IMG/VR virus record: IMGVR_UViG_3300046665_000548
Coordinates: 496,001 to 560,000 of that record
Direction: 5' to 3' (one strand)
DNA length: 64,000 nucleotides
The position numbers and the translations under genes were made by a program. Numbering within the stretch: position 1 is the first letter of the stretch; each line of letters starts with the position of its first letter. Of this stretch, positions 1-64,000 are shown one piece after another. Under the pieces are notes generated by a model. That model did no database searches, was not told the origin of the DNA, and worked only from the letters and a program-made list of their open reading frames with translations.

Positions 1-339
1 GATACGCTTGCCCTTGGCACCAGCAGAAAGTATCATCGCTCCCATCGACGCGGCCTGACCGATACATACCGTGCACACGTCCGGCTTGATAAAGTTCATC
101 GTGTCGATGATGCCGAGACCTGCCGTAACCACGCCGCCCGGCGAGTTAACGTACATGTAGATGTCCTTATCGGCGTCAACACTTTCGAGGTACAGAAGCT
201 GCGCCTCGATGAGGCTAGCCATACCGTCTTCGACCTGATCAGCACAGAAAATAATGCGGTCGCGCAGCAGTCGGGAGTAGATGTCAAACGAACGTTCGTT
301 GCGACCGTCGTTTTCGAGAACCATGGGCACGAGAGCCAT
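1..339 (-). CDS. clpP: ATP-dependent Clp protease proteolytic subunit (runs off window)
   Basis: Manual translation from ATG at 339: [31 protein letters not shown]...[28 protein letters not shown]...GQAASMGA; classic ClpP motifs including the catalytic Ser. Confidence 0.95.
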
Positions 340-340
340 A

Positions 341-562
341 TCAGTAAACCTTTTTACGCAATGCGTCTTGGATTGAAAATAATGAAGCCAAGATCAAAAG
401 AACCACGATCCCAGCAATGTAAAATGCTCCTACCAGAAGAACCGGAACAATTGGTATCCAAACCGGAGTAAGGACCCAGAACCAAGACCAGTTAATAAAA
501 CCGGCAAGCTTCAATGAAATCGATAAAACTGAAAGAAGTAAGAAGAACCTTCCGTAAGTCAT
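341..562 (-). CDS. Small membrane protein
   Basis: 73 aa ORF, two hydrophobic segments around [11 protein letters not shown]; tiles with neighbours. Confidence 0.7.
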
Positions 563-600
563 GAACGAATACTACAACCTCCTGGTTTCGGCAAACAATA

Positions 601-921
601 TCAGAAATAATTCTCTCGACCGCTAAACGCTTCGTTCTCACCGTCCATCAATTTGAACATGAGACCATCGTTGATCTGCTCGAACAAAATGACGAACTGA
701 ATGCTACCGCCAGTGTATTGGCTGTAAGAACCCCACCGACCGGTGATGTTTTTTTCAAGCCAAGCATCGAGAGTTTTGAGATTTGCTCTGCCGTCGTATT
801 CGCGAGAAAACTGATGGCGGACCCAATCCAATGGGTACGCCCCGTCAAATTTCTTACGCGGCGTTAGGATGTCTCTCGGAGCAAGGGAGAGATCAGTAAA
901 ACGAACAGTTTCTGGCAACAT
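601..921 (-). CDS. Hypothetical protein, F-x4-D-x3-FKL family
   Basis: 106 aa ORF; FVILFEQINDGLMFKLM motif shared with other ORFs in this window. Confidence 0.7.
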   Translation of the reverse strand: MLPETVRFTDLSLAPRDILTPRKKFDGAYPLDWVRHQFSREYDGRANLKTLDAWLEKNITGRWGSYSQYTGGSIQFVILFEQINDGLMFKLMDGENEAFSGRENYF

Positions 922-1062
922 CTAAAATGACCTAAAAGTTAATTACCAATGCGAAAATATGCACTGGTGGAGTAGTATTCAGGCGGCGGGGAAGCCCTGG
1001 GTTCCCCAAGGCTCGACCTCTCCTGTGGGTAGAGGGCTGGGATCGCGCCGCCTGAATTATTA

Positions 1063-2400
1063 TTAAGCCGCCTTCTGAGCGAACGACTTCTTGTCCTTCG
1101 GATCGTAATAGCAGGTGATGCCGAACGGAGCCTTGAGGTTGTGGTTCGAACCATGAACGACGAACAACGTGTCGCAATAGTTCGGATCGCCCCAGGTGCC
1201 GCCTGGATAGCCGTCCGTGAACATCACGAAGCGCTGCGGCTCGATGCCCTCACGTTTCATGTGCTCCCAGTTGCACTCGAACATGGTGCCACCGCCGCCA
1301 GCCATACCGTATTCATCGATCTCGTGAATGTTCTCGGCGGTGAATTCTTTGTAGTTGTAAATCTCGGTATCGAAGACCCACAGACGTACCTTGAAGTCGC
1401 GGAACGTAGTCATGATGCCCTTGACCTCAGAGAGGAAATCCCTGAGCATTTCCTCCGACATCGAGCCCGAACAGTCGATGGCAGCCGCCACATCAACGGT
1501 GTCCATGAAATCCTGCGCCGGAAGCATTGGGACAACACCCGCTCCGAATGCATCGAACACGTCATCCACGGAGTTTGCGCCGCCGTCGAAACGGTCGGTC
1601 AGACCGTCAGCCGCTTCCTTGGCAATCGACCACGTACGACGCGAAATGCGCGAGAAGGTGTAGTCGTCCTTGATCGAGCTACGAATGTGAGCATCGAGCA
1701 GCGAACGCCAATCCATCTTCGGGGTCAGCAGTTCATCGATCATGCGGCGAACGCCAGCCGGTACCTTACCGGCACCAACCTGCTGGGCGCTCTGGATGAC
1801 CGCAGCCTTGATCTCCGAGCGGATACGCTGGATGTCGTCTTCCGACAGCTTCGGCGGGCCGTTCTTGCCAGTCACGGTCACATCGACGTACTGACCATCA
1901 CCGTCGCCATCGCCATCCTGATCATCGCCGTCAGCACCAAGCTCCAGGTGCTCGTCCAGCGGCATGCGGATGGTCACCGAATCCTTCTGGAGCAGCGCGT
2001 AAACCTCTTCCGAGGCCATTTCATCGGTGTAGCGCTTGTCATAGAGGCCCGACTTCGGCATCGTTCCGCACTTTTCTTCAACCAGCGTGTAGTTGATGAT
2101 GTAGTCGGAGGCCATGTTGTAAAGCTTCGGATCGCGTCCACCGCGACGGCCGAGCGTATCGTACACGCAATGAAGAACTTCGTGAGCGATCAGGAACAGA
2201 AGCTCGGCTTTGTCCAAGCTCTTAATGAATTCGCGATTGTAGAACAGATGCCGTCCGTCCGTAGCGGCGGTCTTGCACCAGTCGGTTGCGTCTACCGCGA
2301 TCAATCGCGCGGCGAGATTACCGAAGAATGGCTTCTCGAAAAGCAATTTGACGCGTGCGGCGACAATCTCACGGTAAACGGGGTCGTTAAGATCGCTCAT
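1063..2400 (-). CDS. Putative metallopeptidase (HExxH) plus VWA domain protein (DUF2201-like)
   Basis: TAATDGRHLFYN, AHEVLH zincin motif, acidic linker, C-terminal VWA with IDCSGSM (MIDAS), GGGGT and MFTDG. Confidence 0.85.
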   Translation of the reverse strand: MSDLNDPVYREIVAARVKLLFEKPFFGNLAARLIAVDATDWCKTAATDGRHLFYNREFIKSLDKAELLFLIAHEVLHCVYDTLGRRGGRDPKLYNMASDYIINYTLVEEKCGTMPKSGLYDKRYTDEMASEEVYALLQKDSVTIRMPLDEHLELGADGDDQDGDGDGDGQYVDVTVTGKNGPPKLSEDDIQRIRSEIKAAVIQSAQQVGAGKVPAGVRRMIDELLTPKMDWRSLLDAHIRSSIKDDYTFSRISRRTWSIAKEAADGLTDRFDGGANSVDDVFDAFGAGVVPMLPAQDFMDTVDVAAAIDCSGSMSEEMLRDFLSEVKGIMTTFRDFKVRLWVFDTEIYNYKEFTAENIHEIDEYGMAGGGGTMFECNWEHMKREGIEPQRFVMFTDGYPGGTWGDPNYCDTLFVVHGSNHNLKAPFGITCYYDPKDKKSFAQKAA

Positions 2401-2465
2401 TGAAAATCCTCTAATAATTGCCTCAGACCATGAACGAAAAAATCGATTTGGTCAAGCGATTTGGT

Positions 2466-2900
2466 TCAATATTCGTCGTCGTAGTGAGAGCCGCTTGCGG
2501 CTTCATCCCACTGTTTTCCAAGGGTTTCAAACGCATCTGGCTTCAATACCTCAGTCTTATGACGCTCCGAGAAAAGGTCGAAAGCATTCATAATGTTGGG
2601 ATCGAATGGTAGAAGGAAACCTTGAAGCAGAACTTTGTAGGCCGCTATACACTGGATGGTAGTGAAACTCTCCAGTATGTAAATGAGAGCGTTGTTCGCC
2701 TGCTCAATCCAGCGGTCGCGTTCCGGGCGATAAACCTCGTCGTTGCCTTCGTAGACGTTCTTGTTCCAGACATGACGCGCTTTAAGCTCGCGGCCGATAT
2801 CCCGCATCAACTCAAAGGCTTCTGTGTCGGAAAAGGATGACACCGAACGAGAACCGGAAAAAATGTCGTCTAATGGATGCATGTCGGCCCCTGAAAGCAA
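2466..2900 (-). CDS. Hypothetical protein
   Basis: 144 aa ORF between the VWA and AAA genes, same strand. Confidence 0.65.
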   Translation of the reverse strand: MLSGADMHPLDDIFSGSRSVSSFSDTEAFELMRDIGRELKARHVWNKNVYEGNDEVYRPERDRWIEQANNALIYILESFTTIQCIAAYKVLLQGFLLPFDPNIMNAFDLFSERHKTEVLKPDAFETLGKQWDEAASGSHYDDEY

Positions 2901-2929
2901 AGAGGCGGGCTTTCGCCCGCCTCAGAGGC

Positions 2930-4324
2930 TTAGTTCATGATCAGGCCGCGATACTTGTCCGCGAACACGTCGAAGTTCTTCATCTTCTGCGTGTCGAACG
3001 GCAGCTTGTGGACCTGGATGGCGGCCTTCGAGCCCATGATGCAGATTTCCGGCTGGAAATTCTCCATGATGAAGGCAAGGAAATGATCCGCTTCCTTGAG
3101 CCATTCGGCGCGATCTGCCGACTGCATCCACTTGGCACCATGCTCGCGCTTGATCTTCTCCACGCGTTCTTTCAACTCGTAGCAGAGCGTCGTGGTCAGA
3201 GCGTAGGCCAGAGAGACCTCGACCTTCTTCGGCATCTTCTTGAGCTTGCCGGAAAGAATGTGATCGGCCTGTGGCAGGTCCTTCGCGATCTTGCGGAACT
3301 CAGTGAACTGGACGCCGATACCGTCGCCAACCGCACCCGAGATCAGGGCGAGCATCACCATGTCCGGAAGGTCTTCGTTCTGGATCAGAATATCCGAAAC
3401 GAATTCCCACGAACGAGGCGTAGCGAAGCCACGTGCAGCCGTACCCGGTTCGAACTCGAACAGGTGGTTCTTGAACGCGGTCAGGTAGCCGACAACCTCG
3501 GAACTGACAGTGTTCAGGAGCGCCCAACGCTGCCAATCATCGAAATCGACGCGCATTTCAAGATGCACGAAACGATTCATGATCGGCGTCGGCATCTTGT
3601 AGGTGACGCCCTTATCGGTGTCGCGGTTGCCCATGCCCATGATGTAGACGAGGTTAGGAACCTCGTACTCACCGAGGCGACGATCCAGAACAAGCTGGTA
3701 CGCTGCGGCCTGCACGGACGGCGGAGCAGAGTTGAACTCTTCCAGAGCCAGGATAGCGCGGGTTTCGCCCTTCACGAGAATGCGGACCTTGCCAGCAACC
3801 GGAGCCGCCTTCGCGGCGTCGGCCTTGAACTCCGCCTCGTCATAGAGAGTGACGACGAACGAATCAAGAGTTTCGCTGTTCGCCTTCACGACCGCATGAA
3901 GCGGACGCTTCGGATCGGCGTTCACTGCGCGAACTTCGATCTTCGGGCTGGTGCAGTAATGCACGCCGTTGGAGCCGACCGGGTTGCCGAAATAGACCGG
4001 GGTATCTTCGGCATCGACCGCGACCACAAAGTTCAGATCGAGATCACGCGGCATGATATACGGGGTAGACCAGCGGACGCCTTCCACACCACCGACCTTG
4101 GTCGGGTAGGGAATGCCGCGAAGGTCGGTCGGGTCCATCTGCGAAAGACGCATATCGATGAACGCCATACGCTCTTCGGTCGCGACCTGCTGAGCAACCT
4201 GAGATTTGGAAATACCGGGCGGACCCCACATGAAGATCGCGCGATTGGTGGGCATCATTGCCCGGATAGCGACTGCGGCTTCGCTTGGCTTAACAGTGAG
4301 CGAATCGACCTTAGCTTTTGCCAT
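2930..4324 (-). CDS. MoxR-like/AAA_5 ATPase with internal insertion
   Basis: Walker A GPPGISKS, DMRLSQMDPTDLRGIP, Walker B LALEEFNS, QAAAYQLVLDRR, NRFVHL, TPRSW. Confidence 0.9.
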   Translation of the reverse strand: MAKAKVDSLTVKPSEAAVAIRAMMPTNRAIFMWGPPGISKSQVAQQVATEERMAFIDMRLSQMDPTDLRGIPYPTKVGGVEGVRWSTPYIMPRDLDLNFVVAVDAEDTPVYFGNPVGSNGVHYCTSPKIEVRAVNADPKRPLHAVVKANSETLDSFVVTLYDEAEFKADAAKAAPVAGKVRILVKGETRAILALEEFNSAPPSVQAAAYQLVLDRRLGEYEVPNLVYIMGMGNRDTDKGVTYKMPTPIMNRFVHLEMRVDFDDWQRWALLNTVSSEVVGYLTAFKNHLFEFEPGTAARGFATPRSWEFVSDILIQNEDLPDMVMLALISGAVGDGIGVQFTEFRKIAKDLPQADHILSGKLKKMPKKVEVSLAYALTTTLCYELKERVEKIKREHGAKWMQSADRAEWLKEADHFLAFIMENFQPEICIMGSKAAIQVHKLPFDTQKMKNFDVFADKYRGLIMN

Positions 4325-4441
4325 TTATTGAAAACCCTCTAATTTGCGATTTCGTCTCGCGGCGTTAGATTCCGCCGTTGACCCTTCCTTGGTACCCCCG
4401 AAGGTCGATTTGGTCAAGTGGTTTTAGACGAAATTACGAAA

Positions 4442-4834
4442 TTATCCAGCTTCCATCTGGATCAGGGTGGCGATTTCCCCATCAGCCAGCTTTAGCTTAA
4501 CGCCAAGCTCGGTCTCGAACACAACGATTTTCTCGTTGGAATAAAAGTAGGGGAGGGTGGCTCGCCGGTCCAGGTAAAGGATTTCATTCGGGGCAACCCG
4601 ACGACCTTCCGCGAGCTTGATTTCGTAATAATGAAAATAGCTTTTCATCATCTCCAGACCAATGTTGGTCAGACGGAGACCTCTGGCCTTTTCGTCTCGG
4701 CCACGGTAATTCGAGAACATCTGCCGAACAACCTGTTCATCCGTGAGATTAGCGAAGGTAGCGGCTATTTTGCCGCCATCTTCTTTGCTCGAATCTCGAA
4801 TGTGCTTGATGACGGAGATGTGGACTCGATTCAT
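4442..4834 (-). CDS. Hypothetical phage protein
   Basis: 130 aa ORF overlapping the upstream gene by ATGA. Confidence 0.75.
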   Translation of the reverse strand: MNRVHISVIKHIRDSSKEDGGKIAATFANLTDEQVVRQMFSNYRGRDEKARGLRLTNIGLEMMKSYFHYYEIKLAEGRRVAPNEILYLDRRATLPYFYSNEKIVVFETELGVKLKLADGEIATLIQMEAG

Positions 4835-5127
4835 TGCCGATCTTCGATGATCTTTGTGCCCTGGGAAAGCATGAAGACCTCGAACTTCTCGCTCTTGAAC
4901 AGTTTGTTCAATTTGTCAGCGAGATTAAAGGCATGACCAGGATTCGAGAAGCTTACCTTCTTGTACTTTGGTCCTGGATAATCGAGCAAAACGTTTAGAG
5001 ATCGGAGATTGATCGGCGCACCTTCATAGAAGACTGCGTAGATCGCGTCTGCCTTCAGGACTTGTTCCGCTTTGTAGGATTTCGGGTCTGTGTAGTCTAG
5101 GATAACTGAAGGCTTAGGACGCGACAT
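4831..5127 (-). CDS. Hypothetical phage protein
   Basis: 98 aa ORF downstream of a TAAATA motif; YPGPKYKKVSFSNPGHAFNLA core. Confidence 0.8.
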   Translation of the reverse strand: MSRPKPSVILDYTDPKSYKAEQVLKADAIYAVFYEGAPINLRSLNVLLDYPGPKYKKVSFSNPGHAFNLADKLNKLFKSEKFEVFMLSQGTKIIEDRQ

Positions 5128-5192
5128 TTTTATTTCACTTCCCCTTTTCCAGAGGTTAAATTCTGGAGGTATTTATCTCAGGGGACGAGGAA

Positions 5193-5747
5193 CTAGATCG
5201 CGACGAATTTCTCAGACGAAAGCAGTTGTTTGAACTTGGCTGCATGTTGCGGAAGACGAACGCACCATTCTTCTATCTCTTGCGGAGAAGCGTAGAACGC
5301 CATCAAGATGTTTGAAATTCCAGTGATATCAGAGTAGGAACGCCACTCCTCTTCCTCCATCCCATAGTGGGAATAAGGCTCTAGCCAGAGTTGAGATGAC
5401 TTTAGCTGTAAGATCAGTCCTTTTTTCTCGTAATGGCTTCCTGAATAATTATCAGTGACCCATTTGATGTACTTGGCTGTCTTATTATCGGCCTTCAACC
5501 CGAACTTCATGATTTCACGACCATCTCGATCACAAGCAAAGCTCTTCGCAGTGTTGAGGTCAGTCGTGAGTGAAACGCCCGCGTCCTCTATGCCGCTTGC
5601 CTGTTTGGCCTTCAATATCCCAGAGCGAAGAATCGATAAGCCTGATACCAAGCTAGTTCCGTGATATAGAACCGCTGGAATATTGGACTCTTCTTCCTCA
5701 TACTCCTCGGGTTCGTCGGCTTCTCTGATCAAGTCACGTAGTTTCAT
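5193..5747 (-). CDS. Putative ADP-ribosyltransferase-fold protein
   Basis: VLYHGTS, GVSLTTD and EEEEW motifs in ART H-S-E order; N-terminus MKLRDLIRE. Confidence 0.6.
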   Translation of the reverse strand: MKLRDLIREADEPEEYEEEESNIPAVLYHGTSLVSGLSILRSGILKAKQASGIEDAGVSLTTDLNTAKSFACDRDGREIMKFGLKADNKTAKYIKWVTDNYSGSHYEKKGLILQLKSSQLWLEPYSHYGMEEEEWRSYSDITGISNILMAFYASPQEIEEWCVRLPQHAAKFKQLLSSEKFVAI

Positions 5748-5764
5748 AGTGGATATTTATTCGG

Positions 5765-5962
5765 CTAATATCCCAATTTGTCCAGGAGAGCATTCATCTC
5801 CTCTTCCGCTCTACGGTGTTTTCGTTCGGAAGCTTGATCGTACAACTCATTCGCTCCTGCACCATGATAGTCGCAGGAGATTCCACACGCTGGGCAATGC
5901 TCAGTCGAAATCGTCTCGACATATTTGTCGGAAGAACAATTCCAGCATTTCTCGCGCTTCAT
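5765..5962 (-). CDS. Small zinc-ribbon protein
   Basis: MKREKCWNC...CPACG; ATGA overlap with the clpS stop. Confidence 0.55.
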   Translation of the reverse strand: MKREKCWNCSSDKYVETISTEHCPACGISCDYHGAGANELYDQASERKHRRAEEEMNALLDKLGY

Positions 5963-6255
5963 GCTTCTTCGGCCGTGCACAACAGTGGATGATTGAACTG
6001 CTCAGCGATATTTCGGACTTGAGTTGACTTGGTGATGGCGATCTCTTTGGTGTAAAGACCAACCGTCGCCTTGCCCGCACTGTGAACAGTCAGCATGATC
6101 TGCGTTGATTCTTCAACACTCTTGTGAAAAACCTGCATCAACACCTTGGTGACAAAATCCATAGGTGTGAAATCATCGTTGTGAAGGATGATCTTCCACA
6201 TGGAAGGCGTCTTAATAGTCATCCGAGTTGCAGTATCAGTTGCCGTATTTGACAT
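5959..6255 (-). CDS. clpS: Clp protease adaptor ClpS
   Basis: PSMWKIILHNDDFTPMDFVTKVL...IMLTVHSAGKATVGLY; canonical ClpS core. Confidence 0.93.
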   Translation of the reverse strand: MSNTATDTATRMTIKTPSMWKIILHNDDFTPMDFVTKVLMQVFHKSVEESTQIMLTVHSAGKATVGLYTKEIAITKSTQVRNIAEQFNHPLLCTAEEA

Positions 6256-6320
6256 GAACGAAAATCCAATCCGAAATTACGAAAACGAATTTTAGTAGTT
6301 CGTTTCGTTAAAAGCAACTT

Positions 6321-6920
6321 TCAATCTTTTTCAGGCAACGTGTTCGGAGGAGGGATGAAGTCTATATCCGCGTCACTATCATCATCCGTGTCAGATTGCC
6401 CGGTCGCGCCGTTGCCCAGTTTTGCGTCTCTACCCGGTTTGCTGCGCTTTCCCTTCTTGCCTTTACCTTTGCCTTCTTGTCCAGCCTCGGCCTCGTCTCC
6501 ATCCTCGTCATCATCGCCCGTCCCGCCTTTCATATAGACGGTCTTACCTTCGCCAACTTTTTTCTTGGCCTGTTCGACCTTCTTATGGGCTTCGCGCGAA
6601 TAGGGTATCTGGATCGAACGCGGCTCTTTGGTGCCCGGCTCGATGATCCACAGGTAAATTGCCCCAGGATCGCCTTTACCCGAAATTGGTTCACGCGCAG
6701 CACCAAAGATGAATTGAAACTCTGCGGGCGCTTTAGGCAGCTTGACCGACCATCCAAGGGCGGCGCGGAATGTCACAAACGACACACAGGCGCACACCAA
6801 GCTCATGATAATGAATCCTGACTTGGCTGCCCAATGAAGACGGCTGTAGATGACCCCGATGAGCAAAATCACCATCAAGAACATCGTGATCAGGGTAATT
6901 GTACCAGAGGTGAAATCCAT
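6321..6920 (-). CDS. Membrane protein with soluble C-terminal domain
   Basis: Two N-terminal TM segments, IYLWI...EPRSIQIPYS, low-complexity acidic/basic tail. Confidence 0.75.
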   Translation of the reverse strand: MDFTSGTITLITMFLMVILLIGVIYSRLHWAAKSGFIIMSLVCACVSFVTFRAALGWSVKLPKAPAEFQFIFGAAREPISGKGDPGAIYLWIIEPGTKEPRSIQIPYSREAHKKVEQAKKKVGEGKTVYMKGGTGDDDEDGDEAEAGQEGKGKGKKGKRSKPGRDAKLGNGATGQSDTDDDSDADIDFIPPPNTLPEKD

Positions 6921-7603
6921 TATCTGGGGTCCATTGTAGTGGGTTCACGTAGTTTGACCGGCAGTTCTTTAGTAAGATTTACGACTTCGCCTTCTGGTGT
7001 CACGGTAAACCTTATCAAATGAACCTCTTCGCGGTTATTCGAAATTGTGCTTGATCCCTCAAACACTTTCTTCACCCTGGGATTCAGTTTGTCTATTCGA
7101 AGCTTCACATCGAATGGAGGAACCGGATGATAGCCAGTATCACCACCGGACGAGTCGCGATTCCCGTTTCCAGAAGCTTGGCCTGAGCGAACCGCGTAGA
7201 GATGAGCATTGACTACGTATTCGCCTGGGCGAATACCTCGAATGGCAACTATCTCCTGGTTATTAGGGACAACGACCTTCTTGCCATCGACAACGACCGT
7301 GTTGTTTTTCCAACCAAGGTCATCGCGTTCCAGATTTAGGAAGCCAACTTCCTTGTTGGAATAATACAGCATCTTTCCATCTGGGTCTCTCATCCAAATG
7401 TCCACGTCGTAATTGAGTTCAGTTGCCCATTCCATGGTGATCATAAATTCCATCTTTGGCTTCACGCCGTCGTCTTTTTTCTGTTCTGGAGAAATCATCA
7501 GAAACAGCGCAAAGCATGTCACAAGAACAGCTTTTGCGAACGTCAGCGCAAAGTTTGTAATGGCATCGGCCGTGTCGTCTACTTTGCGTCTGCGCGATCT
7601 CAT
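6920..7603 (-). CDS. Single-pass membrane protein with beta-rich extracytoplasmic domain (ExbD-position partner)
   Basis: N-terminal TM, MEW...DVDIWMRDP and LERDDLG motifs; translationally coupled to a MotA/ExbB-like gene. Confidence 0.7.
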   Translation of the reverse strand: MRSRRRKVDDTADAITNFALTFAKAVLVTCFALFLMISPEQKKDDGVKPKMEFMITMEWATELNYDVDIWMRDPDGKMLYYSNKEVGFLNLERDDLGWKNNTVVVDGKKVVVPNNQEIVAIRGIRPGEYVVNAHLYAVRSGQASGNGNRDSSGGDTGYHPVPPFDVKLRIDKLNPRVKKVFEGSSTISNNREEVHLIRFTVTPEGEVVNLTKELPVKLREPTTMDPR

Positions 7604-8349
7604 GAGCGGTTCTCAAGATACGGAATGATATGTGTTTCGCTGATGACCGTGGCCACGTCGAGAGTTTCTTCGACGCCCTCGTTGAGTAAGCGACCATTGA
7701 CGTTCAAAGCAATTTTGAACAAGAAGCTTGCCGTGCAAGGGATGAAGGCAACCGCGATACCAGCGAAGAATGCTCCTAGATTATTCCTCATAGCATCCAA
7801 GTTCACGCCAGCCTGCATGAAAGGCCAGAACGCCATCACGACGCCGCCTACAGTGGCAAGGATGCCGATCCAAATGATCTGCGATGCGAAGAATTCACCA
7901 ATGCTCGCGTTGCGTTCCAGCTTCGAAGCGAGAACATCCATCAGAATGCGTTGATCGATGCGATGCTTGGGATCGTTCTTCGCACGGTCGCACAAAGCAG
8001 AGACGTGGTTGGCGAACGGAGATGCAGCTATTCTAAAATGACTACCATTCTGGCTCACAAGAACCACCGCGTCATCGGTACTCATAACATCTGATAGAGC
8101 ATTCTCTCGAAGCCATTTCAGTGCTTCGGTAAGACTACGATGTTGTTTAGATACAGAGAGCACCTGCACGCCTGCGAATATTTCTCCGAAGACGTACACC
8201 ACTAGGAGCACAAGGCTCAGGTGAGAATGATCGTGCCTGATCATAATCTGAGGCAGACCAAGAAAAGTCATCCCGATGATCGCAAAGATCACCACAGTGA
8301 TGTACAGGAGCCAAGATAGGAATAATTTATGTGTGATTAGCATTTGCAT
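7600..8349 (-). CDS. MotA/TolQ/ExbB-like membrane protein
   Basis: Two N-terminal TMs plus GILATVGGVV and GIAVAFIPCT helices; start moved to 8349 because of the GAGGGAG SD and upstream TAAATA. Confidence 0.6.
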   Translation of the reverse strand: MQMLITHKLFLSWLLYITVVIFAIIGMTFLGLPQIMIRHDHSHLSLVLLVVYVFGEIFAGVQVLSVSKQHRSLTEALKWLRENALSDVMSTDDAVVLVSQNGSHFRIAASPFANHVSALCDRAKNDPKHRIDQRILMDVLASKLERNASIGEFFASQIIWIGILATVGGVVMAFWPFMQAGVNLDAMRNNLGAFFAGIAVAFIPCTASFLFKIALNVNGRLLNEGVEETLDVATVISETHIIPYLENRS

Positions 8350-8463
8350 TACACTCCCTCGGACATTTGCCGCGAGAAGGTATTTAGTCCGCATTTAACC
8401 GGATTTTTGGGCTGTGCTCAAACTATCAGCGTTTGCAACAAGCTTAGGCTGGAACCGCTGTCG

Positions 8464-8492
8464 GTTGACTCAGAAGAATTTTCTGGTAGATT
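8464..8492 (+). promoter_or_regulatory. Sigma70-type early promoter (leaderless argS)
   Basis: GTTGAC-N17-TAGATT followed 6 nt later by the ATG at 8499. Confidence 0.7.
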
Positions 8493-8498
8493 GGTTCA

Positions 8499-10148
8499 AT
8501 GAGCATGTTGCACCACCTTGATACCATCGTAGCAAAAGAGTTCCAGCGCGTAACCGGTCATTCGGTTGCCCGGCTCTCTCGTGCGCGCTTCGAACACGGC
8601 GATTTTCAGTCCAATGCGGCGATGGAAGTCGCGGCTAAGACCGGCCGTCCGGCGTTGGATATTGCTCAAGCAGTTTGCGATGGCCTTAGCCGCTGGACGC
8701 AGATCGGCTCGGCAGAGGTTGCCGCGAATGGGTTCATTAATATCCGCGTCGCGGATCATTATCTTGAGTCATTCGCCCTGCTCAGCCACAAAATCTTTCC
8801 ACGCGAGTCCGGAAAAACGATCATCATCGACTTTGGCGGACCCAATGTGGCAAAGCCATTGCATGTCGGTCATCTACGATCTCTCGTGATCGGGGAGAGC
8901 CTACAGCGCATCTTCCGAGCCTTGGGCGCTAACGTGATCAGCGACGCTCATTTTGGTGACTGGGGTCTCCAGATGGGGATGCTGATTTCCGAAATCGAAC
9001 TCCACGATGGCTCCCTTCCTGCTCAGGCGGAAGAGCTTTTGAAGCTCTATCCTGAGGCCGCAGCGGCATGCGCGGCTGATCCTGATCGAATGAAACTTGC
9101 CCAAGAGGCAACGGCGCGTCTCCAGCATGATGAACCGAATGCGATTCGCATTTGGAAACACGTGACTGCGCTATCAAAGGCCAGCCAGGAACCAGATTTC
9201 AATCGCCTCGGGGTCAAGTTCGATCTTCTGCTGGGCGAGTCCGATGTTGAATGGGCCATCAAACCGATGCTCGCGATTATTGGTGATCGCGCCGAAGAAG
9301 ACGCCGGGGCTTTGGTTGTTCGAGTCAGCGAGCCCGACGATAAGAAAGAGGTCCCACCGTTGCTGCTCGTCAAGAGCGACGGATCGTATCTCTATGGCAC
9401 GACCGATCTCGCAACCATCGTAGAGCGGATGAAGCTCGAACCGGATCGTATTCTGTATGTGGTCGATCAACGCCAAAACCTACATTTCGAACAAGTCTTT
9501 CGTGCTGCTCGTAAATTTGGCTTCACCACGAAGCACGATGGCAGCACGACTGACCTCGTGCATATCGGTTTTGGCACGGTAAACGATAAGAGCGGGAAGG
9601 CGTACAAGACCCGCGAAGGCGGAGTAGCTTTGCTGTCGGACCTTCTAGATCAGTCGGTCGCGAAAGCCGCCGAACGCGCGCCAACTCCCGCAGCGGCCGA
9701 GAAAATCGGCGTGGGGGCGGTCAAGTATGCGGACCTGAATACGTGGCGAATTTCCGGATACAAGTTCGATCTTGACCGCATGCTCTCGTTCGAGGGTAAG
9801 ACCGGTCCGTACGTCCAGTATGCCTGCGTTCGGCTGCGCGCGATCTTCGAAAAGACGACGATCCCCACAGACTGGCGATTTCGCATCACTGCGCCGGAAG
9901 AACGCGCGCTGCTCGTCGCGTGTCTGGATTTCCAGACCAGGGTGGAAACGGCGGCAGATCGTTATGCGCCGAATGAAATCGCGGAATACGCATTCAATCT
10001 CGCGCAAGAGTTCAGCCGGTTCTATACGAATTGTCCGGTCCTCGGCTCTCCAGAGGAACGGTCTCGTTTGTGCCTCTGCGCGCTGACGTTCAAAATATTG
10101 AGCCAGTGTCTATACCTACTTGGAATTGACGTTCCAGAGAGGATGTAG
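8499..10148 (+). CDS. argS: Arginine--tRNA ligase
   Basis: HGDFQSNAAM, DFGGPNVAKPLHVGHLRS (HIGH), HFGDWGLQMG, KSDGSYLY.TTDL, FEGKTGPYVQYA, DALR-like C-terminus. Confidence 0.96.
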   Translation: MSMLHHLDTIVAKEFQRVTGHSVARLSRARFEHGDFQSNAAMEVAAKTGRPALDIAQAVCDGLSRWTQIGSAEVAANGFINIRVADHYLESFALLSHKIFPRESGKTIIIDFGGPNVAKPLHVGHLRSLVIGESLQRIFRALGANVISDAHFGDWGLQMGMLISEIELHDGSLPAQAEELLKLYPEAAAACAADPDRMKLAQEATARLQHDEPNAIRIWKHVTALSKASQEPDFNRLGVKFDLLLGESDVEWAIKPMLAIIGDRAEEDAGALVVRVSEPDDKKEVPPLLLVKSDGSYLYGTTDLATIVERMKLEPDRILYVVDQRQNLHFEQVFRAARKFGFTTKHDGSTTDLVHIGFGTVNDKSGKAYKTREGGVALLSDLLDQSVAKAAERAPTPAAAEKIGVGAVKYADLNTWRISGYKFDLDRMLSFEGKTGPYVQYACVRLRAIFEKTTIPTDWRFRITAPEERALLVACLDFQTRVETAADRYAPNEIAEYAFNLAQEFSRFYTNCPVLGSPEERSRLCLCALTFKILSQCLYLLGIDVPERM

Positions 10149-10151
10149 ACC

Positions 10152-10430
10152 GTGATCACTGGCTTGGATGTAGTGTTGGCGATGTTCGTGTTAGTGTTGC
10201 TGGTCGTGTGCCCGTTCTTTGTATTGTTGTACTACCAAGGACGCGCACGACCGGGTAGCAACTTCATGAACCCTCTCTTGCCGGGCGTGGTAGTGATCAA
10301 CTGTCTATTGCTGCTGTACGTGATCTTCTACGACGTACCGAAATGGGTTCTGGTGACAGTTGTTTCTCTGTACTTACTTGCGTCGGCCTTACGATTAGTC
10401 CGTTATATGATGGTGAACTATGACAAATAA
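10152..10430 (+). CDS. Membrane protein
   Basis: 92 aa, three hydrophobic segments. Confidence 0.65.
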   Translation: MITGLDVVLAMFVLVLLVVCPFFVLLYYQGRARPGSNFMNPLLPGVVVINCLLLLYVIFYDVPKWVLVTVVSLYLLASALRLVRYMMVNYDK

Positions 10431-10614
10431 CGAAGCCGTATTAGAAGCCATTGACAATGAATGGCCTTTCTCTTGGATTTCCAAGGAGATGCAGTTCGTT
10501 CACTCAGCCGTGCATATCGAGCGAGACCTGTCCCGCCTGAAAAGCGATGGCGAACGGCTGCACGATATCTACGACGGCAACGGCCGAATGCGGTCTAACG
10601 GCGGCTTTTGCTAA
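10420..10614 (+). CDS. Hypothetical protein
   Basis: 64 aa ORF overlapping the previous gene. Confidence 0.55.
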   Translation: MTNNEAVLEAIDNEWPFSWISKEMQFVHSAVHIERDLSRLKSDGERLHDIYDGNGRMRSNGGFC

Positions 10615-10690
10615 TTTTTTACCTGCTCGGATTGTAATTACTGAGCAGATGTAAGATAAACCACAGATTCTTGAAGGGACCGGAAAGCAA

Positions 10691-12745
10691 ATGACGACAT
10701 CGCTTGATTTCAACAAACTAAAGCACGCAGTGACGCAGCAGTTCGCAAATATTTCGCGAAGCGATCTCTTCTGCGTCGAGATCGACCGTGACGAAATCTG
10801 GCAGACTTACCTGAATGCTTTCCCGGCCGGAACGAATCCGATCTTTCGGGAGCGCACCGAGCATGACTGTTCGTGCTGTCGTTCTTTCATCCGCACCATC
10901 GGCGGCGCGGTCACTATCGATGACAAGGGCAAAGTTGTTTCGCTTTGGGACTTTGTTGTCGATGATCCGGCTTATGCCGCCGTGGCCAAGGTCATGTCGG
11001 AATACGTTCACACCAAGGCCATCGATAACCAGTTCATCCATTTCGAGTCCAAGGTCGGAACGGATCAGAACCGCGAACAGACCGAGGATGGCACGATCAT
11101 CACGTGGAAGCATTTCTACGTTGATCTTCCGCGCCGCAATTCCGGTGTGCCGTTCTTCATGGACAACAAGGCTATTGGCACCAAGCTGGGTGAGATTCGT
11201 GGAAATCACGATGTGTTTCTGCGCGGCGTGGTCGAACTGACTGTCGATGCCGTAGAGACGGTAGTCGATATCATCAAACAGGGCTCGCTCTATCGCGGCA
11301 ATGAATACGCCGAAGGTGTCCAAGATTTCTTGAAGCTGAAGAGGCAATTCGACAAGCTCGCACCGGATCAGCGTGATGGCTGGGTATGGGCGAACGCGAA
11401 CAAGAAAGGCGCTCGCATCCGCAACACCGCTATCGGCACGTTGCTGATCGACCTGTCTGACGGTAAGGACCTCGAAGAGGCCGTGCGCAAGTTCGAAACG
11501 TCGATCATGGCACCGACGAGTTTCAAGCGGCCCACCGCGCTGGTCTCTCCCAAGATGGTTGAGGCGGCGAAGGATCAGGTCGAGAAGCTTGGCCTAACCT
11601 CGGCGTTGAGCCGTCGCTATGCATCGCTGACCGACATCAGCGTGAAAGATATCATTTTCGCGGATCGTTCGGCCAGCAAGGCGATGAAGGACGGCGATCC
11701 GTTCGCGGATATTGCGACAAAGGCGAGCACGCCAAAAGACCTGGGCAAGATCGAAGAAATGCCCATCGAGAAATTCATCAAGGATGTCGTGCCGAATATC
11801 AATTCGCTCGAAATCATGGTTGAAAACAAGCATACGCCGAACTTCGTCAGCTTGATTGCTCCTGTCGATCAGGATGCAGGCAGACTGTTCAAGTGGGGCA
11901 ACAATTTCTCGTGGTCCTACAATGGCGACATGGCTGACTCGATCAAGGAGCGCGTCAAGCAGGCTGGCGGCAATGTTACCGGCGATCTGTGCTGCCGTCT
12001 GGCGTGGTTCAACTACGACGATCTGGATTTCCATCTGATCGAACCGGGTGCGCCTCGTCACAGCAAGTACGAAATCTACTTTCGTACTCGTGGCTCTGCC
12101 TCTCCGGGCGGCGGTCGGCTGGATGTTGACATGAACGCTGGCGGCGGTTCTTCGCGTACTCCGGTGGAGAACATCTTCTACGCCACTCGACGCACGATGA
12201 AGGAAGGGGAATACGAACTCTCCGTCAATCAGTTCGCGCGACGAGAGAGCAAGGACATTGGTTTCGAGGTCGAAATCGATTTCCTCGGGGACGTACAGCG
12301 GTTCGTTTACGATAAGGCGGTCAGTGGCCGCATTACCGTCGCGAAGTTCAAGTATACGCACGCCAACGGGATTGAAATGATTCAATCATTGCAGTCCACC
12401 CAGGCGTCGCGTGAAATCTGGGGCGTCAAAACACAAGCCTTCCAGAAGGTTAACGTCTTGATGCGCTCGCCAAACCATTGGGATGGCGAGAAGGTTGGCA
12501 ATCAGCATTACTTTTTCATGCTTGACGATTGCCAAAACGAAGGTCAGGCTCGCGGATTCTTCAATGAATTCTTGAAGGATGACCTTGAAAAGCATCGCAA
12601 GGTGCTAGAGATCGTCGGCTCCAAAATGAAGACTGAGGAGACGCCGAACCAACTGTCCGGGCTAGGATTCTCGGATACTAAGCGGGCCGAGATCATTGCT
12701 CGGGTCAAAGGCAACTTTACACGCACCATCAAGGTGATGGTGTAA
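10691..12745 (+). CDS. Large conserved-type phage hypothetical protein
   Basis: 684 aa; HDCSCCRSFIR Cys cluster, LAWFNYDDLDFH and LDVDMNAGG motifs. Confidence 0.85.
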   Translation: MTTSLDFNKLKHAVTQQFANISRSDLFCVEIDRDEIWQTYLNAFPAGTNPIFRERTEHDCSCCRSFIRTIGGAVTIDDKGKVVSLWDFVVDDPAYAAVAKVMSEYVHTKAIDNQFIHFESKVGTDQNREQTEDGTIITWKHFYVDLPRRNSGVPFFMDNKAIGTKLGEIRGNHDVFLRGVVELTVDAVETVVDIIKQGSLYRGNEYAEGVQDFLKLKRQFDKLAPDQRDGWVWANANKKGARIRNTAIGTLLIDLSDGKDLEEAVRKFETSIMAPTSFKRPTALVSPKMVEAAKDQVEKLGLTSALSRRYASLTDISVKDIIFADRSASKAMKDGDPFADIATKASTPKDLGKIEEMPIEKFIKDVVPNINSLEIMVENKHTPNFVSLIAPVDQDAGRLFKWGNNFSWSYNGDMADSIKERVKQAGGNVTGDLCCRLAWFNYDDLDFHLIEPGAPRHSKYEIYFRTRGSASPGGGRLDVDMNAGGGSSRTPVENIFYATRRTMKEGEYELSVNQFARRESKDIGFEVEIDFLGDVQRFVYDKAVSGRITVAKFKYTHANGIEMIQSLQSTQASREIWGVKTQAFQKVNVLMRSPNHWDGEKVGNQHYFFMLDDCQNEGQARGFFNEFLKDDLEKHRKVLEIVGSKMKTEETPNQLSGLGFSDTKRAEIIARVKGNFTRTIKVMV

Positions 12746-12769
12746 CGGTCAACAGAGAAGGAGAAGATA

Positions 12770-13192
12770 ATGTCGGACAACATGTTTTTGCAGGCGGTAC
12801 GTAAGAAGCTTCGCTGGGATTCCGCAAAGGGCTACCTGACAGCGGAAGACCTCTTCGATCTGCCGCTTCGGTCAACTGTCGGCGGACCGAATCTCGATAA
12901 CATTGCAATCGCGCTCGACAAGAAGATCAAGGAAGGCGCTGGCCGCTCGTTCGTGGACGACACCAAGTCCGGCGATGCGACGTTGCAACTCAAGTTCGAT
13001 ATCGTGATGTTCGTCATCAACGAGAAGAAGGCCGAGAACAAGCGCCGCGAAGAAGCGACCGCGAAGGCGGCTCGCAACCAGCGCATTCTCCAGATCATGT
13101 CGGAGAAGCAGGACGATTCGCTCAAGGCAAAGACGCTGGACGAACTCCAGAAGCTCCTGGACGAAGACGGCAAGTCCGTCGAAGCGGCCTAA
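12770..13192 (+). CDS. Hypothetical helical protein, partner of 10691-12745
   Basis: 140 aa with GAAGGAG SD; EDLFDLPL motif and coiled-coil C-terminus. Confidence 0.85.
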   Translation: MSDNMFLQAVRKKLRWDSAKGYLTAEDLFDLPLRSTVGGPNLDNIAIALDKKIKEGAGRSFVDDTKSGDATLQLKFDIVMFVINEKKAENKRREEATAKAARNQRILQIMSEKQDDSLKAKTLDELQKLLDEDGKSVEAA

Positions 13193-13199
13193 TCAACCT

Positions 13200-13233
13200 T
13201 ACAGCCGGGCGTTACGCCCGGCTGTAGCCTTTT
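13200..13233 (+). terminator. Intrinsic terminator
   Basis: 12-bp stem TACAGCCGGGCG/CGCCCGGCTGTA followed by GCCTTTT. Confidence 0.75.
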
Positions 13234-13425
13234 GGGGATAATCTGATGTCAGTGACGAGAGCATGTGTTTTTGCCGCCCCTTGGGCAGCGGTGGCCGTTA
13301 CGGCCTGCGTTAGCCCTGGCGCAGCGATCTTTATCGCTGGCGCAGCAGTAGTAGCTAACGGAATCGTTGCTTTGATCGAGATGTAAAGCTTACGCCTGAC
13401 GGCCTTTACTCTATATACCCAAATG

Positions 13426-13453
13426 AATAGAGGGCCATTTTAGGCCCTCTATT
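13426..13453. terminator. Bidirectional terminator-like hairpin
   Basis: AATAGAGGGCC/GGCCCTCTATT between convergent genes. Confidence 0.65.
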
Positions 13454-13469
13454 GGTATTTGATCAAGGA

Positions 13470-13610
13470 TTAGTCTTTCTTAACCAGGGTGCTCAAGAAG
13501 GGGACCTTCGAGAAGAGCCAATTGCGGAAATCCACTACGAACTGCGGGGCAGGAAGAATGAACCAAGCAACGAACGCACCAATAAACATATAGAGTAGAG
13601 CAGAAAACAT
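13470..13610 (-). CDS. Small membrane protein (46 aa, not in ORF track)
   Basis: Manual translation MFSALLYMFIGAFVAWFILPAPQFVVDFRNWLFSKVPFLSTLVKKD. Confidence 0.6.
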   Translation of the reverse strand: MFSALLYMFIGAFVAWFILPAPQFVVDFRNWLFSKVPFLSTLVKKD

Positions 13611-13613
13611 AAG

Positions 13614-14441
13614 TTATCTCCAATTAGGTGACTGAATATTTAGCCCTGCGATTACTTGCTCAGCGACATTTGCGGCAGTTTTCACGCCGTAGTGAACCTC
13701 GTCGCGAGCAAAATCCAGGAATGGGTAGGCGGATTCGGCACGGAGGTAATTGTCATCTCTAAGAAAGGTTTTTCGTGAATTCTCAGTAATTTTTGTCCAA
13801 GCCATGAACCAGTACCACGGCACATTGGCCAAAGCGCAAGTTTGATTGACGAGAGTAAAATTAGCTACAAACTCGTACCAATCATCCGCATCAGTTTCTC
13901 TTTCCCACTCATCCACCCACCATCCGCGATTATGCGTCTTGTTATATTGTGGATACGTGACGCGCCGACTTAGGTCTGTGAAAGAACAAACAACCAAAAG
14001 CGGTTTAGCCTGAGACACAAACTGATACACCAGTCGAGCGATCTCGCGATTTCCTACTCCCGGCGAGCCGAGGTTCCAATACGCTAACTTTTCGCCGGTT
14101 GTTTGTTCGATATGCTTGTGAACGATATGCGCCCAAGTCTGCTCGACCGGAATACCAATACCAGCCACCGTCGAGCATCCAACATAGATTACGCATTTCT
14201 CATCAAAAGCGAACGGGTCGCTGCGAAATCCATGATGATTGAAGGCGTACGAAACACTATCTTCCCCCAAGGCAGGTTTTTTCTGCTCACGGAAGCGCTC
14301 TTCGCTATCGGTACTAAACCACGTTTGGGTTCTGGCTCTGAAATTTGACCATCCAGGTCCTCTCGGAATGGTTTTAGTCCAGAGCCAGTTCCCATGGGTA
14401 GGAGGTACCTCTGGTACCCACTCTACCTTCTTCTTTACCAT
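13614..14441 (-). CDS. SGNH/GDSL-like hydrolase-fold protein
   Basis: YAFNHHGFRSD, YVGCSTVAGIG, NLGSPGVGN, ARDEVHYG (DxxH). Confidence 0.65.
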   Translation of the reverse strand: MVKKKVEWVPEVPPTHGNWLWTKTIPRGPGWSNFRARTQTWFSTDSEERFREQKKPALGEDSVSYAFNHHGFRSDPFAFDEKCVIYVGCSTVAGIGIPVEQTWAHIVHKHIEQTTGEKLAYWNLGSPGVGNREIARLVYQFVSQAKPLLVVCSFTDLSRRVTYPQYNKTHNRGWWVDEWERETDADDWYEFVANFTLVNQTCALANVPWYWFMAWTKITENSRKTFLRDDNYLRAESAYPFLDFARDEVHYGVKTAANVAEQVIAGLNIQSPNWR

Positions 14442-14788
14442 TTCTTACCACCAGCAGCTAGTCGCGCTGCTGGTTTATGATCGGCGCGAACCTTGTTGTA
14501 AGCGCGCTTCTCAGCGACTGCTCCATCAAGGTCATAACCGTATGCTCCGGCGTAATCAAAGATTCGAATCAGCGCATCCGCCAACTCGACCTCTGCCATC
14601 TTTCGATGGGGAAGCTTATCGTCCATCAAGCCTTTGCGCTCGCCTTCCATAGCCTCAGAAATTTCCGAGACCATCAGCATGAGCATTTCGCCTTTGTTGC
14701 GCTCCAGCTTCTCGCCAGTTGCGGGATCGTGCCACCAATGCTGGTTGTCTGCGTGGCAATCTTGTGCCAGCTTATTGAGACCAGTCAT
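14435..14788 (-). CDS. MazG-like nucleotide pyrophosphohydrolase
   Basis: LMVSEISEAMEG...EVELADALIRIFD; all-alpha NTP-PPase motif. Confidence 0.85.
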   Translation of the reverse strand: MTGLNKLAQDCHADNQHWWHDPATGEKLERNKGEMLMLMVSEISEAMEGERKGLMDDKLPHRKMAEVELADALIRIFDYAGAYGYDLDGAVAEKRAYNKVRADHKPAARLAAGGKKW

Positions 14789-15021
14789 CAGGTATCCTGA
14801 CGAGAAAGGTTCTTCTTGTGACGAGCTACAGCCTCGGCGTGCTTACGACGGCGGACAGTGCTCGGCTTCTCGTAGAACTGGCGAGCACGAATCTCACGAA
14901 TGAGACCTTCCTGCTTCACCTTGCGTCCGAGAATTCGGATAGCGCCTTCAACGTTGTTGTTACGAACCTCAACAGAGAGGCCACGCTTGTTTTCGAAGGC
15001 ACCGTTCTTATGATTAGACAT
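14788..15021 (-). CDS. rpsU: Ribosomal protein bS21
   Basis: VEVRNNNVEGAIRILGRKVKQEGLIREIRARQFYEKPSTVRRRK; probable start at the second Met (15021). Confidence 0.9.
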   Translation of the reverse strand: MSNHKNGAFENKRGLSVEVRNNNVEGAIRILGRKVKQEGLIREIRARQFYEKPSTVRRRKHAEAVARHKKNLSRQDT

Positions 15022-15105
15022 TAAACCAATAAACTCCAGTATAGGTCTTGACAAGACAATAATTTAGTACAACACCGGTCGCAATATATTTCGATAATAC
15101 TGTGC

Positions 15106-16356
15106 TTAAACTGCTGCTACTATCACTGGAGCGTATTCAAACGACGGCTGAGCGCCAGATTTGACTACATCTTCCGTGATCAGAACACGAATGACGCCAC
15201 CCTTTTGCAGGTCTGGTAATTCATACTTGAGCTTCAACAGTGCCGATTCAACAACCGCGCGCAGGCCACGAGCGCCAGTCTTGCGATTCTTCGCTTCTTT
15301 AGCGATAGCTCGCAACGCATCTGTATCGAACGTCAGTTCGACGCCATCCATCTTGAACATCTTCTCGAACTGACGAGTGACGGCGTTCTTAGGCTCGGTC
15401 AAAACCTGAATCAATTGCTCATCTGTGAGTTCGATAAGAGGAGCAATGATCGGCAAGCGACCGACCAACTCCGGGATCAACCCGAACTTCTGGAGATGTT
15501 CTGGCTCGATCCTACGCATCAGCGTCTCGGCATCCGGCTTCTTGCCGACCGACTTGGCACCGAAACCAATGCCACTGCCTTCCTTGCTAATTTCTTTTTC
15601 TACGATCTTGTCGAGGCCAACGAAGGCTCCGCCGCAGATGAAAAGGATGTTCTTCGTATTCACCCTCACCAAGTCGCCATTGGGACCCTTCTTGCCGTTC
15701 GTAGGCACCATGATCTCAGAACCTTCCAGGAGCTTCAAGAGGCCCTGCTGGACGCCCTCTCCTGATACGTCACGCGAGGAGGATTCGCTTCGGCGGGCTT
15801 TCTTGTCGATTTCATCGAGATAGATGATACCGCGTTCAGCCTTCTTAACGTCCCCATCGGCAGAATGTAGAAGTCTCGTAATGATGCTTTCCACATCGTC
15901 ACCGACATAACCGGCTTCCGTCAGCGATGTGGCGTCGGCAATCGCGAATGGAACATCGAGATGTCGAGCAATGGATTGAGCAATAAGCGTCTTTCCACAG
16001 CCTGTTGGACCGAGGAGGAGAATGTTGGACTTGTCGATCTCAACTTCATCATCTTTCGCATGGTCAAGGCGCTTGTAATGATCGTAGACAGCCACAGCCA
16101 CCGCGATCTTTGCCTCGTCCTGGCCTATGACGTATTTGTCTAGGTGCTCTTTAATGGTTTTCGGTGTTACTTTTGCTGGTACATCAACGGCAGACTTAGC
16201 CGCAGTTTCAGGTTTTTCTGCCGAGTAAAGAATACTATGGCACAGATCAATGCACTCATCACAAATATAGACCTCTGGTCCTTTGATGAGTTTTTTAACA
16301 TCCTTGGCAGATTTCGTGCAGAACGAGCACTGCAAACTCGGATCGACTTCAGTCAT
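15106..16356 (-). CDS. clpX: ATP-dependent Clp protease ATP-binding subunit
   Basis: Zn-finger CSFC...CDEC, GPTGCGKT, DATSLTEAGYVGDDVE, DEIDK, RDVSGEGVQQ, IGF loop, GARGLR. Confidence 0.97.
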   Translation of the reverse strand: MTEVDPSLQCSFCTKSAKDVKKLIKGPEVYICDECIDLCHSILYSAEKPETAAKSAVDVPAKVTPKTIKEHLDKYVIGQDEAKIAVAVAVYDHYKRLDHAKDDEVEIDKSNILLLGPTGCGKTLIAQSIARHLDVPFAIADATSLTEAGYVGDDVESIITRLLHSADGDVKKAERGIIYLDEIDKKARRSESSSRDVSGEGVQQGLLKLLEGSEIMVPTNGKKGPNGDLVRVNTKNILFICGGAFVGLDKIVEKEISKEGSGIGFGAKSVGKKPDAETLMRRIEPEHLQKFGLIPELVGRLPIIAPLIELTDEQLIQVLTEPKNAVTRQFEKMFKMDGVELTFDTDALRAIAKEAKNRKTGARGLRAVVESALLKLKYELPDLQKGGVIRVLITEDVVKSGAQPSFEYAPVIVAAV

Positions 16357-16394
16357 TCAATCAAGTCCCCTTAGGAAGGAAGTGGATAAAGTAT

Positions 16395-17627
16395 TTACTT
16401 TGATCCTCCTCGGACAATTTCACGAGCCCACTCGGTAAAACCAACACGTGGAGTATCAGCGGTCTCGGTTACTGATGCTACCTCAGCTTGGACTGGGATA
16501 TCATTATTCGTTTCTGCTTCGATTTCGGTATTTGCTGGCTCCGCAACTTGATCCACTTCAGTAGCTTCAGCGAGCATCGAAAGGAGTTGAGGGTTCCTTT
16601 CCAGGATTTCAATCAACGTCTCTTTGTCCGACTTAATCTCAATTGGCGTCGCATTAGGCGACTTAATCTCAATCTGCGTCGCATTAGCCGACATAGTAGG
16701 GACCATAACGACCGTCATCTGATTGGCAGCTTCGGTCATTTCAGACTGGCCTTCGGCCTCGATCAGAGACTCCAGGATTGGTTCGATGATGTCTGGAGCC
16801 ACAACAACAGGCGTATCCACCACTGGCGCAGCCGGGGCCGCAGCAGGCAGAATGATCTCTTTAGGGCGGCGTTGAGCGAACCATTCGCTCATCGTTATCG
16901 TACCGGAGAGAATAAGGACTACGGCTAAAGGATCAAAAGCAAACATGATCAGTAGAATGACAAGCTGAACGGCAGTATTTGAATCCGACCATCCGAAAAG
17001 CTTAGCGACATACTTGACCGGACCTAGTTTCGCTCCTACTTCGTTTGCGGCGGTACGTAGGGGAACAAGCTCATCTGTTAGCTTGTTGATTTCTAATGTA
17101 CGAGCAGTGAAGTCCTTCTGAATCTGATCACGTTCTTTTTGCTGTTGTTGGCGGGCACGGAGACCAGCTTGAGCGTCGCGAGTGTTCTTCGAATTGTTCA
17201 GAATAGTATTGATGGATTGATCAAGTTGCTTGAGCTTAACATCAAGGCGTTCTCGCTCTTCGCGCGTCTGTGAAACTCGCTGATCGATTCGCGCGATCTG
17301 GAGTTCTACGCTGGCAAGAGGTGCTTCCTGTTCGAGATGACCTTTGGCCAGGAAACCATAGATTCCCAGGGCGGTTACTATCATCAACACACCAACAGCG
17401 AGACCTAGATAGGTCTTATGGAAAATACCAACGCCGGGATTGTGCCAGTTAAACTTGAGCCAAGTGGCCGCAACAAGTTTACCCGCTTCAAGTGCGCTAC
17501 CCATGATAACGACAGACCAAAACGCTCCAGCAAACAACGCCGCAAGCCCGACCACAGAGAAATATGCTGCTACGGCCGAGATGATAAGAGCGAGCAAGAA
17601 TGTCAGGAGTCCGACAAAAAGCTTCAT
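16395..17627 (-). CDS. Membrane protein with long coiled coil
   Basis: N-terminal TMs (YFSVVGL...LEAGKL), coiled coil, FDPLAV TM, low-complexity tail. Confidence 0.8.
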   Translation of the reverse strand: MKLFVGLLTFLLALIISAVAAYFSVVGLAALFAGAFWSVVIMGSALEAGKLVAATWLKFNWHNPGVGIFHKTYLGLAVGVLMIVTALGIYGFLAKGHLEQEAPLASVELQIARIDQRVSQTREERERLDVKLKQLDQSINTILNNSKNTRDAQAGLRARQQQQKERDQIQKDFTARTLEINKLTDELVPLRTAANEVGAKLGPVKYVAKLFGWSDSNTAVQLVILLIMFAFDPLAVVLILSGTITMSEWFAQRRPKEIILPAAAPAAPVVDTPVVVAPDIIEPILESLIEAEGQSEMTEAANQMTVVMVPTMSANATQIEIKSPNATPIEIKSDKETLIEILERNPQLLSMLAEATEVDQVAEPANTEIEAETNNDIPVQAEVASVTETADTPRVGFTEWAREIVRGGSK

Positions 17628-18070
17628 GTGGTTTTTTCGGATACCAGAGTTAGCTCATGCTCGCGGTCGAGGAACTTATACTCTACTTTGGTTGGCTTGA
17701 ATGGCTCTAGCATGTCAATCACGTCCTGGACGACCAGATCAGAGCACGTGTAAACGTCCAACTGAAGAATAGCCGGTACGCACTCATCCCACGTATGGAT
17801 GCAGATATGAGAAGTCTCGATGATAGCAAACGCGGTCATGCCGCGATTGCCTTCAACTGTACAATATTCAGCACGAGGACCGAACATGCGCTTCATCTCA
17901 ATTCGATTGATTAGAGCCTTCATCCAGGTCGTCATCGATCTACGAGCGATAAAACGGGAGAAAAATCCCTTCGGCATGGGAGGATTAGCGATCTCAGCAC
18001 GTACAATCACGTGCTGATGGCGAACATCAGGCGTCATCGAAAATCCTAAAAATACGAATTTTGAAAGCAA
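17624..18070 (-). CDS. speD: S-adenosylmethionine decarboxylase proenzyme-like
   Basis: GMTAFAIIETSHICIHTWDE...LDVYTCS; pyruvoyl AdoMetDC family motif. Confidence 0.8.
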   Translation of the reverse strand: MLSKFVFLGFSMTPDVRHQHVIVRAEIANPPMPKGFFSRFIARRSMTTWMKALINRIEMKRMFGPRAEYCTVEGNRGMTAFAIIETSHICIHTWDECVPAILQLDVYTCSDLVVQDVIDMLEPFKPTKVEYKFLDREHELTLVSEKTT

Positions 18071-18080
18071 ATATCGAAAA

Positions 18081-18629
18081 TTACAGTACAGTAATCGTAA
18101 TAAGCGCTTCGGCGGCTGTCAAGTTTGCCGAAGCAGGACCGGTGGTCAAGCTTTCGACACGGATACCATAGCGCGCAGCCTGGGTCGTGTTACCAGGGGT
18201 GGTCGCAAGAGTTGGGTCCAAAATATCACGATTGCTGGTGCGGCTTTCAATCAGGCCACGGGCAACACAGCGCTTCAGAGCGGCAATGCCAACCAATGTC
18301 GTACCTGCGTTATTCTCGTCCGGGGTCTGAAGGACGCTATCACCGCGCTCTACTTCGGCATGGAAGACAAAAGGATCGGCTTCGGCGGTAGCGGATGCGC
18401 CGGTTGCGACCATCTGCGACGGATAGATATTGGCCATCCGAAGAATTTGCTCAACAATGAACTGCCAACGAACGTTGCCACGCTCCTTTGCCTGACAGTG
18501 CGCGTACGTGGTCGGATTTGAACCCGCAGCCATATACTGCTCAATTTTCTTGTTATCAACAAAGCCATTGGCAGGTGCAGCACCAGTGGAGTTGGCAATA
18601 CTGATAGTATAGTAGGTGCTGATAGCCAT
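18081..18629 (-). CDS. Probable virion structural protein
   Basis: 182 aa, Ala/Thr-rich; preceded by TATAAATA late-type motif (18664-18671). Confidence 0.6.
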   Translation of the reverse strand: MAISTYYTISIANSTGAAPANGFVDNKKIEQYMAAGSNPTTYAHCQAKERGNVRWQFIVEQILRMANIYPSQMVATGASATAEADPFVFHAEVERGDSVLQTPDENNAGTTLVGIAALKRCVARGLIESRTSNRDILDPTLATTPGNTTQAARYGIRVESLTTGPASANLTAAEALITITVL

Positions 18630-18715
18630 CGGCTTTCTCCCGTTATAGTCCGTGTATTACTGGTATTTATACATGACGGACTCCTTCCATAAATATTAAA
18701 AAGAAGGAGAACACC

Positions 18716-19132
18716 ATGCGACCACTTGGTCCAAGTTTTTTTGGCTCATCGGGGATTGGTATTCAGTTCAACACAGGTTCATCTGTTGTTGTCGGCTCTA
18801 TTGTGCGTCAGATCGGCATGGCCCGATATATCGCTACTGATGGGGCGAACAAATACACAGTCACGCTTGCGAGTACGCCTCAAGAAGCTGGCGATCTACC
18901 TCCTCTACGTGCCACGCTGACGGCCAAAACCCCTGGCGGCGGGACAGAGAACGTGTTGCGACTAACGGCTGATCGGTGCAGAACCGTTCAGGGCAGTTCT
19001 TTTCGATGGTCGATAGGGACAAACAATGCAACTGGTACTGTTGGCGGGCTCTCCACGGTCACTCAGTTGACAAACAGTAGTAACTCAAGCAGTAATTTAT
19101 ACGACTTCACTACGTTTTTGTTGTTGCTTTGA
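18716..19132 (+). CDS. Hypothetical (probable structural) protein
   Basis: 138 aa, AGAAGGAG SD, upstream TAAATA. Confidence 0.7.
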   Translation: MRPLGPSFFGSSGIGIQFNTGSSVVVGSIVRQIGMARYIATDGANKYTVTLASTPQEAGDLPPLRATLTAKTPGGGTENVLRLTADRCRTVQGSSFRWSIGTNNATGTVGGLSTVTQLTNSSNSSSNLYDFTTFLLLL

Positions 19133-19191
19133 TAAGCAATTGACTCTGCTTATTACGGCCTGTTAAATCCATGATGTATTTCAAAGACTAA

Positions 19192-21069
19192 ATGGATTTC
19201 ATGACAGAGACAAAAGACTGGAAGAAACTTAACGACTTCCAACACGCCCGACTCCGCAATGAGATGTATTTCGGCTCGCGCGATCCGCACACACAAACAG
19301 TTCTGGAATATCTAGACGGGAAGCCACACCCAGTAGCTTCCGAATGGGTCCCGGCCGTGTTCACTGCCGTTCGCGAAGTTCTGGACAACGCGTTGGACGA
19401 AATGGTCACGCACGGACACGGCGATACTCTACATTTCACCTATGATCCCAAGACGATGGTCTGTTCGGTCACCGACAACGGACGTGGTATTCCCATCAAC
19501 TTCGACAAAGAAGAGAACCAGTACGCGGCGACTGTTCTTCTGTCAGAAACCAAAGCTGGTCGAAATTTTGAAGATCGGGGAAATTCCCGAGGCATGAACG
19601 GTATCGGCGCATCAGTCGTAAACTTTTGCTCTGAATATTTTACACTGGAGATTTGCCGGGACAAGAAAGTCTTCCAACAGCGGTTTACTGAAGGTGACGG
19701 CAACTCACTGCTTATCGAAGAGCCCTTCATCACGCCAGCTAAGCGTGGTCAGGCGACAGGAACGCGCGTTGAGTTCAAGCTCTCGCAAAAGGTGTTCCCA
19801 AAGCTGAGGTTACCGGAATCCTTTGTTCGTGCTCGTATTTTCGAAGTCGCTTTGTGCTATCCAAACCTCAAAGTGACATACAATGGCCAAAAGGTTACGA
19901 CCAAGGGCACGGTCGAAAAGACGCTGTTCCCCGATACGAAGCCAATTAATTTTACTGTTCGCGAAAAGGGCTTCATTAGTCAGTTCTGGTTGGTACCGAA
20001 TTTTTCGGTTGACGGGTCTGAGCTATCCCATTCTCTTGTCAACGCGATCCCCGCGTTTAACGGCGGAACGCATATCGACGCGTTCAAGCGTCACTTCTTT
20101 TCTGGTCTAATCGCGGCTCTCGAACGAGAGAGCAAGCGCCGCAAGCTTACGCCGAACCGTTCCGATATGGCTGACGGCCTCATGGTGTTCAACATCACAG
20201 AGATGGAAGAACCGTCTTTCGATAGCCAGAACAAGACCCGCCTGATCAACGAGGAATCCTCGAATATGGTCAAACGGGCGCTTGATGATCCTGATTTTTT
20301 CAAGAAGGTCATTCGGAACTATCCAGAGTGGATCGACGCGATATATCAACGCTGTGCCGACCGCACTCAGAAAAAGGATGATGCCGAACTTGCCAAGCTG
20401 GCTAAGAAGAAGCGCATCAAGGTCGAGAACCTGAACGACGCATGCGGGTTCGACCGATCTAAGTGCATCCTCTTCCTGGGAGAGGGCGACAGCGCTGTTT
20501 CCGGAATGGTGGAAGCAAGAGACCCGGAAATTCATGGTGGTCTACCGCTACGCGGTAAGGTGCTCAACGTTTATGACGAGAGCCCTAAGGACATCATCAA
20601 GAATGAAGCCCTCGCCAAGGTCATGAACGCCATCGGTTTAGTTCCTGGTGGGCGCGTGAACCGTAGCATGTTGCGTTATGGCAAAGTGTTCATCACCACT
20701 GACGCAGACGAAGATGGAAAGAACATCGCCGCTCTATTGGTGAACTTCTTCTTCAAGCTCTGGCCCGATCTGTTCCAGGACGAAACCAAACCTTTCTTGT
20801 ACGTGTTCGACACCCCTTTGATTATTGCCGTGAAGGGAAAAACTAGGAAATACTGGTACGCGGACAATTACGATGAGTTCGATCCCGATAAATTCAAGGG
20901 ATGGGACATAACTCGCGCAAAGGGTTTGGCAGCTTTGAAGAGACCAGATTGGGAATTCGCCTTGGAGAATCCGAAGCTGAGACCCATGACGGGCGATCTC
21001 AAAGAATGTCTGGACTTGCTGTTCAACAAGAAGAGGGCCGACGACCGGAAGACATGGATCGGTATGTAG
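19192..21069 (+). CDS. Type IIA DNA topoisomerase, ATPase/TOPRIM subunit (GyrB or T4 gp39+60-like)
   Basis: EVLDNALDE, DNGRGIP, GMNGIGAS (GHKL), EGDSA, PLRGK, DADEDG, KGLAAL. Confidence 0.95.
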   Translation: MDFMTETKDWKKLNDFQHARLRNEMYFGSRDPHTQTVLEYLDGKPHPVASEWVPAVFTAVREVLDNALDEMVTHGHGDTLHFTYDPKTMVCSVTDNGRGIPINFDKEENQYAATVLLSETKAGRNFEDRGNSRGMNGIGASVVNFCSEYFTLEICRDKKVFQQRFTEGDGNSLLIEEPFITPAKRGQATGTRVEFKLSQKVFPKLRLPESFVRARIFEVALCYPNLKVTYNGQKVTTKGTVEKTLFPDTKPINFTVREKGFISQFWLVPNFSVDGSELSHSLVNAIPAFNGGTHIDAFKRHFFSGLIAALERESKRRKLTPNRSDMADGLMVFNITEMEEPSFDSQNKTRLINEESSNMVKRALDDPDFFKKVIRNYPEWIDAIYQRCADRTQKKDDAELAKLAKKKRIKVENLNDACGFDRSKCILFLGEGDSAVSGMVEARDPEIHGGLPLRGKVLNVYDESPKDIIKNEALAKVMNAIGLVPGGRVNRSMLRYGKVFITTDADEDGKNIAALLVNFFFKLWPDLFQDETKPFLYVFDTPLIIAVKGKTRKYWYADNYDEFDPDKFKGWDITRAKGLAALKRPDWEFALENPKLRPMTGDLKECLDLLFNKKRADDRKTWIGM

Positions 21070-21398
21070 AGCAACTGCATAGGATTCTTGAACACCACAC
21101 GAGACCTGGAGTACCTTCGGTATTCTCGTTTGGAACGTTCTGCTACGTGGCAATGGTTGGACGACCATCTCTCTATTCTATTCAAGACGTTGCAAACATA
21201 TATCGGGATTTCATGACTACGAAATGCCCTTATATGGTATGTCTGAAATTCTCGATAAACCACGATAAGATGCGTTTGCATATCCTATCGACTGCCCGCG
21301 ATGTGATTGGCTGGATAGAGGAACCTACTAGCTTTCACACGCTTTATTTCTTCAAAAACCACGTCGATGCCTGTGTTTTTAAGCTTACTTTTGGATGA
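21054..21398 (+). CDS. Hypothetical protein, FKL family, between topoisomerase subunits
   Basis: Ends YFFKNHVDACVFKLTFG; start placed at ATG 21054 to avoid a long overlap. Confidence 0.6.
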   Translation: MDRYVEQLHRILEHHTRPGVPSVFSFGTFCYVAMVGRPSLYSIQDVANIYRDFMTTKCPYMVCLKFSINHDKMRLHILSTARDVIGWIEEPTSFHTLYFFKNHVDACVFKLTFG

Positions 21399-22753
21399 CC
21401 ATGAATTCTAGCGATTATCTCCTTCAATCATCTCGCGAATACGCGATCTACGTTCTAAGCCACCGAGCCATTCCAAATGTGCAGGACGGCCTGAAGCACG
21501 GCCAGCGAATTGCCCTTTGGTTGCTGCGCAGTAGAGCCGAGAAGCTGAAGACATTCGCACTCTCTGGTCTTATGGGATACGAACGCCTGTACGTGCACGG
21601 CGAGGTCTCGGCCAACGACGCCATCGGCAAACTAGCGGCACCTTACAACAACAATGTCCCTCTCATTGAAGGACTTGGCCAGTTCGGAAACCGTGTTGCT
21701 CCAATCGATGGCATCGGTGCGCCGCGTTATACCGAGGTGAGGCGCGCAAAGGCGGCCGAGGCGATCTTGTATCGCGATCTCGATCTTGTACCGCTGAAGG
21801 ACAACTATGACGGTTCGAACAAAGAACCGGTCCACTTTCTCCCGCTGCTCCCGATTGTGCTTCTCAACGGCATCGCGGGCATCGCTGTGGGCTGGTCCAC
21901 CAGCATCCTACCTCGTTCGCTCAAGGGACTGATCGAAGCCACCCAGGACGCTCTTAATGACGAGAAGACCCTTCGTGGCATGGAACCCTTCTACGAGCGG
22001 TTCACGGTCAAGGTAAAGAACACTGGACCTAATCAGTGGGAGTTTAGCGGTAGAGCCGAAATCGAGGACACAAGCACGGTCAAAATCACCGAGCTTCCTC
22101 CAGGCGTGAAAGTCGAGAACTTCCGTAAGAAACTGATTGAGATGGAAGATAATGATCAGATCATCAGCTACACCGACCGGTCGAAAGACAAAATCGACAT
22201 CACGATCAAATTCAAACGCGGCACCCTCAAGGGATGGCGGGAACAAGAAGTATTGGACTTCTTCGGTCTGAAGGACAAGGTTACGGAGCGCATCGTCGTC
22301 ATCGACTGGAACGGCGCTGCTGTTCGGCCGTACGAAAATCCGGAACAGGTTGTTCGCGACTTTGCCGTCTGGCGGCTCGGCTGGTACACAGAACGCTATA
22401 AGAAAATGGTAGCCGATACCAGCTACGACCTCACTTATTGGCAGGCGCTGAAGGCTCTGTTTGATGCTGGCTTCACCAAGAAGCTCGGGACATTTCCCAA
22501 TCGTAGCGCTCTTGAAGAAGAGGTCACTGCGATCACTACCAAGGCCAAAATCGCCCTGGATGATGCACAATTGGATCGCGTTGTTAGTGTTCCAACGTAT
22601 CGCTGGACTAAAGATTTCGAGAAAGAGGTGATTGCGAAAATCACAACCCTTGAGGCGTCGATTACCGACTACCAGTCAACCTTGAAGTCACCAGCCAAAC
22701 TGAAGGCCGTCTACATGGGCGAACTGGAAGAATTGAAGAAGCTCCGCTACTGA
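21395..22753 (+). CDS. Type IIA DNA topoisomerase, breakage-reunion subunit (GyrA/gp52-like)
   Basis: RAIPNVQDGLKHGQR, YVHGEVS, GAPRYTEV (catalytic Tyr), ITELPPG. Confidence 0.95.
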   Translation: MTMNSSDYLLQSSREYAIYVLSHRAIPNVQDGLKHGQRIALWLLRSRAEKLKTFALSGLMGYERLYVHGEVSANDAIGKLAAPYNNNVPLIEGLGQFGNRVAPIDGIGAPRYTEVRRAKAAEAILYRDLDLVPLKDNYDGSNKEPVHFLPLLPIVLLNGIAGIAVGWSTSILPRSLKGLIEATQDALNDEKTLRGMEPFYERFTVKVKNTGPNQWEFSGRAEIEDTSTVKITELPPGVKVENFRKKLIEMEDNDQIISYTDRSKDKIDITIKFKRGTLKGWREQEVLDFFGLKDKVTERIVVIDWNGAAVRPYENPEQVVRDFAVWRLGWYTERYKKMVADTSYDLTYWQALKALFDAGFTKKLGTFPNRSALEEEVTAITTKAKIALDDAQLDRVVSVPTYRWTKDFEKEVIAKITTLEASITDYQSTLKSPAKLKAVYMGELEELKKLRY

Positions 22754-24321
22754 TGCCTGAAGCAAAATTCGATGTCGTATTTTTTGGGGGAACGCATTTC
22801 TCCGAGGGTCCTGGGCGATCAACGGGTATTCATCGTCTCGCTACCGAGTTACGACAAGTCGGATTTTCCGTAGCTAGTATCGATTATTTTACTTTTCTCG
22901 TAGATACAGTATCGCGGGAAACTAGGCATCAAGTCCTACGAAATTTCATTTCAGAGGATACACTGTTGGTCTGTATATCCACTACCCTTCTCAGCCGAGT
23001 GGACAATAACGACAACATCATCTGGTGGGGATGTTCGGCCGATAAAGTAAGACGCTTCATAGCTGAGATCAAAAGTATCGCGCCTCAGGCCAAAATTATC
23101 ACTGGTGGATCGCAAGTCATCACAACAGAAATGCCCTTCATCGCGCATTTCTATCCCGATATGGCGGACTATTGGGTGTGCGGTCAGGGCGAAGCATCGA
23201 TCATCGCGCTCGCAAACCACATCAAGTATGGCGACAATATCGTTACCCACCTGATGGAAGGTCTGACCGTTCTGCTTGAGAAGGACTATCCCTATGATGG
23301 ATTCTCTGGTTCTCGCATCGAATGGCCAGAACATGCCTTCGTAAAGCATGGCGAAACACTCCCCATGGAGGTAGCTCGCGGCTGCGTTTTCAAATGCGCA
23401 TTTTGCACATACGCACTGATCGGGAAAAAATGGGGAGATATGGCGCGAAACGCCGACGTGATGCGTGCAGATATGATCCGCAACTATGAGCGGTACGGCA
23501 CCACTCGCTACATTATGACCGACGATACGATCAATGATAGCATCGAGAAGGTCAAATTTCTACATGAAGTCTTCACCTCCTTGCCGTTCAAAATCGAATG
23601 GATGTCGTACGCTCGTCTGGATTTGTTTTGGAAATACCCAGAGATGGCCCAGCTATTGATGGACGCCGGGATGCGGGGCGCGGTGTTCGGTATCGAAACT
23701 CTACATGATGAAGCAGGAAAGAAAGTCGGCAAGGGTCTAGGGTCTGAGCGCGTCAAGAAAACGCTCGAACATGTGAAATCAGTATGGGGATCGACTGTCC
23801 ACATCTCTGGTCTCTTCATCCTGGGTTTGCCGGGAGAACCAGTCGAATCAATGCAACAGACCTTGGACTATCTGAACCGTCCAGATTGTCCGATTGATGC
23901 CCCGAACACGACGGCGCTGCAAATCAGCAGCGAGCGAGCCGTCAGCAAGATGGAAAAAGATCAGGAAAAATACGGTCTCACCCGAATAGATGAACGCAAA
24001 TGGACGCGTTTCGAAGACTGGGTAACCGATCTAACCGATGCCATTTCGATGCGACGAATGTCCAGCAAATTCTTGAACGAACGCAAAGCTGGACGAACTC
24101 TTTACCGAACCAGAACCTCTTTCTTGCTATTCACTCACTACTCGATAGCTCATCCAGACTTTGTAAACAACTTTCCGGGAGAGTCTGCTGCGGCGAAAAT
24201 CGATGCATTACAGCACGACGCATTAATAGATTATTTCGAGCGTGCATCGGCGTGGCGGCCTACAACGGATTTTCTACCCTCCGATGTCAGAAAATCTCCA
24301 GTGATCAAAGGATTGCAATGA
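22753..24321 (+). CDS. B12-binding-type radical SAM protein
   Basis: ARGCVFKCAFC (CxxxCxxC), DDTIND, FGIET, ILGLPGE; N-terminal cobalamin-binding-like domain. Confidence 0.88.
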   Translation: MPEAKFDVVFFGGTHFSEGPGRSTGIHRLATELRQVGFSVASIDYFTFLVDTVSRETRHQVLRNFISEDTLLVCISTTLLSRVDNNDNIIWWGCSADKVRRFIAEIKSIAPQAKIITGGSQVITTEMPFIAHFYPDMADYWVCGQGEASIIALANHIKYGDNIVTHLMEGLTVLLEKDYPYDGFSGSRIEWPEHAFVKHGETLPMEVARGCVFKCAFCTYALIGKKWGDMARNADVMRADMIRNYERYGTTRYIMTDDTINDSIEKVKFLHEVFTSLPFKIEWMSYARLDLFWKYPEMAQLLMDAGMRGAVFGIETLHDEAGKKVGKGLGSERVKKTLEHVKSVWGSTVHISGLFILGLPGEPVESMQQTLDYLNRPDCPIDAPNTTALQISSERAVSKMEKDQEKYGLTRIDERKWTRFEDWVTDLTDAISMRRMSSKFLNERKAGRTLYRTRTSFLLFTHYSIAHPDFVNNFPGESAAAKIDALQHDALIDYFERASAWRPTTDFLPSDVRKSPVIKGLQ

Positions 24322-25034
24322 TTGATTCGGCAAAACTCATCGGCGCGACCATAGACTTGGATTTCGACTTCCCAAGGATTTCTGAAGAAATCCTCGCCTG
24401 TCGGGACCTGTGGAAATACGCAAGGCCCAATAACGTTCAGATCGAAGATGGTATTGCGGGCCGAACTCCTTTTATGTCCGAGTCAAGGTCGAACTACGAA
24501 CGCCTAGAGTATTACGATACAAAGATGGCCGAGACAAAGAGTGGAGAATTTTCCGCAACTCGGCGCATGTATCTACGAACCTACGACGGTTTCGAGAACC
24601 CCTCTTTTCTCGTCACAAAAACAGTCCACGAAAACCTATGGAGATGGAGCGATGAGATCGCCACTCTCTGTCCTTATACAATCGAATGCATCGAAAGCCT
24701 TCCCATAGGAAAGCTAGGGGCTGTATGCTGTCTCATCATGGAGGATACATTTCTTCCAACGCATCGAGACTTCAATACCGAACAGAAAGACTATCACCAG
24801 TCGAGGAGCCTGGGCCTGAGTTTGATTCCGGAAACTGGAGGAGTTGGAACACAGATTTGGCATCCAGTCGAAAAGAAGCGTTACGAAATCAAAGGTAACT
24901 GTACAGTTTTCAACGACGCCATGTACCATGGGACAAGCCTCGTTCCGAGAAGGATCATCCTTCGTATCTTCGGGGAAATTGACTGGCAGAAGATTCTGTC
25001 AAAGGCAGTCCCAGAATCAGTTATCACTCTCTGA
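24318..25034 (+). CDS. 2OG-Fe(II) oxygenase, Asp/Asn beta-hydroxylase-like
   Basis: FLPTHRD (HxD), FNDAMYHGT, RIILRIFG; true start is ATG 24318. Confidence 0.65.
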   Translation: MIDSAKLIGATIDLDFDFPRISEEILACRDLWKYARPNNVQIEDGIAGRTPFMSESRSNYERLEYYDTKMAETKSGEFSATRRMYLRTYDGFENPSFLVTKTVHENLWRWSDEIATLCPYTIECIESLPIGKLGAVCCLIMEDTFLPTHRDFNTEQKDYHQSRSLGLSLIPETGGVGTQIWHPVEKKRYEIKGNCTVFNDAMYHGTSLVPRRIILRIFGEIDWQKILSKAVPESVITL

Positions 25035-25721
25035 TCAGAGATACACGGCGGTGCCCTGATCGATATAGGGGCGCAACGCATCCAGGTCTAGCTCACCAAA
25101 AACTCGGACAATGATGCGCATGGGAGCGAAACCCACGCCGTGATACATCGCATCATCGAAGATCGTGCTATTGCCCTTTATCTCGTGAATTTTTTTCTCG
25201 GTAGGGTGCCAAATCTGTGTTCCAACGCCACCCGTCACCGGCACAAGAGCCAAACCAAGGCTCTTGGAACGATCTAAGCTATCTGGTTCTATATCTCGAT
25301 GAACTGGCAAGAACGTATTCTCGAAGATGATCGAAGCCACTGTGCCGATTCGTTTGAACGGCAGCCTTTCGACAACCTCTATCGTGTAGGGACATCGTTC
25401 TTTCGCCATTGCGGACCATTTCCACCGAGAGTGGTCTACTGATTTGGTTACGAGAAAGGACTGCGCTGAGAGACCGTCATAATCTTTGAGGTAAACTCTT
25501 CTCGCGGCTGTCGCCTCTCCCTGCGCTATCTTTTGCTCATACTGTTCCCGACTAGCAGACATGAACGGCGTTACGCCATCCAAACCTTCCTGCGCCAGAC
25601 TACCCTTGGCCCTTGGCCGCGCTGCAATCCAGAATTCACGGCAAGCAAGAATTTCGTCTCTCATCTTGTCATGATCGAATTCGATATTGAGACTTGCGCC
25701 GATAAGGCCATCAGTAAACAT
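25035..25721 (-). CDS. 2OG-Fe(II) oxygenase, paralog of 24318-25034
   Basis: FLPVHRD, FDDAMYHGV; GGVGTQIWHP shared with the convergent neighbour. Confidence 0.65.
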   Translation of the reverse strand: MFTDGLIGASLNIEFDHDKMRDEILACREFWIAARPRAKGSLAQEGLDGVTPFMSASREQYEQKIAQGEATAARRVYLKDYDGLSAQSFLVTKSVDHSRWKWSAMAKERCPYTIEVVERLPFKRIGTVASIIFENTFLPVHRDIEPDSLDRSKSLGLALVPVTGGVGTQIWHPTEKKIHEIKGNSTIFDDAMYHGVGFAPMRIIVRVFGELDLDALRPYIDQGTAVYL

Positions 25722-25777
25722 CCATTATTTATGAGCATAAATGGATAACTATTAGACTGATCTTAGGAGAGATTGAG

Positions 25778-26068
25778 ATGATTAACCTGATAATCGATTT
25801 GCTGATGGACGGCAGTTTGAAGGCGGAATACTTTGATCCCAGCATTGCGAATGAACCACTCGCTCTAGGCGTCGTTCAGCTTACAGACGAAGATGATGCA
25901 TCATTCGATATCATTTGGAGCCTTCACGGCGGCAATTACGTCGCGTTCGATACGAACCCGATTATGCTTGCCGTGCTGGACAAACTGGATGGAACGCTGG
26001 AATCAGGTCGTTTGTTGTTGAGCCAGGAAGCAGTCGCGACGCTGACCGGTCTGGCCGACGCGCTTTAA
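25778..26068 (+). CDS. Hypothetical acidic protein
   Basis: 96 aa with AGGAG SD. Confidence 0.7.
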   Translation: MINLIIDLLMDGSLKAEYFDPSIANEPLALGVVQLTDEDDASFDIIWSLHGGNYVAFDTNPIMLAVLDKLDGTLESGRLLLSQEAVATLTGLADAL

Positions 26069-26075
26069 ATACGTC

Positions 26076-26621
26076 ATGGATATTCGCGAGATAAAAGCTA
26101 TCGTTGATAGTCGTGTAGCCGCGTCTGCCCCGCTGTATCGCTGGGTGGACGATAAGGGCGCTCTCGCCTATATCCGTCGCGACGCCATGGTTGGTCGCAC
26201 CAAACACTACATTCCAAAAGCCATGATCCCTAACGTCAATAAGTACGGTCGCGCAACATGGTTCACCGGTCTGAGCTTCAGCCGAGATGACGCCAGATGG
26301 AATATCGCAGGTAGTTGCTGTTTCGTCGTAAGCGGCATCCCGAATGATTGTTTCAACATAAACGGACAGGCCGTCTACAACTACGGGCAGGCCGTAGCAT
26401 CGCGGTCTTGCGGACCAGACGAACTACAACAGTACGAACAAAACGCGGTCGAGGACAGTCAGAACGAGCCGGACGAGACATTCGTTGTAGGAAACATCCA
26501 GATGCTGTCGAAATATCTAGCTGAGATCAGAATCAAAAATAGCATTCCTCCTAAAGTTCTTGCTGCGGTCAGATCGTATAGCGAGCAAAACAACATTCAG
26601 CTTACGGTGGTCGGGCAATGA
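26076..26621 (+). CDS. Putative ADP-ribosyltransferase-fold protein
   Basis: PLYRWV (R), GLSFSRD (SxS), NEPDETFV (E); R-S-E order. Confidence 0.5.
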   Translation: MDIREIKAIVDSRVAASAPLYRWVDDKGALAYIRRDAMVGRTKHYIPKAMIPNVNKYGRATWFTGLSFSRDDARWNIAGSCCFVVSGIPNDCFNINGQAVYNYGQAVASRSCGPDELQQYEQNAVEDSQNEPDETFVVGNIQMLSKYLAEIRIKNSIPPKVLAAVRSYSEQNNIQLTVVGQ

Positions 26622-27001
26622 ACATGCGCGATATCATGACGTTGATCGAAGGTGATGGAAAATTTCCGAAACCATTCCATCCTTTCTATCTACCTCCTTC
26701 GGCCATCAAATTTTACGACGATCCATATTCCGGAGCCGGAGATGACGGCTACACGGTAGCCGACCTCAAGGCAGAGGTTGAAGAAGATGGTGAAATTCTA
26801 TACTGCATTCAGGTTGGCAAGAGCCGTCTTGAAATGCCGAAGGGTGACCATTCGATTTTCGCGTTCAACGGCAATCATCGACTTGCCGTCGCAAAAGAAT
26901 TGAACCTGCCCGAAATCATCTGCGAAAACGCTTCAGGTATGGACGATGCTTATCCGCTGTCCATTGAAGAGATCGTTCAGTTAGGAGGAAGATTGCTGTG
27001 A
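26618..27001 (+). CDS. ParB/Srx-like domain protein
   Basis: FAFNGNHRLAVAKELN motif; N-terminus MNMRDIMTLIE. Confidence 0.6.
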   Translation: MNMRDIMTLIEGDGKFPKPFHPFYLPPSAIKFYDDPYSGAGDDGYTVADLKAEVEEDGEILYCIQVGKSRLEMPKGDHSIFAFNGNHRLAVAKELNLPEIICENASGMDDAYPLSIEEIVQLGGRLL

Positions 27002-27660
27002 AAATGCGCGATATGCTGAATCTCATTGAAGGCGTGGGTACTGAAGCTCAAAAGAACGTCGAGCTAAAGCGTCTCGAAGCTGAACGCCTTCGTCTTACTC
27101 ATCGCCTCACCAACAGCGGGCTTCAGTCAGATAAACAAACCATCATCACAAAGCTTGAAGCCATCGAAGCACAGATCGAAAAGCTGAGTGGAGGATCGAC
27201 ACCCCTGGAAGAAGGGTCGATGCCGCCGAACGTTGAAGCATTCATGAACGAATACTACGAAGCAACGGCCGATCATCCGTTCTCGCGGAACGCTCGCGTG
27301 TTCAATAACATCGCGACATTGGAGGTTAGCCCGTTCGGTCCCGGCGTTCACATCTCGGATGTTCTCGCCCTAGAGAAGCGCCAGGGCGCGGGAAAGGCCG
27401 CAATGCAGTTCCTATGCGGACTCGCGGATAAACACGGCGTCACGCTGGACCTGACCGCCAAGGCTTACATGGATAAGCACAGCAGCCCGGAGACGATGGA
27501 TACAAAGAACCTGAAGAAATGGTACGTCAGCTTCGGCTTCGTATCCCAGGGCGGCTACGAGGAAGATGGTTTCGACATGGAGCGAAAGCCTAAGAAGGCG
27601 TTGAAGCTCGGGGGAGCCGACAAGACGATCAAGCTGCGTGGATTCCGCAAGGATCACTAA
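26998..27660 (+). CDS. Coiled coil plus GNAT acetyltransferase domain
   Basis: HISDVLALEKRQGAGKAAMQFLCGLAD (acetyl-CoA motif A), LKKWYVSFGF. Confidence 0.7.
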   Translation: MKMRDMLNLIEGVGTEAQKNVELKRLEAERLRLTHRLTNSGLQSDKQTIITKLEAIEAQIEKLSGGSTPLEEGSMPPNVEAFMNEYYEATADHPFSRNARVFNNIATLEVSPFGPGVHISDVLALEKRQGAGKAAMQFLCGLADKHGVTLDLTAKAYMDKHSSPETMDTKNLKKWYVSFGFVSQGGYEEDGFDMERKPKKALKLGGADKTIKLRGFRKDH

Positions 27661-27683
27661 AACCAAAATATCCGAAAATAGTT

Positions 27684-27717
27684 GTTGACGCGCCAAATCT
27701 CGTCGGTTATATAAATA
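27684..27717 (+). promoter_or_regulatory. Overlapping sigma70-type and late-type promoters of the tRNA operon
   Basis: GTTGAC-N17-TTATAT plus a perfect T4-late-like TATAAATA at 27710-27717. Confidence 0.75.
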
Positions 27718-27722
27718 GGATC

Positions 27723-27794
27723 ATGAGCACGATGCACACCATCATGGCCTTTACGGCCTCTGACGAACGCGAGGAAGATATTTTCTCGCGGTAA
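27723..27794 (+). CDS. Putative Asp/Glu-sensing leader peptide MSTMHTIMAFTASDEREEDIFSR
   Basis: ATG 5 nt after TAAATA, the same leaderless geometry as other late genes here; GAC GAA CGC GAG GAA GAT run matches the downstream tRNA anticodons. Confidence 0.8.
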   Translation: MSTMHTIMAFTASDEREEDIFSR

Positions 27795-27897
27795 CCGTGC
27801 TCATACACGGTCACCGCAAACGCGGTGACCTGTTCAAGAGACATTCGTGTCTCTTTGGATAGCTCCCGCTCCGGATGTACGAGTGGGGGCTTTTTTT
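27762..27897 (+). promoter_or_regulatory. Putative ribosome-dependent transcription attenuator
   Basis: Competing stems 27788-99:27806-17, 27809-17:27822-30, 27822-43:27848-69, and terminator 27861-71:27881-90 plus U8. Confidence 0.8.
27861..27897 (+). terminator. Intrinsic terminator upstream of tRNA genes
   Basis: AGCTCCCGCTC/GAGTGGGGCT stem followed by a T8 tract. Confidence 0.85.
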
Positions 27898-27924
27898 ATG
27901 CCCTCATAAAATAAGACCCCCTTT

Positions 27925-28000
27925 GGGGATGTAGCTCAATGGTTAGAGCGTCCGCCTGTCGAGCGGAAGGTTGCGGGTTCGAGTCCCGTCATTCCCGCCA
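27925..28000 (+). tRNA. tRNA-Asp(GTC)
   Basis: Acceptor GGGGATG/CATTCCC, anticodon arm TCCGC-CTGTCGA-GCGGA, TTCGAGT loop, encoded CCA. Confidence 0.95.
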
Positions 28001-28001
28001 C

Positions 28002-28076
28002 GCTTCCATCGTCTAGTGGTTAGGACGTTGCCCTCTCAAGGCAAAAACGCGGGTTCGAATCCCGCTGGAAGCACCA
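28002..28076 (+). tRNA. tRNA-Glu(CTC)
   Basis: GCTTCCA/TGGAAGC, TTGCC-CTCTCAA-GGCAA, TTCGAAT loop, CCA. Confidence 0.95.
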
Positions 28077-28090
28077 CAAATTTTGGTTAC

Positions 28091-28168
28091 GGGACGCTCC
28101 TCTAAACGGAATAGGAGCCCTCTTTTTCACAGAGGAGAATGTCGGTTCGAGTCCGACGCGTCCTGCCA
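28091..28168 (+). tRNA. tRNA-Glu(TTC)
   Basis: GGGACGC/GCGTCCT, CCTCT-TTTTCAC-AGAGG, TTCGAGT loop, CCA. Confidence 0.9.
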
Positions 28169-28169
28169 C

Positions 28170-28245
28170 GCATCCATCGGCTAAAGGTAAGGCCGCTCGC
28201 CTTTCAAGCGAGAAATCTAGGGTTCGAGTCCCAGTGGATGCACCA
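28170..28245 (+). tRNA. tRNA-Glu(TTC), imperfect T-stem
   Basis: GCATCCA/TGGATGC, CTCGC-CTTTCAA-GCGAG, CCA; unpaired A28219 in the T-stem. Confidence 0.9.
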
Positions 28246-28594
28246 CTCCCTGCGGCACCATCTCCGTGTGTCCAAAATGTTCCAGCCTGTGACAGCATGC
28301 ACAGAGGGTCATGAGGTTGGCCGGATCATTATTGCTGTGATTTCGATCAATATGATGAACATCCATTTGACACGTGTGTTTAGCAACAAATCCACACTCC
28401 TCGCAGATCATCCCCACTGATTTTCGGTATTTTGAGAAAGTCCTGTAGCCACTTTTCCGGTAGAGGCGGCTGTTACACGTACTACACATGGCACGAAAAG
28501 CACCATTGCCTTTGGGTTTCTGAGGATTTTTACTGCATACGACGCAAGTACCTTGGATGTGGGACGGTTCTGGTTTTCTGTGTTTCCATGTCAT
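28217..28594 (-). mobile_element. Free-standing HNH endonuclease with Zn fingers
   Basis: CVVC, CSTC, CEECG, MDVHHIDRNHSNNDPANLMTLCACCHRLEH; probable start ATG 28594, 5 nt after TATAAATA. Confidence 0.85.
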
Positions 28595-28606
28595 CTTTGT
28601 ATTTAT

Positions 28607-28637
28607 AAAAGGACCCGCATAATATGCAGGTCCTTTT
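28607..28637. terminator. Bidirectional terminator-like hairpin
   Basis: AAAAGGACC-CGCATAATATGCA-GGTCCTTTT. Confidence 0.6.
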
Positions 28638-28638
28638 G

Positions 28639-28667
28639 CTTGACACTTCTCCGATTCGTGGTAGATT
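28639..28667 (+). promoter_or_regulatory. Early-type promoter
   Basis: CTTGAC-N17-TAGATT. Confidence 0.75.
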
Positions 28668-28689
28668 GGGTTCATAGAGGAGAACGCGA

Positions 28690-28863
28690 ATGTCTGATTT
28701 TCACACCAATCTTCAAAGCCTTAACATTGGCATGGGTGAAAACAATTATGACCGTTACAAGCTGATCGCCCTCTATAAGAAGGAGATTGGTTCTTCTCCG
28801 AAGCGCGGTACCGCTATCGCGGTCATTGTGCAGGCAATCGTTGACCATCGGCGGGGGCAGTAA
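28690..28863 (+). CDS. Hypothetical protein (57 aa, not in ORF track)
   Basis: GAGGAG SD; MSDFHTNLQSLNIGMG...VDHRRGQ; TAATG overlap with the next gene. Confidence 0.65.
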   Translation: MSDFHTNLQSLNIGMGENNYDRYKLIALYKKEIGSSPKRGTAIAVIVQAIVDHRRGQ

Positions 28864-29225
28864 TGACCAAGATCACCATCGGCTATCACACGCGCCTCTA
28901 CGGGCAGAATTCCGTCAAGGTCACGGGCGGCGCTTTCGGCGGCTCACTCGATCTTGAGACGGCGAATCGTCTCGTCAAGCATCATTTCACCGTCATCGTG
29001 AAGCAGTCCGGCACCCCGGTATTTGTCGATAGGGAGGGCCGTGAGGTCACCCTGTATATCACGGTCGATCCCGGATCAACCGAGGCAGGCAAGCTGGCTA
29101 TTGCGGCGGACCGTGCAGAGCGTGACAATCGGGCGAAGATCGAGGACGAGAAGCGCGCTCGCGTTAATGAGTTGCTCGACGGTATGAGCATGGATGATGC
29201 GTTGAAGCTCCTAGGAGGGGCTTGA
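28863..29225 (+). CDS. Hypothetical protein
   Basis: 120 aa ORF, coupled start. Confidence 0.75.
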   Translation: MTKITIGYHTRLYGQNSVKVTGGAFGGSLDLETANRLVKHHFTVIVKQSGTPVFVDREGREVTLYITVDPGSTEAGKLAIAADRAERDNRAKIEDEKRARVNELLDGMSMDDALKLLGGA

Positions 29226-29249
29226 CATACTCCAAATCTATGGTAGATT
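29221..29249 (+). promoter_or_regulatory. Early-type promoter
   Basis: CTTGAC-N17-TAGATT; predicted +1 at 29256. Confidence 0.8.
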
Positions 29250-29255
29250 GAGTCT

Positions 29256-29436
29256 ATAGGGAAGTCGTTTTAAGGCTTAAAGATTCCGTGCGCGCTACGT
29301 TGTAGCAGACGGCGGCGATGTAGGTGTGAGCGGCCTACCTTCCCTAGCATTCCTGAGTGCAGCTAGCTGACTGGCTGTCGTACGAAAGCTAAACCATAAC
29401 AGCCTCCATGGTTTAGTTGCTGCACTCTGGAATGCT
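29256..29436 (+). ncRNA. Structured ncRNA or 5' leader of unknown family
   Basis: Closing stems TAGGGAAG/CTTCCCTA, AGCATTCC/GGAATGCT, GAGTGCAGC/GCTGCACTC; loop complement GGCTGT/ACAGCC. Confidence 0.7.
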
Positions 29437-29437
29437 C

Positions 29438-29485
29438 CTGAAAGAATAATTTCACTTAGACGTTTCCACTGAAAGAATAGTTTCA
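29438..29485. repeat. Two 17-bp imperfect palindromic direct repeats
   Basis: CTGAAAGAATAATTTCA (29438-54) and CTGAAAGAATAGTTTCA (29469-85). Confidence 0.8.
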
Positions 29486-29487
29486 GG

Positions 29488-29838
29488 ATGACTATGAAGC
29501 GCAAGCCAACGTTCGTATCCTTCTCGCTGAGCGACACCAACGGGCAATACGTCAATGGTGTCGCCATCGAGGTTGACCGCGTTGGCTTTCACGGCTTCTC
29601 GGATGACGGGCTATTGTTCGACATCTATTGGCAGGACGGTTTCGCGGAGCGGCGGGCGCTGAATGGACAGCGTTACGGGAGCTTTGAGATTGGCGAGCAG
29701 AAGGGCACCGTCGTCTCGTTCCTGATCCAGGGCGAATACCCGGCGAACCGTCTGATCACTCGTGAAGAATTTCACCGCATGTTCGGCGTCGAACGTGTTT
29801 GCAACGCCCTCGGGCATTTTACCATGGCGGGGCGATGA
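29488..29838 (+). CDS. Hypothetical early protein
   Basis: 116 aa ORF, first gene of a tightly coupled operon. Confidence 0.7.
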   Translation: MTMKRKPTFVSFSLSDTNGQYVNGVAIEVDRVGFHGFSDDGLLFDIYWQDGFAERRALNGQRYGSFEIGEQKGTVVSFLIQGEYPANRLITREEFHRMFGVERVCNALGHFTMAGR

Positions 29839-30179
29839 CCGTTATTCTCCAAAAGCGTCTCGCTCACAAAGAGTTTCAGACGGAGGTCACGGCTGCTCAG
29901 TGGTCCGACCTCCTTTCTCCTTTTCACGAAGCTACTCGGCACCACACGGCTAATCTTGCCGCTCATGGTTGGGACGTGATCCTTCTCGATCCAGCCTATC
30001 TCTTTGTGGGCTGCCAATGGTATCCCAAGTCGGATTGTTATTTTTTCACGCCGCACGATCCGGGTACTCGCAAGTACACCACGCTTCGGCAGCTTTCTCC
30101 GGAAGAGCATGCTAAGCTCTACCCTACCAAGCTGCTCGATCTTGCTGCTCTCGAAACTCTCTATGGAGAGATCATCTGA
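29835..30179 (+). CDS. Hypothetical early protein
   Basis: ATGA-coupled start at 29835. Confidence 0.7.
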   Translation: MTVILQKRLAHKEFQTEVTAAQWSDLLSPFHEATRHHTANLAAHGWDVILLDPAYLFVGCQWYPKSDCYFFTPHDPGTRKYTTLRQLSPEEHAKLYPTKLLDLAALETLYGEII

Positions 30180-30502
30180 TGCCCCGTTATGCTTTCTCTT
30201 GGCCGCGTTTGAACGGAGATCAGCCGACGACTTGCGTCCGCCAAGCGGAGACTCTGCGCGAGGCCGTGATCGCGGCCATGCGCGACCATGGCTCGGCCCT
30301 CAACGGCTGTTCCGTGTTCGTGGATGGCAGCGCCAAGGCCGTTGCTAAGATGGAATGGCGCTGGCCCGGCCCAGTGGTGAATTTCGGTGAGGATCGTGTC
30401 CGCGTTCGACTGGCCCCGGCCGGTTCATGGCAGGGCGCACGCGAAGCTCTCGATTACAAGCATGCACGATATGAGGATCATCATCATGAAGCGCGAAAGT
30501 GA
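30179..30502 (+). CDS. Hypothetical early protein
   Basis: TGATG-coupled ORF, 107 aa. Confidence 0.65.
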   Translation: MPRYAFSWPRLNGDQPTTCVRQAETLREAVIAAMRDHGSALNGCSVFVDGSAKAVAKMEWRWPGPVVNFGEDRVRVRLAPAGSWQGAREALDYKHARYEDHHHEARK

Positions 30503-30704
30503 ATACGCCGTCTACATGACGGACACGGACGGCTCTGAACGGAAGGCTTGCACGGTCACCGCCAAAAGCGAAGGCCACGCAAAAGCAATCGCACGCCACC
30601 TGGGCCACACTCGGCTGACCAGCGCCGAACCGGATGTAACCACGATGACCCCGGAAGCACTGGAACTGCATCTCTATGCCAAACACGGAAAGCAAGCCCC
30701 ATGA
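30486..30704 (+). CDS. Hypothetical early protein
   Basis: GAGGA SD before ATG 30486. Confidence 0.65.
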   Translation: MKRESEYAVYMTDTDGSERKACTVTAKSEGHAKAIARHLGHTRLTSAEPDVTTMTPEALELHLYAKHGKQAP

Positions 30705-30931
30705 GTGAGATTCGCGGTTACGACGCCAATGGCAAGCTTCTGTTCACCGATAAGGCATCAACCGTGATGCGTATTTCGGTAGCAGCGGCGGCGAATCAAC
30801 GAACCATTATTAAGCACCTGAACACGCTCGGCCCGAAGCTGATTCGAGCGGAGATCACCCGCCCAAATGGCCATGTCACGAAGCTCCAGGTTCACCCGAA
30901 TGGGTTGCTGGACCTTCTTCTCGAAGGATAA
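30701..30931 (+). CDS. Hypothetical early protein
   Basis: ATGA-coupled start. Confidence 0.65.
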   Translation: MSEIRGYDANGKLLFTDKASTVMRISVAAAANQRTIIKHLNTLGPKLIRAEITRPNGHVTKLQVHPNGLLDLLLEG

Positions 30932-30943
30932 GGGAACCCCGCG

Positions 30944-31231
30944 ATGTCCGCGATTTTCCTTCTAGCACCTATGATCGCGCCGGAGCCCTATTCGGGAGAC
31001 GACTTTCCCCCGTATCCGGACCTGGATGCGGCGGAATCGTTCGGGTCTCGGGAGGCCGCTATTGGTCATCTGAGCAATACTGCTCGACGCCGCACCGCAG
31101 AAGGTCTATTTGGTTATAGCTATTCGGTCGAGGAAATTAGCCACGACACGGTGCGCCTGCGAGCGGTCAGCGACCGTTCTCCGGAAACTGTTTTCGAATA
31201 CACAGTTCGTTCGATCATCTTCCACAAGTAG
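30944..31231 (+). CDS. Hypothetical early protein
   Basis: 95 aa ORF tiling the operon. Confidence 0.65.
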   Translation: MSAIFLLAPMIAPEPYSGDDFPPYPDLDAAESFGSREAAIGHLSNTARRRTAEGLFGYSYSVEEISHDTVRLRAVSDRSPETVFEYTVRSIIFHK

Positions 31232-31243
31232 GGGCATCACCAA

Positions 31244-31468
31244 ATGGCAAAATCTCGCATCACATTCGAGGTCGATCATACTCAGTTATTCGACGGGGTG
31301 TCCAAGGTCGGCACGGCCGGGGTTGGCGAACGTCTGATTGGAGCTTTTCTCATTCCGGCGCACGTCAGCACTGCGGAAGCCATCGGGTTGGCTGTCTATG
31401 GAATCACGGTCGTCAACTCAGAACCAGTGGCCGAAGACGAACCGGCCGCAAGCGCGAGAAACGCCTAA
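31244..31468 (+). CDS. Hypothetical early protein
   Basis: 74 aa ORF tiling the operon. Confidence 0.65.
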   Translation: MAKSRITFEVDHTQLFDGVSKVGTAGVGERLIGAFLIPAHVSTAEAIGLAVYGITVVNSEPVAEDEPAASARNA

Positions 31469-31469
31469 C

Positions 31470-31682
31470 ATGCTCTTATTGGCGGCTGTCACATACATCA
31501 AGCTGTTCTCGGCGGCCCATGCGCTGGTTTACACGTATGGGCCGTACAAATACTCTCTAAAAGAGTGCGAGGCCCAGGTCGAGCTATTGGTGCGCATGAT
31601 CATGTTGCCACCAGTCGATCCGGAATTTACTGGCGCGACCTTCCAATGTTTCAAAAATAAGACTGCACGGAAATCCAAGTGA
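31470..31682 (+). CDS. Small exported protein
   Basis: Signal-like N-terminus MLLLAAVTYIKLFSAAHA; two Cys. Confidence 0.55.
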   Translation: MLLLAAVTYIKLFSAAHALVYTYGPYKYSLKECEAQVELLVRMIMLPPVDPEFTGATFQCFKNKTARKSK

Positions 31683-32350
31683 ACGAGCTTATCGAGACCA
31701 AAGAACTTGTTTACTCAATCAGACATCCCGTCTCAGGACTGTTCTGGAATGGAAGCACCCACGAGCCCAAATTCTTTCCAAAACCTCACCGATGGGCCAA
31801 GCTATCTGATGTGAAGCGCCGCTATGCGGATTACCTTGTCGCGTTGGAAACCAAGGACGAGGGAACGCGATATAGGCGTCCAGGCGCTTGGGATGACTGC
31901 CCTCCGTATCTGATTCTGGTGACCGAGCAGATCACGTCTACACCGCTGTCGTCAGAATCTTTGTCGCCAATCGACGGGGATAATCTTGTCTTGGCGAAAG
32001 CGAAATCAATCTTATGCGATAACCGCGCCGACTATGACAATTACCATCATCTTGTTCGGACTAGTGGTGCTTCGGCCTACCAGTTCATGGTTCAGCCGAA
32101 ATGGGATTTTCTGCAAACTCTCATCCAAAAGCAAAAAGTCTCTCGGTCCGCGAAGAGAGCATCAACCGAACAAGACGGCGAAACGCTGGTCGATCTAGTT
32201 AAAAAGCTTGGGCATCAGCGCGCCCGAGTAGTCGGCTGGTCGATATTTGTAAAAGATCAAAAAGACTTGCTGATGCTCAAAATGCAGGGGCACGTCGATA
32301 TTGATTACGTCTATGATCTGTTTTCGATGGAAAAAGTTGGTTCCGGTTAG
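31679..32350 (+). CDS. Hypothetical protein with FKL-like C-terminal module
   Basis: 223 aa; ends SIFVKDQKDLLMLKMQG... Confidence 0.75.
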   Translation: MNELIETKELVYSIRHPVSGLFWNGSTHEPKFFPKPHRWAKLSDVKRRYADYLVALETKDEGTRYRRPGAWDDCPPYLILVTEQITSTPLSSESLSPIDGDNLVLAKAKSILCDNRADYDNYHHLVRTSGASAYQFMVQPKWDFLQTLIQKQKVSRSAKRASTEQDGETLVDLVKKLGHQRARVVGWSIFVKDQKDLLMLKMQGHVDIDYVYDLFSMEKVGSG

Positions 32351-32946
32351 GACCGGAACACCTTGACTGGATTACCGCGCTCGATCTGATCGTGCGCTTT
32401 CCAGGCTTCCTCCAGAATAGTGCCGCGATCCATCTCGTTCTTGATCTCCAGAAGCTCTCCTAGACGCTGTACGGCGACCTTTTTGTTCTGGTGCTGAGAT
32501 CGCCCATCGCGCACCACGACGCGCATGCCGCTCGGCACATGCGTGGCTCTCACCGCGCTATCCGTAACGTTCTGGTGCTGCCCGCCAGGGCCACCAGCGC
32601 GAAATGCTTCGAAGCGGATGTCCTCAGGCTTGATCGTCTGCGTTGCAGGTGCGTTTGGAAGCTCGGTGATGGAAACGAACCAATTCTTCCGCTTATGTCC
32701 CGGACGTATGGTGCTTTGTGCGATCCACTGGACCGAACCAAGCCATCCTTGAGCGAAGCTACTGGAGCTTTCGCCTTCAAGCATGACCACGACGGAACCC
32801 GGCCCGTGCTTGTCCGGTGCCTTGCCCTCAACTACGGAGGTCGTCAGGTCATTCTCGCTGGCATCCTTACAGAGCCTCTTTACGATCTCTGCCACGGCAA
32901 GACGGCATTCGGCCGGGCCACGCCCGCTTGTGATGATCAGGTTCAT
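32347..32946 (-). CDS. prfH: Peptide chain release factor homolog H
   Basis: ITSGRGPAECRLAV, GSVQWIAQSTIRPGHKRKNWF, GGPGGQHQNVTDSAVRATH. Confidence 0.93.
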   Translation of the reverse strand: MNLIITSGRGPAECRLAVAEIVKRLCKDASENDLTTSVVEGKAPDKHGPGSVVVMLEGESSSSFAQGWLGSVQWIAQSTIRPGHKRKNWFVSITELPNAPATQTIKPEDIRFEAFRAGGPGGQHQNVTDSAVRATHVPSGMRVVVRDGRSQHQNKKVAVQRLGELLEIKNEMDRGTILEEAWKAHDQIERGNPVKVFRS

Positions 32947-33173
32947 GACGGTTGACTCACCTCAACCTTATCTCCGTCGAGCGTCACGTATTCATCGTTG
33001 TCCCACAGCACGGGCATCATCCCCACGTGTCCGTGCAGAATAGCTTCAAACGACAACAGTAGGCTTACCGAATTAGGCGAAGCAATTACAACGGCTGCCT
33101 CAAGGGTTCTCCCTTCGGCCAAAATCGTTACGGTATCGCCCGTGTGGATATTCGGAGGTAATTTATTCACCAA
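32943..33173 (-). CDS. Hypothetical protein
   Basis: 76 aa, coupled within the rtcB-prfH operon. Confidence 0.65.
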   Translation of the reverse strand: MVNKLPPNIHTGDTVTILAEGRTLEAAVVIASPNSVSLLLSFEAILHGHVGMMPVLWDNDEYVTLDGDKVEVSQPS

Positions 33174-33975
33174 AGCATTCCTTATAGGCCGCAGCCGCCA
33201 CGGCTTCTACGATCTTCGTGGTGTCACACGCGTAGAGCCCTGATGACGAGAACGCGTTAAGCTCAACCACCTTGGCACCCAGTTCGGTCATCGCCACATC
33301 ACAGACATACACCGTATCGGCTTGCCATTCCATGTCAGCAACTTTTTGCGCCATGACATCGCATTCCGGTAAGGTATCGCGGCGAACATCCAGAACGTTA
33401 TCCCAACGATATTCCGATCCGGTCACTACCTTTTTGTCCGCGATGACATATCGGAACTCGGATTGAATTTTACGGGGCGTCGCAACTACACAGAGCGTAT
33501 CAGGATCGATGACGTGCCCTTGGGTGATTTTAAACATGTCATCACCCTTACTGGGATCAATGACCTGCCCGACGAACTCTTTCAGCCCTGATAGAGGTTT
33601 AGCGAAGATCATCTCATTGAGGGATGACAGATCAATGTACGGGATGATCCGGTAGTCCGAGTTCACTAGATTGTCTCGTCCGATGTGAGCGGCAAACTTG
33701 TGAAACAACTTCACCTTATCATTGAAGTACAATCCTGGCATCCACGATCTGCCGAATTGCCGTTCGACCTGCTTACAGAACTGGATCGTACCGTGCGTGA
33801 CCACAAAAGACTTGTCACCGAATTTGGTTTGGATCGGTTCTCCACGACCCGCGTAGTAAACCACATCGACCTCATGGCCTTGTTGTATCGCAGCATCGGC
33901 CAGCGATGGAAAGCCGGTTTTGTACTGGTTTTCAGTCAGTCGCTCATCAATTAGCCAATGGAGGGTATCAACCAT
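33163..33975 (-). CDS. ATP-grasp-like domain protein
   Basis: FAKPLSGLKEF.G, IQSEFRYVI, VYVCDVA, VVELNAFSSSGLY; start at the internal Met 33975. Confidence 0.75.
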   Translation of the reverse strand: MVDTLHWLIDERLTENQYKTGFPSLADAAIQQGHEVDVVYYAGRGEPIQTKFGDKSFVVTHGTIQFCKQVERQFGRSWMPGLYFNDKVKLFHKFAAHIGRDNLVNSDYRIIPYIDLSSLNEMIFAKPLSGLKEFVGQVIDPSKGDDMFKITQGHVIDPDTLCVVATPRKIQSEFRYVIADKKVVTGSEYRWDNVLDVRRDTLPECDVMAQKVADMEWQADTVYVCDVAMTELGAKVVELNAFSSSGLYACDTTKIVEAVAAAAYKECFGE

Positions 33976-34198
33976 TCTGAAATACTCTTGCGTTTTCTCG
34001 AACAAGGCTGACGGCCTTATCGATATAGTCGTTCCAGCGAACAGCACTTAGGTCAAGTACCGTAGTGAATTCGCTCTCTAACTCCCACCTGCGACACGTA
34101 ATTCGTCCGAGACCGCTCATCTTGGTGATCCACCAATATTGGCCACCCGCGAAAAGCATGCAGTGATCGTTTTGCTGTTCCATTATTTGAGTATCCAA
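33968..34198 (-). CDS. Hypothetical protein
   Basis: ORF filling the gap in the operon; start uncertain. Confidence 0.5.
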   Translation of the reverse strand: MDTQIMEQQNDHCMLFAGGQYWWITKMSGLGRITCRRWELESEFTTVLDLSAVRWNDYIDKAVSLVRENARVFQNG

Positions 34199-34255
34199 AG
34201 AACAAGCGCGAGGACAAGAACAACCGGAACCGCATATAGAAAGATGAAAGCAGGA

Positions 34256-34429
34256 TTACCTTGGTGCATTGCGAACATCCTCAATTGTCATCACGTCGAT
34301 CCATTGAAAATTCCAACGCAGAAAAGCTTTCTCATCATCGGTCATGTTCCGAATGTTCATCCATTCCTCGGCCGCATCTTTATCTTCGACCAGCACGATG
34401 GGAGACACGCCCAGACTGAGGACACGCAT
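34256..34429 (-). CDS. Hypothetical protein
   Basis: TAATG-coupled to the rtcB stop. Confidence 0.55.
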   Translation of the reverse strand: MRVLSLGVSPIVLVEDKDAAEEWMNIRNMTDDEKAFLRWNFQWIDVMTIEDVRNAPR

Positions 34430-35574
34430 TACTTGTCCTTCCAACTTTTGTTCTTCTCGGCCGCTGCTGACTGCGCCGTCTTGAACGTCACTAGCGGTCG
34501 GAAGGTAGCGACGACCTTGACCAGACCGAACGCCACTAGATCATTGATCACGCGGTCGATATTCTTGTACGCGTCGCCTGCCTCTTCCATCAACAGATTA
34601 CGATCCTCGCAAACAACAATGCCTCCGAAAGGATTTTTGGCCATCTTTTCGCGAACCGATTTGACGTTCTGCACGCGGCCATGCATGGACCCGCGATCAT
34701 ATTTGCGCCCAGCACCGTGAGCCAATGACGTAAGCGAATCAGCGGTAGCCGTATCAAGTGGCTGCACGAGATAAGACAGTGTTTCCCGAGACCCAGGAAT
34801 CGGCACAAGTCCGCGATCAGAAGGAGCCGCGCCTTTGCGATGTAGCACGCGCTCATCTTCGGTAAGTTCGAGGAAGTTATGACTGAGATCGGCAATTGGT
34901 GTGATCACGCCACGGGCCGCTTCCGCTGCTCGCTCAGCGATGATCTGGCGGTTTAGTTCTGCCCAATCCACCGCGTGTTTGTGGTCAGTCAGGTAGCGCC
35001 CACCATCTTCGGAATCTACCTGAAGGGTCGTTACGTTTTTTGCAAGGAGGCTTTCCAAAACAGAATAGCCAAGAGCCCGCGACCCGGAGTGGACCAACAC
35101 GAACACCATGTCGGCGTCGAGGTTCGCTTTTGAGGCTGCTTCTTTGTCAAAAATCTCATGGATGGCTTGCAGTTCGCAAAAATGGTTTCCGCCGCCGATG
35201 GTCCCAAGGCCCCCATCGTACGGAGATGGACGAAACCCCCATTGTTCAGTTCGGTGACGGTGATCGCCACTCCAAGGTTCGTCCAGGTCCTTTAGACGTT
35301 CCGCAACCTTATCTGCTCGAAGCTTTCGGTGCTTCAGGTCGGTCATGAAGAGACCCATCCCGCAGCCAATATCGGAACCGACGATGCGTGGATGAATTTG
35401 CGTGCTCAGCATCCCACAACCCACCGGGCCATATTTTCCCGGATGCAAATCAGGCATGGCGGCCACCGCCTGAACCGTCTCGGTATCGGCAAGCTGCTCA
35501 AGCTGGCGCTCGGCGGCCCCTTCGATCCAGGCGCGGTCAGAGAAAAATCGGTTAATTGGTGCTCGTTGATTCAT
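34429..35574 (-). CDS. rtcB: RtcB-family RNA ligase, PrfH-coupled (RtcB2) type
   Basis: AMPDLHPGKYGPVG, GSDIGCG, GTIGGGNHFCE, VHSGSR, HRKGA, LAHGAGRK, EEAGDAYK. Confidence 0.93.
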   Translation of the reverse strand: MNQRAPINRFFSDRAWIEGAAERQLEQLADTETVQAVAAMPDLHPGKYGPVGCGMLSTQIHPRIVGSDIGCGMGLFMTDLKHRKLRADKVAERLKDLDEPWSGDHRHRTEQWGFRPSPYDGGLGTIGGGNHFCELQAIHEIFDKEAASKANLDADMVFVLVHSGSRALGYSVLESLLAKNVTTLQVDSEDGGRYLTDHKHAVDWAELNRQIIAERAAEAARGVITPIADLSHNFLELTEDERVLHRKGAAPSDRGLVPIPGSRETLSYLVQPLDTATADSLTSLAHGAGRKYDRGSMHGRVQNVKSVREKMAKNPFGGIVVCEDRNLLMEEAGDAYKNIDRVINDLVAFGLVKVVATFRPLVTFKTAQSAAAEKNKSWKDK

Positions 35575-35638
35575 CCAAAAGCAGTATAGACGAAAACGTA
35601 ATCCGTCAATCGTGAGCTATAGGATCGTCTTCTATAGC

Positions 35639-36085
35639 TCACGACCATCTAAACTTGAAGTGAAGCCGATCATTTTCATCGGTAAAACGGGCGATCAATA
35701 CCCGATAGCCGAGAACCGCGCCTATTTGGCACCTCACACGTCCCTCAATTTCGTTTGCCCATTCGATGGCCTCGCAAGCCACTTCAGGGCTCCATCGATC
35801 CTGATCAATTATTTCGATCATTTGCGCATCAGTAACGATTTCAAGCGGGGCATTCTGGCACTTGTAGCACATATCAACATTGGTCGCGCAATTCTTACAG
35901 AACCACAAAACCCTAACGGCCCTCACCTCTTTATCAGTCTCGCGGAATTTAAGTTTCATTTTTCCCAAATAGGTTTTCGCGTTCGATTTGTACACGAAAT
36001 TACCCCTAAAAACAAATCTCCAAAAACGCTTGACGATAGGCGAAATCATGTTAGAAATACACGATGGTCTATGAAGGCATAACAA
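35639..36085 (-). CDS. Hypothetical protein, FKL family
   Basis: Ends ARFTDENDRLHFKFRWS; contains CKNC...CYKC. Confidence 0.6.
   Translation of the reverse strand: MLCLHRPSCISNMISPIVKRFWRFVFRGNFVYKSNAKTYLGKMKLKFRETDKEVRAVRVLWFCKNCATNVDMCYKCQNAPLEIVTDAQMIEIIDQDRWSPEVACEAIEWANEIEGRVRCQIGAVLGYRVLIARFTDENDRLHFKFRWS
36029..36057 (+). promoter_or_regulatory. Early-type promoter (leaderless)
   Basis: CTTGAC-N17-TAGAAA, 6 nt, then ATG 36064. Confidence 0.6.
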
Positions 36086-36336
36086 CTGACGGTATTCGGC
36101 GCGTGCTTCTTGATGCAGGCGATGCGAGTATTGTCGTTGAGAGCAAGGTGTCCGCGACCGAGTGGATTACTGTCCTAGTTTATAAGGCCCCAAATCTCAG
36201 GGTCTTAGCAGAACATCTGTCCGACGCGGTTGGGTACGGCCAAGCCGTCGCTTTGCTGACGGAGTGGCAAATTGATCCCGATCATCCTCTGTGGACGTTG
36301 AACCACAAGGGCGGCCAAACTCACTGGAGCAATTGA
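36064..36336 (+). CDS. Hypothetical early protein
   Basis: 90 aa ORF. Confidence 0.65.
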   Translation: MVYEGITTDGIRRVLLDAGDASIVVESKVSATEWITVLVYKAPNLRVLAEHLSDAVGYGQAVALLTEWQIDPDHPLWTLNHKGGQTHWSN

Positions 36337-36578
36337 TGTTTTCCACCCCTGTCAAGATGCCGGAGACCACGGGCGGTTACGCGATCATCGCGGAAAACCC
36401 AACCGGCTCCGATCTGTACTTCAAGGGATGGCGTGAAAGCGACGGCGAAACTATGTGGGTTGGGTTGTTTCGCGATGATTACGCTCGCGTGTCCAAAGAA
36501 GATGCCGACCGGCTCATCATCGAATTGCAGCCTCTTATGCCCACCCGCCAACTCCGAGTCGCAGGAATTTTCTCATGA
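36336..36578 (+). CDS. Hypothetical early protein
   Basis: TGATG-coupled. Confidence 0.65.
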   Translation: MFSTPVKMPETTGGYAIIAENPTGSDLYFKGWRESDGETMWVGLFRDDYARVSKEDADRLIIELQPLMPTRQLRVAGIFS

Positions 36579-36784
36579 GCACTGTTCAGGATCACGTCGA
36601 TTCCCTCCTCAGGTCATGGGACGACGTGGATAATGCCGCGCAGCGCGTGGCTACGTCTCTGCCTAGCCAGATGACGGAAGCCGCAGATCGCCTTGAGCGC
36701 GCGAGGATCGCGCATCGCGATATCTTACAGCGCGCCGTGATGGCGATCCACAAGGCCGGTCTCACCGAAGAAGCTACGTCATGA
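36575..36784 (+). CDS. Hypothetical helical protein
   Basis: ATGA-coupled, 69 aa. Confidence 0.65.
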   Translation: MSTVQDHVDSLLRSWDDVDNAAQRVATSLPSQMTEAADRLERARIAHRDILQRAVMAIHKAGLTEEATS

Positions 36785-36996
36785 GTAAGCATAATTCGTC
36801 AGGCTCATATCGCCACAAGATTCAACGGATCGCATCAGATCACTACCGGCTCTATTGGACCGTTGATCGTAGCGTTTCGGGATCGCGTTTGCGCTTCCCA
36901 ACCACGACCAGCCGCGATACCGATGAAGCCGGTGCTGCGCGGTTCGCCAAGCGTTGGAATCTAGACATCTTTCCGACGCCGCCGGAAAAGGCTTAG
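36781..36996 (+). CDS. Hypothetical protein
   Basis: ATGA-coupled, 71 aa. Confidence 0.65.
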   Translation: MSKHNSSGSYRHKIQRIASDHYRLYWTVDRSVSGSRLRFPTTTSRDTDEAGAARFAKRWNLDIFPTPPEKA

Positions 36997-36998
36997 AC

Positions 36999-37208
36999 AT
37001 GCCCAAAGTCGTTGTTACGTCTCTCGGTGAGCTTGAATTCGAGAGTGGCCGTCTCGTAAAGGTGGGTGGCGCTCGTCACAACTACATGGGCGGCGACAAG
37101 CTGCTCCAATTGATTCAAGAATTGTCCAAGCAAATGGATGGCGATCAGTTGATTCGTACGGTCGCGGAAATGGCTCAACGGGTCGGCGGCTACAAGCCCC
37201 GAATTTAA
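36999..37208 (+). CDS. Hypothetical protein
   Basis: ATG 2 nt after the previous stop. Confidence 0.6.
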   Translation: MPKVVVTSLGELEFESGRLVKVGGARHNYMGGDKLLQLIQELSKQMDGDQLIRTVAEMAQRVGGYKPRI

Positions 37209-37218
37209 AGGAAACGAA

Positions 37219-37488
37219 ATGCCGTTATTCACTTTTGCTGTTGCTATCCTGGCCGGAATTTGGGGCGGGGCAAACCTTACGCTAATTATGGTGTTTACTC
37301 TGACACTGATCGGCCTCGTGATCTTTCTTTATTTTTGGCGGACGGTCGGATTTGAAGAACTCGGAGGTCTACTGACGCTCGTTGTGATGATCCACGTGCT
37401 GGCGTTCGTAATTCCTATGTGGGCGACCCACCTATACATGGAACATCCAGGAAGCATCGGTTCGATCAAAAGCGTAATTTTTCGCTAA
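37219..37488 (+). CDS. Membrane protein
   Basis: Three hydrophobic segments; AAGGA SD. Confidence 0.7.
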   Translation: MPLFTFAVAILAGIWGGANLTLIMVFTLTLIGLVIFLYFWRTVGFEELGGLLTLVVMIHVLAFVIPMWATHLYMEHPGSIGSIKSVIFR

Positions 37489-37507
37489 AGAGGTAGAGGA
37501 TAACCAA

Positions 37508-37990
37508 ATGCGTAAGTTTCTCTTCGCCGTCTCGTTGATGCTGTTACCGAGCGTGGCGCAAGCACAATTCAAATCCACTTTACCGCAGGCACCAACGGAA
37601 TTTCCCACCGAGCTTGTCTGTGGAATTATCTCACTGTGGCCGCCCGAGAAGGATGATGATCCGGTTCATGTGGTCGAGGTCATTCCAGGTTTCGACTATT
37701 CGAATAACACTCGCGGTGCGCTCCAAACCCTTCTGGTGAAGCATACGACGATCTTCGGCCGAGTATTCACGCGGTCAGATCAATACAGTGGCGACTACCT
37801 GCGCCAGACGCCGGGTCAGCTTGAGATCATCTGGCGAGGCACGCTGAAAAAGAATGGCGGAGTCAAGATGGTCGGTCGCATCTGGAACGAACGAAGCAAC
37901 GGTCGTTGGTATTATTCCGAAAACATCGAGGACAATGGCCAGCCACGCATGAAGATGCTTGCTGGATGCCACAAGGGAGACTCCGAGTGA
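37508..37990 (+). CDS. Exported protein
   Basis: Sec signal peptide MRKFLFAVSLMLLPSVAQA; two Cys. Confidence 0.75.
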   Translation: MRKFLFAVSLMLLPSVAQAQFKSTLPQAPTEFPTELVCGIISLWPPEKDDDPVHVVEVIPGFDYSNNTRGALQTLLVKHTTIFGRVFTRSDQYSGDYLRQTPGQLEIIWRGTLKKNGGVKMVGRIWNERSNGRWYYSENIEDNGQPRMKMLAGCHKGDSE

Positions 37991-38586
37991 GAATCATCAT
38001 CACGCTGGCGCTGTTGCTGTTCGCCACGGTTGCACATGCGGCCGAGCCGAAGACGTTCTACAAGCAAGAAATTCCCGGAAAAACGAACTGGACCGTATTC
38101 GGAACGATCTTTAATGATCCGAACAATTCGGACAAATGTTCGGCGGAGATCGCGTGGGAGGATGGTTCGCTTTGGCAATTGACCAAACACCTGGACGAAA
38201 GTTCACCTTACATCGCTATTCGAAATGCTGATTGGCAGATCAGCGACGCGCCGCAAACGCGATTGAACGTGCAAGCAAACGCCTACGACGAAAATAACAA
38301 ATTTGTCGAGGGTAGCAATTTGGGGTTCACGCTCGTCAATAAGAACACAATGTTTTCGATGTCGCTGAACGGCGACAAATTCATCGAAGCCGTCTTCAAC
38401 TCACACCGCATGGTGTTTATCCCTCCTGGAAATATTCCAAATATCACCGTTTACTGGGGTGAATCGAACGCTAAGATCATGGTAGCCTTGGCAAATTGCG
38501 TCAGCGAAGGTCGGGAAATCTTAAAGGGCGTCGGGAAAACCCGTGTCGAACCAAAGGGCTTCAAGGCTACGCCGAACCGGAGTTAA
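37987..38586 (+). CDS. Exported protein
   Basis: GTG start; signal peptide RIIITLALLLFATVAHA; two Cys. Confidence 0.7.
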   Translation: MRIIITLALLLFATVAHAAEPKTFYKQEIPGKTNWTVFGTIFNDPNNSDKCSAEIAWEDGSLWQLTKHLDESSPYIAIRNADWQISDAPQTRLNVQANAYDENNKFVEGSNLGFTLVNKNTMFSMSLNGDKFIEAVFNSHRMVFIPPGNIPNITVYWGESNAKIMVALANCVSEGREILKGVGKTRVEPKGFKATPNRS

Positions 38587-38700
38587 ACGCGGAAGGCTAT
38601 CTCGGCACTTTCTCAATGGACGTTGCGGAAACTCCATCAAAGACTGGACGCCTTCGGATTGGGCGCTGGACCTAATCCGAAAATACGGCGGCATCCCGCC

Positions 38701-39588
38701 TTAAAAGTCGTGCGAGTTGATGTTCTTGAACAGTATCTTTACCTTGACCTGTTCGCGTGCCTTGATGGCCATCGGTAGCATCTGATCGGGTTGGGCGTTC
38801 GAAAGGAACTGCATCAGTTCAGTCTTTCGAGCGTCCTGTGGTGTATTCGGGATCGTTTGGCCGATCTTGTAGAAATCGAAACCGGGCAGCACTGCGACCT
38901 TTTGCGGTGCGTATTGAGCCGTGCACATAAAGAATGCGATCTGCCCGGCGACCTCCGTGAACAGACACGGTGCGGCCTCCTTGGGCGCGAGGCGAATGTG
39001 CGCTGAGCACGAATTGAATTCACCACGAGCAGTCAATGAGTGGCCCTTGTTGCCGCCCTGCGCCATCGAGACCTGCGGCAGCGCCTTCTCTAACTCTTCC
39101 TGAGTCGGCTTATGACCCTGGGCGATGTTCGGAATTACTTTCAGCAGGTTCTGCTTGAATGTGGATAGCATCTTTCCATGCGTAAAGTAGTCATGGATGG
39201 TGCGGAATACTGTGTTCTCGTCGGCCGTGAAATTCGGATGATCGCTCGTCGTGCCAGAATAGATCAGCAGACGGTTATTGATCAGGATGTCGTACAGCAT
39301 TGCACGAATCATCATGCGCGGCTTGTGGCCAAACTCCGTGTAAGGGTCTTCCTGAGTGAACTGGATGTCGATGCCAGTGCCCTTGACGCGCTTGAATAGA
39401 ACGTCGAGTGTGTGTCGCTTGGCAGCATCCCAGTGCTTATCCGCATTTGGATCATGAATCGGTGCAGCATCGTATGCTTCGGCCAGCGTTACCACAAAAG
39501 CGGCAAGCTCAGGAAGGCTGTGGATGTAAACACCCTCGGTGAGAGGAATTCCAGAAAGTTGAAGGAGGCGCGAGAGATCGTCAGACAT
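38701..39588 (-). CDS. Hypothetical protein with HDxxxH putative metal site
   Basis: FRTIHDYFTHG...GEFNSCSAH...FTEVAGQ; start at ATG 39588, 5 nt after TAAATA. Confidence 0.7.
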   Translation of the reverse strand: MSDDLSRLLQLSGIPLTEGVYIHSLPELAAFVVTLAEAYDAAPIHDPNADKHWDAAKRHTLDVLFKRVKGTGIDIQFTQEDPYTEFGHKPRMMIRAMLYDILINNRLLIYSGTTSDHPNFTADENTVFRTIHDYFTHGKMLSTFKQNLLKVIPNIAQGHKPTQEELEKALPQVSMAQGGNKGHSLTARGEFNSCSAHIRLAPKEAAPCLFTEVAGQIAFFMCTAQYAPQKVAVLPGFDFYKIGQTIPNTPQDARKTELMQFLSNAQPDQMLPMAIKAREQVKVKILFKNINSHDF

Positions 39589-39592
39589 GCCC

Positions 39593-40102
39593 CTATTTAT
39601 AGCGGCTCTTGCGATCCTTGAAACGTTCGGCCAGGACCCGGCGCGCTGCCTCACGCCCATCTTCCATCATAATGGCGTGCATTGTGAGGCGGGTAAAGCT
39701 CAAGCGGCGATCAGCGGCACGCATGATGTCCACGATACCCCAAGGATCATAGTTCGCTTCTAGAGGCTCTAGAAGCTGATCACGGGGACAATCACGGTAA
39801 GCGTTGACCAGATGCTCGAAGACATTGTTGCCTCGACCCCAGCGACTGCGCTTAGTCCCCATATGCCCTCCTGACTTGAGAACATAGAGTTGCGGCGTGA
39901 CGCGACCGAACCAACTCACGCGACGCTCGACCGGAACATCATCCCCCATAAAGTCCCAGGGGAACGACATAAGCGTCTCCCCTTTCATTATGAATTCATA
40001 GGTCCCGTTGGACCAATGATCGGAAGGAGACTTGTAAGGTAAGTGGACGAGGCGCATTTCAAGCGCGGGCAAGAACACCCGCTCTATTACGGATACAGAC
40101 AT
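39593..40102 (-). CDS. Hypothetical protein
   Basis: 169 aa ORF. Confidence 0.7.
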   Translation of the reverse strand: MSVSVIERVFLPALEMRLVHLPYKSPSDHWSNGTYEFIMKGETLMSFPWDFMGDDVPVERRVSWFGRVTPQLYVLKSGGHMGTKRSRWGRGNNVFEHLVNAYRDCPRDQLLEPLEANYDPWGIVDIMRAADRRLSFTRLTMHAIMMEDGREAARRVLAERFKDRKSRYK

Positions 40103-40105
40103 GGA

Positions 40106-40336
40106 TCACCCTCGCATCCTTTGCAGGAGCGCTTTGATCAGGTTCTCTGCTTCGACCTTGATCGGTGCCCAGTCATATCCACCAGCTTCAATCTTCTCTT
40201 GAGGGGTTCTCCCCCTGTATACCTGACCAGTTTCGGTGTCAATCAGCAGATATTTGGTAGGCACATTAGTGCGTACCTTGTGCTCAACACGATCTTCGAA
40301 TTCAGGTAGCTCGTCTTCACAAATTGTCTTGCGCAC
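40106..40336 (-). CDS. Hypothetical protein
   Basis: 76 aa; TNVPTKYLLIDTETGQVY. Confidence 0.7.
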   Translation of the reverse strand: MRKTICEDELPEFEDRVEHKVRTNVPTKYLLIDTETGQVYRGRTPQEKIEAGGYDWAPIKVEAENLIKALLQRMRG

Positions 40337-40357
40337 ATTTCCTCCATGATCGAAAGT

Positions 40358-40651
40358 CTAGCGGAAATTGCCGTATTTCTTGCGCAACGCGCGCATATAG
40401 AAATAGTCTCGGTAAAACTCGAACCGCCACTTTCCACCCCATTTTTGAATAGTGATTACGGGATTGTGGTCCGGATGTTGATAAACGAGAAAGGTCCATC
40501 CCATTCCTTTGAAGCGGTTGAAATGTACTTGCGGTTTCCATTTCCGGATGGACGGAGTCGTCATCGCAGTAGTGCAAGTATCGCGATCAGAACGATCATC
40601 GCGGGAAGCTCGTATCTGAAAAAGGCATCGCGACGAAACAAGTATCGCCAA
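40358..40651 (-). CDS. Hypothetical protein
   Basis: ORF tiling the minus-strand operon; start uncertain. Confidence 0.5.
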   Translation of the reverse strand: MAILVSSRCLFQIRASRDDRSDRDTCTTAMTTPSIRKWKPQVHFNRFKGMGWTFLVYQHPDHNPVITIQKWGGKWRFEFYRDYFYMRALRKKYGNFR

Positions 40652-40760
40652 CGTTTTCCTGGCGGAAGCTTCGCTACAATTTCGTAATTAACAGAATAGC
40701 TAGCCTTCATTTTCTTTACCTCCGAGTGGTGGGGAGGCGGTCCTCCCCACCTATCCCAGA

Positions 40761-41096
40761 TTAGCTCACGCTTGCCCAGTAAACTCCGTTCGGTCCATCG
40801 TGGGACACACGAATGCTGGCTTCGCGGCCCAGCACGTCTTTGGCGAGAAGACGAAGACGGTCACCAAGCTCTGCATTCTGCTCCGAAGACAGCTTCACGT
40901 GCTTGATTGGGCTGCCGAAATCTACAACTACAAGAGCGTTTGAGTAGACATGACCATTGATGTGAATGGAAGGGTTAACCTCCAGGCCGAGAGAATCGAG
41001 CCAATCGCGGAGATACTTTGTGTCAGCCGGACGACGTTCACGGCCACCACCAGCACGCGCCTTCTTTGAGCGCGCGTTATCATTCTGAGTCGTCAT
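40761..41096 (-). CDS. Hypothetical protein
   Basis: Probable start MTTQND at 41096. Confidence 0.65.
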   Translation of the reverse strand: MTTQNDNARSKKARAGGGRERRPADTKYLRDWLDSLGLEVNPSIHINGHVYSNALVVVDFGSPIKHVKLSSEQNAELGDRLRLLAKDVLGREASIRVSHDGPNGVYWASVS

Positions 41097-41234
41097 TTGA
41101 AAAAGACCTTGGATAAAAAGGAACACCATGAAAAGAAGTTTGGGAGTGGCGACGTACGGTGTTTCCGCCGCCACGACCCTTCCTAGCAAGCTACCAAATT
41201 TGGTGCAATAACCTTGTTGGTCGGCTTATTGAAG

Positions 41235-41714
41235 TCACCGATTCTTGCTTTTGCCCTGGCCCTTTCGCTGTTTAGCGCGAAGCTGCCGGGCCTTCTTGCC
41301 GCGTTGGATGTGCTCTCGGGTATTGAGAAGTTCTTTCAGCGCATCCAGGACGGTCCCGCGATAAGGCGCGACACCATGAGCGGATCGAAACTCTTTCCGA
41401 ACGCCATTCTTTATGAACAGACGCTCCAGCGGAAAATTCCGAGGCGGCAGGTCGTAATACGTCGAGTAGGGATCACACTCGATATCGAAAAGCACGAGGC
41501 CGCGATTTCCTCGCCTAATCTGTCGGTATTGCTCCAACAGGTGGCTCGTATTCAAACCCTTATAGAAATCTATAAGCTCGTCTTTGACGACCGCTTGGAG
41601 TCGTTCTTGTTCGGCTTCTTCGCGTCGCTTATGAATATCGCTCGGCAATAGTTCGCCAGCGAGCATTTTGAAAATGTCGTCGTTAGTTACATCAGAGTTG
41701 TCTAGGGGTATCAT
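41235..41714 (-). CDS. Hypothetical protein
   Basis: 159 aa with basic C-terminus. Confidence 0.65.
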   Translation of the reverse strand: MIPLDNSDVTNDDIFKMLAGELLPSDIHKRREEAEQERLQAVVKDELIDFYKGLNTSHLLEQYRQIRRGNRGLVLFDIECDPYSTYYDLPPRNFPLERLFIKNGVRKEFRSAHGVAPYRGTVLDALKELLNTREHIQRGKKARQLRAKQRKGQGKSKNR

Positions 41715-41885
41715 GGGAACACCTTTGGTTCAGTCTAATTTGATCTCGTGACGTAGACGTGCGAAACCTCCGCCTAAGCGAGGCAAGTCTCCAGCACATC
41801 ATTCATGAGATTAGACGTTCAAGGCAGTGTTCTCCTATACTGTTCCAACCTTATCCATATTGGTGACTTCCGTCAACTCTAAATA

Positions 41886-42221
41886 ATGGCCATGCGAGAT
41901 TTTGAACTATGGGAGATCGTTAAACGTCGGGTTACGCCACTAGGCCAACCTGTCGATGGACGACGCTTTGCTATGGAAGAAATCTCACCGCCAACAACGT
42001 TGGACCTTCACGGCTATACTATTCAGGAAGCGCATCAGATTACTCAGCGATTCCTGGATCACCGCACGGATACTGTTACGGTCATCACCGGCCGCAGTGG
42101 AGAAATCTGTAAAGAATTCCCCACATGGGCCGCGCTCCATCCTAACGTCCGGTCATGCCGGAGTTTGAATGGAGGCGGAGCATTCCTCATCAAGCTGGGC
42201 TCTTCGAAGCGGCATCGCTAA
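41886..42221 (+). CDS. Stand-alone Smr/MutS2-domain protein
   Basis: LWEIVKRRVTPL, TLDLHGYTIQEAH, VTVITGRSG, GGGAFLIKL. Confidence 0.88.
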   Translation: MAMRDFELWEIVKRRVTPLGQPVDGRRFAMEEISPPTTLDLHGYTIQEAHQITQRFLDHRTDTVTVITGRSGEICKEFPTWAALHPNVRSCRSLNGGGAFLIKLGSSKRHR

Positions 42222-42498
42222 AAGGTTTAGCTTCCCGTATGGCGGCCTCGATCTGTCCTTGCGAAACGGCACGGCTCTCAATGCGCCCCCATCGACGCGC
42301 AATGCTGTAGGAATCCGCGCGATGTACGCGCAGCATCACGATCTGCTTGCGCTTTGGAATAACCGCGTAGAGCAGAGCGACGAACGAGACGCCGAGCGAC
42401 GGGATTTGCTCTGACCCAAGGATGGCGAGCCGCACTTCATACTCAGCCTCTTGTCGAAGAACCTCGCCTTGATCGGCATTGATATTAGGGATTTCCAT
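42190..42498 (-). CDS. Hypothetical protein
   Basis: 102 aa ORF. Confidence 0.55.
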   Translation of the reverse strand: MEIPNINADQGEVLRQEAEYEVRLAILGSEQIPSLGVSFVALLYAVIPKRKQIVMLRVHRADSYSIARRWGRIESRAVSQGQIEAAIREAKPFSDAASKSPA

Positions 42499-42892
42499 CG
42501 CGCTTCGGCTCCTGCATCAATTCTTCGCAGATATAGACCATCGCGGCCATTACGCTACGGAAAATCACTGATTGACGCGGATGCGGGCGAGTGGGGTCCC
42601 ATCGTTCATCCATGACTATGACATTGCCGGGTTCCCCTCGAATACGAAAGGCTCGCTCCCGCTGCCCGTCCCTGGCCGAGGTGAACCCGGCCGGGTTGGC
42701 GTCCTGAAACGCGGTGGCCCGACCGCGACATTCATCCGCATATACATCCCAATGACCTGGATTGCGGTTTGAAATCGAAAACCCCATCGGAAAATGAGGC
42801 TGGTTTTCCTTGAAGCGGAATAGTTCCGCCTCTTTCTCGCGCGCACGGTGCGCTGCAAAGTTCATTTTCTCTTCTACAGTGAGATCGCTCAT
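42485..42892 (-). CDS. Hypothetical protein
   Basis: 135 aa ORF. Confidence 0.65.
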   Translation of the reverse strand: MSDLTVEEKMNFAAHRAREKEAELFRFKENQPHFPMGFSISNRNPGHWDVYADECRGRATAFQDANPAGFTSARDGQRERAFRIRGEPGNVIVMDERWDPTRPHPRQSVIFRSVMAAMVYICEELMQEPKRDGNP

Positions 42893-42901
42893 GGCTTTCC
42901 T

Positions 42902-43324
42902 CTAGATCGGATCAAGGCTGTTAAGAAACGCAACGCCAAACTTATTGCAGCCGGGCACGACTTGCGATGGCATATCATCGACCAACACAGTACAGCCGTG
43001 CTCTGCCGACTTTTGGCCTTTCCATTCGAGATATCGACCCACGGCATCCTTGTCGTAAATCTTACGACGATTGCCCCAGGCTCCGTAGACCTCAGTCGGG
43101 CATCCATTGACCGACGTGATCAGGTCAGGGCCAACTCCAAGGCTACCGAGTTTCAACGCACCGAGAAGCGCACCAGCGGGATCACGGAACGTCACGATGT
43201 GATGCTGCTTCTCAGGATGGGCCAAGATGTATTCTCGAAAGAACTGCGAATTGCGTCCATCCAAAATAGTACCATCCAGGTCCCACGCGATAGAGGCGTG
43301 AAGATCAAGAACAGGATGATTCAT
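42902..43324 (-). CDS. HAD-superfamily phosphatase-like protein
   Basis: IAWDLDGTIL (motif I), IVTFR, K, LVDDMP (motif IV). Confidence 0.75.
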   Translation of the reverse strand: MNHPVLDLHASIAWDLDGTILDGRNSQFFREYILAHPEKQHHIVTFRDPAGALLGALKLGSLGVGPDLITSVNGCPTEVYGAWGNRRKIYDKDAVGRYLEWKGQKSAEHGCTVLVDDMPSQVVPGCNKFGVAFLNSLDPI

Positions 43325-43472
43325 TACTCTTCCTTATGTACAGACCAGCCGTCAGGTCCTCGCCCATCCTGCACGAGCGTACGCTTACGGCCGGTAAAAA
43401 CACTATAAGTGTCGCGGGTGCATTCAAGCCATGATCCACCCATGCTTATCTGGTACTTTGTGGCGAAAAAAT

Positions 43473-44021
43473 TCACGACTTGTCCCCGTTGATCTCGGCA
43501 ACCATCCGCGTGACCGTAAGCAGCGCCTGACGCTCGGCCTCTGCCTTCATACGCCGCCGAACCTCGGACTGATAGTGTTCCAAGTATTCTTTTTCGATGG
43601 CTTTCTTTACCGTATTGGGCAAATCAGGCAAGTCACCGATTTGATGCGTAAACCATTCGTCAATAGTCTCGCGCGCCGCATCCGTGATGAAATTCATGGT
43701 TTCGCTGGCTTTACTGATTTGCCATTTGCCCCAGGAATCTCTCGATATCCCCATTGCGGCCATTACGAGATCGAACGCCGATTCTTCGACCTTCTTTTGA
43801 ATATAGGTCCTGATATTAGCCGGAGCCCAAATCCGCAGGATTGTGCCAAGCTCGGCTTCCACGTTCTTTTTGAACTGGTCGAGCGACAGGTCAAGGTCCT
43901 GTTTGCTCATCGGGGCTTTTCGAAGGTCTTCGACTTCTTGCTGCACAATGTCGCGGATGAACGCAGCAAGCACCGCCGAGTCGCCAAAAAGGTCAAAACC
44001 TGGATGTTTTCTTTCACGCAT
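43473..44021 (-). CDS. Hypothetical helical protein (leaderless)
   Basis: 182 aa; promoter CTTGAC-N17-TAGTTT (44056-44028) 6 nt upstream. Confidence 0.7.
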   Translation of the reverse strand: MRERKHPGFDLFGDSAVLAAFIRDIVQQEVEDLRKAPMSKQDLDLSLDQFKKNVEAELGTILRIWAPANIRTYIQKKVEESAFDLVMAAMGISRDSWGKWQISKASETMNFITDAARETIDEWFTHQIGDLPDLPNTVKKAIEKEYLEHYQSEVRRRMKAEAERQALLTVTRMVAEINGDKS

Positions 44022-44059
44022 CTGCGAAAACTACCACGCTGTCGTGTTCTGTCAAGCTG

Positions 44060-44895
44060 ATTTCAATAATTATAAGTAATTCCACTGAACTATTTGACGT
44101 ATCGCTTCCGACGATTCGATACTCCGACTACGAAACGACATACGCCTAGGAAGTTATAGGGGTTTCTTCCACCCCAAGCACCATATCCGGGACATTTACC
44201 AGGGCTCGCTGAGACAATCGAGCCGCAGACCGGACTGATGAGGTAGGGCGACCAACGAGACGGAATTCGGACATACCGTTAGGTGTCCGTCTAAACGGCT
44301 GCTCGCGCAATTAATTTTTGCGAAAAGGCACTCAGATAAGAGGAGAGTTGTGTCTTCGTCAGTTTGACACCTCTCCGCATGCGCCCGATCCCCCTGATCG
44401 GTCTGGGCGCATGAGCTTGGATTTTAATCCATAACCGTTAAACCCTCAAGACATACCGGAAGCACAAGACGCGTACTCGTTCAAAGCCGCAAGGCTACGC
44501 GACGCATTATCCCAAAGCTTCGATTGTAGGTGATGCCAGGGTTGAGATAGGGCCGCTCAAGTGAATATTCGGGTAACCGTTCACTGTCCGTAGAACGACA
44601 ACGTGGCTGATCAGGGGTCAAAAGACTCAGGTTGATGACTGCTTTTCTCTCCCTTCATTATCTCTTCGGAGATTTTGCAGGGGGAGGAAAGGTCTGATCT
44701 AGGTTGATGAATTGAACAAATATCTGAATGAATACTCTTCAAGTATTCGCTGGAAGGAATGTCGTAGCGAAGCGAAGCATTCCGAACCGCGTAGGATTAG
44801 CGATGCGTAGCGAGCTAAGCCTTTACATCACTGATAAAAGATTAGTGACTTTTCACAGAGCAATGTGCCCATATGTCGTATTGCTTTGAAAGAAT
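44060..44895. ncRNA. Large structured non-coding region (ncRNA or replication origin candidate)
   Basis: About 830 bp with no ORF of 60 aa or more inside it; many stems, with GCAA and cUUCGg tetraloops on the + strand. Confidence 0.55.
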
Positions 44896-44900
44896 AGATT

Positions 44901-45344
44901 ATGGAAATCCTTATAGGAGATTTGGAGACCAACGGACTTAAGCCGGATCGCATCTGGATGGTCGGCGTGTTGGACTATCACACTGATGAATACGTGTCGT
45001 ACATCGGTGATGACGAAGTGCCGCTTGGCCTTATGCGTTTGGCTGAAGCTGATCGTGTCATCGGGCATAATTTTCGTGGCTATGACGCACGGGTGATTAA
45101 GAAGCTCACGAACGGACTCATCGAGATCGACAATGATCGGATTGACGACACGGTAGAGATTAGCCGTGCTCTGTTTCCAGAATTGGAAAATCATAAACTG
45201 GCAACCTGGGGAGAAATTCTCGGATTTCCAAAGCTCGATTCGCCTCTGTTCGAGACATTCACTCCAAAGATGATCCCTTACTGCGAACGCGATTGCCGCC
45301 TCAATAAGGTGCTCTACGATTTTCTGCTGAGCCGGATGACCTAA
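44901..45344 (+). CDS. Stand-alone 3'-5' exonuclease (PolA/DEDDy-type)
   Basis: IGDLETNGL (ExoI), IGHNFRGYD (ExoII), YCERD (ExoIII). Confidence 0.85.
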   Translation: MEILIGDLETNGLKPDRIWMVGVLDYHTDEYVSYIGDDEVPLGLMRLAEADRVIGHNFRGYDARVIKKLTNGLIEIDNDRIDDTVEISRALFPELENHKLATWGEILGFPKLDSPLFETFTPKMIPYCERDCRLNKVLYDFLLSRMT

Positions 45345-45847
45345 TGCGTTTGGTTATCTTGGAAAGCCCCTACGCGGGCGATATCAAAATGAACGTTGAA
45401 TATGCGAGAGCTTGCGTTCGAGACAGTTTGTCCAGGGGCGAAGCCCCTATTGCTTCTCACCTCCTGTATACTCAGGAAGGAATATTGCGCGACGAGGACC
45501 CGGACGAGCGGCAGTGGGGAATCGATGCTGGTCTGGCCTGGAAAGCGGTAGCGCAGGGGAGCGTGGTATATTGCGACCTCGGTGTTAGCAAGGGCATGGA
45601 ATACGGCATGGCCGCTGCAAAGGAAGCCGGTCTGCCGGTAGAGATCAGATACATTTACGAAAATCAGTTCTCAGCCAAGGACAACCTTCAACGTATTCTG
45701 AATAACAAGAATTGGGTGCATAACATCGATCCCGAGTTGCTGAAAGCCGCTGAGGATGCGATCAAGAGAATGGATGCACGGAAAGACGAGGACATTCAAG
45801 AATGGGCTTTTCGGCTCGCCTCAGACCTATCCAAGCATAAAGATTAA
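45344..45847 (+). CDS. Nucleoside deoxyribosyltransferase-like/DUF protein
   Basis: VILESPYAGD, GEAPIASHLLYTQ, DLGVSKGMEYG. Confidence 0.65.
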   Translation: MRLVILESPYAGDIKMNVEYARACVRDSLSRGEAPIASHLLYTQEGILRDEDPDERQWGIDAGLAWKAVAQGSVVYCDLGVSKGMEYGMAAAKEAGLPVEIRYIYENQFSAKDNLQRILNNKNWVHNIDPELLKAAEDAIKRMDARKDEDIQEWAFRLASDLSKHKD

Positions 45848-45900
45848 AGCGCAACACGCGTAGATGCCTAAATAAGCTACCGAACTGTTGGTGGAATTAT

Positions 45901-46128
45901 ATGCGCTTCTACGAAATATCAAGCGGACTTAGGATGCCGGTCAATGAGGAAGAGCAAGCTCTTCTTGATCGGGCTGTCGAAAAACACAGCGTTCATCGAT
46001 CACAACTATCCGACCGTGAGCAGGAAGTTGCCCGTTTGATGGTGTCGCGTGGTCTTCTCAATCGAGGGAAAGACCAAGAAGGAATATACTACACGCCAAA
46101 TTCGGCGGCAGATTTGTGGAGATATTGA
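45901..46128 (+). CDS. Hypothetical late protein
   Basis: MRFYEI start; downstream of TAAATA at 45869. Confidence 0.75.
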   Translation: MRFYEISSGLRMPVNEEEQALLDRAVEKHSVHRSQLSDREQEVARLMVSRGLLNRGKDQEGIYYTPNSAADLWRY

Positions 46129-46793
46129 TGACTGTTGATCAAAAGTCAGTTGATGACATGGCGAGAATTATGCGCGCCCTTGAAGGCAAGACGTTCGATG
46201 CCCCCTCGGATGATATGATGATCACTGAAGGCTCAGAGTACATTGCCCAGGAAATTGCTCCTGCTGTGACATCGAGCAGTGTGTCCACTCCGGATATCGA
46301 TGCCATGAAGAACATTCTGCTGAAGCTGAAAGAAGCCGATGCAGGTGCTCCGGCTCGTATATCAGAAGCATCTCGCTCTGATTCTCAATTCGCTGAAGCT
46401 CTGGTGACGGATAAGACGCCTACGGGTGTTCGCATCGGCAATTGGGAAATTGTTGTAAATGAGAGCGCGCGCGGCAAATCGTACGACGTGACTGACTCTT
46501 CCGGCCTAATGATCGCCAAGGATTTGTACCTCTACGATGCCGCTTACGGCATCACCAAGCGCCTAAACGAGGGTGTTGGCATCACGGACGTTCGAGTTCG
46601 TGATTTTCTGAAGCTTGAGGAAGACTACGCCAAGAATCTACAGGATGCGGCAACTTTCAAGGAACGAGCCAAGAGCCTGCGTGAAAAGGGCGAAAACTCG
46701 CGAGCCGCAATAGCCGAGGATCGTTTCGACAATTCCTCTTCGCAGGCATTGAGCGCGCATGATGAGATTCTGCGACTAGCCGGTCTTCGCTAA
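46128..46793 (+). CDS. Hypothetical late (head-region) protein
   Basis: TGATG-coupled; ends EILRLAGLR. Confidence 0.75.
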   Translation: MTVDQKSVDDMARIMRALEGKTFDAPSDDMMITEGSEYIAQEIAPAVTSSSVSTPDIDAMKNILLKLKEADAGAPARISEASRSDSQFAEALVTDKTPTGVRIGNWEIVVNESARGKSYDVTDSSGLMIAKDLYLYDAAYGITKRLNEGVGITDVRVRDFLKLEEDYAKNLQDAATFKERAKSLREKGENSRAAIAEDRFDNSSSQALSAHDEILRLAGLR

Positions 46794-47378
46794 ATGGCGG
46801 AGACGAGTGAGTTCTTCCTTGAGCTTCCGGAACTTACGTTCGATCCACGCGAACTATTAAAGATTGCGGAGGAGATGCATGATCATTGGAAGCCATACGT
46901 CGATCCTGGCTACAATTCAATAGGGGCGAGCTTACACCTGCGCCATCCTACAAATGTTGAGCGCGCGTACGTTCAGCACCTGAGAAAAAAACTGACGTTT
47001 GTGATTAACCGACATCGGGTGATGTTTTTCCGCATCCTTCCAGGTGTTTTGGTTCCTCCGCATCTTGACCTCCACCCGCCCGGTATGGCCGTTGCTAGAC
47101 AGGCGGCTATCGTATTTCCATTGATCCCGAAGGGACCGAAGACAGGTGCACCAATTCGATGGCATCGAGATGGAAAGGTTGTCATGGAGCATCACTATTC
47201 CACCGAATACGCGACGATGATCAATACTCAGCAGACGCATTCCGTTCAGAACAATGAGCATGAAAGGATCGCTTTTCAGTTCAGCGTTTATGAGCAGTTT
47301 GCAGATTGCGTCACGCGCTATCGAGAAGGCACCTTCTTTACTAACTCGTTGCATCAACCCTACGTCCCAAATGTCTAG
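46794..47378 (+). CDS. 2OG-Fe(II) oxygenase-like protein
   Basis: VPPHLD (HxD), THSVQN, ERIAFQ. Confidence 0.7.
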   Translation: MAETSEFFLELPELTFDPRELLKIAEEMHDHWKPYVDPGYNSIGASLHLRHPTNVERAYVQHLRKKLTFVINRHRVMFFRILPGVLVPPHLDLHPPGMAVARQAAIVFPLIPKGPKTGAPIRWHRDGKVVMEHHYSTEYATMINTQQTHSVQNNEHERIAFQFSVYEQFADCVTRYREGTFFTNSLHQPYVPNV

Positions 47379-47949
47379 GAATGTCTCCGATCAATTCTAT
47401 CTTGAGCTACCCGAGCTTACGTTTGATCGAAACGAGTTTATTTCCACGGTAGAAGAACTTCGAAAATACTGGAAGCCTTGTATGACCCCAGTTGGGGTCG
47501 GCGTGGGATGTCGGGTTCAGCGTCACGTTTCTATCTTTGACCGACCTCACGTCAAGAGCATCACGGATAAGCTTGCCTTCGAATTGAATGCATACAATGT
47601 CGGTTTCCTCAAGCTTGATCCCGGTTTTTATCTACCCGAGCACGTAGACGCCCAACCGCCCGGATCACCGGTAGCTCGTCAGGCCGTCATTATGTTTCCG
47701 ATTACTCCACTCGAAGCAATTGACACTGCTCCTATCCGTTGGTTTCGAGAAGGAGAGTTGGTCATGGAACACCATTATTCCACCAAACACGCCACCATCA
47801 TCAATGCACAAGAGAACCATTCGGTTCAGAACAACGCAAATGAGAGAATTAGCTTCCAGATCAGTCTTTATGAGCCATTTGCGGATTGTGTGAAGAAATA
47901 TCGAGAAGGAACGTTCTACAATAACCAGAGCATTGTTTCGCCCGTATAA
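47371..47949 (+). CDS. 2OG-Fe(II) oxygenase-like protein, tandem paralog
   Basis: LPEHVD, NHSVQN, ERISFQ; closely similar to the upstream gene. Confidence 0.7.
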   Translation: MSRNVSDQFYLELPELTFDRNEFISTVEELRKYWKPCMTPVGVGVGCRVQRHVSIFDRPHVKSITDKLAFELNAYNVGFLKLDPGFYLPEHVDAQPPGSPVARQAVIMFPITPLEAIDTAPIRWFREGELVMEHHYSTKHATIINAQENHSVQNNANERISFQISLYEPFADCVKKYREGTFYNNQSIVSPV

Positions 47950-47961
47950 ATACTCCGTATT

Positions 47962-48258
47962 ATGCAATCTGGTGATCTCCGAATGACTGACAAGACCGAA
48001 GATGCTTTGAGAAAGATTGACCCGATCAATCGGCTTCTCGAAAGCCGCTTTGGACTTCGTGTCGATGGTGGATCGGTTGAGCATCTACTTGACGTTCTTC
48101 ATCTTTATGATGGGAAGCGTGATGTGTTGATCAAAACCCTAGGCGAAGCTCAGGCTATTAAAACGTCCGAGTATGCCAAGGCAGTTCTGATCAGTGAAGC
48201 TGTTCGGATGATGATTCGAGAAATTGCACCAAAGCGATTGCAGAAAAGAAAGCGATAA
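47962..48258 (+). CDS. Hypothetical late protein
   Basis: After TATAAATA at 47945-52. Confidence 0.7.
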   Translation: MQSGDLRMTDKTEDALRKIDPINRLLESRFGLRVDGGSVEHLLDVLHLYDGKRDVLIKTLGEAQAIKTSEYAKAVLISEAVRMMIREIAPKRLQKRKR

Positions 48259-48269
48259 GGGAGTTTTTT

Positions 48270-49289
48270 ATGAGCAAGAAGCAAAAGTTGGCCGAGACTC
48301 GCCGTCGCATTGCAGAACTTCAGACCAAGTTGGTATCACTGAAGACTGCAAAGCCCGTGACGGAGAAGGAGGCTCGTTTCAATACGGGTCTAGCACGCCT
48401 CATCGAGAGCGAGCTTGACAAGGCAGGCGTGGTCATGGCGGCCCAGTCCATCGTGGACAAGCTGACCAAGATGATTGAAGACACTGCCAAGGTCTATGGT
48501 GACGAGGTTGTTCCGATGATGGATTCCATCAAGGACACTTTCGGTCCCGACATGGCGGAAAATTTCCGCAACGCTGCCCAGAACCAGTTGAATGCCGCTA
48601 CCACGGCTCTCACCCAGGTTAAGGATGCTATCGGAGCAGAGGTATCGAAGCTCGAAGGCGTAATCAATGGCGGCGGTTCGAACGACATGGGAATGGCTGA
48701 CGACCTCAGCGATATGGCTCCTCCGGCTGGCGCTCCTGCGATGCCTGATCCGGCTGCTGCTGCTATTCCTCCGGCTCCTACTGATGGGGTTGGCGGCGAC
48801 ATGAGCACCGATCCTACTCACGGCGATGCCCCGCTCGGTGATACCGGCGAAATTCCGATGGACCCAGGTCTTGACGGAATGGACGATGGCAGCGCCGCTG
48901 GCCGCGCCAAGAAGGAAAGTGCAAAGCCGAAGGGCAAGCCTGTCCGTGAAGGTGAATTCGTTCTCGGCAAGAAGGGTGTAAATCCTTTTGCAAAGAAGGA
49001 TGATGCCAAGAAGGACGATAAGAAGAAAGATGACGCTAAGAAGGACGATAAGGCTTCTGGCGACAAGAAAGAGAAGGAAAAGGATGCCAAGAATGAGAGC
49101 GCTCGTTCGAAGGCTACCAAGGCTCTTTCCGAATCTTCCAACCCAGATCAGATGATTCTGAACGCTTTCAAGAAGGCGCTTCGTGAAGGTCATTCTCCGG
49201 TTCGCGCCGCTCGTGCCATTTCCAAAGTCTTCGAAGTCGATTTCGCAGATGTTGTTGAAATCGTTCGAGAGAGCAGCCTGGGAAAATAA
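48270..49289 (+). CDS. Probable prohead core/scaffold-like protein
   Basis: Helical N-terminus, Pro/Asp-rich linker, KKDD repeats, many Glu sites; late context. Confidence 0.55.
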   Translation: MSKKQKLAETRRRIAELQTKLVSLKTAKPVTEKEARFNTGLARLIESELDKAGVVMAAQSIVDKLTKMIEDTAKVYGDEVVPMMDSIKDTFGPDMAENFRNAAQNQLNAATTALTQVKDAIGAEVSKLEGVINGGGSNDMGMADDLSDMAPPAGAPAMPDPAAAAIPPAPTDGVGGDMSTDPTHGDAPLGDTGEIPMDPGLDGMDDGSAAGRAKKESAKPKGKPVREGEFVLGKKGVNPFAKKDDAKKDDKKKDDAKKDDKASGDKKEKEKDAKNESARSKATKALSESSNPDQMILNAFKKALREGHSPVRAARAISKVFEVDFADVVEIVRESSLGK

Positions 49290-49318
49290 AGGCCCGCCGC
49301 GATCAACGCGGAGCGAAG

Positions 49319-49780
49319 GTGGGCTCTAACACGCAACTCAACATCCCTGGTACGGCGAAAGTCGGCCAGGGTGTACAAGCTCGGCGTGCCGCAGATAAAC
49401 CTCTTCGCTCGAAAGAGCCACAAAAGGGCTCCGATGGTCTCCCCTTGTTCGGAGATCGTCATAAGCAAAAGGAAATGCTTCTTGATAAGCAGCTTGATGA
49501 AGCTGGAATCGTGAAACCAATTGCGCCGGTTAAGCCAACTCCCCCGGCCAATCCTTCACAGACATCTGCTCAACAGCCAGCAAATCAGGCCGACGAGCAG
49601 AAGGCACAGTCGATCACTCAGCGCATTCGCAGTCAGAACCCAGCGGGTGTTCAAGTTGATCAGATTCCAAATCTCGTTCAACAAAGTGCAAACGCGATTG
49701 GTGTCCCAACGCAAGACGTTCCAATGATGGTTGATTTGGTTAAAAAGGCGCTCGGCGTCGGTCAGCCTCAACAGAAGTAA
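49319..49780 (+). CDS. Hypothetical Gln/Pro-rich late protein
   Basis: 153 aa ORF; start uncertain. Confidence 0.6.
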   Translation: MGSNTQLNIPGTAKVGQGVQARRAADKPLRSKEPQKGSDGLPLFGDRHKQKEMLLDKQLDEAGIVKPIAPVKPTPPANPSQTSAQQPANQADEQKAQSITQRIRSQNPAGVQVDQIPNLVQQSANAIGVPTQDVPMMVDLVKKALGVGQPQQK

Positions 49781-49788
49781 GGTGTAGG

Positions 49789-50208
49789 ATGATTCTTCTT
49801 GAACTCTTTGACGCGAACGATCCGCAATTGGATGATGGCCAGGACCTTCGGAAGGACCTGAAGAACGATGCCATCGATATCCTTATGCCGTTCGCGGCCC
49901 ATGGGGTCCCATTCGTGACAGTTCAGAACGTCATCGATAAACTCGGTGAAGCAAAGTCTGGTCTTGTCATTGATCGTGCTCTTGTCATGGACATCCTAAA
50001 TCCAGAAGAAGTAAAGATCGTCAAAAAGATCGAGGGTGATAAAATCTGGCTTACTATTCCGGAGCCAGTTGATGGCCAGCGTGAGGTAACTCAACAGAAG
50101 CAGGAACAAGACAAGCAGAAGACCATCAACATGGCTCAACAGCAGGCAAAGAAACAAGTCGCCGCTCCTCCTGCTCCAGCGCCAGCCGCACCACCTCCGC
50201 CACAATAA
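49789..50208 (+). CDS. Hypothetical late protein
   Basis: MILLELFD start; Gln/Pro tail. Confidence 0.75.
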   Translation: MILLELFDANDPQLDDGQDLRKDLKNDAIDILMPFAAHGVPFVTVQNVIDKLGEAKSGLVIDRALVMDILNPEEVKIVKKIEGDKIWLTIPEPVDGQREVTQQKQEQDKQKTINMAQQQAKKQVAAPPAPAPAAPPPPQ

Positions 50209-50297
50209 GATTTAGACTCTATACTGACCCCTAGTTTAAGATGAAGGAGAGACCCAATGTCTCTCCTTTTTATTTTGTGACATTTGAACAGTGAATA

Positions 50298-50975
50298 TTG
50301 ATGGTTATTAAAGAACGTTTCGAATACGCAAAGCTTTCTCGCGACACCCAAGAAGATGGGACGAGATTCTATAACTGTCCCATCACGGGTCTTGCGCTGC
50401 CTAGTGTCACCACTGTTCTGTCAAAGACGGCAGACAAGACGGCATTGATCCTGTGGGAACAGGCCGTTGGTAAGAAGCGTGCTGATAGGGCTAGAGAAGA
50501 GGGAACTGCTCTCGGCACTTTGATGCATACCCATGTCGAAAACTACGTCATGGGGATCGAGCGCCCGAAAGGCAATCATCTGATGCGGTTACAAGCCGCA
50601 CGCATGGCAGATCAGATCATCGCCAAGGCACTGCCAAAAGTTGACGAGGTATGGGGACAAGAGGTCGCCATGTATTTCCCCGGACTATACGCCGGGACAA
50701 CGGACCTTGTTGGTGTCTACGAGGGTGAAGAAGCCATCATGGACCACAAGACGGCCAAGAAGATGCGCACACGCGATATGATCGATGACTACATGGATCA
50801 GATGGCCGCTTATGCCATCGCGCATGATGAGGTCTACGGGACCAACATCAAGAAGGGCGTCGTGTTCATGGTCAGTCGTGACCTCGAATTTAAAGAATTC
50901 ATTCTCAAAGGCCAGGAATTTGAGGACCACAAGGGTTCTTTCCTCCGCCGCCTTGAAACATTTATGGGATCATAA
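50298..50975 (+). CDS. PD-(D/E)XK exonuclease (Cas4/MGME1-like)
   Basis: LPSVTTVL, GTLMH, YAGTTDLV, IMDHKT, QMAAYA. Confidence 0.85.
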   Translation: MMVIKERFEYAKLSRDTQEDGTRFYNCPITGLALPSVTTVLSKTADKTALILWEQAVGKKRADRAREEGTALGTLMHTHVENYVMGIERPKGNHLMRLQAARMADQIIAKALPKVDEVWGQEVAMYFPGLYAGTTDLVGVYEGEEAIMDHKTAKKMRTRDMIDDYMDQMAAYAIAHDEVYGTNIKKGVVFMVSRDLEFKEFILKGQEFEDHKGSFLRRLETFMGS

Positions 50976-51081
50976 TGATATTTTCAAATCGCTGCACTCT
51001 TATGCTCTTCGGCGTAATCGTTTTCGGTATCGCGCTCGGAATTTTTCATCGTCTTTAAATCGTTTCCGGCTCCAAAAAACG

Positions 51082-51110
51082 CTTGACGATCTCTCTATCT
51101 GTGGTAATCT
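51082..51110 (+). promoter_or_regulatory. Early-type promoter
   Basis: CTTGAC-N17-TAATCT. Confidence 0.7.
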
Positions 51111-51154
51111 GAGTACATCAGAGAGATTGATTCGCCCCCAACACGGAGCCCTCC

Positions 51155-51910
51155 ATGTTCGCCACTGCTCAGACCCTCAAGTCCCCGAAGGCCAGCGCGA
51201 AGAAGAGCGACAAGGCCGAGATCGAAATCACCAATTTCGGCCTGACGGCGGCCCTCAAGTACACCATCCAGACGCTGGAAACCGTCTATGCGACCATGGA
51301 CACCCAGGTCAAGTCGCAGATGACCGATCTCTTCGTCAAGCAGGGCTGCGCCAAGCAGGCCAAGCCGGAGAGCTTCAAGGGCTTCGAAAATCTGGCCCGC
51401 AAGGACGCGAACGGCAAGTCCGTGACGCTCGCCGCCTCTGGTTCCTGCGAGTTCCGCAAGCGTTCGACCGCCTCGGCACTTTCGGATGAAGAGGTCGCCA
51501 TTCTGGAAGCGAACGAAATCACCTACGGCACCGACACCAAGGTGGCCGAGACCTTCGTGATCAACCCGGAATACGCCAACGATCAGGAAATGCTGGCGAA
51601 GGTCGAAAAGGCCCTCAAGGGCATCAAGGGCCTCCCGCAGGATTTCATCATGAAGCAGGAAGGCGTGTCCAAGCGCGTTGTGACCGACGAGACCGTTGCG
51701 CAGGTCTTCAAGAAGCCGGTCGCCGTTGCTGAGAAGCTGCTCCCACTGATCAGCACTCTCGCGATCAAGCCGACCGTCGCCACCGACGATATCAACGCAG
51801 TGTGGCCCTTCGTTCAGCCGCTGCTCGGTATCGTCACTCAGGAGCAGGTTCGCGAGTTCCAGGCCAAGAAGGACTCGAAGCGCGGTAGCTTCAAGAAGGC
51901 AGCCGCCTAA
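51155..51910 (+). CDS. Hypothetical Lys/Ala-rich protein
   Basis: 251 aa with strongly biased codons; GGAG SD. Confidence 0.8.
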   Translation: MFATAQTLKSPKASAKKSDKAEIEITNFGLTAALKYTIQTLETVYATMDTQVKSQMTDLFVKQGCAKQAKPESFKGFENLARKDANGKSVTLAASGSCEFRKRSTASALSDEEVAILEANEITYGTDTKVAETFVINPEYANDQEMLAKVEKALKGIKGLPQDFIMKQEGVSKRVVTDETVAQVFKKPVAVAEKLLPLISTLAIKPTVATDDINAVWPFVQPLLGIVTQEQVREFQAKKDSKRGSFKKAAA

Positions 51911-52045
51911 AATCCCAAAAATAGCTCCCCACCGCTGCCGGTGGGGAGTAAACTGCGTACTGCGGGTTATCCTGACGCGACTCCGAGGGCATATATTGTG
52001 CCCTCGGAGGCGTGCCATGGGGACCGTCACAAAAATGGAGTTACC

Positions 52046-52858
52046 ATGAAATATCTTCGATACTTGGGGGCGATTGCTGCTGTTGCCCTTCTTTCCTACG
52101 GTTCGGCATCGGCGGCCGATCTCGCATACCGAAAGGCACCACCCGTCGTCACCTACCCGGAGGCGCAAGCTTTGTTCGGCGGTCTGACCATCGGCATCAA
52201 TGGCGGTTACGGCTGGAACAAGGTCGATACCACGAATCAGTCGATCAACACCACGGGAGGTCTGGTTGGCCTACCCAACGGGACTTTCCCCGCAACCACA
52301 TTTACTGGTGCCAACTCGACTGGCAACATGGATGGTGCATTCTTCGGTGGTCAGGTCGGATACGCGTGGCAGCAAGGCAACGTCGTCTTCGGGATCGAAA
52401 CCGATTTTCAGTGGGCTGATTTCAAGACCAGCAATCAGTTCAGCGGATCGTTGCTTGGCCCTGTCTACAATACGTCGAGCAAAATCGACGCATTCGGTAC
52501 GTCACGGTTGAAGCTCGGTTACGCGATGGGCAGTTTCATGCCTTATGTCACGGGCGGCGTGGCCTATGCGAACATTCGTTCTGATCTGAACGTGCAGCCG
52601 GGCGCACTCGGAGCACCGGTCGGCGCGGCCTTCAATCAGTCCAATGAAAGCTGGCAGGTCGGTTACGTGGTTGGCGGCGGTATTCAGTACGCTGTCACTC
52701 AGAATTGGCTGCTCGGCGTCGAGTACAAGCACATGGAGTTCGCGTCCCGCACGTACAATTTCAATTTCAATGCGGCGGGTGCTGCCCGAGCAGACGCGGG
52801 CGTCAAGTCTGACCTTGTGAGCCTGACCTTGAACTACAAACTGCCAGTAGGTTTCTAA
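52046..52858 (+). CDS. Outer-membrane beta-barrel protein, Omp25/RopB-like
   Basis: Signal peptide, ADL..RKAPPV, GGQVGYAWQ, GIETDFQW, VGGGIQY, VEYKH, terminal Phe. Confidence 0.9.
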   Translation: MKYLRYLGAIAAVALLSYGSASAADLAYRKAPPVVTYPEAQALFGGLTIGINGGYGWNKVDTTNQSINTTGGLVGLPNGTFPATTFTGANSTGNMDGAFFGGQVGYAWQQGNVVFGIETDFQWADFKTSNQFSGSLLGPVYNTSSKIDAFGTSRLKLGYAMGSFMPYVTGGVAYANIRSDLNVQPGALGAPVGAAFNQSNESWQVGYVVGGGIQYAVTQNWLLGVEYKHMEFASRTYNFNFNAAGAARADAGVKSDLVSLTLNYKLPVGF

Positions 52859-52874
52859 CCTCCCAGCACAGCAG

Positions 52875-52908
52875 AAAGGGGCGGTCTTCTGGCCGCCTCT
52901 TTTTTTTT
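52875..52908 (+). terminator. Intrinsic terminator
   Basis: AGGGGCGGTC/GGCCGCCTCT plus T-tract. Confidence 0.85.
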
Positions 52909-52918
52909 GGACACATAA

Positions 52919-53086
52919 ATGAACATTCGTGAAAAATTTGCCCGTGCTATCTATGACCGCCGTTTCGGCGCAGGCACGTGGGATCGCCAAAAGCAAGCGA
53001 TCAAAAACTGGCCAAGCCTTTCTGCTCAGGACGCGCTGAAAGATGCCGATGCCGTTTTAGCCGCCCTCGATTGGCGAGACCTCTGA
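52919..53086 (+). CDS. Hypothetical protein (55 aa, not in ORF track)
   Basis: MNIREKFARAIYDRRFG...LAALDWRDL. Confidence 0.6.
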   Translation: MNIREKFARAIYDRRFGAGTWDRQKQAIKNWPSLSAQDALKDADAVLAALDWRDL

Positions 53087-53090
53087 TTGG

Positions 53091-53119
53091 CTTGACAAGC
53101 ATGCGATTCGTGGTAGATT
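53091..53119 (+). promoter_or_regulatory. Early-type promoter (leaderless)
   Basis: CTTGAC-N17-TAGATT, 6 nt, then ATG 53126. Confidence 0.75.
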
Positions 53120-53125
53120 TAGTCC

Positions 53126-53890
53126 ATGCGATATGATTCATTTGCCTACCTTTGGCCACCCCGTCCGGATCAGCCGATCCCGCAGACGCTGTTGCCGTAT
53201 TACGAAAACAGCCTGGGCTACGTTGCTCAAGCGAAGAAGAACGGCACCTGCAACATCATCGCGGTAAAGCCCTCATTGTGGCGCGCGGATAACAATGCGG
53301 ACGACTGGATGGTCTGCATGAGCCGCCACAAGGAAGATCACAAGCTCTGGACGCCAACGGCGGCGTCGAGTGCAATCTTCAAGGGCCTCCCCGGCGAGGG
53401 CTGGTACGTATTCGTGGCAGAGCTTCTGCACAGTAAGCTCAAGGAAGGTCCCAAGGACACCAATTTCATCAACGACATTCTCGTTGCGGATGGCGATTAC
53501 CTGATCGGTAAGACGTTCGGTGAGCGCCAGTATATGCTCTACGATCTCTTCCTGGGCGAAGAGGCCGCCGATTATCTTTCTCTCGAAGAGACCAATTTGA
53601 AGGGTCGTGATCTACTCAATCGCAATAACGCGCTCCAGAATTTGCGTAAGGATGATATTTTTGTTGCGCCGACGCACTATGTGCTGGACGGCAATACGTG
53701 GCTCGCCAAGAACTTCGCCTCCGATTTCTCCAAGCTGTACAATTCGTTAGTCACTCCTGAGGACGAAGGTCTTGTCTTGAAGAACCCTGAGGCCAAGCTG
53801 TCGGCGTGCATTCGCGCCTCTTCGAACGCCGGTTGGCAGGTCAAGTGTCGCAGGCAAATCGGACAGGGCGGAAAGAACTATTCGTTCTAA
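53126..53890 (+). CDS. ATP-dependent ligase adenylation domain (no OB domain)
   Basis: QAKKNG (motif I), FVAELL, INDIL, DEGLVLK, WQVKCR. Confidence 0.7.
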   Translation: MRYDSFAYLWPPRPDQPIPQTLLPYYENSLGYVAQAKKNGTCNIIAVKPSLWRADNNADDWMVCMSRHKEDHKLWTPTAASSAIFKGLPGEGWYVFVAELLHSKLKEGPKDTNFINDILVADGDYLIGKTFGERQYMLYDLFLGEEAADYLSLEETNLKGRDLLNRNNALQNLRKDDIFVAPTHYVLDGNTWLAKNFASDFSKLYNSLVTPEDEGLVLKNPEAKLSACIRASSNAGWQVKCRRQIGQGGKNYSF

Positions 53891-53911
53891 ATACGGTTAT
53901 GGGAGATTTGT

Positions 53912-54328
53912 ATGCAGCGTCTTGAAGAACTCCGTCACCGCATGCGCGTGAAGCAGGCTAGCAACGATCAACTCGCTGCTATTCTTGCCGTACTCGGTGG
54001 GGAATGGCATGGGGTGCATGATTCGGAAGCAATCCTTTCGCTGCTGCGAAGCAAGTTGCAATTCTCGAATCGTCCTGATCTCAACGACGTGCAGTCTGTC
54101 CCGGAGCTTGTTGCTCGCCTGGGGGTCAAGCTTGATCACATCGACCCCGCTCTGCTCGAAGAGGCTCGTCTTGCCGACAAGGAATTCCATCGCAAGTTGG
54201 ACGAGGATTTCCGCCGCGCATCGGAAGAGCATCGAAACACGCCAGAACATCAGCAGTTCTTGACCGAGGAACGCGCTCGCTTTGGTACCCAGTATGACGA
54301 ATGGTTTCCAGGCCGAAAGGACTCATGA
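53912..54328 (+). CDS. Hypothetical protein
   Basis: 138 aa; GGAG SD. Confidence 0.7.
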   Translation: MQRLEELRHRMRVKQASNDQLAAILAVLGGEWHGVHDSEAILSLLRSKLQFSNRPDLNDVQSVPELVARLGVKLDHIDPALLEEARLADKEFHRKLDEDFRRASEEHRNTPEHQQFLTEERARFGTQYDEWFPGRKDS

Positions 54329-55422
54329 GGTTTTTTGAGGTAGCAAATCAGCAAAGAAACGTCATAGCTACAAAGCGATTTCGACAAGAAGCGGCTAAGT
54401 TCTGTCGCGGCTATCCCGGTCTAGATCGAGTTATCTCTGATTTCATCATGCACCGGTCGGTGCAAAATTCAGCACCATGGAAGAAAGATGCGCCGTTCGC
54501 TGGCGGTGACAAGAACGTGCGCGGCTTATGGCATGTTCATTTTTATCACGGGAAGGTCATCGGCATATACGATGTCACCCCGACTGAACTCCGACTGATT
54601 ACCGTTTGCGAGCACAGTGAATTTGATACGCCAAAGGCTGTACAGACATTAGGCAAATATTACCGGTCCCTTACGGCGGATGATTTCTCTCCATATCAGG
54701 TCTCGACCGAGGCAGCCGCGCCGCAGCTTACTGCGGATGAGCGATCCGAAATTTCGAATCTCATGTATGAGCTTGCCTCCGGTTCCGAGGAAGATCGCGC
54801 TATTCTGGTACAGGTTGCTAGTGGCAATAGCACCGGTTTCCTCCAATGGGCTCAGATGCTCATACAGGACGCTATGAGCCCCACACAGAAGGACGAAGCG
54901 GTTATGGCTGCCTTCGGTGGTCAGCCCGGCCTAGCCGCCTCAGCGGCCCGCGTATTGAAGGAATTGGGCCTTTCCGAGAGCGCGCAATTCGTGCGCCCGA
55001 ACCAGCAAGAAACACATCGTGAGCATGAAGAGGTTCACTACCAGTTGAACCATCACCAAGCCGATCATCCAGAGTGGGTCAACGACCACCTGCACCAGCT
55101 AAAGGACAGAAAGGCTTTCTACAAAGCCGTCCGTAATGGCAAGGTCTATAACGTCTCTCCGAGCGCGGCTCGCGCCATCAACAACACGGGCGATCACCAT
55201 ATGGACGTTCGTAAGGATGGCCAAGCGCACAAGATGGCCCGCGTCCAAAAGCAATTCAACAGTCCCGGCACGCAAATCACTACGCCGATTGTCCTGCACA
55301 ATAAGGCAACGGGAGAAAGGCATCTGCTGGCGGGTCATCATCGGTTGACGCACAACTCGCAAGTCCTGGGTAAAAATACCCAAGTGCTGCACTTGGAATA
55401 CCCTTCGCGAGATACCCACTAG
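54325..55422 (+). CDS. RelE/YafQ-like domain fused to ParB/Srx-like domain
   Basis: KDAPFAG...LWHVHF...IGIYDV...LRLITVCEHSEF; C-terminal TTPIVL...HLLAGHHRL. Confidence 0.6.
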   Translation: MRFFEVANQQRNVIATKRFRQEAAKFCRGYPGLDRVISDFIMHRSVQNSAPWKKDAPFAGGDKNVRGLWHVHFYHGKVIGIYDVTPTELRLITVCEHSEFDTPKAVQTLGKYYRSLTADDFSPYQVSTEAAAPQLTADERSEISNLMYELASGSEEDRAILVQVASGNSTGFLQWAQMLIQDAMSPTQKDEAVMAAFGGQPGLAASAARVLKELGLSESAQFVRPNQQETHREHEEVHYQLNHHQADHPEWVNDHLHQLKDRKAFYKAVRNGKVYNVSPSAARAINNTGDHHMDVRKDGQAHKMARVQKQFNSPGTQITTPIVLHNKATGERHLLAGHHRLTHNSQVLGKNTQVLHLEYPSRDTH

Positions 55423-55691
55423 CCCTCAATGTTGGTCGTTTTAGTATAGCGCAAGACGCACGCCAGCCACAGCACGTCCATCATAAGCATAAAGCAACAG
55501 CCAACCATGCTGAAAGGCTGATCTAGCCTGCTGTAATTCCACGCAGTCCAGATCGATAAAGCTCCGAAGATCAGTGGAGTCGCCGCATGGACCCCCTTTA
55601 CCTCTTTGAGACGGAACGACCGAACAATTGTCGGCACCATAATCATTGACGTTGCTACAAGAACCGCACCGTTAACTAGATCGACTGACAT
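55419..55691 (-). CDS. PQ-loop/SemiSWEET-like membrane protein
   Basis: Three TMs; VPTIVRSFRLKEVKGV. Confidence 0.6.
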   Translation of the reverse strand: MSVDLVNGAVLVATSMIMVPTIVRSFRLKEVKGVHAATPLIFGALSIWTAWNYSRLDQPFSMVGCCFMLMMDVLWLACVLRYTKTTNIEG

Positions 55692-55743
55692 CTATACTCT
55701 CCATGATCCCGCTAAATAATAGGTTATCGGTTTAGGGGTTGCA

Positions 55744-57177
55744 ATGTCCGTTATTCAAATTAGTAAGATTCAGATGCGCCGTGGGTTCGAGATCGACCTT
55801 CCGGGCGCTCCGATTACTCTTAATCCACCCACCTTTAATCCAGGACTCGACGTTGGTGAGTTCGGATATGCTATCGATAGCGGGCGGCTATTCATCGGCC
55901 ATGATCCGACTACTGGTATGCCGAATGATGAGCGCATCCAGTTTCCCTTCCAGAACGTAGAGGTTCTTACCGAAAACTCCGGAAATACTCTTCGTCGTAT
56001 TCACGAAGGCTTCCATCGGTTCATTGGCTCTGGTGGTTTCTTCCAGTCAACCCTGTCCAAGGTCGCATCGGCTTGGACGGATGTTTTGGTCCCGCAAACA
56101 AACGGCGACGTGATCCCGTTCCGAATTAACGGATCGTTCCTCACCGCAAATATCGAATACTTTGTTATGGACGTGAGCCAGAATCCTCTGCGCCAGGGTA
56201 CTCTTCGTATTCTCTCGCAAGCTGGTGCGTCAGAGACATTGATGATCGATGATTGTGTATCTGCACCTCGTTTGGACCTCGTTGCGGGCGACGCCGTTGA
56301 CCCAGAATTGGTCAACAGCAATGTAGAATTCCGCGTTGTGCGAATGGGTACGAACGTAGACCCTCATTTCCGTCTCCAGTATCAAAATATCGCCAACGTT
56401 GACTGCATGTTTTTCTTCAGCGTGCTTCGTCCTGTTATCATCGGGCCAGCAGAACCTTTCTTGGGTTCTGTCGGTGGTAACACTTCGGGAGGCAGTACAG
56501 GTGGCGGCGGAGATGGTGACTTTGGTGATGTGACCGTTCAAAAACTCACTGTCAACAGCAACAATCCAAGCACGATCAAGTCTCCTGGTACGTTGTATCT
56601 CGACGTTACAGGTCTAGTCCTTAAGAACGGCAATTTCTTGCCATCGGTATCCAACGCACAAGACATCGGTTCTTCGGTGCGTCCGTTTGGTTCGATCTAT
56701 GCATCGGACTTCAGCGGCAATGCTGCTTCTGCCAGCAAATTGACGACTGCTCGTGCCATCGTGTTGAGCGGCGACGTTACGGCTTCTCTGTCGTTCGATG
56801 GTAGTGCATCTCTAGTTGTCCCAGTCACTCTGAAAAATAGCGGAGTAACCGTAGGTAGCTGGTCCAAGGTCACAGTCGATCTTAAGGGCCGAGTAGTTGA
56901 TGCGACACATGCTCGCGTTGCTGACATCGCGAACCTTGGCTCGACCGTTTCTGGCGCGACGCATGATGATGACGATTTGCGCGCCATGCGGATGGCAGAG
57001 CAAATGCCTGATACTGGCACGTATAGTGCCGGTGATATGGTATTTTCAAAGGGAGCAACCGTATTTGGAGCTACAGGTTCTCAGTACACAATTCTTGGTT
57101 GGCGTCGTCTAACCAGCGGTTCTACTCACACTATAAACGACGATTGGGTAGAGATGCGAGTATCCACGGGGACCTAA
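55744..57177 (+). CDS. Virion structural/tail-fibre-related protein
   Basis: ISKIQMRRG...GEFGYAIDSGRLFIG (Mtd-N-like); LSGDVTASLSFDGSA fibre motif; late TAAATA. Confidence 0.7.
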   Translation: MSVIQISKIQMRRGFEIDLPGAPITLNPPTFNPGLDVGEFGYAIDSGRLFIGHDPTTGMPNDERIQFPFQNVEVLTENSGNTLRRIHEGFHRFIGSGGFFQSTLSKVASAWTDVLVPQTNGDVIPFRINGSFLTANIEYFVMDVSQNPLRQGTLRILSQAGASETLMIDDCVSAPRLDLVAGDAVDPELVNSNVEFRVVRMGTNVDPHFRLQYQNIANVDCMFFFSVLRPVIIGPAEPFLGSVGGNTSGGSTGGGGDGDFGDVTVQKLTVNSNNPSTIKSPGTLYLDVTGLVLKNGNFLPSVSNAQDIGSSVRPFGSIYASDFSGNAASASKLTTARAIVLSGDVTASLSFDGSASLVVPVTLKNSGVTVGSWSKVTVDLKGRVVDATHARVADIANLGSTVSGATHDDDDLRAMRMAEQMPDTGTYSAGDMVFSKGATVFGATGSQYTILGWRRLTSGSTHTINDDWVEMRVSTGT

Positions 57178-57178
57178 T

Positions 57179-59080
57179 ATGCGTTATATTGTTGCCATTA
57201 ATAGAGACGCTAGTCCTGCCGATTTCCTTGCCGAATTAGCTAGCCGTGGCATCGAGGTAACGACTGATTTTCAGGGTCTCACTACATATTTCGAAGTAGA
57301 GGCTGATCCCGATCAGAAGCTCGACATTGAAGCATTACCTTCAGTGGTGGTCATGACTCGATCTGATACTGAAGTCAGCTTGCAAGCAAAACAGAATATT
57401 GGTTTGGACTTTGATACGTTGCCTACACCATATGTGAGCTTCGGTCGCCCATGGCATGGTAACTGGGGCTTGTGGCGCATTGCTAACGCGGAAAACACAA
57501 TTAAGTCTCAGCCGCCTGTGGGTACTCCAAACGTTCAATATACCTATTCGCGAGATGGTTCTAACGTTGACATCTACGTCGTAGATTCTGGCACCTATTG
57601 GTCGTCGTCACTTGGCGGCGGAGGTTCTTTACTTGGTAGAAATTCCCCGCCTACTAAGAAGGGCCAGAGAATTTTTCCTCTCTATGATTTCTATCGTCAG
57701 TCATCCGATCCTCTTTATGGTTCGTGCGTCGGTGGTATCAATCACGGCGAAATCTGTGCGGCGTTTACTGGCGGGTTGATGCAAGGCCCGGCTCGCGGAG
57801 CCCGCATTTACGTATCGCGCTGCTTTAACTCATCTTCAAGCACAAGTTCCGCTGTGGCACATGCCATGGACGCATGTGTTCTGCACCACCGACTGAAGAA
57901 GCTCTATGGCGTCAATCGCCCATCCATTGTCTCGATGAGCTTTGGTGGAGACGATAACAGCCAAATTCCAGCGCTTGATGCAATGATCCAAGAAGGTATG
58001 GTCATCGTAACTTCGGCTGGTAATGATGGAATGAATCTGAGCGACATAACGCTTTATCCTGCAAACTATGAGCCCGGCATCACCGTTGGCGCGACAGGCA
58101 TCCAGGATGAATGGGCGTTTTTCTCCAATTACGGATCGAACATCGACATCTTCGCTCCAGGCCGCCGTCTCCCTGGATTTGTGAATGAAGAAACATCAGG
58201 CACCACTAATCTGGTTAGCGGAACGAGCTTCGCGGCCCCGTTTGTTGCTGGTGTGGCCGCTCTTCACCTACAAGATTCCGCCATTGGTACGGACTCCTCA
58301 ACACAAAACGCTGTTCGTGGCTGGCTGGTAGATAACGCTTTTCGTGATCAGATTGATTTCGGAACAGATATTGATTCTTCGACAACGCCTAATCTTCTCT
58401 TGAATAGCTTCTACACCAGTGTCAGCGGTAGCATTACTTGGATCGGCCCTGGATATAACGCAGCAGCGCCCTTTGAGGCGGGCACATTGACCAGTTTCAC
58501 TGGCGTTAAATGCCAAGCTACGGCTTCTACTAATCAGACTGTTAAGTTCGAGCTTGCTGGTGGCGTACTTCCGTGGGGTATTGTCCTCAGCACCGATGGC
58601 ACCTTCAACGGCACACCTGAGCCAAAGGCAAACTCGGTCAGGGACATGGTGACGATCCGAGCGTACGTTGACGCCGAGAATGGTCAGCCAGCTTTGGAGC
58701 AATATCATAGCTTCTGGCATCAACTTCCAGCAAGCACCTCGATTACGGTTGAGAAGCTTCGCTGGCTCACGCAGGCCCGCCTTACGTCGATTCTTCTCGG
58801 CTTCCCGTATGTTCACCAGGAACTGCGCGCGGAAATTAACATTGGAGGATCGATAGAGTATGATCTGAACAGTGGTGTTCTTCCTACTGGCCTCACGCTT
58901 GATAGCAGCGGCACTCTTTACGGAGAACCAACTGAAGCAGGTACATTTGTTTTTGAGGTCGCCGCCAAGGGACCGTCGAATACTCAAGTTACCCGTGAAT
59001 TCACGTGGAAAGTTTTAGGTCATTACGAGGTCATTGTTGACGGCCCAGTGGAATTCTCTGGAGCCATCGAGCTTAACTGA
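57179..59080 (+). CDS. Subtilisin-like S8 serine protease with Ig-like C-terminal domains
   Basis: YVVDSG (D), NHGEIC (H), SAGN, GTSFAAP (S); LPWGIVLSTDGTFNGTP and LPTGLTLDSSGTLYGEP repeats. Confidence 0.9.
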   Translation: MRYIVAINRDASPADFLAELASRGIEVTTDFQGLTTYFEVEADPDQKLDIEALPSVVVMTRSDTEVSLQAKQNIGLDFDTLPTPYVSFGRPWHGNWGLWRIANAENTIKSQPPVGTPNVQYTYSRDGSNVDIYVVDSGTYWSSSLGGGGSLLGRNSPPTKKGQRIFPLYDFYRQSSDPLYGSCVGGINHGEICAAFTGGLMQGPARGARIYVSRCFNSSSSTSSAVAHAMDACVLHHRLKKLYGVNRPSIVSMSFGGDDNSQIPALDAMIQEGMVIVTSAGNDGMNLSDITLYPANYEPGITVGATGIQDEWAFFSNYGSNIDIFAPGRRLPGFVNEETSGTTNLVSGTSFAAPFVAGVAALHLQDSAIGTDSSTQNAVRGWLVDNAFRDQIDFGTDIDSSTTPNLLLNSFYTSVSGSITWIGPGYNAAAPFEAGTLTSFTGVKCQATASTNQTVKFELAGGVLPWGIVLSTDGTFNGTPEPKANSVRDMVTIRAYVDAENGQPALEQYHSFWHQLPASTSITVEKLRWLTQARLTSILLGFPYVHQELRAEINIGGSIEYDLNSGVLPTGLTLDSSGTLYGEPTEAGTFVFEVAAKGPSNTQVTREFTWKVLGHYEVIVDGPVEFSGAIELN

Positions 59081-59088
59081 GGATAAAG

Positions 59089-59565
59089 ATGAATCCGTTT
59101 CTCACCTCTCCTCGCGAGAGGTTGTCGCTGTGGAAGACATTGCGGTCTTCCCTGGCAAGTATGCCCGAAGAAGAACAGCTTGCCGTCGTGGCGAAATATT
59201 GGGCTCAAGCTCCTCTTCATAAGTTCGCATACGATGCTGAGAAGCCAAATACTTGGCCATCTCCGTGGGAGATGATCAGCGAAGGCGAATGGTGTGCGCG
59301 CTCAGTAGCTATCGGCATCGAGTTCACTTTGCGTCTTGGTGGTTGGAATCCTGATCGCATCTCTTTGCATCTGATCAGAGACCTGGATCGATCCGACATG
59401 CTGTTCGTCGTAGAAATTGACGGCAAATACTATCTAAACTACGATCACGGTCTTGTCTCAACAGTACCAAATACTAAAAGAGATTTTGTTTGTTCATGGA
59501 AATTCAACGGTAAGTCTTACCGAGAAAGTCATTTTGATATTACCAACCATTATTCAAGCGGATAA
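59089..59565 (+). CDS. Hypothetical phage protein
   Basis: 158 aa; WPSPWEMI. Confidence 0.8.
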   Translation: MNPFLTSPRERLSLWKTLRSSLASMPEEEQLAVVAKYWAQAPLHKFAYDAEKPNTWPSPWEMISEGEWCARSVAIGIEFTLRLGGWNPDRISLHLIRDLDRSDMLFVVEIDGKYYLNYDHGLVSTVPNTKRDFVCSWKFNGKSYRESHFDITNHYSSG

Positions 59566-59851
59566 GCGGGAAGTTCTCGCCCGTTACCAGTTCTCCAATG
59601 GTCGTTTCATGATGGATAGCATATCCAGACGAACATGGATTGTTAATAATCTGAAACACCAAGTACCGACACGTGATCGAGGCGATAGCCTTGGTGAACC
59701 GGTCGATTTGGAAGATATCAAAGATTTCCTAAACAATAACTGTAACGGATATTGGTCCACCCTTTTTCAGGGCGACGGTCGAGGACGAACTCGTGTTTAC
59801 TTGTTCGAGAAAGAAAATGATGCAATACATTTCAAGCTACGGTTTATTTGA
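59453..59851 (+). CDS. Hypothetical protein, FKL family (start probably later)
   Basis: Ends VYLFEKENDAIHFKLRFI. Confidence 0.6.
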   Translation: MSQQYQILKEILFVHGNSTVSLTEKVILILPTIIQADKREVLARYQFSNGRFMMDSISRRTWIVNNLKHQVPTRDRGDSLGEPVDLEDIKDFLNNNCNGYWSTLFQGDGRGRTRVYLFEKENDAIHFKLRFI

Positions 59852-60306
59852 TGAAGATTAGTGAAGTAGAAAAGAAGCCAACCGGTACCTATGCTGCGGT
59901 TCGTTTCTCTGAAGATACAATTGATAGATTGCGTGACCTCCAGGACGATCTAAGCGTTCCAAATCCATTGGACCCAGACGACTTCCACACTACAATCGTG
60001 CATTCTAAAAAGCCCATCGATTGGGAAGATAAAGATTGTGATGACATCGAAGCAAAACCGCTTCGATTGGAAAAGTGGAAGACACGATCAGACAGCTACT
60101 GTCTCGTGCTACTCATCGACTGTCCTTATCTCCATGAGCGTTTTGAAAAGTCCATGGACATGGGGGCTCTGTATGATTTCCCCGACTACAAGCCACACAT
60201 CAGTCTATCGTATGATGTTGGTAAAGACTTTGACATTGGCTCTCCTGAACTGGATTTTGCAATACAGTTGGACCACGAGTACAGTGAACCTCTCGATCTG
60301 AACTGA
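59851..60306 (+). CDS. 2H phosphoesterase, Acb1/T4 57B-like anti-CBASS nuclease
   Basis: GTYAAVRFS...VPNPL...FHTTIVHS...GALYDFPDYKPHISLSY...EYSEPLDL; two HxT/S motifs. Confidence 0.88.
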   Translation: MKISEVEKKPTGTYAAVRFSEDTIDRLRDLQDDLSVPNPLDPDDFHTTIVHSKKPIDWEDKDCDDIEAKPLRLEKWKTRSDSYCLVLLIDCPYLHERFEKSMDMGALYDFPDYKPHISLSYDVGKDFDIGSPELDFAIQLDHEYSEPLDLN

Positions 60307-60400
60307 CAGTTTATTAACTTCAGAGAGTCTTTTCTGAGCCGATTTTTTCGGCTGATGGCTGGCCTAAATACCAGCCCTCAACAGAAAGACAGATTATTTA

Positions 60401-62848
60401 ATGGATAGGATAATGATGAACTACGTCACCAAAAGGGACGGCTCTAAGGCTAACCTTGATCTCGATAAATTTCACAAGGTAGTTTTTTGGGCAACGGAAG
60501 GGCTCTCTGGGGTGAGCGCAAGTGAGGTGGAAATCCGCTCACAACTCCAATTCTACGATGGCATCAAGACCACCGACATTCAAGAAACACTAATCAAGGC
60601 CGCTGCCGACCTTATCACCGAAGAAGCACCGAACTATCAGTACGTTGCGGGTCGCCTCGTAAACTATCAGCTTCGCAAGGAAGTTTACGAGCGCTTTCAG
60701 CCGTATCGTCTATTCGATCTGATCAAGATCAACGTCGAGAAGGGCTTCTATGATCCTTCGCTGCTCACCACTTACACTGAAGCGGAATGGGACGAGATCA
60801 ATGATTTCGTAAACCATGAGCGCGACATGTCACTGTCGTACGTCGCAATGGAGCAGATGCGCGGCAAGTATCTTGTTCAACATCGCGTTACTGGAGCAAT
60901 CCTGGAGACGCCGCAGATTCTCTACATCCTCGTCGCCGCAGTTCTTTTCGGATCGTACCCGAAAGAGACACGTCTTCGCTGGGTGAAGGACTACTATGAT
61001 TCGATCTCCAAGCATGAGATCAGTCTTCCGACTCCAATCATGGCCGGTGTTCGCACAAGCAAGCGTCAGTTCTCTTCGTGCACACTGATTGAATGTGATG
61101 ATTCGCTGAAGAGCATCAACGCGACATCTGCTGCTATTGTTGACTACGTGTCGAACCGTGCCGGTATCGGTATTGGTGGTGGTCGTATCCGCGCGCTAGG
61201 CTCTCCTATCCGTCAGGGCGATGCATCCCACACAGGCGTCACCCCGTTCTTCAAACTGTTCCAGGCAGGCGTAAACTCTTGCAACCAAGGCGGTATTCGC
61301 AAGGGATCAGCGACGCTCTATTACCCGATTTGGCATCTTGAAATCGAGAACATGCTCGTCCTCAAGAACAACAAAGGCGTAGAAGAAAATCGCGTCCGTC
61401 ACATGGACTACGGCGTACAGTTCAACAAATTGTTCTACGAGCGTTTGATCCAGGGCGGAGACATCACGTTGTTCTCTCCAAACGATGTTCCGGAGATGTA
61501 CGAAGCGTTCTTTGCTGACTATGAAAAGTTCAAGAACCTTTACGAGACCGCCGAACGCAACACTCGTCTACGCAAGAAGAAGCTGAAGGCCGTTGATCTA
61601 TTCTCTTCGTTTATGCAAGAGCGAAAGGATACAGGCCGTATCTACCTGATGAATGTGGACAACGCGAATCAGCATTCGTCGTTTGACGAAACTGTAGCTC
61701 CCATTCGCATGTCTAACCTCTGCTGCGAGATTAACCTCACGACGGTCCCGATGGGGACGGTCCGAACTGAGAACGCTACAATCCCGGTATCTGCTCTTTC
61801 CGACTATATGCTTTCAGCAAGCGCAACGGAGAAGCAGGTAAAGGTGCTCGCGCAGCATGCCCGCGATGGTGCCGAGACTATGGTCGATATTGAGACCACT
61901 GAGGACGCCTCGCGCATCGCTCTGTGCACGCTTTCTGCGATCAACTGGGGTGTCATCAAGTCGAAGCATGATTTCGAACGTATCGCCCGCCTAGCGGTTC
62001 GTGCGCTTGATGCTCTGCTCGATTATCAGGAATACCCTGTTCGTGCTGCTCGTATGCACTCGATGGAGTATCGCCCGCTCGGTATCGGCATCATCAACTT
62101 TGCATACTTCCTTGCCAAGCATGGTGTTCGTTACACAGACGGTTCTGCTCTCGCTATTGTCGATGAGTACGCTGAAGCCTGGAGCTACTATCTGATCAAG
62201 GCATCGGTAGAACTCGCAAAGGAACAGGGCGCATGCCCGCTCGCCAAGAATACCAAGTATGGGCAGGGCATCGTCCCGGTCGATACTCGTAAGCGTGACG
62301 TGGACGGTCTAGTTCCGCATCAAGAACGTCTTGATTGGGATGGCCTGCGCGCTGATCTGAAGACCTACGGCATTCGCAACGCCACTCTTATGGCGATCAT
62401 GCCAGCCGAGACTTCTGCGCAGATCGCAAATGCCACTAACGGCATCGAGCCGCCACGTGCATACATCTCGGTCAAACAGAGCAAGCATGGCGTTCTGAAG
62501 CAGGTTGTTCCGGAATTCCGTCGCCTGAAGAACAAGTACGAGCTTCTGTGGGATCACAAGAGCCCAGAAGGTTATCTTCAGCTTTGCGCCGTACTACAGA
62601 AATACATCGACCAGGGTATTTCGGTGAATACGACGTACAATCCTCGCTTCTATCCAGATGAACAAGTTCCGATGTCAGTAATGCTCAAGGATATGCTGAC
62701 GTTCTACAAGTTCGGTGGAAAGCAATTGTACTATCTGAACACGAATGACGGTGCTGGTGAAATCGATGTCCATAAGCTCGCTGAGAACCAGCAGGCCGAG
62801 GACACGGCGGAACTCGAAGAAGAAAATTGCGAAGCCTGCACAATCTGA
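60401..62848 (+). CDS. nrdA: Class Ia ribonucleotide reductase alpha subunit with ATP-cone
   Basis: VTKRDG, RQFSSC, SNLCCEI, IALCTL, MPAETSA, YY, terminal CEAC. Confidence 0.97.
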   Translation: MDRIMMNYVTKRDGSKANLDLDKFHKVVFWATEGLSGVSASEVEIRSQLQFYDGIKTTDIQETLIKAAADLITEEAPNYQYVAGRLVNYQLRKEVYERFQPYRLFDLIKINVEKGFYDPSLLTTYTEAEWDEINDFVNHERDMSLSYVAMEQMRGKYLVQHRVTGAILETPQILYILVAAVLFGSYPKETRLRWVKDYYDSISKHEISLPTPIMAGVRTSKRQFSSCTLIECDDSLKSINATSAAIVDYVSNRAGIGIGGGRIRALGSPIRQGDASHTGVTPFFKLFQAGVNSCNQGGIRKGSATLYYPIWHLEIENMLVLKNNKGVEENRVRHMDYGVQFNKLFYERLIQGGDITLFSPNDVPEMYEAFFADYEKFKNLYETAERNTRLRKKKLKAVDLFSSFMQERKDTGRIYLMNVDNANQHSSFDETVAPIRMSNLCCEINLTTVPMGTVRTENATIPVSALSDYMLSASATEKQVKVLAQHARDGAETMVDIETTEDASRIALCTLSAINWGVIKSKHDFERIARLAVRALDALLDYQEYPVRAARMHSMEYRPLGIGIINFAYFLAKHGVRYTDGSALAIVDEYAEAWSYYLIKASVELAKEQGACPLAKNTKYGQGIVPVDTRKRDVDGLVPHQERLDWDGLRADLKTYGIRNATLMAIMPAETSAQIANATNGIEPPRAYISVKQSKHGVLKQVVPEFRRLKNKYELLWDHKSPEGYLQLCAVLQKYIDQGISVNTTYNPRFYPDEQVPMSVMLKDMLTFYKFGGKQLYYLNTNDGAGEIDVHKLAENQQAEDTAELEEENCEACTI

Positions 62849-62854
62849 TCCGAA

Positions 62855-62883
62855 CAAGGGGGCTCAGGCCCCCTTGCTTTTCT
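62855..62883 (+). terminator. Terminator-like hairpin between nrdA and nrdB
   Basis: CAAGGGGGC/GCCCCCTTG plus CTTTTT. Confidence 0.55.
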
Positions 62884-62950
62884 GGGTTGATCGCCCACCA
62901 TGCATGTGCCAAAAGCCATGAGCCACCGAACCAGTTTCAGTAGGAAATAA

Positions 62951-64000
62951 ATGTCATTCTCAGTTTTCGACTCCGCAAATCGTTCCGACCATACCAAATC
63001 TCTGGCATTCTTGGACCCGAATGGCGGCGTAACGATCCAGCGCTACGAGGCGATGAAGTATCGCCAGTTCGACAAGCTGACCGAAAGCCAACTGGGTTTC
63101 TTCTGGCGTCCCCAAGAAGTCGCTGTGGATAAAGATAGCAAAGACTTCAAAGACCTCACCGATCATGAGAAGCACATCTTCTCTTCAAACTTGAAGCGGC
63201 AAATTCTCCTCGATTCCGTGCAGGGTCGTGCGCCGACTGCCGCTTTCGGACCGATTGTGTCGTTGCCAGAGATCGAGGGCTGGATCATCGCTTGGGCCTT
63301 CTCCGAGTCGATCCACTCCCGCTCCTACACCCACATTATTCGAAACGTGTATTCTGACCCTTCCGTTATCTTTGACGAGATGATGGACATTCAGGAGATC
63401 GTGGATTGTGCCAAAAACATCTCCGAATACTACGACCGTCTGATCAAGCTTAATTGTGATCGGGAGGCCGACTACTATGACACGAAGCTTCACTTCGACA
63501 ACCCGGAGTACGAGCACAAGAAGGCCCTGTGGATGGCGCTGATGAGCGTGAACATCTTGGAGGGTGTTCGGTTCTACGTCTCGTTTGCCTGCTCCTGGGC
63601 CTTCGCTGAGACGAAGCGCATGGAAGGAAACGCAAAGATCATCAAGCTGATCTGTCGCGATGAGAACTTGCACCTCGCCTCGACACAGACACTCTTGAAG
63701 ATTCTCCCCCAGGACGATCCGGATTACGCGAAGATCGCGGAAGAGACGCGCGAGCAATCGATCAAGCTGTTCACGGATGCCGTTGATCAGGAAAAGGCAT
63801 GGGCGCAATACCTCTTCAAAGATGGTTCCATGATCGGCCTGAACTATGAACTTCTTTCTCAGTACGTGGATTGGATCGCCAACAAGCGACTAAGCGCAGT
63901 CGGTCTCCCCACTCAATACAAGACAGGCGCTAATCCTCTTCCTTGGACCCAAAAATGGATCGCCGGTTCCGACGTTCAGGTCGCACCACAAGAAGTCGAG
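62951..64000 (+). CDS. nrdB: Class Ia ribonucleotide reductase beta subunit (runs off window)
   Basis: ATG 62951; FFWRPQE, LLDSVQGR, ESIHSRSY, LEGVRFYVSF, RDENLH. Confidence 0.96.
   Translation, partial: MSFSVFDSANRSDHTKSLAFLDPNGGVTIQRYEAMKYRQFDKLTESQLGFFWRPQEVAVDKDSKDFKDLTDHEKHIFSSNLKRQILLDSVQGRAPTAAFGPIVSLPEIEGWIIAWAFSESIHSRSYTHIIRNVYSDPSVIFDEMMDIQEIVDCAKNISEYYDRLIKLNCDREADYYDTKLHFDNPEYEHKKALWMALMSVNILEGVRFYVSFACSWAFAETKRMEGNAKIIKLICRDENLHLASTQTLLKILPQDDPDYAKIAEETREQSIKLFTDAVDQEKAWAQYLFKDGSMIGLNYELLSQYVDWIANKRLSAVGLPTQYKTGANPLPWTQKWIAGSDVQVAPQEVE

Follow-up and report, generated by a model that had tools for sequence, protein, structure and literature searches.

Features of the locus

The window analysed here, a stretch of 64,000 nucleotides, is part of the 607,744-bp genome of a phage of the T4 superfamily. 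Its coding density is 87% under Table 11, which was used throughout with no alternative genetic code. A sequence-only reading had listed eight proteins in the window, the first at 5193-5747 and the last at 59851-60306, as carrying one shared N-terminal tag, and all eight peptides are found where that reading had placed them. Four of the proteins (5193-5747 and those starting at 26076, 26618 and 26998) fall into tag classes, whereas those starting at 45901, 49789, 54325 and 59851 do not. GenBank phages gave no megablast match to 12 kb of the window. Among sequencing runs, no RNA run contained the locus, and a small share of it was found in one freshwater DNA run only.

Tagged proteins in the window

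Three tagged genes form an operon on the forward strand (26076-27660), headed by a TAAATA hexamer that resembles a late promoter (26066..26071, forward strand) and ends 4 nt before the ATG at 26076. The product of the first gene (26076..26621; 181 aa) begins with a diverged form of the 11-residue tag, MDIREIKAIVD (26076-26108), in which position 11 is Asp, not Glu. Its orthologue in the syntenic contig L032, where five tagged genes lie in a row, is 66% identical and has the canonical start MKMRDIMTLVE. The Atlas model of the window protein matches DarT, ART-PolyVal and DUF2971 clusters at TM 0.56-0.63; a profile-profile comparison (hhalign) with the genome's own ADP-ribosyltransferase (ART) family reached a probability of only 35%, tblastn against phages found no match and the single-sequence AlphaFold model had a pLDDT of 34.0. 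On the strength of the Atlas model an ART fold is possible, and the ART label given earlier to this protein is kept as a structural lead only.

The 127-aa product of the second gene (26618..27001, forward strand) starts with a canonical tag, MNMRDIMTLIE (26618-26650; tag score 33.6 bits), followed by a ParB N-terminal/sulfiredoxin-like domain. The earlier ParB label is supported by an ESM Atlas score of 0.96 with 176 shared features and by a TM of 0.52-0.58 between residues 17-112 and ParB_N clusters. Neither this protein nor the preceding one has a match in Pfam (to E 10), and NCBIfam, PHROGs and a PDB sequence search gave nothing useful for either.

The third gene (26998..27660, forward strand) starts with GTG and encodes a 220-aa protein laid out as canonical tag ((M)KMRDMLNLIE, 26998-27030; 27.7 bits), coiled linker and GNAT-like acetyltransferase domain. 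Over residues 106-198 it shares 39% identity with annotated Streptomyces phage acetyltransferases, and it is paralogous to the products of tagged genes at genome positions 113670 and 116522, which together support the GNAT label. Homologues on four other contigs (P0002, P0003, P0005 and P0006) retain the tag, and there is weak homology to gp63, a virion protein of the cultured phage Atu_ph07. A C-terminal IKLRGF motif was considered as a second general signal and rejected, as it is restricted to this family.

The fourth tagged protein, of 184 aa, is encoded on the reverse strand (5193..5747), with a TAAATA (5754..5759, reverse strand) 6 nt before its ATG at 5747. Behind its 9-residue tag, MKLRDLIRE (5721-5747), come an acidic linker and an LYHGTS motif. 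The protein matches ART-PolyVal at E 0.008 and the RNA 2'-phosphotransferase (Tpt1) model at E 1e-4; against Pfam PF18760 it scores 17.4 bits, below the cut-off of 31.2. A tagged paralogue at genome position 117043, which passes the same model with 53.5 bits, aligns with it around LYHGTS. We therefore call the protein ART-like, its membership in the family not being proven, so that the earlier ART label stands in this weaker form.

An 11-residue tag and its 9-residue relative

Genome-wide, the consensus MNMRDLMxLxE heads at least 16 proteins. M1, R4 and E11 are invariant (E11 in 16/16) and L9 is present in 15 of the 16, so the tag ends in L-x-E, the cleavage signature of gp21; in the window, the protein at 26076 is an exception, ending in I-V-D. 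When a profile of the tag was run across the genome, as the sequence-only reading had proposed, 15 of 880 N-termini scored at least 15 bits on the position-specific scoring matrix (PSSM) against 0.006 expected, and four of these 15 lay outside its training set; a strict pattern matched 14 of the 880 N-termini against 0.67 expected. A 9-residue relative of the MRYxEIIxE type heads about eight further proteins. The pattern MRY.[ED][IL] occurs at seven N-termini (0.03 expected), and the 9-residue class that includes MKLRDLIRE at four (0.02 expected). In total, the tagged set comprises about two dozen (about 25) otherwise unrelated small enzymes; at least 20 of the genes, most of the set, lie outside the window and were absent from the earlier list.

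Tagged proteins are 88-245 aa long with at most one recognisable domain each, and their mature pI ranges from 4.3 to 9.8. The families found among them are GNAT (Pfam E 3e-5 and 4e-6), ART-PolyVal (E 6e-14) and ParB_N-like, along with several unknowns. The genes often lie in tandem arrays and some are paralogues, yet for most tagged pairs BLAST similarity stops at the tag, with none beyond it. Tagged proteins are on average 52% identical in pairs over positions 2-11, a figure that drops to 9% for positions 12-20. The tag codons differ synonymously and the DNA upstream of tagged genes is not conserved. What the unrelated proteins have in common is a short N-terminal peptide that ends in the gp21 signature Leu/Ile-x-Glu, as expected of T4-type capsid-targeting sequences (about 10-19 residues). 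The invariance or near-invariance of R4, L9 and E11 implies a constraint on the peptide; as judged from these comparisons, selection on the tag acts at the peptide level.

The tag is kept across genomes of 40-54% GC. One T4-like fragment of 41% GC has the N-terminus MNMRDLIDLFE next to the T4-like MKSLHDYIAE. A degenerate DNA pattern for MNMRD[LI] gave 19 single matches in IMG/VR, about the number expected by chance and thus no measure of how widely the tag has spread; three of the 19 carry a tag that ends in hydrophobic-x-Glu.

Putative late promoters and head maturation genes

Of the 210 TAAATA hexamers in the genome, 121 are located within 60 nt upstream of predicted starts. They precede the first genes of tagged operons and also occur upstream of the head operon. 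As for the earlier observation that several of the eight listed genes follow TAAATA, the hexamer is present before the starts at 5747, 26076 and 45901, and not before the other five. First genes of tagged arrays start 4-8 nt after TAAATA without Shine-Dalgarno (SD) motifs. If late transcripts began at such ATGs, 4-5 nt past TAAATA, many late genes, including the first genes of tagged operons, would be carried on leaderless mRNAs.

A loose pattern, M-[KRND]-hydrophobic-x-[DE]-[ILVM], is found at 30 N-termini against two expected and is associated with TAAATA-proximal starts that lack an SD (Fisher p = 2e-11). Such starts, and the link of the loose pattern to them, are what one would expect if the tags were a by-product of gene history or translation with no function as peptides, either a 5' cassette recombining among late genes, which the tandem arrays and paralogues would fit, or a start-proximal sequence favouring initiation, for example on leaderless late mRNAs. 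However, the same tag is also found on genes inside operons, whose starts are of the ordinary kind (overlapping or SD-led). Synonymous codon variation, persistence over a wide GC range, the sharp loss of identity after residue 11 and the near-invariance of R4, L9 and E11 likewise speak for a peptide-level constraint, and we consider a by-product highly improbable.

The genome encodes a T4-type head maturation machinery: a 215-aa gp21-type prohead protease (Peptidase_S77, E 1e-27), a scaffold and a Gp23-type capsid protein (E 2.5e-93) with a predicted L-x-E site. The head genes are ordered acidic protein, protease, scaffold and capsid, the protease adjoining the scaffold. By alignment, the maturation site of T4 gp23, L-T-E65/A (slash, cut site), corresponds to L-N-E/A here, from which we infer that the capsid protein of this phage is cut at L-x-E, the motif in which the tags end.

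Cultured relatives and proposed function

In Phosso and Atu_ph07, the closest isolates, a DNA search with the pattern of the 11-residue tag found nothing; both use shorter variants instead, so the support from a virion proteome is by analogy. Atu_ph07 has 20 proteins with an analogous 8-residue tag (MRLIDLLE, for instance), and its published virion proteome contains 19 of them (Fisher p = 1e-14); the pattern, M-[RK]-hydrophobic-x-[DEQ]-[LI]-x-E, was defined after the virion list was known and 11 of the 19 matches are one paralogous family. The preparation was PEG-purified and its list includes ribonucleotide reductase, SSB and a RecA-like protein; because such enzymes are present, some entries may be abundant contaminants. 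The virion matches include gp381, with an ART-like VYHGS motif in its N-terminal region, and gp63, with a GNAT-like domain.

Since the proteins with the analogous tag in cultured Atu_ph07 are almost all in the virus particle, the tag is probably an address label for proteins that are packed in the head and injected with the DNA. We propose that the 11-residue peptide and its 9-residue relative are T4-type capsid-targeting propeptides, and by this analogy packaging of the tagged proteins is likely, with a probability of roughly 0.6. Within the window, the proposal covers 5193-5747 and the proteins at 26076, 26618 and 26998, and not Acb1 or the proteins at 45901, 49789 and 54325. The earlier suggestion of a T4-style targeting propeptide, cut after Glu, on late enzymes is well supported, though indirectly, for four of its eight proteins, by the gp21-type protease, the L-x-E end, the capsid site, TAAATA and the Atu_ph07 proteome; the other four are without a tag.

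According to this proposal, tagged proteins would be synthesized late from TAAATA promoters and docked by the tag onto the scaffolding core of the prohead, where the gp21-type protease would cut after the terminal Glu (L/I-x-E) and free the mature enzymes inside the head. The ART-PolyVal and ART-like proteins, the GNATs, the ParB/Srx-like protein and the unknowns would then exit with the DNA and may engage their host targets as infection begins. Some observations run the other way. Tagged proteins have pI values from 4.3 to 9.8 while T4 internal proteins are basic, which counts against the proposal, as does the fact that the tag resembles that of T4 in general shape and not in sequence. The Asp at the cleavage position of the 26076 protein counts against cleavage there, since Asp at this position blocks processing in T4 (PMC9026906).

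The tag could instead be a real, selected signal for something other than encapsidation, namely an inhibitory propeptide for toxic enzymes, a docking site for a chaperone or adaptor, or a degron for a Clp-type protease. ART and GNAT cargo would harm the producing cell if active, Atu_ph07 encodes seven Clp-family proteins, and the acidic pI of some cargo differs from that of T4 internal proteins. Against this, the tag ends in a prohead-protease signature and the analogous tags of Atu_ph07 are, in 19 of 20 cases, on virion-associated proteins; an inhibitory role, moreover, fits alongside packaging and does not replace it. We regard a signal unrelated to encapsidation as unlikely.

Extending the packaging proposal, giant T4-superfamily phages of the Atu_ph07/Rak2 lineage may use a family of very short N-terminal 'zip codes', specific to the lineage and 8, 9 or 11 residues long with an L-x-E end, by which dozens of separate enzymes are brought into the head. 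The arsenal of the 608-kb phage would then be the largest of its kind seen: about 25 proteins, among them several ARTs and GNATs as well as a ParB/Srx-like protein. This generalization is tentative, its odds being somewhat short of even.

Proteins that enter the cell together with phage DNA act ahead of all phage transcription and so stand first in counter-defence and in the takeover of the host. To our knowledge, hardly any injected phage proteins are known except those of T4, P1 and a few phiKZ-like phages. If the proposal is true, the injected effectors of uncultured giant phages could be read straight from sequence; such a label would point to new ADP-ribosylating and acetylating enzymes of host takeover and would provide new portable tags with which large capsids could be filled with foreign proteins. 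In Atu_ph07 the association of tag and virion proteome is testable at once, as the phage is cultured and mass-spectrometry data exist.

Comparison with known systems

T-even internal proteins are described as diverse, with only their targeting sequence in common; targeting by the T4 tag is governed by its residues 4 and 7, and processing by residues 8 and 10 (PMC9026906, PMC3012670). As in T4, where ipII and ipIII start MKTYQEFIAE/A, a peptide of 9-11 residues with a hydrophobic-x-Glu end heads unrelated proteins in a genome with gp21-type protease, gp22-type scaffold and gp23-type capsid genes and with putative TAAATA-type late promoters, and an ADP-ribosyltransferase (Alt in T4) is among the proposed cargo. 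The likeness to the T4 sequence itself is confined to this general shape: the consensus here is MNMRDLMxLxE or MRYxEIIxE, and several length classes stand side by side. There are about 25 cargo genes here and three to four in T4; most of the cargo is of enzyme size (pI 4.3-9.8), unlike the small basic proteins of T4; the ARTs belong to the ART-PolyVal type and not to the Alt type; and the system here is a prediction from sequence. We read it as a variant of the known T4 capsid-targeting system, and the variant itself as new.

The ART-PolyVal, ParB-like, GNAT and possibly BECR/RelE-like domains recall the polyvalent proteins of phages and conjugative elements (Iyer et al. 2017, PMC5512222), which are likewise predicted to travel in the virion and to enter with the DNA so as to weaken host defences. 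Polyvalent proteins, however, are giant multidomain polypeptides anchored by MuF or portal-type modules, whereas here separate small proteins each have a tag of their own, and the two to fifteen effector domains per polypeptide that mark polyvalent proteins are not found. In phiKZ-like giants such as SPN3US and phiKZ, a gp21-related prohead protease cuts many proteins of the head interior after Glu (PMC9026906, PMC5694885), as predicted here from sequence. The cleavage motif of those phages is different and their propeptides are longer and non-uniform, in contrast to the uniform tag at the extreme N-terminus here, and the phage is of the T4/Rak2/Atu_ph07 type, not phiKZ-like.

Other N-termini in the window

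Three of the four remaining N-termini on the earlier list (MRFYEI, MRFFEV and MKISEVE) have background-like scores for the tag (ranks 72-150 of 880) and fit the loose pattern only. MRFYEI starts a 75-aa protein (45901..46128, forward strand; tag score -10.7, rank 80/880) with a TAAATA 26 nt upstream (45869-45874, forward strand); its orthologue in the Sinorhizobium phage Phosso starts MRFYEIKGG, so this N-terminus is conserved along with the gene. MRFFEV starts a 365-aa protein (54325..55422, forward strand; score -14.6), the RelE-ParB candidate of the earlier list, with no match in Pfam (to E 10), NCBIfam or PDB, nothing useful in PHROGs, and an unusable single-sequence AF2 model (pLDDT 37.7); BLASTP against the ParB-like protein at 26618 found nothing. 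MKISEVE starts the Acb1 anti-CBASS phosphodiesterase (59851..60306, forward strand; score -10.1), which was correctly labelled: it matches Pfam PF23474 with 141.2 bits (cut-off 27, E 2.5e-41), and as T4 Acb1 starts similarly (MMEFKDF), this N-terminus is a family feature. The fourth, MILLELF, starts a 139-aa protein (49789..50208, forward strand; score -17.5, rank 246/880) and fits no pattern. For the proteins at 45901 and 49789, Pfam (to E 10), NCBIfam, PHROGs and a PDB sequence search gave no family.

Quite probably, these four resemble the tags by chance or for family-specific reasons and are ordinary cytoplasmic proteins that are not packaged. Besides their background-level scores, all four lack L-x-E within tag length, no TAAATA is found upstream of 49789, 54325 and 59851, MRFYEI is kept in Phosso as part of the gene, and the source paper for Acb1, whose T4 member begins alike, does not mention packaging. 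On the other hand, the loose six-residue pattern without the strict tags is still enriched about seven-fold (about 14 against two expected), and GNAT paralogues start with either the full tag or a short MKIFEV or MNLSEV, from which a class of very short propeptides is conceivable.

A recurrent N-terminus distinct from the tags, the 'LAGL-type', is found on a 295-aa protein of the window (38701..39588, reverse strand; N-terminus MSDDLSRLLQLSGI), with a TAAATA 5 nt before the ATG (39594-39599, reverse strand). The pattern occurs at three N-termini against 0.017 expected, and both 'LAGL-type' proteins of Atu_ph07, gp111 and gp257, are in its virion proteome.

General features of the phage genome

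The source IMG/VR record, whose bases 496,001-560,000 make up the window, is a single contig of 607,744 bp with a G+C content of 51.7%, on which our own hexamer-based caller (table 11) predicted 880 genes at a coding density of 87%. Its head block runs from an acidic protein through a T4-type prohead protease (Peptidase_S77, E = 1e-27) and a coiled-coil scaffold to a gp23-type major capsid protein (E = 2.5e-93). Capsid protein comparison places the phage nearest to two isolates, Sinorhizobium phage Phosso (80% identity, 469 kb) and, at 69%, Agrobacterium phage Atu_ph07 (490 kb), both of which this genome with T4-type head genes exceeds in size; identity to the Rak2-like phages and PA5oct is about 65%. 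Part of the locus was found in one public run only, a freshwater metagenome.

A shared N-terminal tag

The pattern M-x-[ILMFV]-R-[DE]-[ILMFV] begins 14 of the 880 predicted proteins, where its frequency inside proteins would predict 0.67. A position matrix trained on 12 of these 14 N-termini retrieved 15 scoring at least 15 bits genome-wide (0.006 expected), including four outside the training set (genome 115923, 116522, 142775 and 250285). The consensus over 16 members is M-[NKD]-[MI]-R-[DE]-[LI]-[MIL]-x-L-x-E, with M1, R4 and E11 invariant and L9 present in 15. A second, 9-residue class (MRYxEIIxE; MKLRDLIRE in the window) is also far more frequent than expected, MRY.[ED][IL] occurring at 7 N-termini against 0.03. 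The tag is real, a statement we make with near certainty. A loose six-residue pattern is found at 30 N-termini (2 expected), concentrated on genes starting just after TAAATA (Fisher p = 2e-11); since this pattern is itself enriched, a very short third tag class may exist.

The sequence-only reading had listed eight proteins with similar start peptides, and all eight peptides were found in place. The genome-wide scan bears out a shared tag, and the likeness holds for four of the eight: 26618 (+) and 26998 (+) carry the canonical 11-residue form, 5193-5747 (-) the 9-residue form, and 26076 (+) a diverged copy, MDIREIKAIVD, whose syntenic orthologue (66% identical) starts with the canonical MKMRDIMTLVE. 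It does not extend to MRFYEI (45901, +), MRFFEV of the RelE-ParB candidate (54325, +) or MKISEVE of Acb1 (59851, +), whose matrix scores are at background level and which have only the loose pattern in common with the tag, nor to MILLELF (49789, +), which has nothing in common with it; these are not counted as tagged.

A DNA element might explain the likeness, as might leftover paralogy. Codons within the tag show synonymous variation (AAC/AAT, CGC/CGA/CGT, GAC/GAT, CTN, GAA/GAG), and the DNA upstream of tagged genes is not conserved. Mean pairwise identity drops from 52% over residues 2-11 to 9% over residues 12-20, and past the tag most of the proteins are unrelated by BLAST. The same tag stands on operon-internal genes, with ordinary overlapping or Shine-Dalgarno starts, and on first genes starting right after TAAATA. 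All this argues against both alternatives; the shared signal is the peptide.

In four other assemblies, homologues of the 26998 protein begin with MKMREIMTLLE, MRMREIMKLVE, (M)MRDLIKLIE and MKMRDLINLVE; their bodies have diverged (36-77% identity) and the tag has been kept. A syntenic contig of 220 kb (L032) has five tagged genes in a row. On a T4-like fragment of 41% GC, MNMRDLIDLFE begins an 864-aa protein, and adjoining proteins start MKSLHDYIAE and MKSFRDYLSE, resembling the T4 tag.

Proteins carrying the tag

The tagged proteins are 88-245 aa long and the bulk of them lie outside the window. Nine genes of a ten-gene operon (genome 111185-117636) are tagged, and a second tagged cluster lies at genome 141.8-144.6 kb. 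One small family is GNAT-like (genome 113670, 116522, 138566 and 188021, and window 26998, which is 39% identical to annotated phage acetyltransferases); genome 111185 and 115923 match Pfam GNAT (E = 3e-5 and 4e-6). Another is ART-like; here BLAST links window 5193-5747 to genome 113038 and 142236. Genome 117043, a clear ART-PolyVal protein (E = 6e-14), is added through this Pfam match and its alignment with 5193-5747, which includes the LYHGTS motif of the latter; matches of 5193-5747 itself are below threshold (ART-PolyVal, E = 0.008; RNA 2'-phosphotransferase, E = 1e-4). For 26076 the ART-fold lead is structural only (DarT, ART-PolyVal and DUF2971 clusters). The 26618 protein resembles a ParB N-terminal/sulfiredoxin domain (Atlas feature score 0.96, TM 0.52-0.58); the fold begins at about residue 17, placing the tag outside the domain.

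Directly upstream of the ten-gene operon, genome 109837-111169 holds five tandem paralogues of 70-74 aa that all begin MRTDLT (MRTDLTE in three). The motif IKLRGF(N/R)(K/R)xH, restricted within the genome to the 26998 family, is conserved at the C-terminus of the 26998 protein (window 27628-27660) and its homologues P0002, P0004, P0005 and P0006; in P0006, the IKLRGF core instead directly follows the tag. A tRNA-Asp and three tRNA-Glu genes cluster at window 27925-28245, directly 3' of the tagged operon.

TAAATA and possible late timing

At 121 of its 210 genome occurrences, TAAATA is followed within 60 nt by a predicted start. One of these sites lies upstream of the head-gene block, 48 nt 5' of the gene for the acidic protein that adjoins the protease gene, and others precede the first genes of tagged clusters. 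This placement is consistent with T4-type late promoters. Several of the eight named genes had been said to follow the motif, which was found before 26076, 5747 and 45901; the remaining five are not among the genes so preceded.

At 69 of the 210 sites an ATG lies exactly 4-5 nt 3' of TAAATA, and in 56 of the 69 cases this ATG begins an ORF of 50 aa or more. TAAATA sites noted in the window are 26066-26071 (+), 5754-5759 (-), 25726-25731 (-), 39594-39599 (-), 27712-27717 (+), 53888-53893 (+) and 28600-28605 (-). A Shine-Dalgarno-like motif is present in only 9 of 57 genes with the 4-5-nt spacing, compared with 478 of the other 823. Should TAAATA be the T4-type late -10 element, transcription would begin at the A of the ATG or beside it, and the late mRNAs would be leaderless. 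In Phosso and Atu_ph07 only the usual spacing of 17-45 nt is seen. An uncalled 111-aa ORF at window 41886-42221 (+), overlapping minus-strand calls, starts MAMRDFELWEIV, with TAAATA (41880-41885) abutting its ATG.

Comparison with T4 capsid targeting

The N-terminal 10 residues of T4 IPIII are enough to bring foreign proteins into the core of the prohead; targeting depends on residues 4 and 7 and gp21 cleavage on residues 8 and 10, and a tag with Asp at position 10 is packaged with cleavage blocked (PMC9026906, PMC3012670). T-even internal proteins are described as diverse anti-defence proteins with the targeting sequence alone in common (PMC9026906, PMC3012670). In the T4 record, ipII and ipIII have MKTYQEFIAE/A and ipI has a version of 19 residues. 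At L035 11592-12411 of T4, the Acb1 gene (57B) adjoins ipI; its product starts MMEFKDFST, similar to MKTFKEFTST, the tag of ipI, and packaging is not mentioned in the Acb1 paper.

The tag described here is not sequence-related to that of T4 but has the same layout, with constrained positions 4 and 6-7 and then L-x-E at 9-11; the residue after the Glu is usually Gly, Ala or Ser. In the capsid protein of this phage, L-N-E/A aligns with the known T4 gp23 site, L-T-E65/A, pointing to a shared protease specificity. Functionally, the system is probably a variant of T4-type capsid targeting that differs in scale and cargo, here enzymes ranging from acidic to basic. Most likely it would work as in T4, the tag carrying proteins into the head and a gp21-type protease cutting after E11. 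We put the probability that the tag marks head-packaged proteins at roughly 0.6-0.65. For cleavage after E11 the balance tips slightly in favour, and injection of the cargo to act early is a tentative proposal, given just under even odds. By the T4 rule, 26076, with I-V-D in place of L-x-E, would be packaged yet uncut.

Cargo domains overlap with those of polyvalent proteins, for which packaging and injection have been predicted in other phages (PMC5512222); those are fusions, whereas here the proteins are separate and individually tagged. Our literature search found no description of such tags in the Atu_ph07/Rak2 lineage.

The virion proteome of Atu_ph07

The published Atu_ph07 virion proteome lists 140 proteins (PMC6102473, Supplementary Table S5) and the paper makes no mention of an N-terminal motif. 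We called the genes of Atu_ph07 and mapped 137 of the 140 by molecular weight (within 0.02 kDa) and gene order. In Atu_ph07, 20 proteins have an N-terminus of the form M-[RK]-[LWYFIM]-x-[DEQ]-[LI]-x-E (e.g., MRLIDLLE and MRWEQLTE). Of these, 19 are on the virion list, versus 118 of 794 others (odds ratio about 109, p = 1e-14), for a pattern defined with the list already seen, with 11 matches forming one paralogous family (8 of 9 without them) and from a PEG-purified preparation whose list includes replication proteins too. Among the virion proteins, gp381 has the tag and then a VYHGS motif, like the ARTs of the 607,744-bp phage, gp63 has a GNAT-like domain in common with window 26998 and its paralogues, and gp205, whose gene adjoins the protease, starts MDFRQIRALLE/G. 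By analogy, the proteome offers independent experimental support for head packaging in the 607,744-bp phage.

A further recurrent N-terminus, M..L..L-[AS]-G-[ILQ] (e.g., MSDDLSRLLQLSGI), occurs at window 38701-39588 (-) and genome 5159 and 195775, three N-termini against 0.017 expected; in Atu_ph07 it is found in gp111 and gp257 only, both in the virion proteome.

Follow-up and report, generated by a model that had tools for sequence, protein, structure and literature searches.

Between a promoter and a cluster of tRNA genes for Asp and Glu, in the genome of a giant phage, is a leader of about 200 bases. The locus is within a 64-kb stretch of DNA (hereafter, the window) that forms part of a 608-kb phage contig (IMGVR_UViG_3300046665_000548). 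The leader contains a short open reading frame (ORF), a chain of overlapping RNA helices, and an intrinsic terminator. These features are listed in Table 1. Note that everything described in an initial annotation, made from the sequence alone, was confirmed. The only corrections concern the terminator. The U tract is U7, rather than U8, and the stem has 10 pairs, with the 5' arm starting one base later than the 27861 first given. A consensus scan lists neither the promoter nor the terminator.

Table 1. Features of the leader and tRNA cluster, with predicted folding energies
Feature	Position	Strand	Energy (kcal/mol)	Description
Promoter	27685..27713	+		Sigma-70-type; TTGACG (27685-90), 17 nt, TATATA (27708-13); predicted start near A27720
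Leader ORF	27723..27794	+		23 codons plus TAA stop
Acidic codon run	27762..27779	+		GAC GAA CGC GAG GAA GAT
5' domain	27723..27804	+		Stem 1, enclosing hairpins a and b
Stem 1	27723-31:27796-804			9 perfect pairs; start codon region with bases just after the stop codon
Hairpin a	27746-49:27755-58
Hairpin b	27768-76:27782-90			9 pairs including G-U
Helix A:B	27788-99:27806-17	+	-17.3	11 pairs with one 1x1 mismatch; covers the stop codon; excludes stem 1, hairpin b and B:C
Helix B:C	27809-17:27822-30	+	-18.6	9 perfect pairs, 4-nt loop; default partner of B
Helix C:D (antiterminator)	27822-43:27848-69	+	-24.1	UUCG-capped hairpin 27831-62, extended by 27822-25:27866-69 and 27827-28:27864-65; occupies 6 of the 10 bases of the terminator's 5' arm
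Terminator	27862..27897	+	-19.8	Stem 27862-71:27881-90; 9-nt loop CGGAUGUAC; U7 tract at 27891-97, then A-U
tRNA cluster	27925..28245	+		Four tRNA genes
tRNA-Asp(GTC)	27925-28000
tRNA-Glu(CTC)	28002-28076
tRNA-Glu(TTC)	28091-28168
tRNA-Glu(TTC)	28170-28245

All five acidic codons of the leader ORF are read by the tRNAs encoded downstream. The remaining codon in the run, for Arg, has no matching tRNA gene. No conserved promoter lies between the terminator and the first tRNA. Briefly, a TAAAAT sequence is present at about 27908-13 but has no -35 element, and is absent from two related phages described below. We rejected this as a separate tRNA promoter. A 45-aa ORF on the minus strand (27707-27844), considered as a possible antisense ORF or type I toxin, is not conserved in either relative. 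No second copy of the element was found in the window.

Conservation of the leader in related phages

We next searched for relatives of the locus. Two syntenic loci, L002 and L003, were identified. Both retain the promoter, the short ORF, every helix, and a tRNA cluster restricted to Asp and Glu (in the order Asp-Glu-Asp-Glu-Glu). Mean column identity is 81% in the leader alignment and falls off in the flanks. The 27-base gap between terminator and first tRNA (27898-27924) is not conserved. The promoter block, from TTGACGCG to GGTTATATAAATA, is identical in all three phages, with the same 9-nt distance to the ATG. L002 has a U6 tract, while L003 has only UUU after the last hairpin.

Further homologues were not found. 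Searches of cultured phages (INPHARED), using megablast, blastn and tblastn of the peptide, gave no relevant match. In IMG/VR, searches by DNA pattern, and with two neighbouring proteins, recovered only the source contig. A hairpin pattern gave 44 hits in metagenome contigs but, according to nhmmer, all were chance hairpins. Searches of GTDB genomes, by DNA pattern and by a radical-SAM alignment, found nothing related. Five more distant protein homologues were not syntenic, and 78 further IMG/VR phage loci with a radical-SAM homologue had no leader homologue. In the closest cultured phages, Phosso and Agrobacterium phage Atu_ph07, there is no Asp/Glu cluster at the equivalent place.

The leader ORF encodes 23 aa in the window and 25 aa in each relative. 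The start, the D-E-R-E-E-D run, and the S-R-stop ending are shared; the peptide otherwise varies. This pattern is typical of leader peptides. The three length differences inside the ORF are 3, 3 and 6 nt. After the stop codon, the clear differences are 1, 1 and 4 nt, although alignment of the terminator's 3' arm is ambiguous. The ORF might instead encode a functional acidic micro-protein, with hairpins that only stabilise and terminate its mRNA, and a link to the tRNAs that is merely positional. Conservation of the acidic motif and C-terminus in three phages is consistent with this. However, six of about nine substitutions are non-synonymous, and the middle of the peptide is replaced. Furthermore, a tblastn search with the 25-aa L002 peptide found no match in the phage collection. 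Such a protein would also not explain the alternative helices described below, or the absence of a tRNA promoter. We consider this very unlikely.

To determine whether the codon run is unusual, we examined other small ORFs. A stretch with at least 5 acidic residues in 6 occurs in 1 of 454 small ORFs in the window, which is the leader ORF itself, and in 5 of 11,235 at other loci. This is an empirical frequency of about 0.0004-0.002 per small ORF. None of 27 other phage tRNA-Asp/Glu genes has an ORF with at least 4 of 6 acidic residues within 350 nt upstream. Similarly, there was no general enrichment of cognate-residue runs upstream of 330 phage tRNAs (4.1% compared to 2.8% in the control, with none of 4 or more). 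The arrangement is clade-specific rather than universal. Note that the acidic codons overlap the 5' arm of a conserved hairpin and are invariant even at wobble positions. Hence, their conservation could be structural, rather than codon-based.

Two mutually exclusive folds and predicted effects of ribosome position

The leader folds at -84.5 kcal/mol, compared to -52.3 for shuffled sequences (z = -7.9). To examine the alternative structures, we folded two overlapping fragments. The fragment from A to D folds as A:B with C:D (z = -6.8, -6.6 and -4.0 in the window, L002 and L003). The fragment from B to E, where E is the terminator's 3' arm, folds as B:C with the hairpin and terminator (z = -7.2, -5.9 and -5.7). 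Helix C:D is more stable than the short hairpin alone (-12.5 kcal/mol).

Base changes between the phages support both states. In hairpin b, pair 27776:27782 is A-U in the window and G-C in the relatives. Pair 27727:27800, supporting stem 1, is G-C, A-U and A.C in the three phages. Conversely, pair 27797:27808 changes from G-C to A-U in L002, which breaks stem 1 but keeps A:B. Helix B:C is conserved, with one G-C to G-U change. The apical stem of C:D has three double compensatory changes in L003, and hairpin 3 and the terminator stems also covary. Note that only three, fairly close, sequences are available and covariation rests on single events. The six pairs specific to C:D are conserved in the window and L002, but their L003 columns are misaligned. 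None shows covariation, so these pairs are uninformative.

Logically, if the leader senses translation, the position of a ribosome should determine which helices form. To test this in silico, we placed a ribosome, with a 30-nt footprint, on nascent transcripts ending before the terminator's 3' arm. The probability of C:D rose to 0.6-1.0 only with the ribosomal A site at codons 12-17 (A S D E R E) in the window, 16-19 in L002 (P 0.3-0.84), or 12-20 in L003. With no ribosome, or a ribosome at the last codons or the stop codon, the probability was about 0. With no ribosome, or a ribosome at the stop codon, B:C formed and the terminator's 5' arm was free. A ribosome on the last Glu or last Asp codon is predicted to give termination in the window and L002. 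The predicted sensing window is codons 12-17. At equilibrium, the outcome differed. The terminator formed irrespective of ribosome position (P = 0.95) and the terminator state was about 14 kcal/mol more stable. Any switch must therefore be kinetic.

Another possibility is that the leader is a stand-alone structured small RNA, or a stabilising and insulating 5' leader, with its own promoter and terminator. The ORF would be a by-product of a purine-rich hairpin arm, and the tRNAs would be made by constitutive leaky read-through. The very stable fold, conservation extending to loops and wobble positions, burial of the AUG in stem 1, and the terminator in every equilibrium fold are consistent with this. 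Terminated attenuator RNAs are known; rnTrpL is one example (PMC6614838). However, the frame is kept across three indels, the acidic run matches the tRNA identities, and a static RNA does not need a second, equally stable and conserved, exclusive register. In addition, L003 has no U tract to define a 3' end, and no conserved promoter separates leader and tRNAs. We regard this as unlikely, though the best supported of the alternatives.

A candidate attenuator for tRNA genes

Our data, which are only computational, suggest ribosome-mediated (leader-peptide) transcription attenuation, setting read-through from a strong promoter into the tRNA cluster. We consider this plausible, and somewhat more likely than not. 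In the proposed mechanism, transcription starts about 3 nt before the AUG, and a ribosome loads on the near-leaderless 5' end while the leader is still being made. If no ribosome loads, stem 1 and hairpin b form, and segment A is locked away. B then pairs with C, the 5' arm D stays free, and the terminator stops transcription about 30 nt before the first tRNA. A ribosome that runs through to the stop codon covers A, with the same outcome. If, instead, the ribosome pauses at the start of the acidic run (Asp GAC, Glu GAA, Arg CGC, Glu GAG), because charged tRNA-Asp or tRNA-Glu is short, hairpin b is held open and A is free. A then captures B, C folds onto D, the terminator cannot nucleate, and RNA polymerase reads into the tRNA genes. 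The products decode the sensing codons, so the circuit would be a negative feedback on tRNA supply. This would be useful if the host pool is inadequate, or has been cut by a defence nuclease. The initial annotation proposed the same logic, which is partly supported, but also suggested amino acid starvation as a trigger. This is a poor rationale, because more tRNA would not help; scarcity of the tRNAs themselves fits better. The invariant terminator loop is not explained by the model.

Translation of the ORF, on which this model depends, is unproven, and is plausible only because this phage seems to use leaderless mRNAs. There is no Shine-Dalgarno sequence, the predicted 5' UTR is about 3 nt (AUC before the AUG) rather than 0, and the AUG is paired in stem 1 of the finished RNA. 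However, Shine-Dalgarno motifs are barely enriched in this phage (15 of 83 starts against a 10% background). Furthermore, three strong promoters place their -10 element exactly 6 nt before the ATG of long ORFs, which implies leaderless mRNAs.

The trigger might also be something other than codon-specific pausing. For example, the same RNA switch could sense whether, or how fast, the transcript is translated, and so report general translation capacity. Alternatively, a protein or an uncharged tRNA might bind the 5' domain, perhaps at the unpaired GACGAA, and free segment A. Any event opening hairpin b and stem 1, without covering A, gives A:B with C:D. Consistent with this, the window shows partial switching (P about 0.5) with a ribosome at codons 1-7. 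Invariance of GACGAA and CGGAUGUAC at the nucleotide level also suits RNA-RNA or RNA-protein contacts better than codon identity. However, ribosomes at early codons do not switch the fold in L002 and L003. Moreover, the frame-preserving indels, and the rarity of the acidic run, would have no explanation without translation of those codons. Apart from the tRNAs, there was no match to the T-box, or any other Rfam family, even at E values up to 10 (region 27600-28320 for riboswitches). We consider such triggers unlikely.

Leader-peptide attenuators of enterobacterial amino-acid operons (trpL, hisL, pheL, thrL, leuL and ilv leaders) are well established; pheL is described in PMC3082878. These also have a promoter-proximal short ORF with a run of regulatory codons, and overlapping helices ending in an intrinsic terminator. 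Termination occurs both without translation and with unimpeded translation. Here, in a phage genome, the genes thought to be regulated encode tRNAs, not biosynthetic enzymes, and the sensed residues would be Asp and Glu. The ORF is near-leaderless, and the chain has five segments plus a 5' closing stem that pairs the start codon with the post-stop region. Leaderless polycysteine short ORFs of mycobacteria (Canestrari et al., bioRxiv 10.1101/834739) similarly make ribosomes pause when the cognate aminoacyl-tRNA is scarce, which changes downstream RNA structure and operon expression. Those elements act on translation, by exposing a ribosome-binding site, have no terminator, and control cysteine metabolism genes. 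T-box riboswitches share the terminator/antiterminator choice, reporting the state of a specific tRNA, but bind uncharged tRNA directly and need no translation. Stem I, the specifier loop and the T-box motif are not recognisable in our leader.

How phages control expression of their tRNA genes is largely unknown, and these genes are usually treated as constitutive supplements to the host pool. In full-text literature searches, we found no description of such a feedback loop for any tRNA operon. If correct, the model would link phage tRNA genes mechanistically to tRNA depletion, through codon-usage mismatch or tRNA-cleaving defence systems. It would extend classical attenuation to non-coding RNA genes and leaderless sensory ORFs, and provide a compact, portable sensor of decoding capacity for particular codons.

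Finally, we asked how often phage tRNA genes have such a layout. Only 8 of 330 had a terminator within 70 nt upstream. Of these, the four inspected, apart from this family and a locus named L057, showed no such layout. Two (L080 and L086) clearly have the order gene, terminator, promoter, tRNA. In the close cultured relative Atu_ph07, the promoters abut the tRNAs. Note that promoters of the same type (TTGACx-N17-TAxAAx) drive the tRNA genes in Atu_ph07, L080 and L086. It is tempting to speculate that large phages autoregulate blocks of their tRNA genes, using leader peptides written in the codons those tRNAs read, as a general and convergently evolved class. This would allow exactly those tRNAs that become limiting to be topped up, for example after host anticodon-nuclease defence. 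This broader view is doubtful at present. However, a second case also supports the attenuator model itself. The non-homologous family L057/L153/L154 has a promoter, a 43-44-aa ORF, an antiterminator, a terminator, and a nine-tRNA cluster. The peptide (an Ile/Gln/Phe/Met/Pro/Asn/Val leader) holds a run of nine residues that are all cognate to that cluster. In this family, any delay before codon 35 preserves the antiterminator, which favours a trigger other than codon-specific pausing.

Setting and components of the leader

The window is part of a 607,744-bp viral contig (IMGVR_UViG_3300046665_000548), covering roughly positions 496,001-560,000, and has a G+C content of 51.5%. Genes surrounding the leader are typical of a very large T4-like phage. 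We found both subunits of topoisomerase II, a B12-binding radical-SAM protein, ribonucleotide reductase and an HNH endonuclease. By topoisomerase similarity, the nearest cultured phages are Sinorhizobium phage Phosso (54% identity, 469 kb) and Agrobacterium phage Atu_ph07 (52%, 490 kb). We infer that a proteobacterial host, with sigma-70-type promoters, is likely. Two divergently oriented paralogues in this region have weak, sub-threshold similarity to Asp/Asn beta-hydroxylase (PF05118). Homologues of the radical-SAM protein occur in many large IMG/VR phages and, of 78 loci retrieved (L064-L141), about two dozen have tRNA genes within 10 kb. This may point to a role in tRNA or RNA modification.

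Our first goal was to check the initial annotation, which described a promoter, a short ORF with Asp and Glu codons, a chain of mutually exclusive helices, and a terminator ahead of tRNA genes. All of these elements are present. The acidic codon run reads GAC GAA CGC GAG GAA GAT, and so includes an Arg codon. In the nomenclature used here, successive segments A to E pair as A:B, B:C, C:D (the antiterminator) and D:E (the terminator). The helices fold as described: A:B at -17.3 kcal/mol, B:C at -18.6, C:D at -24.1, and the terminator at -19.8. Note that the terminator is followed by U7-A-U, rather than the U8 tract initially reported. The leader as a whole folds at -84.5 kcal/mol, compared with -52.3 +/- 4.1 for dinucleotide shuffles (z = -7.9). 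The promoter, TTGACG-17-TATATA, is real in the sequence. A consensus scan listed neither the promoter nor the terminator, probably because the -10 element ends in A and the terminator loop is 9 nt. No Rfam family other than tRNA matches the region, and nothing similar exists in the cultured-phage collection. Coordinates are collected in the table.

Coordinates of the leader, its predicted structures and associated features
Feature	Sequence	Coordinates	Strand	Remark
Leader ORF	window	27723-27794		23 aa
Acidic codon run	window	27762-27779
Stem 1	window	27723-31:27796-804
Hairpin b	window	27768-76:27782-90
Terminator stem	window	27862-71:27881-90
Terminator loop, CGGAUGUAC	window	27872-27880		invariant in the three phages
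tRNA genes Asp(GUC), Glu(CUC), Glu(UUC), Glu(UUC)	window	27925-28245
First tRNA-Glu(UUC)	window	28091-28168		78 nt; anticodon at position 36; 46 bits
Site of lost tRNA-Asp(GUC)	window	28076-28091		14 bases remain
Second tRNA-Asp(GUC)	L002	7456-7529
Second tRNA-Asp(GUC)	L003	7382-7456
tRNA-like stretch with a large insertion	L003	7536-7651		not called by ARAGORN
HNH endonuclease gene	window	28217-28675	minus	ends inside the last tRNA-Glu
LAGLIDADG endonuclease	L002	7753-8205	plus	same place as the HNH gene
B12-binding radical-SAM protein	window	22753-24321
Paralogue, weak PF05118 similarity	window	24000-25034	plus
Paralogue, weak PF05118 similarity	window	25035-25721	minus
Promoter and start of long ORF	window	8465-8501		549-aa ORF at 8499
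Promoter and start of long ORF	window	53092-53128		254-aa ORF at 53126
Promoter and start of long ORF	window	44055-44019	minus	182-aa ORF
tRNA-Arg and tRNA-Asp with own promoters	L152 (Atu_ph07)	2700-3000
Second leader design	L057	2637-2940
Second leader design	L153	3730-4031
Second leader design	L154	4272-4573
Antiterminator of second design	L057	2835-45:2887-97
Ribosomal protein S21, an RF-1-domain protein and RtcB RNA ligase	L061, L002, L003	L061:1461-1694, L002:10324-10923, L003:9493-10632

Conservation and coding potential of the leader ORF

A protein search, using the upstream gene, led to two syntenic contigs: L002 (Logan SRR13312978, 43 kb) and L003 (JGI 3300066659, 220 kb). Both carry topoisomerase, radical SAM, a few small genes, then the same leader and an Asp-Glu-Asp-Glu-Glu tRNA cluster. 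In the leader alignment, mean column identity is 81%. The promoter block is identical and its spacing to the ATG is unchanged. Conversely, conservation collapses right after the last hairpin and upstream of the -35 element. All three leaders fold into the same architecture. Every other route to further homologues failed. Hence, all comparative statements rest on three sequences.

The tRNA clusters themselves differ. Both relatives have a second tRNA-Asp(GUC), between Glu(CUC) and the first Glu(UUC), that the window has lost. The first tRNA-Glu(UUC) of the window is atypical; it was missed at Rfam gathering thresholds and found only in a search by E value. Different homing endonucleases have landed at the edge of the cluster in the window and L002.

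The ORF is kept in all three phages (23, 25 and 25 aa) with the same start, the same D-E-R-E-E-D run, and the same S-R-stop ending. Length differences inside the ORF are 3, 3 and 6 nt. After the stop codon, the clear ones are 1, 1 and 4 nt, while alignment of the terminator's 3' arm is ambiguous. The rest of the peptide changes freely. This is the expected signature of a leader peptide, where frame and regulatory codons are kept but the peptide sequence is not. However, with three indels, we estimate that the chance probability is only of the order of 0.04. The alternative that the ORF is a micro-protein gene seems very unlikely. We also found that the acidic run is rare. Among ATG-started ORFs of 15-35 aa, at least 5 of 6 acidic residues occur in 1 of 454 in the window, which is the leader ORF itself, and in 5 of 11,235 in about 1.7 Mb of other phage and metagenome loci. 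None of 27 other phage tRNA-Asp/Glu genes has an ORF with at least 4 of 6 acidic residues within 350 nt upstream. Note that nine of the 18 bases are the 5' arm of hairpin b, and that the run is invariant even at wobble positions. The one exception, GAA to GAG, is compensated in the hairpin. Hence, structural constraint contributes to conservation of the run. A static structured small RNA or leader, with an incidental ORF, is a possible but less favoured explanation.

We next considered whether the ORF might be translated. There is no Shine-Dalgarno sequence, and a start 7 nt after the -10 element gives a 5' end of AUC-AUG (AUU-AUG in the relatives). This is not disqualifying in this phage. Shine-Dalgarno-like motifs precede only 15 of 83 long-ORF starts, compared with a background of 10%. 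Furthermore, three strong promoters, of the TTGACA-16-TAGATT type, sit exactly 6 nt before the ATG of long ORFs, which implies leaderless mRNAs. Leaderless sensory short ORFs are an established regulatory device in mycobacteria (bioRxiv 10.1101/834739). In the finished RNA, the AUG is buried in stem 1. We infer that initiation would have to occur during the roughly 75 nt of transcription before the 3' strand of stem 1 appears.

Predicted effects of ribosome position on the fold

To understand whether ribosome position might influence RNA structure, we folded the leader with a 30-nt stretch blocked. At equilibrium, nothing switches. Whatever stretch is blocked, the terminator pairs keep a mean probability of 0.95, and the terminator state is about 14 kcal/mol more stable than the alternative. 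Since attenuators act during transcription, we then folded transcripts cut off before the terminator's 3' arm. With no ribosome, with the A site at the last acidic codon, or with the A site on the stop codon, the fold is stem 1 (when it is free) plus B:C plus the short hairpin. This leaves the terminator's 5' arm free. With the A site on the first acidic codons, the fold becomes A:B + C:D, which sequesters 6 of the 10 bases of that arm, including those next to the loop. Scanning every codon, the C:D probability is 0.6-0.93 for codons 12-17 in the window (A S D E R E), 0.3-0.84 for codons 16-19 in L002, and 0.87-1.0 for codons 12-20 in L003. It is about 0 from the penultimate acidic codon to the stop codon, and without a ribosome. 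In the window only, a ribosome at codons 1-7 gives an intermediate value of about 0.5. The same switch with a different trigger, such as general translation sensing or a bound protein or tRNA, is conceivable but unlikely.

Each of the two registers is far more stable than shuffled sequence in all three phages. For the window, L002 and L003 respectively, fragment A..D gives z = -6.8, -6.6 and -4.0, while B..E gives z = -7.2, -5.9 and -5.7. Covariation supports both states. Pair 27797:27808 is G-C in the window and A-U in L002, which keeps A:B and breaks stem 1. Pair 27727:27800 is G-C, A-U and A.C in the three phages, which supports stem 1. Hairpin b, the apical part of hairpin 3 (three double changes), and the terminator stems also covary. 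The six C:D-specific pairs are conserved in the window and L002 but their L003 columns are misaligned and none shows covariation. Hence, these pairs are uninformative.

We consider a kinetic, ribosome-mediated attenuator to be the best explanation, and slightly more likely than not, although support is computational only. In this model, by default and when translation is unimpeded, transcription terminates near 27895. Pausing on the first acidic codons, when charged tRNA-Asp/Glu is limiting, frees A. Segment A takes B, C takes D, and RNA polymerase reads into the tRNA genes. The new tRNAs then relieve the pause. The initial annotation suggested amino acid starvation, or host anticodon-nuclease attack, as the source of scarcity; the rationale fits scarcity of the tRNAs themselves better than amino-acid starvation. 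The model does not explain the missing U tract in L003, the Arg codon inside the acidic run, or the invariant terminator loop. The loop is unchanged although both stem arms differ, and its GGAUGUA also equals bases 3-9 of the tRNA-Asp that follows, which may be chance. Upstream read-through transcripts would carry the AUG internally and without a Shine-Dalgarno sequence. We infer that these should terminate, which would insulate the cluster.

In its workings, the element resembles the trp/his/phe-type attenuators and, for its near-leaderless ORF, the mycobacterial Cys short ORFs. The sequence-level features that define leader-peptide attenuators are present, although L003 lacks the U tract, and translation of the ORF and a response in vivo are inferred. 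The element is not a T-box. Literature searches returned no attenuator-controlled tRNA operon in bacteria or phages. Hence, what appears to be new is the proposed control of tRNA genes by a device otherwise known.

Layout of phage tRNA genes and a second leader design

A terminator within 70 nt upstream of a tRNA gene, on the same strand, is rare. A crude scan found 8 of 330, one of which is L002. Of the rest, we inspected five upstream regions. Two loci, L080 and L086 (tRNA-Arg), clearly have the ordinary order of gene, terminator, promoter, tRNA. The other three showed no small-ORF layout like the one described here. In Atu_ph07, tRNA-Arg and tRNA-Asp each have their own TTGACx-17-TAxAAx promoter, 7-10 nt upstream; neither tRNA is annotated in the RefSeq record at these positions. 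In the window, the order is promoter, ORF, terminator, tRNAs. The 27 bases before tRNA-Asp are not conserved and contain no conserved promoter. We infer that tRNA synthesis must depend on read-through of this terminator; the inference is strong for the window and L002.

One of the eight scan hits, L057 (ENA ERZ28594285), together with its close relatives L153 and L154, is not homologous but has the same design. Its parts are a TTGACA-17-CATAAA promoter, a GAGGAG ribosome-binding site, an ORF of 43-44 aa, and a strong terminator with U7. After a further 20 nt there are Ile-Gln-Phe-Met-Pro-Asn-Tyr-Met-Val tRNAs, with no promoter of their own. The peptide has a run of nine residues (P V Q Q N I Q P I), all cognate to that cluster. 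The empirical frequency of such a run is 0.005, and 26 of the 43 residues are cognate (p = 0.02). In the nascent RNA, an antiterminator holds the terminator's 5' arm, and is predicted to be melted only when the ribosome A site reaches codon 35 or later. The relatives are 97% identical and differ by an in-frame 3-nt insertion that adds an Asn codon. Since this case was found after looking at only a handful of candidates, it is suggestive rather than strong. It does raise the prior that phage tRNA clusters can be placed under leader-peptide control. The device is not universal; across 330 phage tRNAs, cognate-residue runs upstream are not enriched.

The relatives (loci L061, L002 and L003) encode ribosomal protein S21, an RF-1-domain protein and RtcB RNA ligase near the tRNA cluster. 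Similarly, Phosso (locus L156) encodes S21 and IF-3. These phages carry a translation and RNA-repair toolkit, which fits tRNA damage being a relevant pressure.

What the first reader, a model, noticed from the sequence alone, without database searches (positions are those of the whole stretch)
29256..29436. Unrecognised ~180-nt two-domain RNA with a kissing-loop three-way junction
Seen: it starts at the predicted +1 of a consensus early promoter. Domain 1 is closed by TAGGGAAG(29257-64)/CTTCCCTA(29339-46) and contains internal hairpins (GCTAC/GTAGC, CCGT/ACGG, GTAGG/CCTAC). Domain 2 has a 17-bp stem (29346-63/29419-36, one U-U mismatch) leading to two hairpins, TAGCT/AGCTA and AACCAT/ATGGTT. 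Their loops carry GGCTGT (29373-78) and ACAGCC (29399-404), which are perfectly complementary. Loop-loop kissing on a three-way junction is typical of riboswitch aptamers and some ribozymes. It matches no family I recognise and lies ahead of an operon of unknown early genes.
Basis: partly seen in the sequence, partly recalled or inferred. Interest (0 to 1): 0.72.

Follow-up and report, generated by a model that had tools for sequence, protein, structure and literature searches.

The report
Two conserved small RNA modules, huge phage
Directly behind a genuine early promoter of a 608-kb freshwater or soil phage lie two separate, tRNA-sized, folded RNA elements that are far better conserved than the genes around them and match no known RNA family; their function is unknown, and they are not the single two-domain riboswitch-like RNA first proposed.

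Summary
The "two-domain RNA" is better read as two independent modules, D1 (29256-29346) and D2 (29346-29436). In one related phage contig they lie 227 nt apart. In another sample D2 occurs between unrelated flanks. The modules differ from relatives at 8 of 575 positions, against 108 of 714 in adjacent coding DNA. D2 is exceptionally stable (z -5.96). D1 alone is not (z -1.75), but one of its hairpins carries a U-A to C-G compensatory change in three samples. The 6-nt loop-loop complementarity exists (chance about 0.02). It could not be tested because D2 does not vary, and the minimum-energy fold competes with it. Neither module matches Rfam, tRNA, YrlA or hammerhead models, and the genome encodes no reverse transcriptase, so a retron is unlikely. 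Each module is single-copy in its genome. Two syntenic relatives lack them. My best guess (0.4) is that these are co-transcribed small RNAs at the edge of a tRNA island, released through their closing helices. Four of this phage's own tRNAs sit inside similar long helices. A cis-regulatory leader role remains a live rival.

The parts
29222..29249 (+). Early sigma-70-type promoter with extended -10 (TTGACA, 16 nt, TGgTAGATT). The stop codon of the upstream gene lies inside the -35 hexamer.
   Evidence: It is one of 20 strict genome-wide copies with conserved flanks. A near-identical copy lies at 28640-28667.
29256..29346 (+). Module D1: a 91-nt RNA that begins at the predicted +1. An 8-bp closing helix (29257-64/29339-46) encloses three arms: 29269-73/29277-81; 29286-89/29309-12 with a distal hairpin 29294-98/29302-06; and 29320-24/29334-38. 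The topology is a cloverleaf.
   Evidence: The block 29256-29342 is conserved as a unit in X6 with 3 differences. X5 shows only 2 differences over 29255-29404. T29296>C together with A29304>G turns a U-A pair into C-G in X4, X5 and X6. D1 alone has z -1.75.
29346..29436 (+). Module D2: a 91-nt RNA. A 17-bp closing helix with one U-U mismatch (29346-63/29419-36) closes a three-way junction with hairpins 29364-68/29387-91 (18-nt loop) and 29392-97/29408-13 (10-nt loop).
   Evidence: z -5.96. The block 29349-29436 is identical (0 differences) in X6 and X7 and also in X4, in three different flank contexts.
29373..29378 (+). GGCUGU in the loop of the first D2 hairpin. It is the proposed kissing partner of 29399-29404.
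   Evidence: Chance of a complement of at least 6 nt between these two loops is about 0.021. No covariation is available.
29399..29404 (+). ACAGCC in the loop of the second D2 hairpin. The loop also carries CCUCC, an anti-Shine-Dalgarno-like sequence.
29436..29488 (+). Remaining leader. It holds two copies of the palindromic 16-mer TGAAAGAATA(A/G)TTTCA (29439-54 and 29470-85, 31 nt apart). UCCUGAAA (29436-43) can pair with UUUCAGGA (29481-88), which would cover the ribosome-binding site.
   Evidence: these are the only two copies in the genome. predicts the hairpin, but z is only -1.19. The segment is not conserved with D2 in X4, X6 or X7.
29494..29838 (+). First gene downstream: an ORFan of 114 aa (116 aa if counted from the ATG at 29488). 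No terminator lies between D2 and this gene.
   Evidence: no terminator-like site; only one homologue, 72% identity; no family.
28863..29225 (+). Upstream 120-aa gene. Its family is widespread in jumbo phages and serves as a synteny anchor.
27925..28245 (+). tRNA island (Asp, Glu, Glu, Glu) about 1 kb upstream, on the same strand.

Best explanation
The stretch holds two independent, tRNA-sized (~90 nt) structured RNA modules, laid head to tail at the +1 of an early promoter on the downstream edge of a tRNA island. The early transcript starts with D1, runs through D2 without a terminator, and continues into small ORFan genes.

Each module is closed by a helix formed from its own 5' and 3' ends. 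I infer that these helices act as processing or stability determinants. In particular, D2's 17-bp duplex could be a substrate for host RNase III. If so, the modules would be released as discrete stable small RNAs that act in trans, and the downstream mRNA would gain a new 5' end.

Shown: the promoter family; the helices; block-wise conservation that coincides with the helices; the separability of D1 and D2; one compensatory pair; no match to any known family.

Inferred: transcription, processing, stability, and action in trans. The molecular target is unknown.
For: 1. Modularity and conservation.
- In X6, D1 (29256-29342, 3 differences) and D2 (29349-29436, 0 differences) are 227 nt apart.
- X7 carries D2 alone between unlike flanks. 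X4 and X5 carry them adjacent.
- Flanking coding DNA in the same contigs is only about 81-85% identical.
- Pooled differences are 8/575 in the modules against 108/714 in coding DNA (Fisher p 1e-20).

2. Block ends lie at the bases of the closing helices, within 0-4 nt.

3. A compensatory U-A to C-G change in a D1 hairpin appears in three samples.

4. In this genome, the consensus promoters either have leaders of 11-22 nt or precede RNA genes. Examples are tRNA-Phe at G000 284769-284839, and the promoter at 253628(-), which is followed by two other closing-helix modules and then a tRNA cluster.

5. Four of the phage's own tRNAs sit inside leader/trailer inverted repeats that lengthen the acceptor helix to 17-23 bp: Lys-CUU, Pro-UGG and two Gln-CUG. 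Their total spans are 94-110 nt with 56-62 nt inside. D2 has the same dimensions: 91 nt, 17 bp, 55 nt inside.

6. D1 has tRNA cloverleaf topology. Its 3' part is collinear with the variable region, T-stem (GUAGG/CCUAC, identical) and acceptor strand of the phage's tRNA-Gln(CUG). This similarity is weak (p about 0.13).

7. No plausible ORF lies on the + strand. The 90-aa minus-strand ORF cannot be conserved, because the modules separate in X6.
Against: - There are no expression data. No RNA run was shown to hold the element.
- The genome encodes no RNase III, so processing would depend on the host.
- A 17-bp helix is short for a classical RNase III site.
- There is no terminator or other defined 3' end.
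- I found no antisense target of 14 nt or more in the phage genome.
- D1 alone is not thermodynamically exceptional.
- Near-identity across diverged phages could reflect recent horizontal transfer rather than selection on an RNA.
- Only one compensatory event is known. The minimum-energy fold of D1 can also absorb it by shifting a bulge.
Confidence: 0.4

Rival explanations
1. The modules are cis-acting leader elements of the early mRNA. Each would regulate or protect the transcript it sits in. Possible roles are a riboswitch or protein-binding translational operator, a put-like processive antitermination RNA acting on RNA polymerase, or a 5' stabiliser or processing site like the RNase III sites of the T7 early region.
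For: - No terminator lies between D2 and the ORF.
- D2 is followed by a Shine-Dalgarno-like sequence and then, where the sequence extends far enough, an ATG. This holds in three different contexts: 48-57 nt away in the window, about 17-25 nt in X7, and an SD about 22 nt away in X4, whose loose end stops before any start codon.
- UCCUGAAA, immediately 3' of D2, can pair with the ribosome-binding site of ORF 29494.
- The position directly at +1 of an early promoter is the classical place for antitermination or stabilising RNAs (established knowledge of HK022 put and lambda nut).
- Nucleotide-level invariance is typical of ligand- or protein-binding RNA cores.
Against: - D1 and D2 are separable, and the downstream sequences differ between contexts, so there is no conserved expression platform.
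- The only relative holding a homologue of the downstream gene (L006), and the other syntenic relative (L007/L009), both lack the element.
- The SD-sequestering hairpin is not significant (z -1.19).
- Similarly arranged but unrelated modules precede a tRNA cluster, where translational control is meaningless.
- In a densely packed phage genome, almost any intergenic element sits just upstream of a start codon.
Confidence: 0.3
2. This is a DNA-level feature: small palindromic mobile or recombination cassettes (MITE-like, or modular shuffling joints) that move between related phages in a hyperplastic early region. The RNA fold would be incidental.
For: - An identical 88-nt D2 lies between unlike flanks in X7, X4 and X6 while neighbouring genes are 15-19% diverged.
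- The arms of D2 look like 18-bp terminal inverted repeats.
- The region is plastic. An HNH endonuclease gene lies at 28217-28596 on the minus strand, with a LAGLIDADG gene at the same place in a relative.
- Gene content after the 120-aa gene differs between relatives.
- The multi-copy promoter itself could act like a PeSL-type recombination cassette (PMC2839356, PMC4122927).
Against: - D1 and D2 are each single-copy in 608 kb, by nhmmer and by covariance models.
- There is no clear target-site duplication.
- D1 has no long terminal repeats.
- The compensatory change argues for selection on pairing.
- A probable C-to-U change at 29348 in X7 (preceding letters ...AGT) would keep a G-U pair only on the + strand RNA (inferred from a loose-end consensus).
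Confidence: 0.15
3. D2 (long terminal stem plus internal multiloop, 91 nt) is a Y RNA that partners the phage's own Ro60/Rsr protein.
For: - The genome encodes a TROVE-domain protein.
- Y RNAs are 80-130 nt, with a long stem formed by the two ends and a large internal loop (PMC4201824).
- RtcB lies about 5 kb downstream of D2: the 381-aa minus-strand ORF at 34429-35574, inferred from synteny with the RtcB genes called in L006 and L007.
Against: - The Ro60 gene is about 279 kb away. A YrlA-like RNA with T-arm, hairpin and D-arm in the permuted order lies about 1 kb upstream of it on the same strand (RF02553, 30.7 bits, E 8e-5). The same library gives D1 and D2 no YrlA hit up to E=10.
- The GNCGAAN0-1G motif near the 5' end is absent. 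The closest string is UACGAAAG, in a loop (PMC4201824).
Confidence: 0.05
4. The element has no function. It is chance secondary structure in a spacer.
For: D1 alone is not exceptional. An 8-bp complement within 181 nt is not rare (about 0.25 expected, my arithmetic).
Against: - D2 has z -5.96.
- The modules are about 10 times better conserved than adjacent genes in four independent samples.
- There is a compensatory pair.
Confidence: 0.03

Closest known systems
Small stable RNAs encoded within phage tRNA gene clusters (T4 'species 1' and 'species 2' RNAs, rnaC/rnaD; from my own knowledge, not checked here)
   Same: They are tRNA-sized or somewhat larger structured RNAs of unknown function. They are co-transcribed with or next to a phage tRNA cluster from early promoters and released by processing.
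   Different: There is no sequence relationship. D1 and D2 lie about 1 kb downstream of the tRNAs, behind two protein genes and their own promoter, and lead into protein genes. Processing is not shown.
tRNA precursors enclosed in long leader/trailer helices, as found in this same genome
   Same: D2 has the same dimensions: 17-23 bp closing helix, 55-62 nt inside, and 91-110 nt in total. D1 shares the cloverleaf topology and a T-stem identical to that of tRNA-Gln(CUG).
   Different: Neither module is a tRNA. There is no Rfam tRNA hit up to E=10, no ARAGORN call even at relaxed thresholds, and no T-loop, D-loop or CCA.
YrlA / bacterial Y RNAs (RF02553; PMC4201824)
   Same: The size is similar, the ends pair into a long stem, and the middle is structured. 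The phage encodes Ro60.
   Different: There is no model hit, no GNCGAAN0-1G motif and no T/D arms. The Ro60 gene is about 279 kb away, and it has its own YrlA-like neighbour.
RNase III processing hairpins of the T7 early region (established knowledge)
   Same: These are intergenic duplexes inside a polycistronic early transcript, with no terminator, and they can stabilise or separate RNAs.
   Different: T7 sites are simple hairpins with an internal bubble. D2 closes a three-way junction and is far more conserved than its neighbours. Cleavage is untested.
PeSL promoter/stem-loop cassettes of T4-type phages (PMC2839356, PMC4122927)
   Same: They comprise an early promoter plus a stem-loop in a hyperplastic region of small ORFans. 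Gene content is shuffled between close relatives at these points.
   Different: PeSLs are short repeats present many times per genome. Here only the promoter is multi-copy, while D1 and D2 are single-copy and about 90 nt each.
Three-way-junction riboswitch aptamers and hammerhead ribozymes with loop-loop contacts
   Same: A three-way junction carries two hairpins whose loops could pair (the purine-riboswitch or hammerhead style of tertiary contact).
   Different: There is no Rfam hit. The hammerhead core is absent: the sequence has CUGAGUG rather than CUGANGA. There is no conserved expression platform, and the downstream genes are not conserved.

Membership tests
Any Rfam 15 family | Covariance-model score at or above the gathering threshold | tested here: not met
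   the whole window yields only three tRNAs; over 29100-29600 up to E=10, only four chance-level hits of 9.7-17.3 bits, against gathering scores of 42-53.
tRNA | Cloverleaf with canonical D-loop, T-loop and anticodon loop, detectable by the tRNA covariance model or ARAGORN | tested here: not met
   Only the permissive mitochondrial mode at 80% threshold gives overlapping nonsense calls.
YrlA / Y RNA | Match to RF02553 (T-arm, acceptor-like hairpin and D-arm inside a long stem) | tested here: not met
   One search gives no hit. As a positive control, the same model detects a YrlA-like element next to the phage Ro60 gene.
YrlA / Y RNA | GNCGAAN0-1G motif near the 5' end (PMC4201824) | tested here: not met
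   the motif is absent from both 5' strands. The nearest string is UACGAAAG in a D2 loop.
YrlA / Y RNA | Encoded within about 4 kb of the Ro60 gene on the same strand (PMC4201824) | tested here: not met
   the TROVE gene is at G000 about 245.3-246.7 kb on the minus strand. D2 is at 525.3 kb on the plus strand.
Riboswitch | Conserved aptamer coupled to an expression platform (terminator or SD-sequestering helix) upstream of a functionally coherent gene set | tested here: inconclusive
   The core is invariant. The downstream sequences and genes differ between contexts. A relative with the homologous gene lacks the element. The SD-pairing helix is not significant. Ligand binding cannot be tested with these tools.
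Hammerhead and other small self-cleaving ribozymes | Conserved catalytic core (for hammerhead, CUGANGA ... GAAA around a three-way junction) | tested here: not met
   no ribozyme family up to E=10; the sequence has CUGAGUG.
Retron ncRNA (msr-msd) | Adjacent reverse transcriptase, and a1/a2 pairing between the 5' end of msr and the 3' end of msd | tested here: not met
   there is no RVT_1 anywhere in the genome. The ends of D1 and D2 each pair within their own module. The modules separate in X6.
PeSL-type mobile regulatory cassette | Short promoter plus stem-loop unit repeated many times in one genome | tested here: not met
   The promoter is repeated, but D1 and D2 are single-copy.
MITE-like palindromic element | Terminal inverted repeats, target-site duplication, and multiple copies | tested here: not met
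   D2 has inverted-repeat arms, but it is single-copy and has no clear duplication.
RNase III processing site | Duplex of about two helical turns that the enzyme cleaves | not testable with these tools
   The helix has 17 bp and one mismatch, and could stack on a junction hairpin. No phage RNase III is encoded.

The most novel reading that the evidence does not exclude
D1 and D2 are founding members of new families of tRNA-sized structured RNAs that are exchanged as discrete units among huge freshwater or soil phages. D2's long helix plus two hairpins locked by a 6-bp loop-loop contact would mimic the tRNA acceptor arm and elbow, or form a new ligand-binding or catalytic core. It would act as a decoy or effector against a host RNA-recognising enzyme or defence system.
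Probability: 0.15. Interest if true: 0.8.

Novelty: new variant of a known kind. Interest (0 to 1): 0.5.

Why it matters
Huge phages carry dozens of tRNAs and other translation-related RNAs, yet their other non-coding RNAs are almost unexplored. These two RNA-like modules are invariant or nearly so across phages whose neighbouring genes differ by 15-19%. They move as discrete units and match no described family.

If they are stable RNAs, they add new families to the phage RNA repertoire. They also point to a processing logic, long closing helices, that is shared with a subset of this phage's tRNAs. If they are cis elements, they would be a new early-gene control device.

For the scan itself the lesson is practical. 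Two adjacent structured modules should not be merged into one "two-domain" RNA without comparative evidence.

Tried and rejected
Searches for homologues that found nothing:
- Exact-pattern scans for D2 and D1 in IMG/VR and in JGI metagenome contigs (cap exhausted).
- GTDB genomes gave a single chance hit inside a coding region, L011.
- blastn against GenBank phages gave only the neighbouring 120-aa gene or a 19-nt chance hit.
- nhmmer and blastn-short against the own genome and eight related loci.
- Single-sequence covariance models R1 (D2) and R2 (D1) against the own genome and three IMG/VR relatives.

Synteny route:
- The only homologue of the downstream ORF (P0002, L006) and the closest homologue of the upstream gene (P0004, L007/L009) are syntenic, with radical-SAM and tRNA genes and RtcB. 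Neither has the element.
- L008 also lacks it.
- The radical-SAM protein found no IMG/VR relatives.
- Cluster look-ups did not reach the X6 phage.

Protein clues: the flanking proteins have no Pfam or PHROG family and no informative Atlas neighbours.

Identities rejected:
- tRNA.
- Retron.
- Y RNA.
- A coding region, either the minus-strand 90-aa ORF or any small + strand ORF.
- A trans-acting antisense RNA against the phage's own genes with 14 nt or more of complementarity.
- An intrinsic terminator.

The similarity of D1 to tRNA-Gln is collinear but not significant (p about 0.13). I keep it only as a lead.

Full report
**Context**

The window is positions 496001-560000 of a 607,744-bp IMG/VR virus record, judged complete, with 52% G+C. 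ARAGORN finds 57 tRNAs and a permuted tmRNA in it. The finding lies about 1 kb downstream of a four-gene tRNA island at 27925-28245.

The local order on the + strand is:
- a minus-strand HNH endonuclease gene;
- a promoter at 28640;
- a 57-aa ORF and a 120-aa ORF;
- a promoter at 29222;
- the element;
- a run of small ORFans.

**Observation**

The promoter TTGACA-16-TGgTAGATT (29222-49) is not a lone consensus match. The genome has 20 strict matches with conserved flanks, gCTTGACA...TGGTAGATTG. My arithmetic expects about one by chance. A looser pattern gives 49. Most copies are followed within 11-22 nt by a ribosome-binding site and start codon. The promoter at 29222 is unusual in having about 238 nt before the first gene.

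Several other long "leaders" in this genome turn out to be RNA genes. One promoter drives tRNA-Phe (284769-284839). The promoter at 253628(-) is followed by two closing-helix modules (about 86 nt and 139 nt) that Rfam does not recognise, and then by a tRNA cluster.

Folding results:
- The 181 nt fold at -77 kcal/mol with z -4.92.
- The signal comes almost entirely from the second half. D2 has z -5.96 and D1 has z -1.75.
- The opposite strand folds nearly as well (z -4.36).

**The key result: two modules, not one RNA**

The element region shares 17-35% of its 31-mers with six public runs from six studies, four freshwater or lake metagenomes and two runs labelled with an organism name. A seventh run, a soil metagenome, held 10% of the words of the wider 2-kb stretch. 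I laid four of these runs on 28900-29900.

- X6: a 148,961-bp contig carries the upstream gene (52 differences and 3 gaps over 315 nt). After 327 other letters comes 29256-29342 (3 differences). After 227 other letters comes 29349-29436 (0 differences). After 224 other letters comes the downstream ORF (15/99 and 13/128 differences).
- X7: 29349-29436 is present with 0 differences between flanks unlike ours on both sides.
- X4: 29275-29436 is contiguous (3 differences) and is followed by a third kind of flank.
- X5: 29255-29404 is present with exactly two differences, while a coding piece from the same run differs at 24/129 positions.

Pooled, the modules differ at 8/575 positions against 108/714 in coding DNA (Fisher p about 1e-20).

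The conserved blocks begin and end within 0-4 nt of the bases of the two closing helices. D1 (29256-29346) and D2 (29346-29436) are therefore separate units. They are adjacent in our phage and in X4 and X5, but not obligatorily so.

**Structure support**

That is hard to get by chance, and I estimate roughly 0.4% for the second change to land on the partner with the right base.

This favours the local hairpin, and with it a cloverleaf-like D1: an 8-bp closing helix, a 2-nt linker, and three arms. The thermodynamic optimum is a different, long irregular hairpin, at -33.3 against -22.6 to -26.3 kcal/mol. That fold can also absorb the changes by shifting a bulge. The D1 fold is therefore only partly settled.

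D2 never varies, so neither its hairpins nor the GGCUGU/ACAGCC contact can be tested. The complementarity has a chance probability of about 0.02. The minimum-energy fold instead extends the second hairpin to 11 bp and uses GGCUG in a small hairpin.

The letters before 29349 in X7 read ...AGT, against AGC here. If these are homologous, a C-G pair becomes U-G, which is tolerated only on the + strand RNA. This is a hint, not a result.

**What it is not**

- No Rfam family.
- No tRNA, even at relaxed ARAGORN thresholds.
- No hammerhead core.
- Not a retron: the genome encodes no reverse transcriptase.
- Not coding.
- Not a repeat: nhmmer and covariance models find each module only once in 608 kb.
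- Not present in the two syntenic relatives I could fetch, where the neighbouring genes abut directly.

Because the phage encodes a Ro60/TROVE protein, I tested the Y-RNA idea. A YrlA-like element lies about 1 kb upstream of that gene on the same strand (RF02553, 30.7 bits, E 8e-5), with the characteristic T-arm, hairpin and D-arm order. D1 and D2 give no YrlA hit, lack the GNCGAAN0-1G motif (PMC4201824) and lie about 279 kb away.

**What it resembles**

A scan of the genome for long inverted repeats found D2 among a small set of 83-110-nt elements with closing helices of 14-23 bp. Four of them are bona fide tRNAs: Lys-CUU, Pro-UGG and two Gln-CUG. In these, leader and trailer pair to extend the acceptor helix by 9-15 bp. 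D2 has the same overall dimensions, but its 55-nt interior is not a tRNA body.

The 3' third of D1 is collinear with the variable region, T-stem (identical GUAGG/CCUAC) and acceptor strand of the phage's tRNA-Gln(CUG). The alignment score is not significant (p about 0.13).

Together with the position at the edge of a tRNA island, this suggests RNA genes that share a processing logic with the phage's tRNAs. It fits less well with an mRNA aptamer.

**Mechanism**

Best explanation (0.4): the early promoter fires at about 29256. D1 and D2 fold co-transcriptionally. Their closing helices serve as processing or stability determinants, with host RNase III on the D2 duplex as the obvious candidate, since the phage encodes none. 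The modules would then accumulate as small stable RNAs acting in trans, while transcription continues into the ORFans. Only the promoter family, the folds, the conservation and the modularity are shown. The rest is inference.

Main rival (0.3): cis-acting leader elements, such as a riboswitch or operator, put-like antitermination, or a stabiliser.
- For: there is no terminator. A ribosome-binding site or start codon lies within about 20-55 nt after D2 in three contexts. A possible SD-sequestering helix links 29436-43 and 29481-88.
- Against: there is no conserved platform or gene association, and the element is absent from a relative that has the gene.

Other rivals:
- A DNA-level mobile or recombination cassette (0.15) fits the identical copies in different flanks and the plastic, endonuclease-rich neighbourhood. 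It does not fit the single-copy status or the compensatory pair.
- Y RNA: 0.05.
- Chance: 0.03.

**Novelty and score**

The two modules are real, conserved and unassigned. They would constitute new RNA families within the loosely known kind "small structured RNAs of phage tRNA/early regions".

The specific claim that made the finding attractive was a kissing-loop three-way junction of riboswitch or ribozyme type in a single 180-nt RNA. Its single-RNA part is not supported, and its kissing-loop part is untestable with the data available. I score interest at 0.5.

Noticed in passing
G000 137435-137534 (+), 231446-231555 (-), 252624-252717 (-), 252720-252817 (-); outside the window: Four canonical tRNAs (Lys-CUU, Pro-UGG and two Gln-CUG) are enclosed in leader/trailer inverted repeats. 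These extend the acceptor helix by 9-15 bp, to 17-23 bp in total. This is an unusual precursor architecture that suggests duplex-dependent processing.
   Followed up: partly
G000 about 253590-253361 (-), downstream of the promoter at 253628 (-); outside the window: Two further unrecognised modules lie in tandem between a consensus promoter and a tRNA cluster. One is about 86 nt with a 10-bp closing helix. The other is 139 nt with a 22-bp closing helix. The layout matches D1-D2, but the sequences are unrelated and Rfam gives no hit.
   Followed up: partly
G000 about 245311-246729 (-) and 247694-247757 (-); outside the window: The phage encodes a Ro60/TROVE-domain protein. About 1 kb upstream on the same strand lies a sub-threshold YrlA-like RNA (RF02553, 30.7 bits) with the T-arm, hairpin and D-arm order.
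   Followed up: partly
window 29439-29454 and 29470-29485: Two copies of the palindromic 16-mer TGAAAGAATA(A/G)TTTCA lie 31 nt apart just before the start of ORF 29494. They are the only two copies in the genome. They could be a protein operator or small RNA hairpins, and the outer halves can pair to cover the ribosome-binding site.
   Followed up: partly
window 28217-28596 (-): A free-standing HNH endonuclease gene lies between the tRNA island and the promoter at 28640. A relative has a LAGLIDADG gene at the equivalent place, which marks a hotspot for mobile endonucleases.
   Followed up: partly
window 28091-28168 (+): ARAGORN calls a 78-nt tRNA-Glu(UUC) with the anticodon at position 36, which the Rfam tRNA model does not report. 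It may be an aberrant or intron-bearing tRNA.
   Followed up: no
G000 4091-4178 and 4180-4256 (+); outside the window: Two adjacent tRNAs with a CUA anticodon, called 'tRNA-Pyl' by ARAGORN, are candidate amber suppressors. This raises the question of TAG recoding in part of the genome.
   Followed up: no
G000 576377-576796 (+); outside the window: A permuted (two-piece type) tmRNA gene carries the tag ANDNVAVSEYALAA. To my knowledge the two-piece form is typical of alphaproteobacteria, so this would fit an alphaproteobacterial host.
   Followed up: no
L006 5374-5491: In the related JGI contig, a tRNA-like sequence with acceptor and T-arm but a roughly 35-nt insert lies between two tRNAs. ARAGORN does not call it.
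   Followed up: no
window 32347-32946 (-) and 34429-35574 (-); L007 7063-7662 and 9582-10411: An RNA-repair-like neighbourhood (RtcB plus an RF-1/PrfH-like protein and R2K-family proteins) lies a few kb downstream. It is conserved in the relatives.
   Followed up: no
G000 about 298130-298030 (-); outside the window: Another strongly structured stretch (z about -6.5 with mononucleotide shuffles) lies in the long leader behind the promoter at 298323 (-).
   Followed up: no
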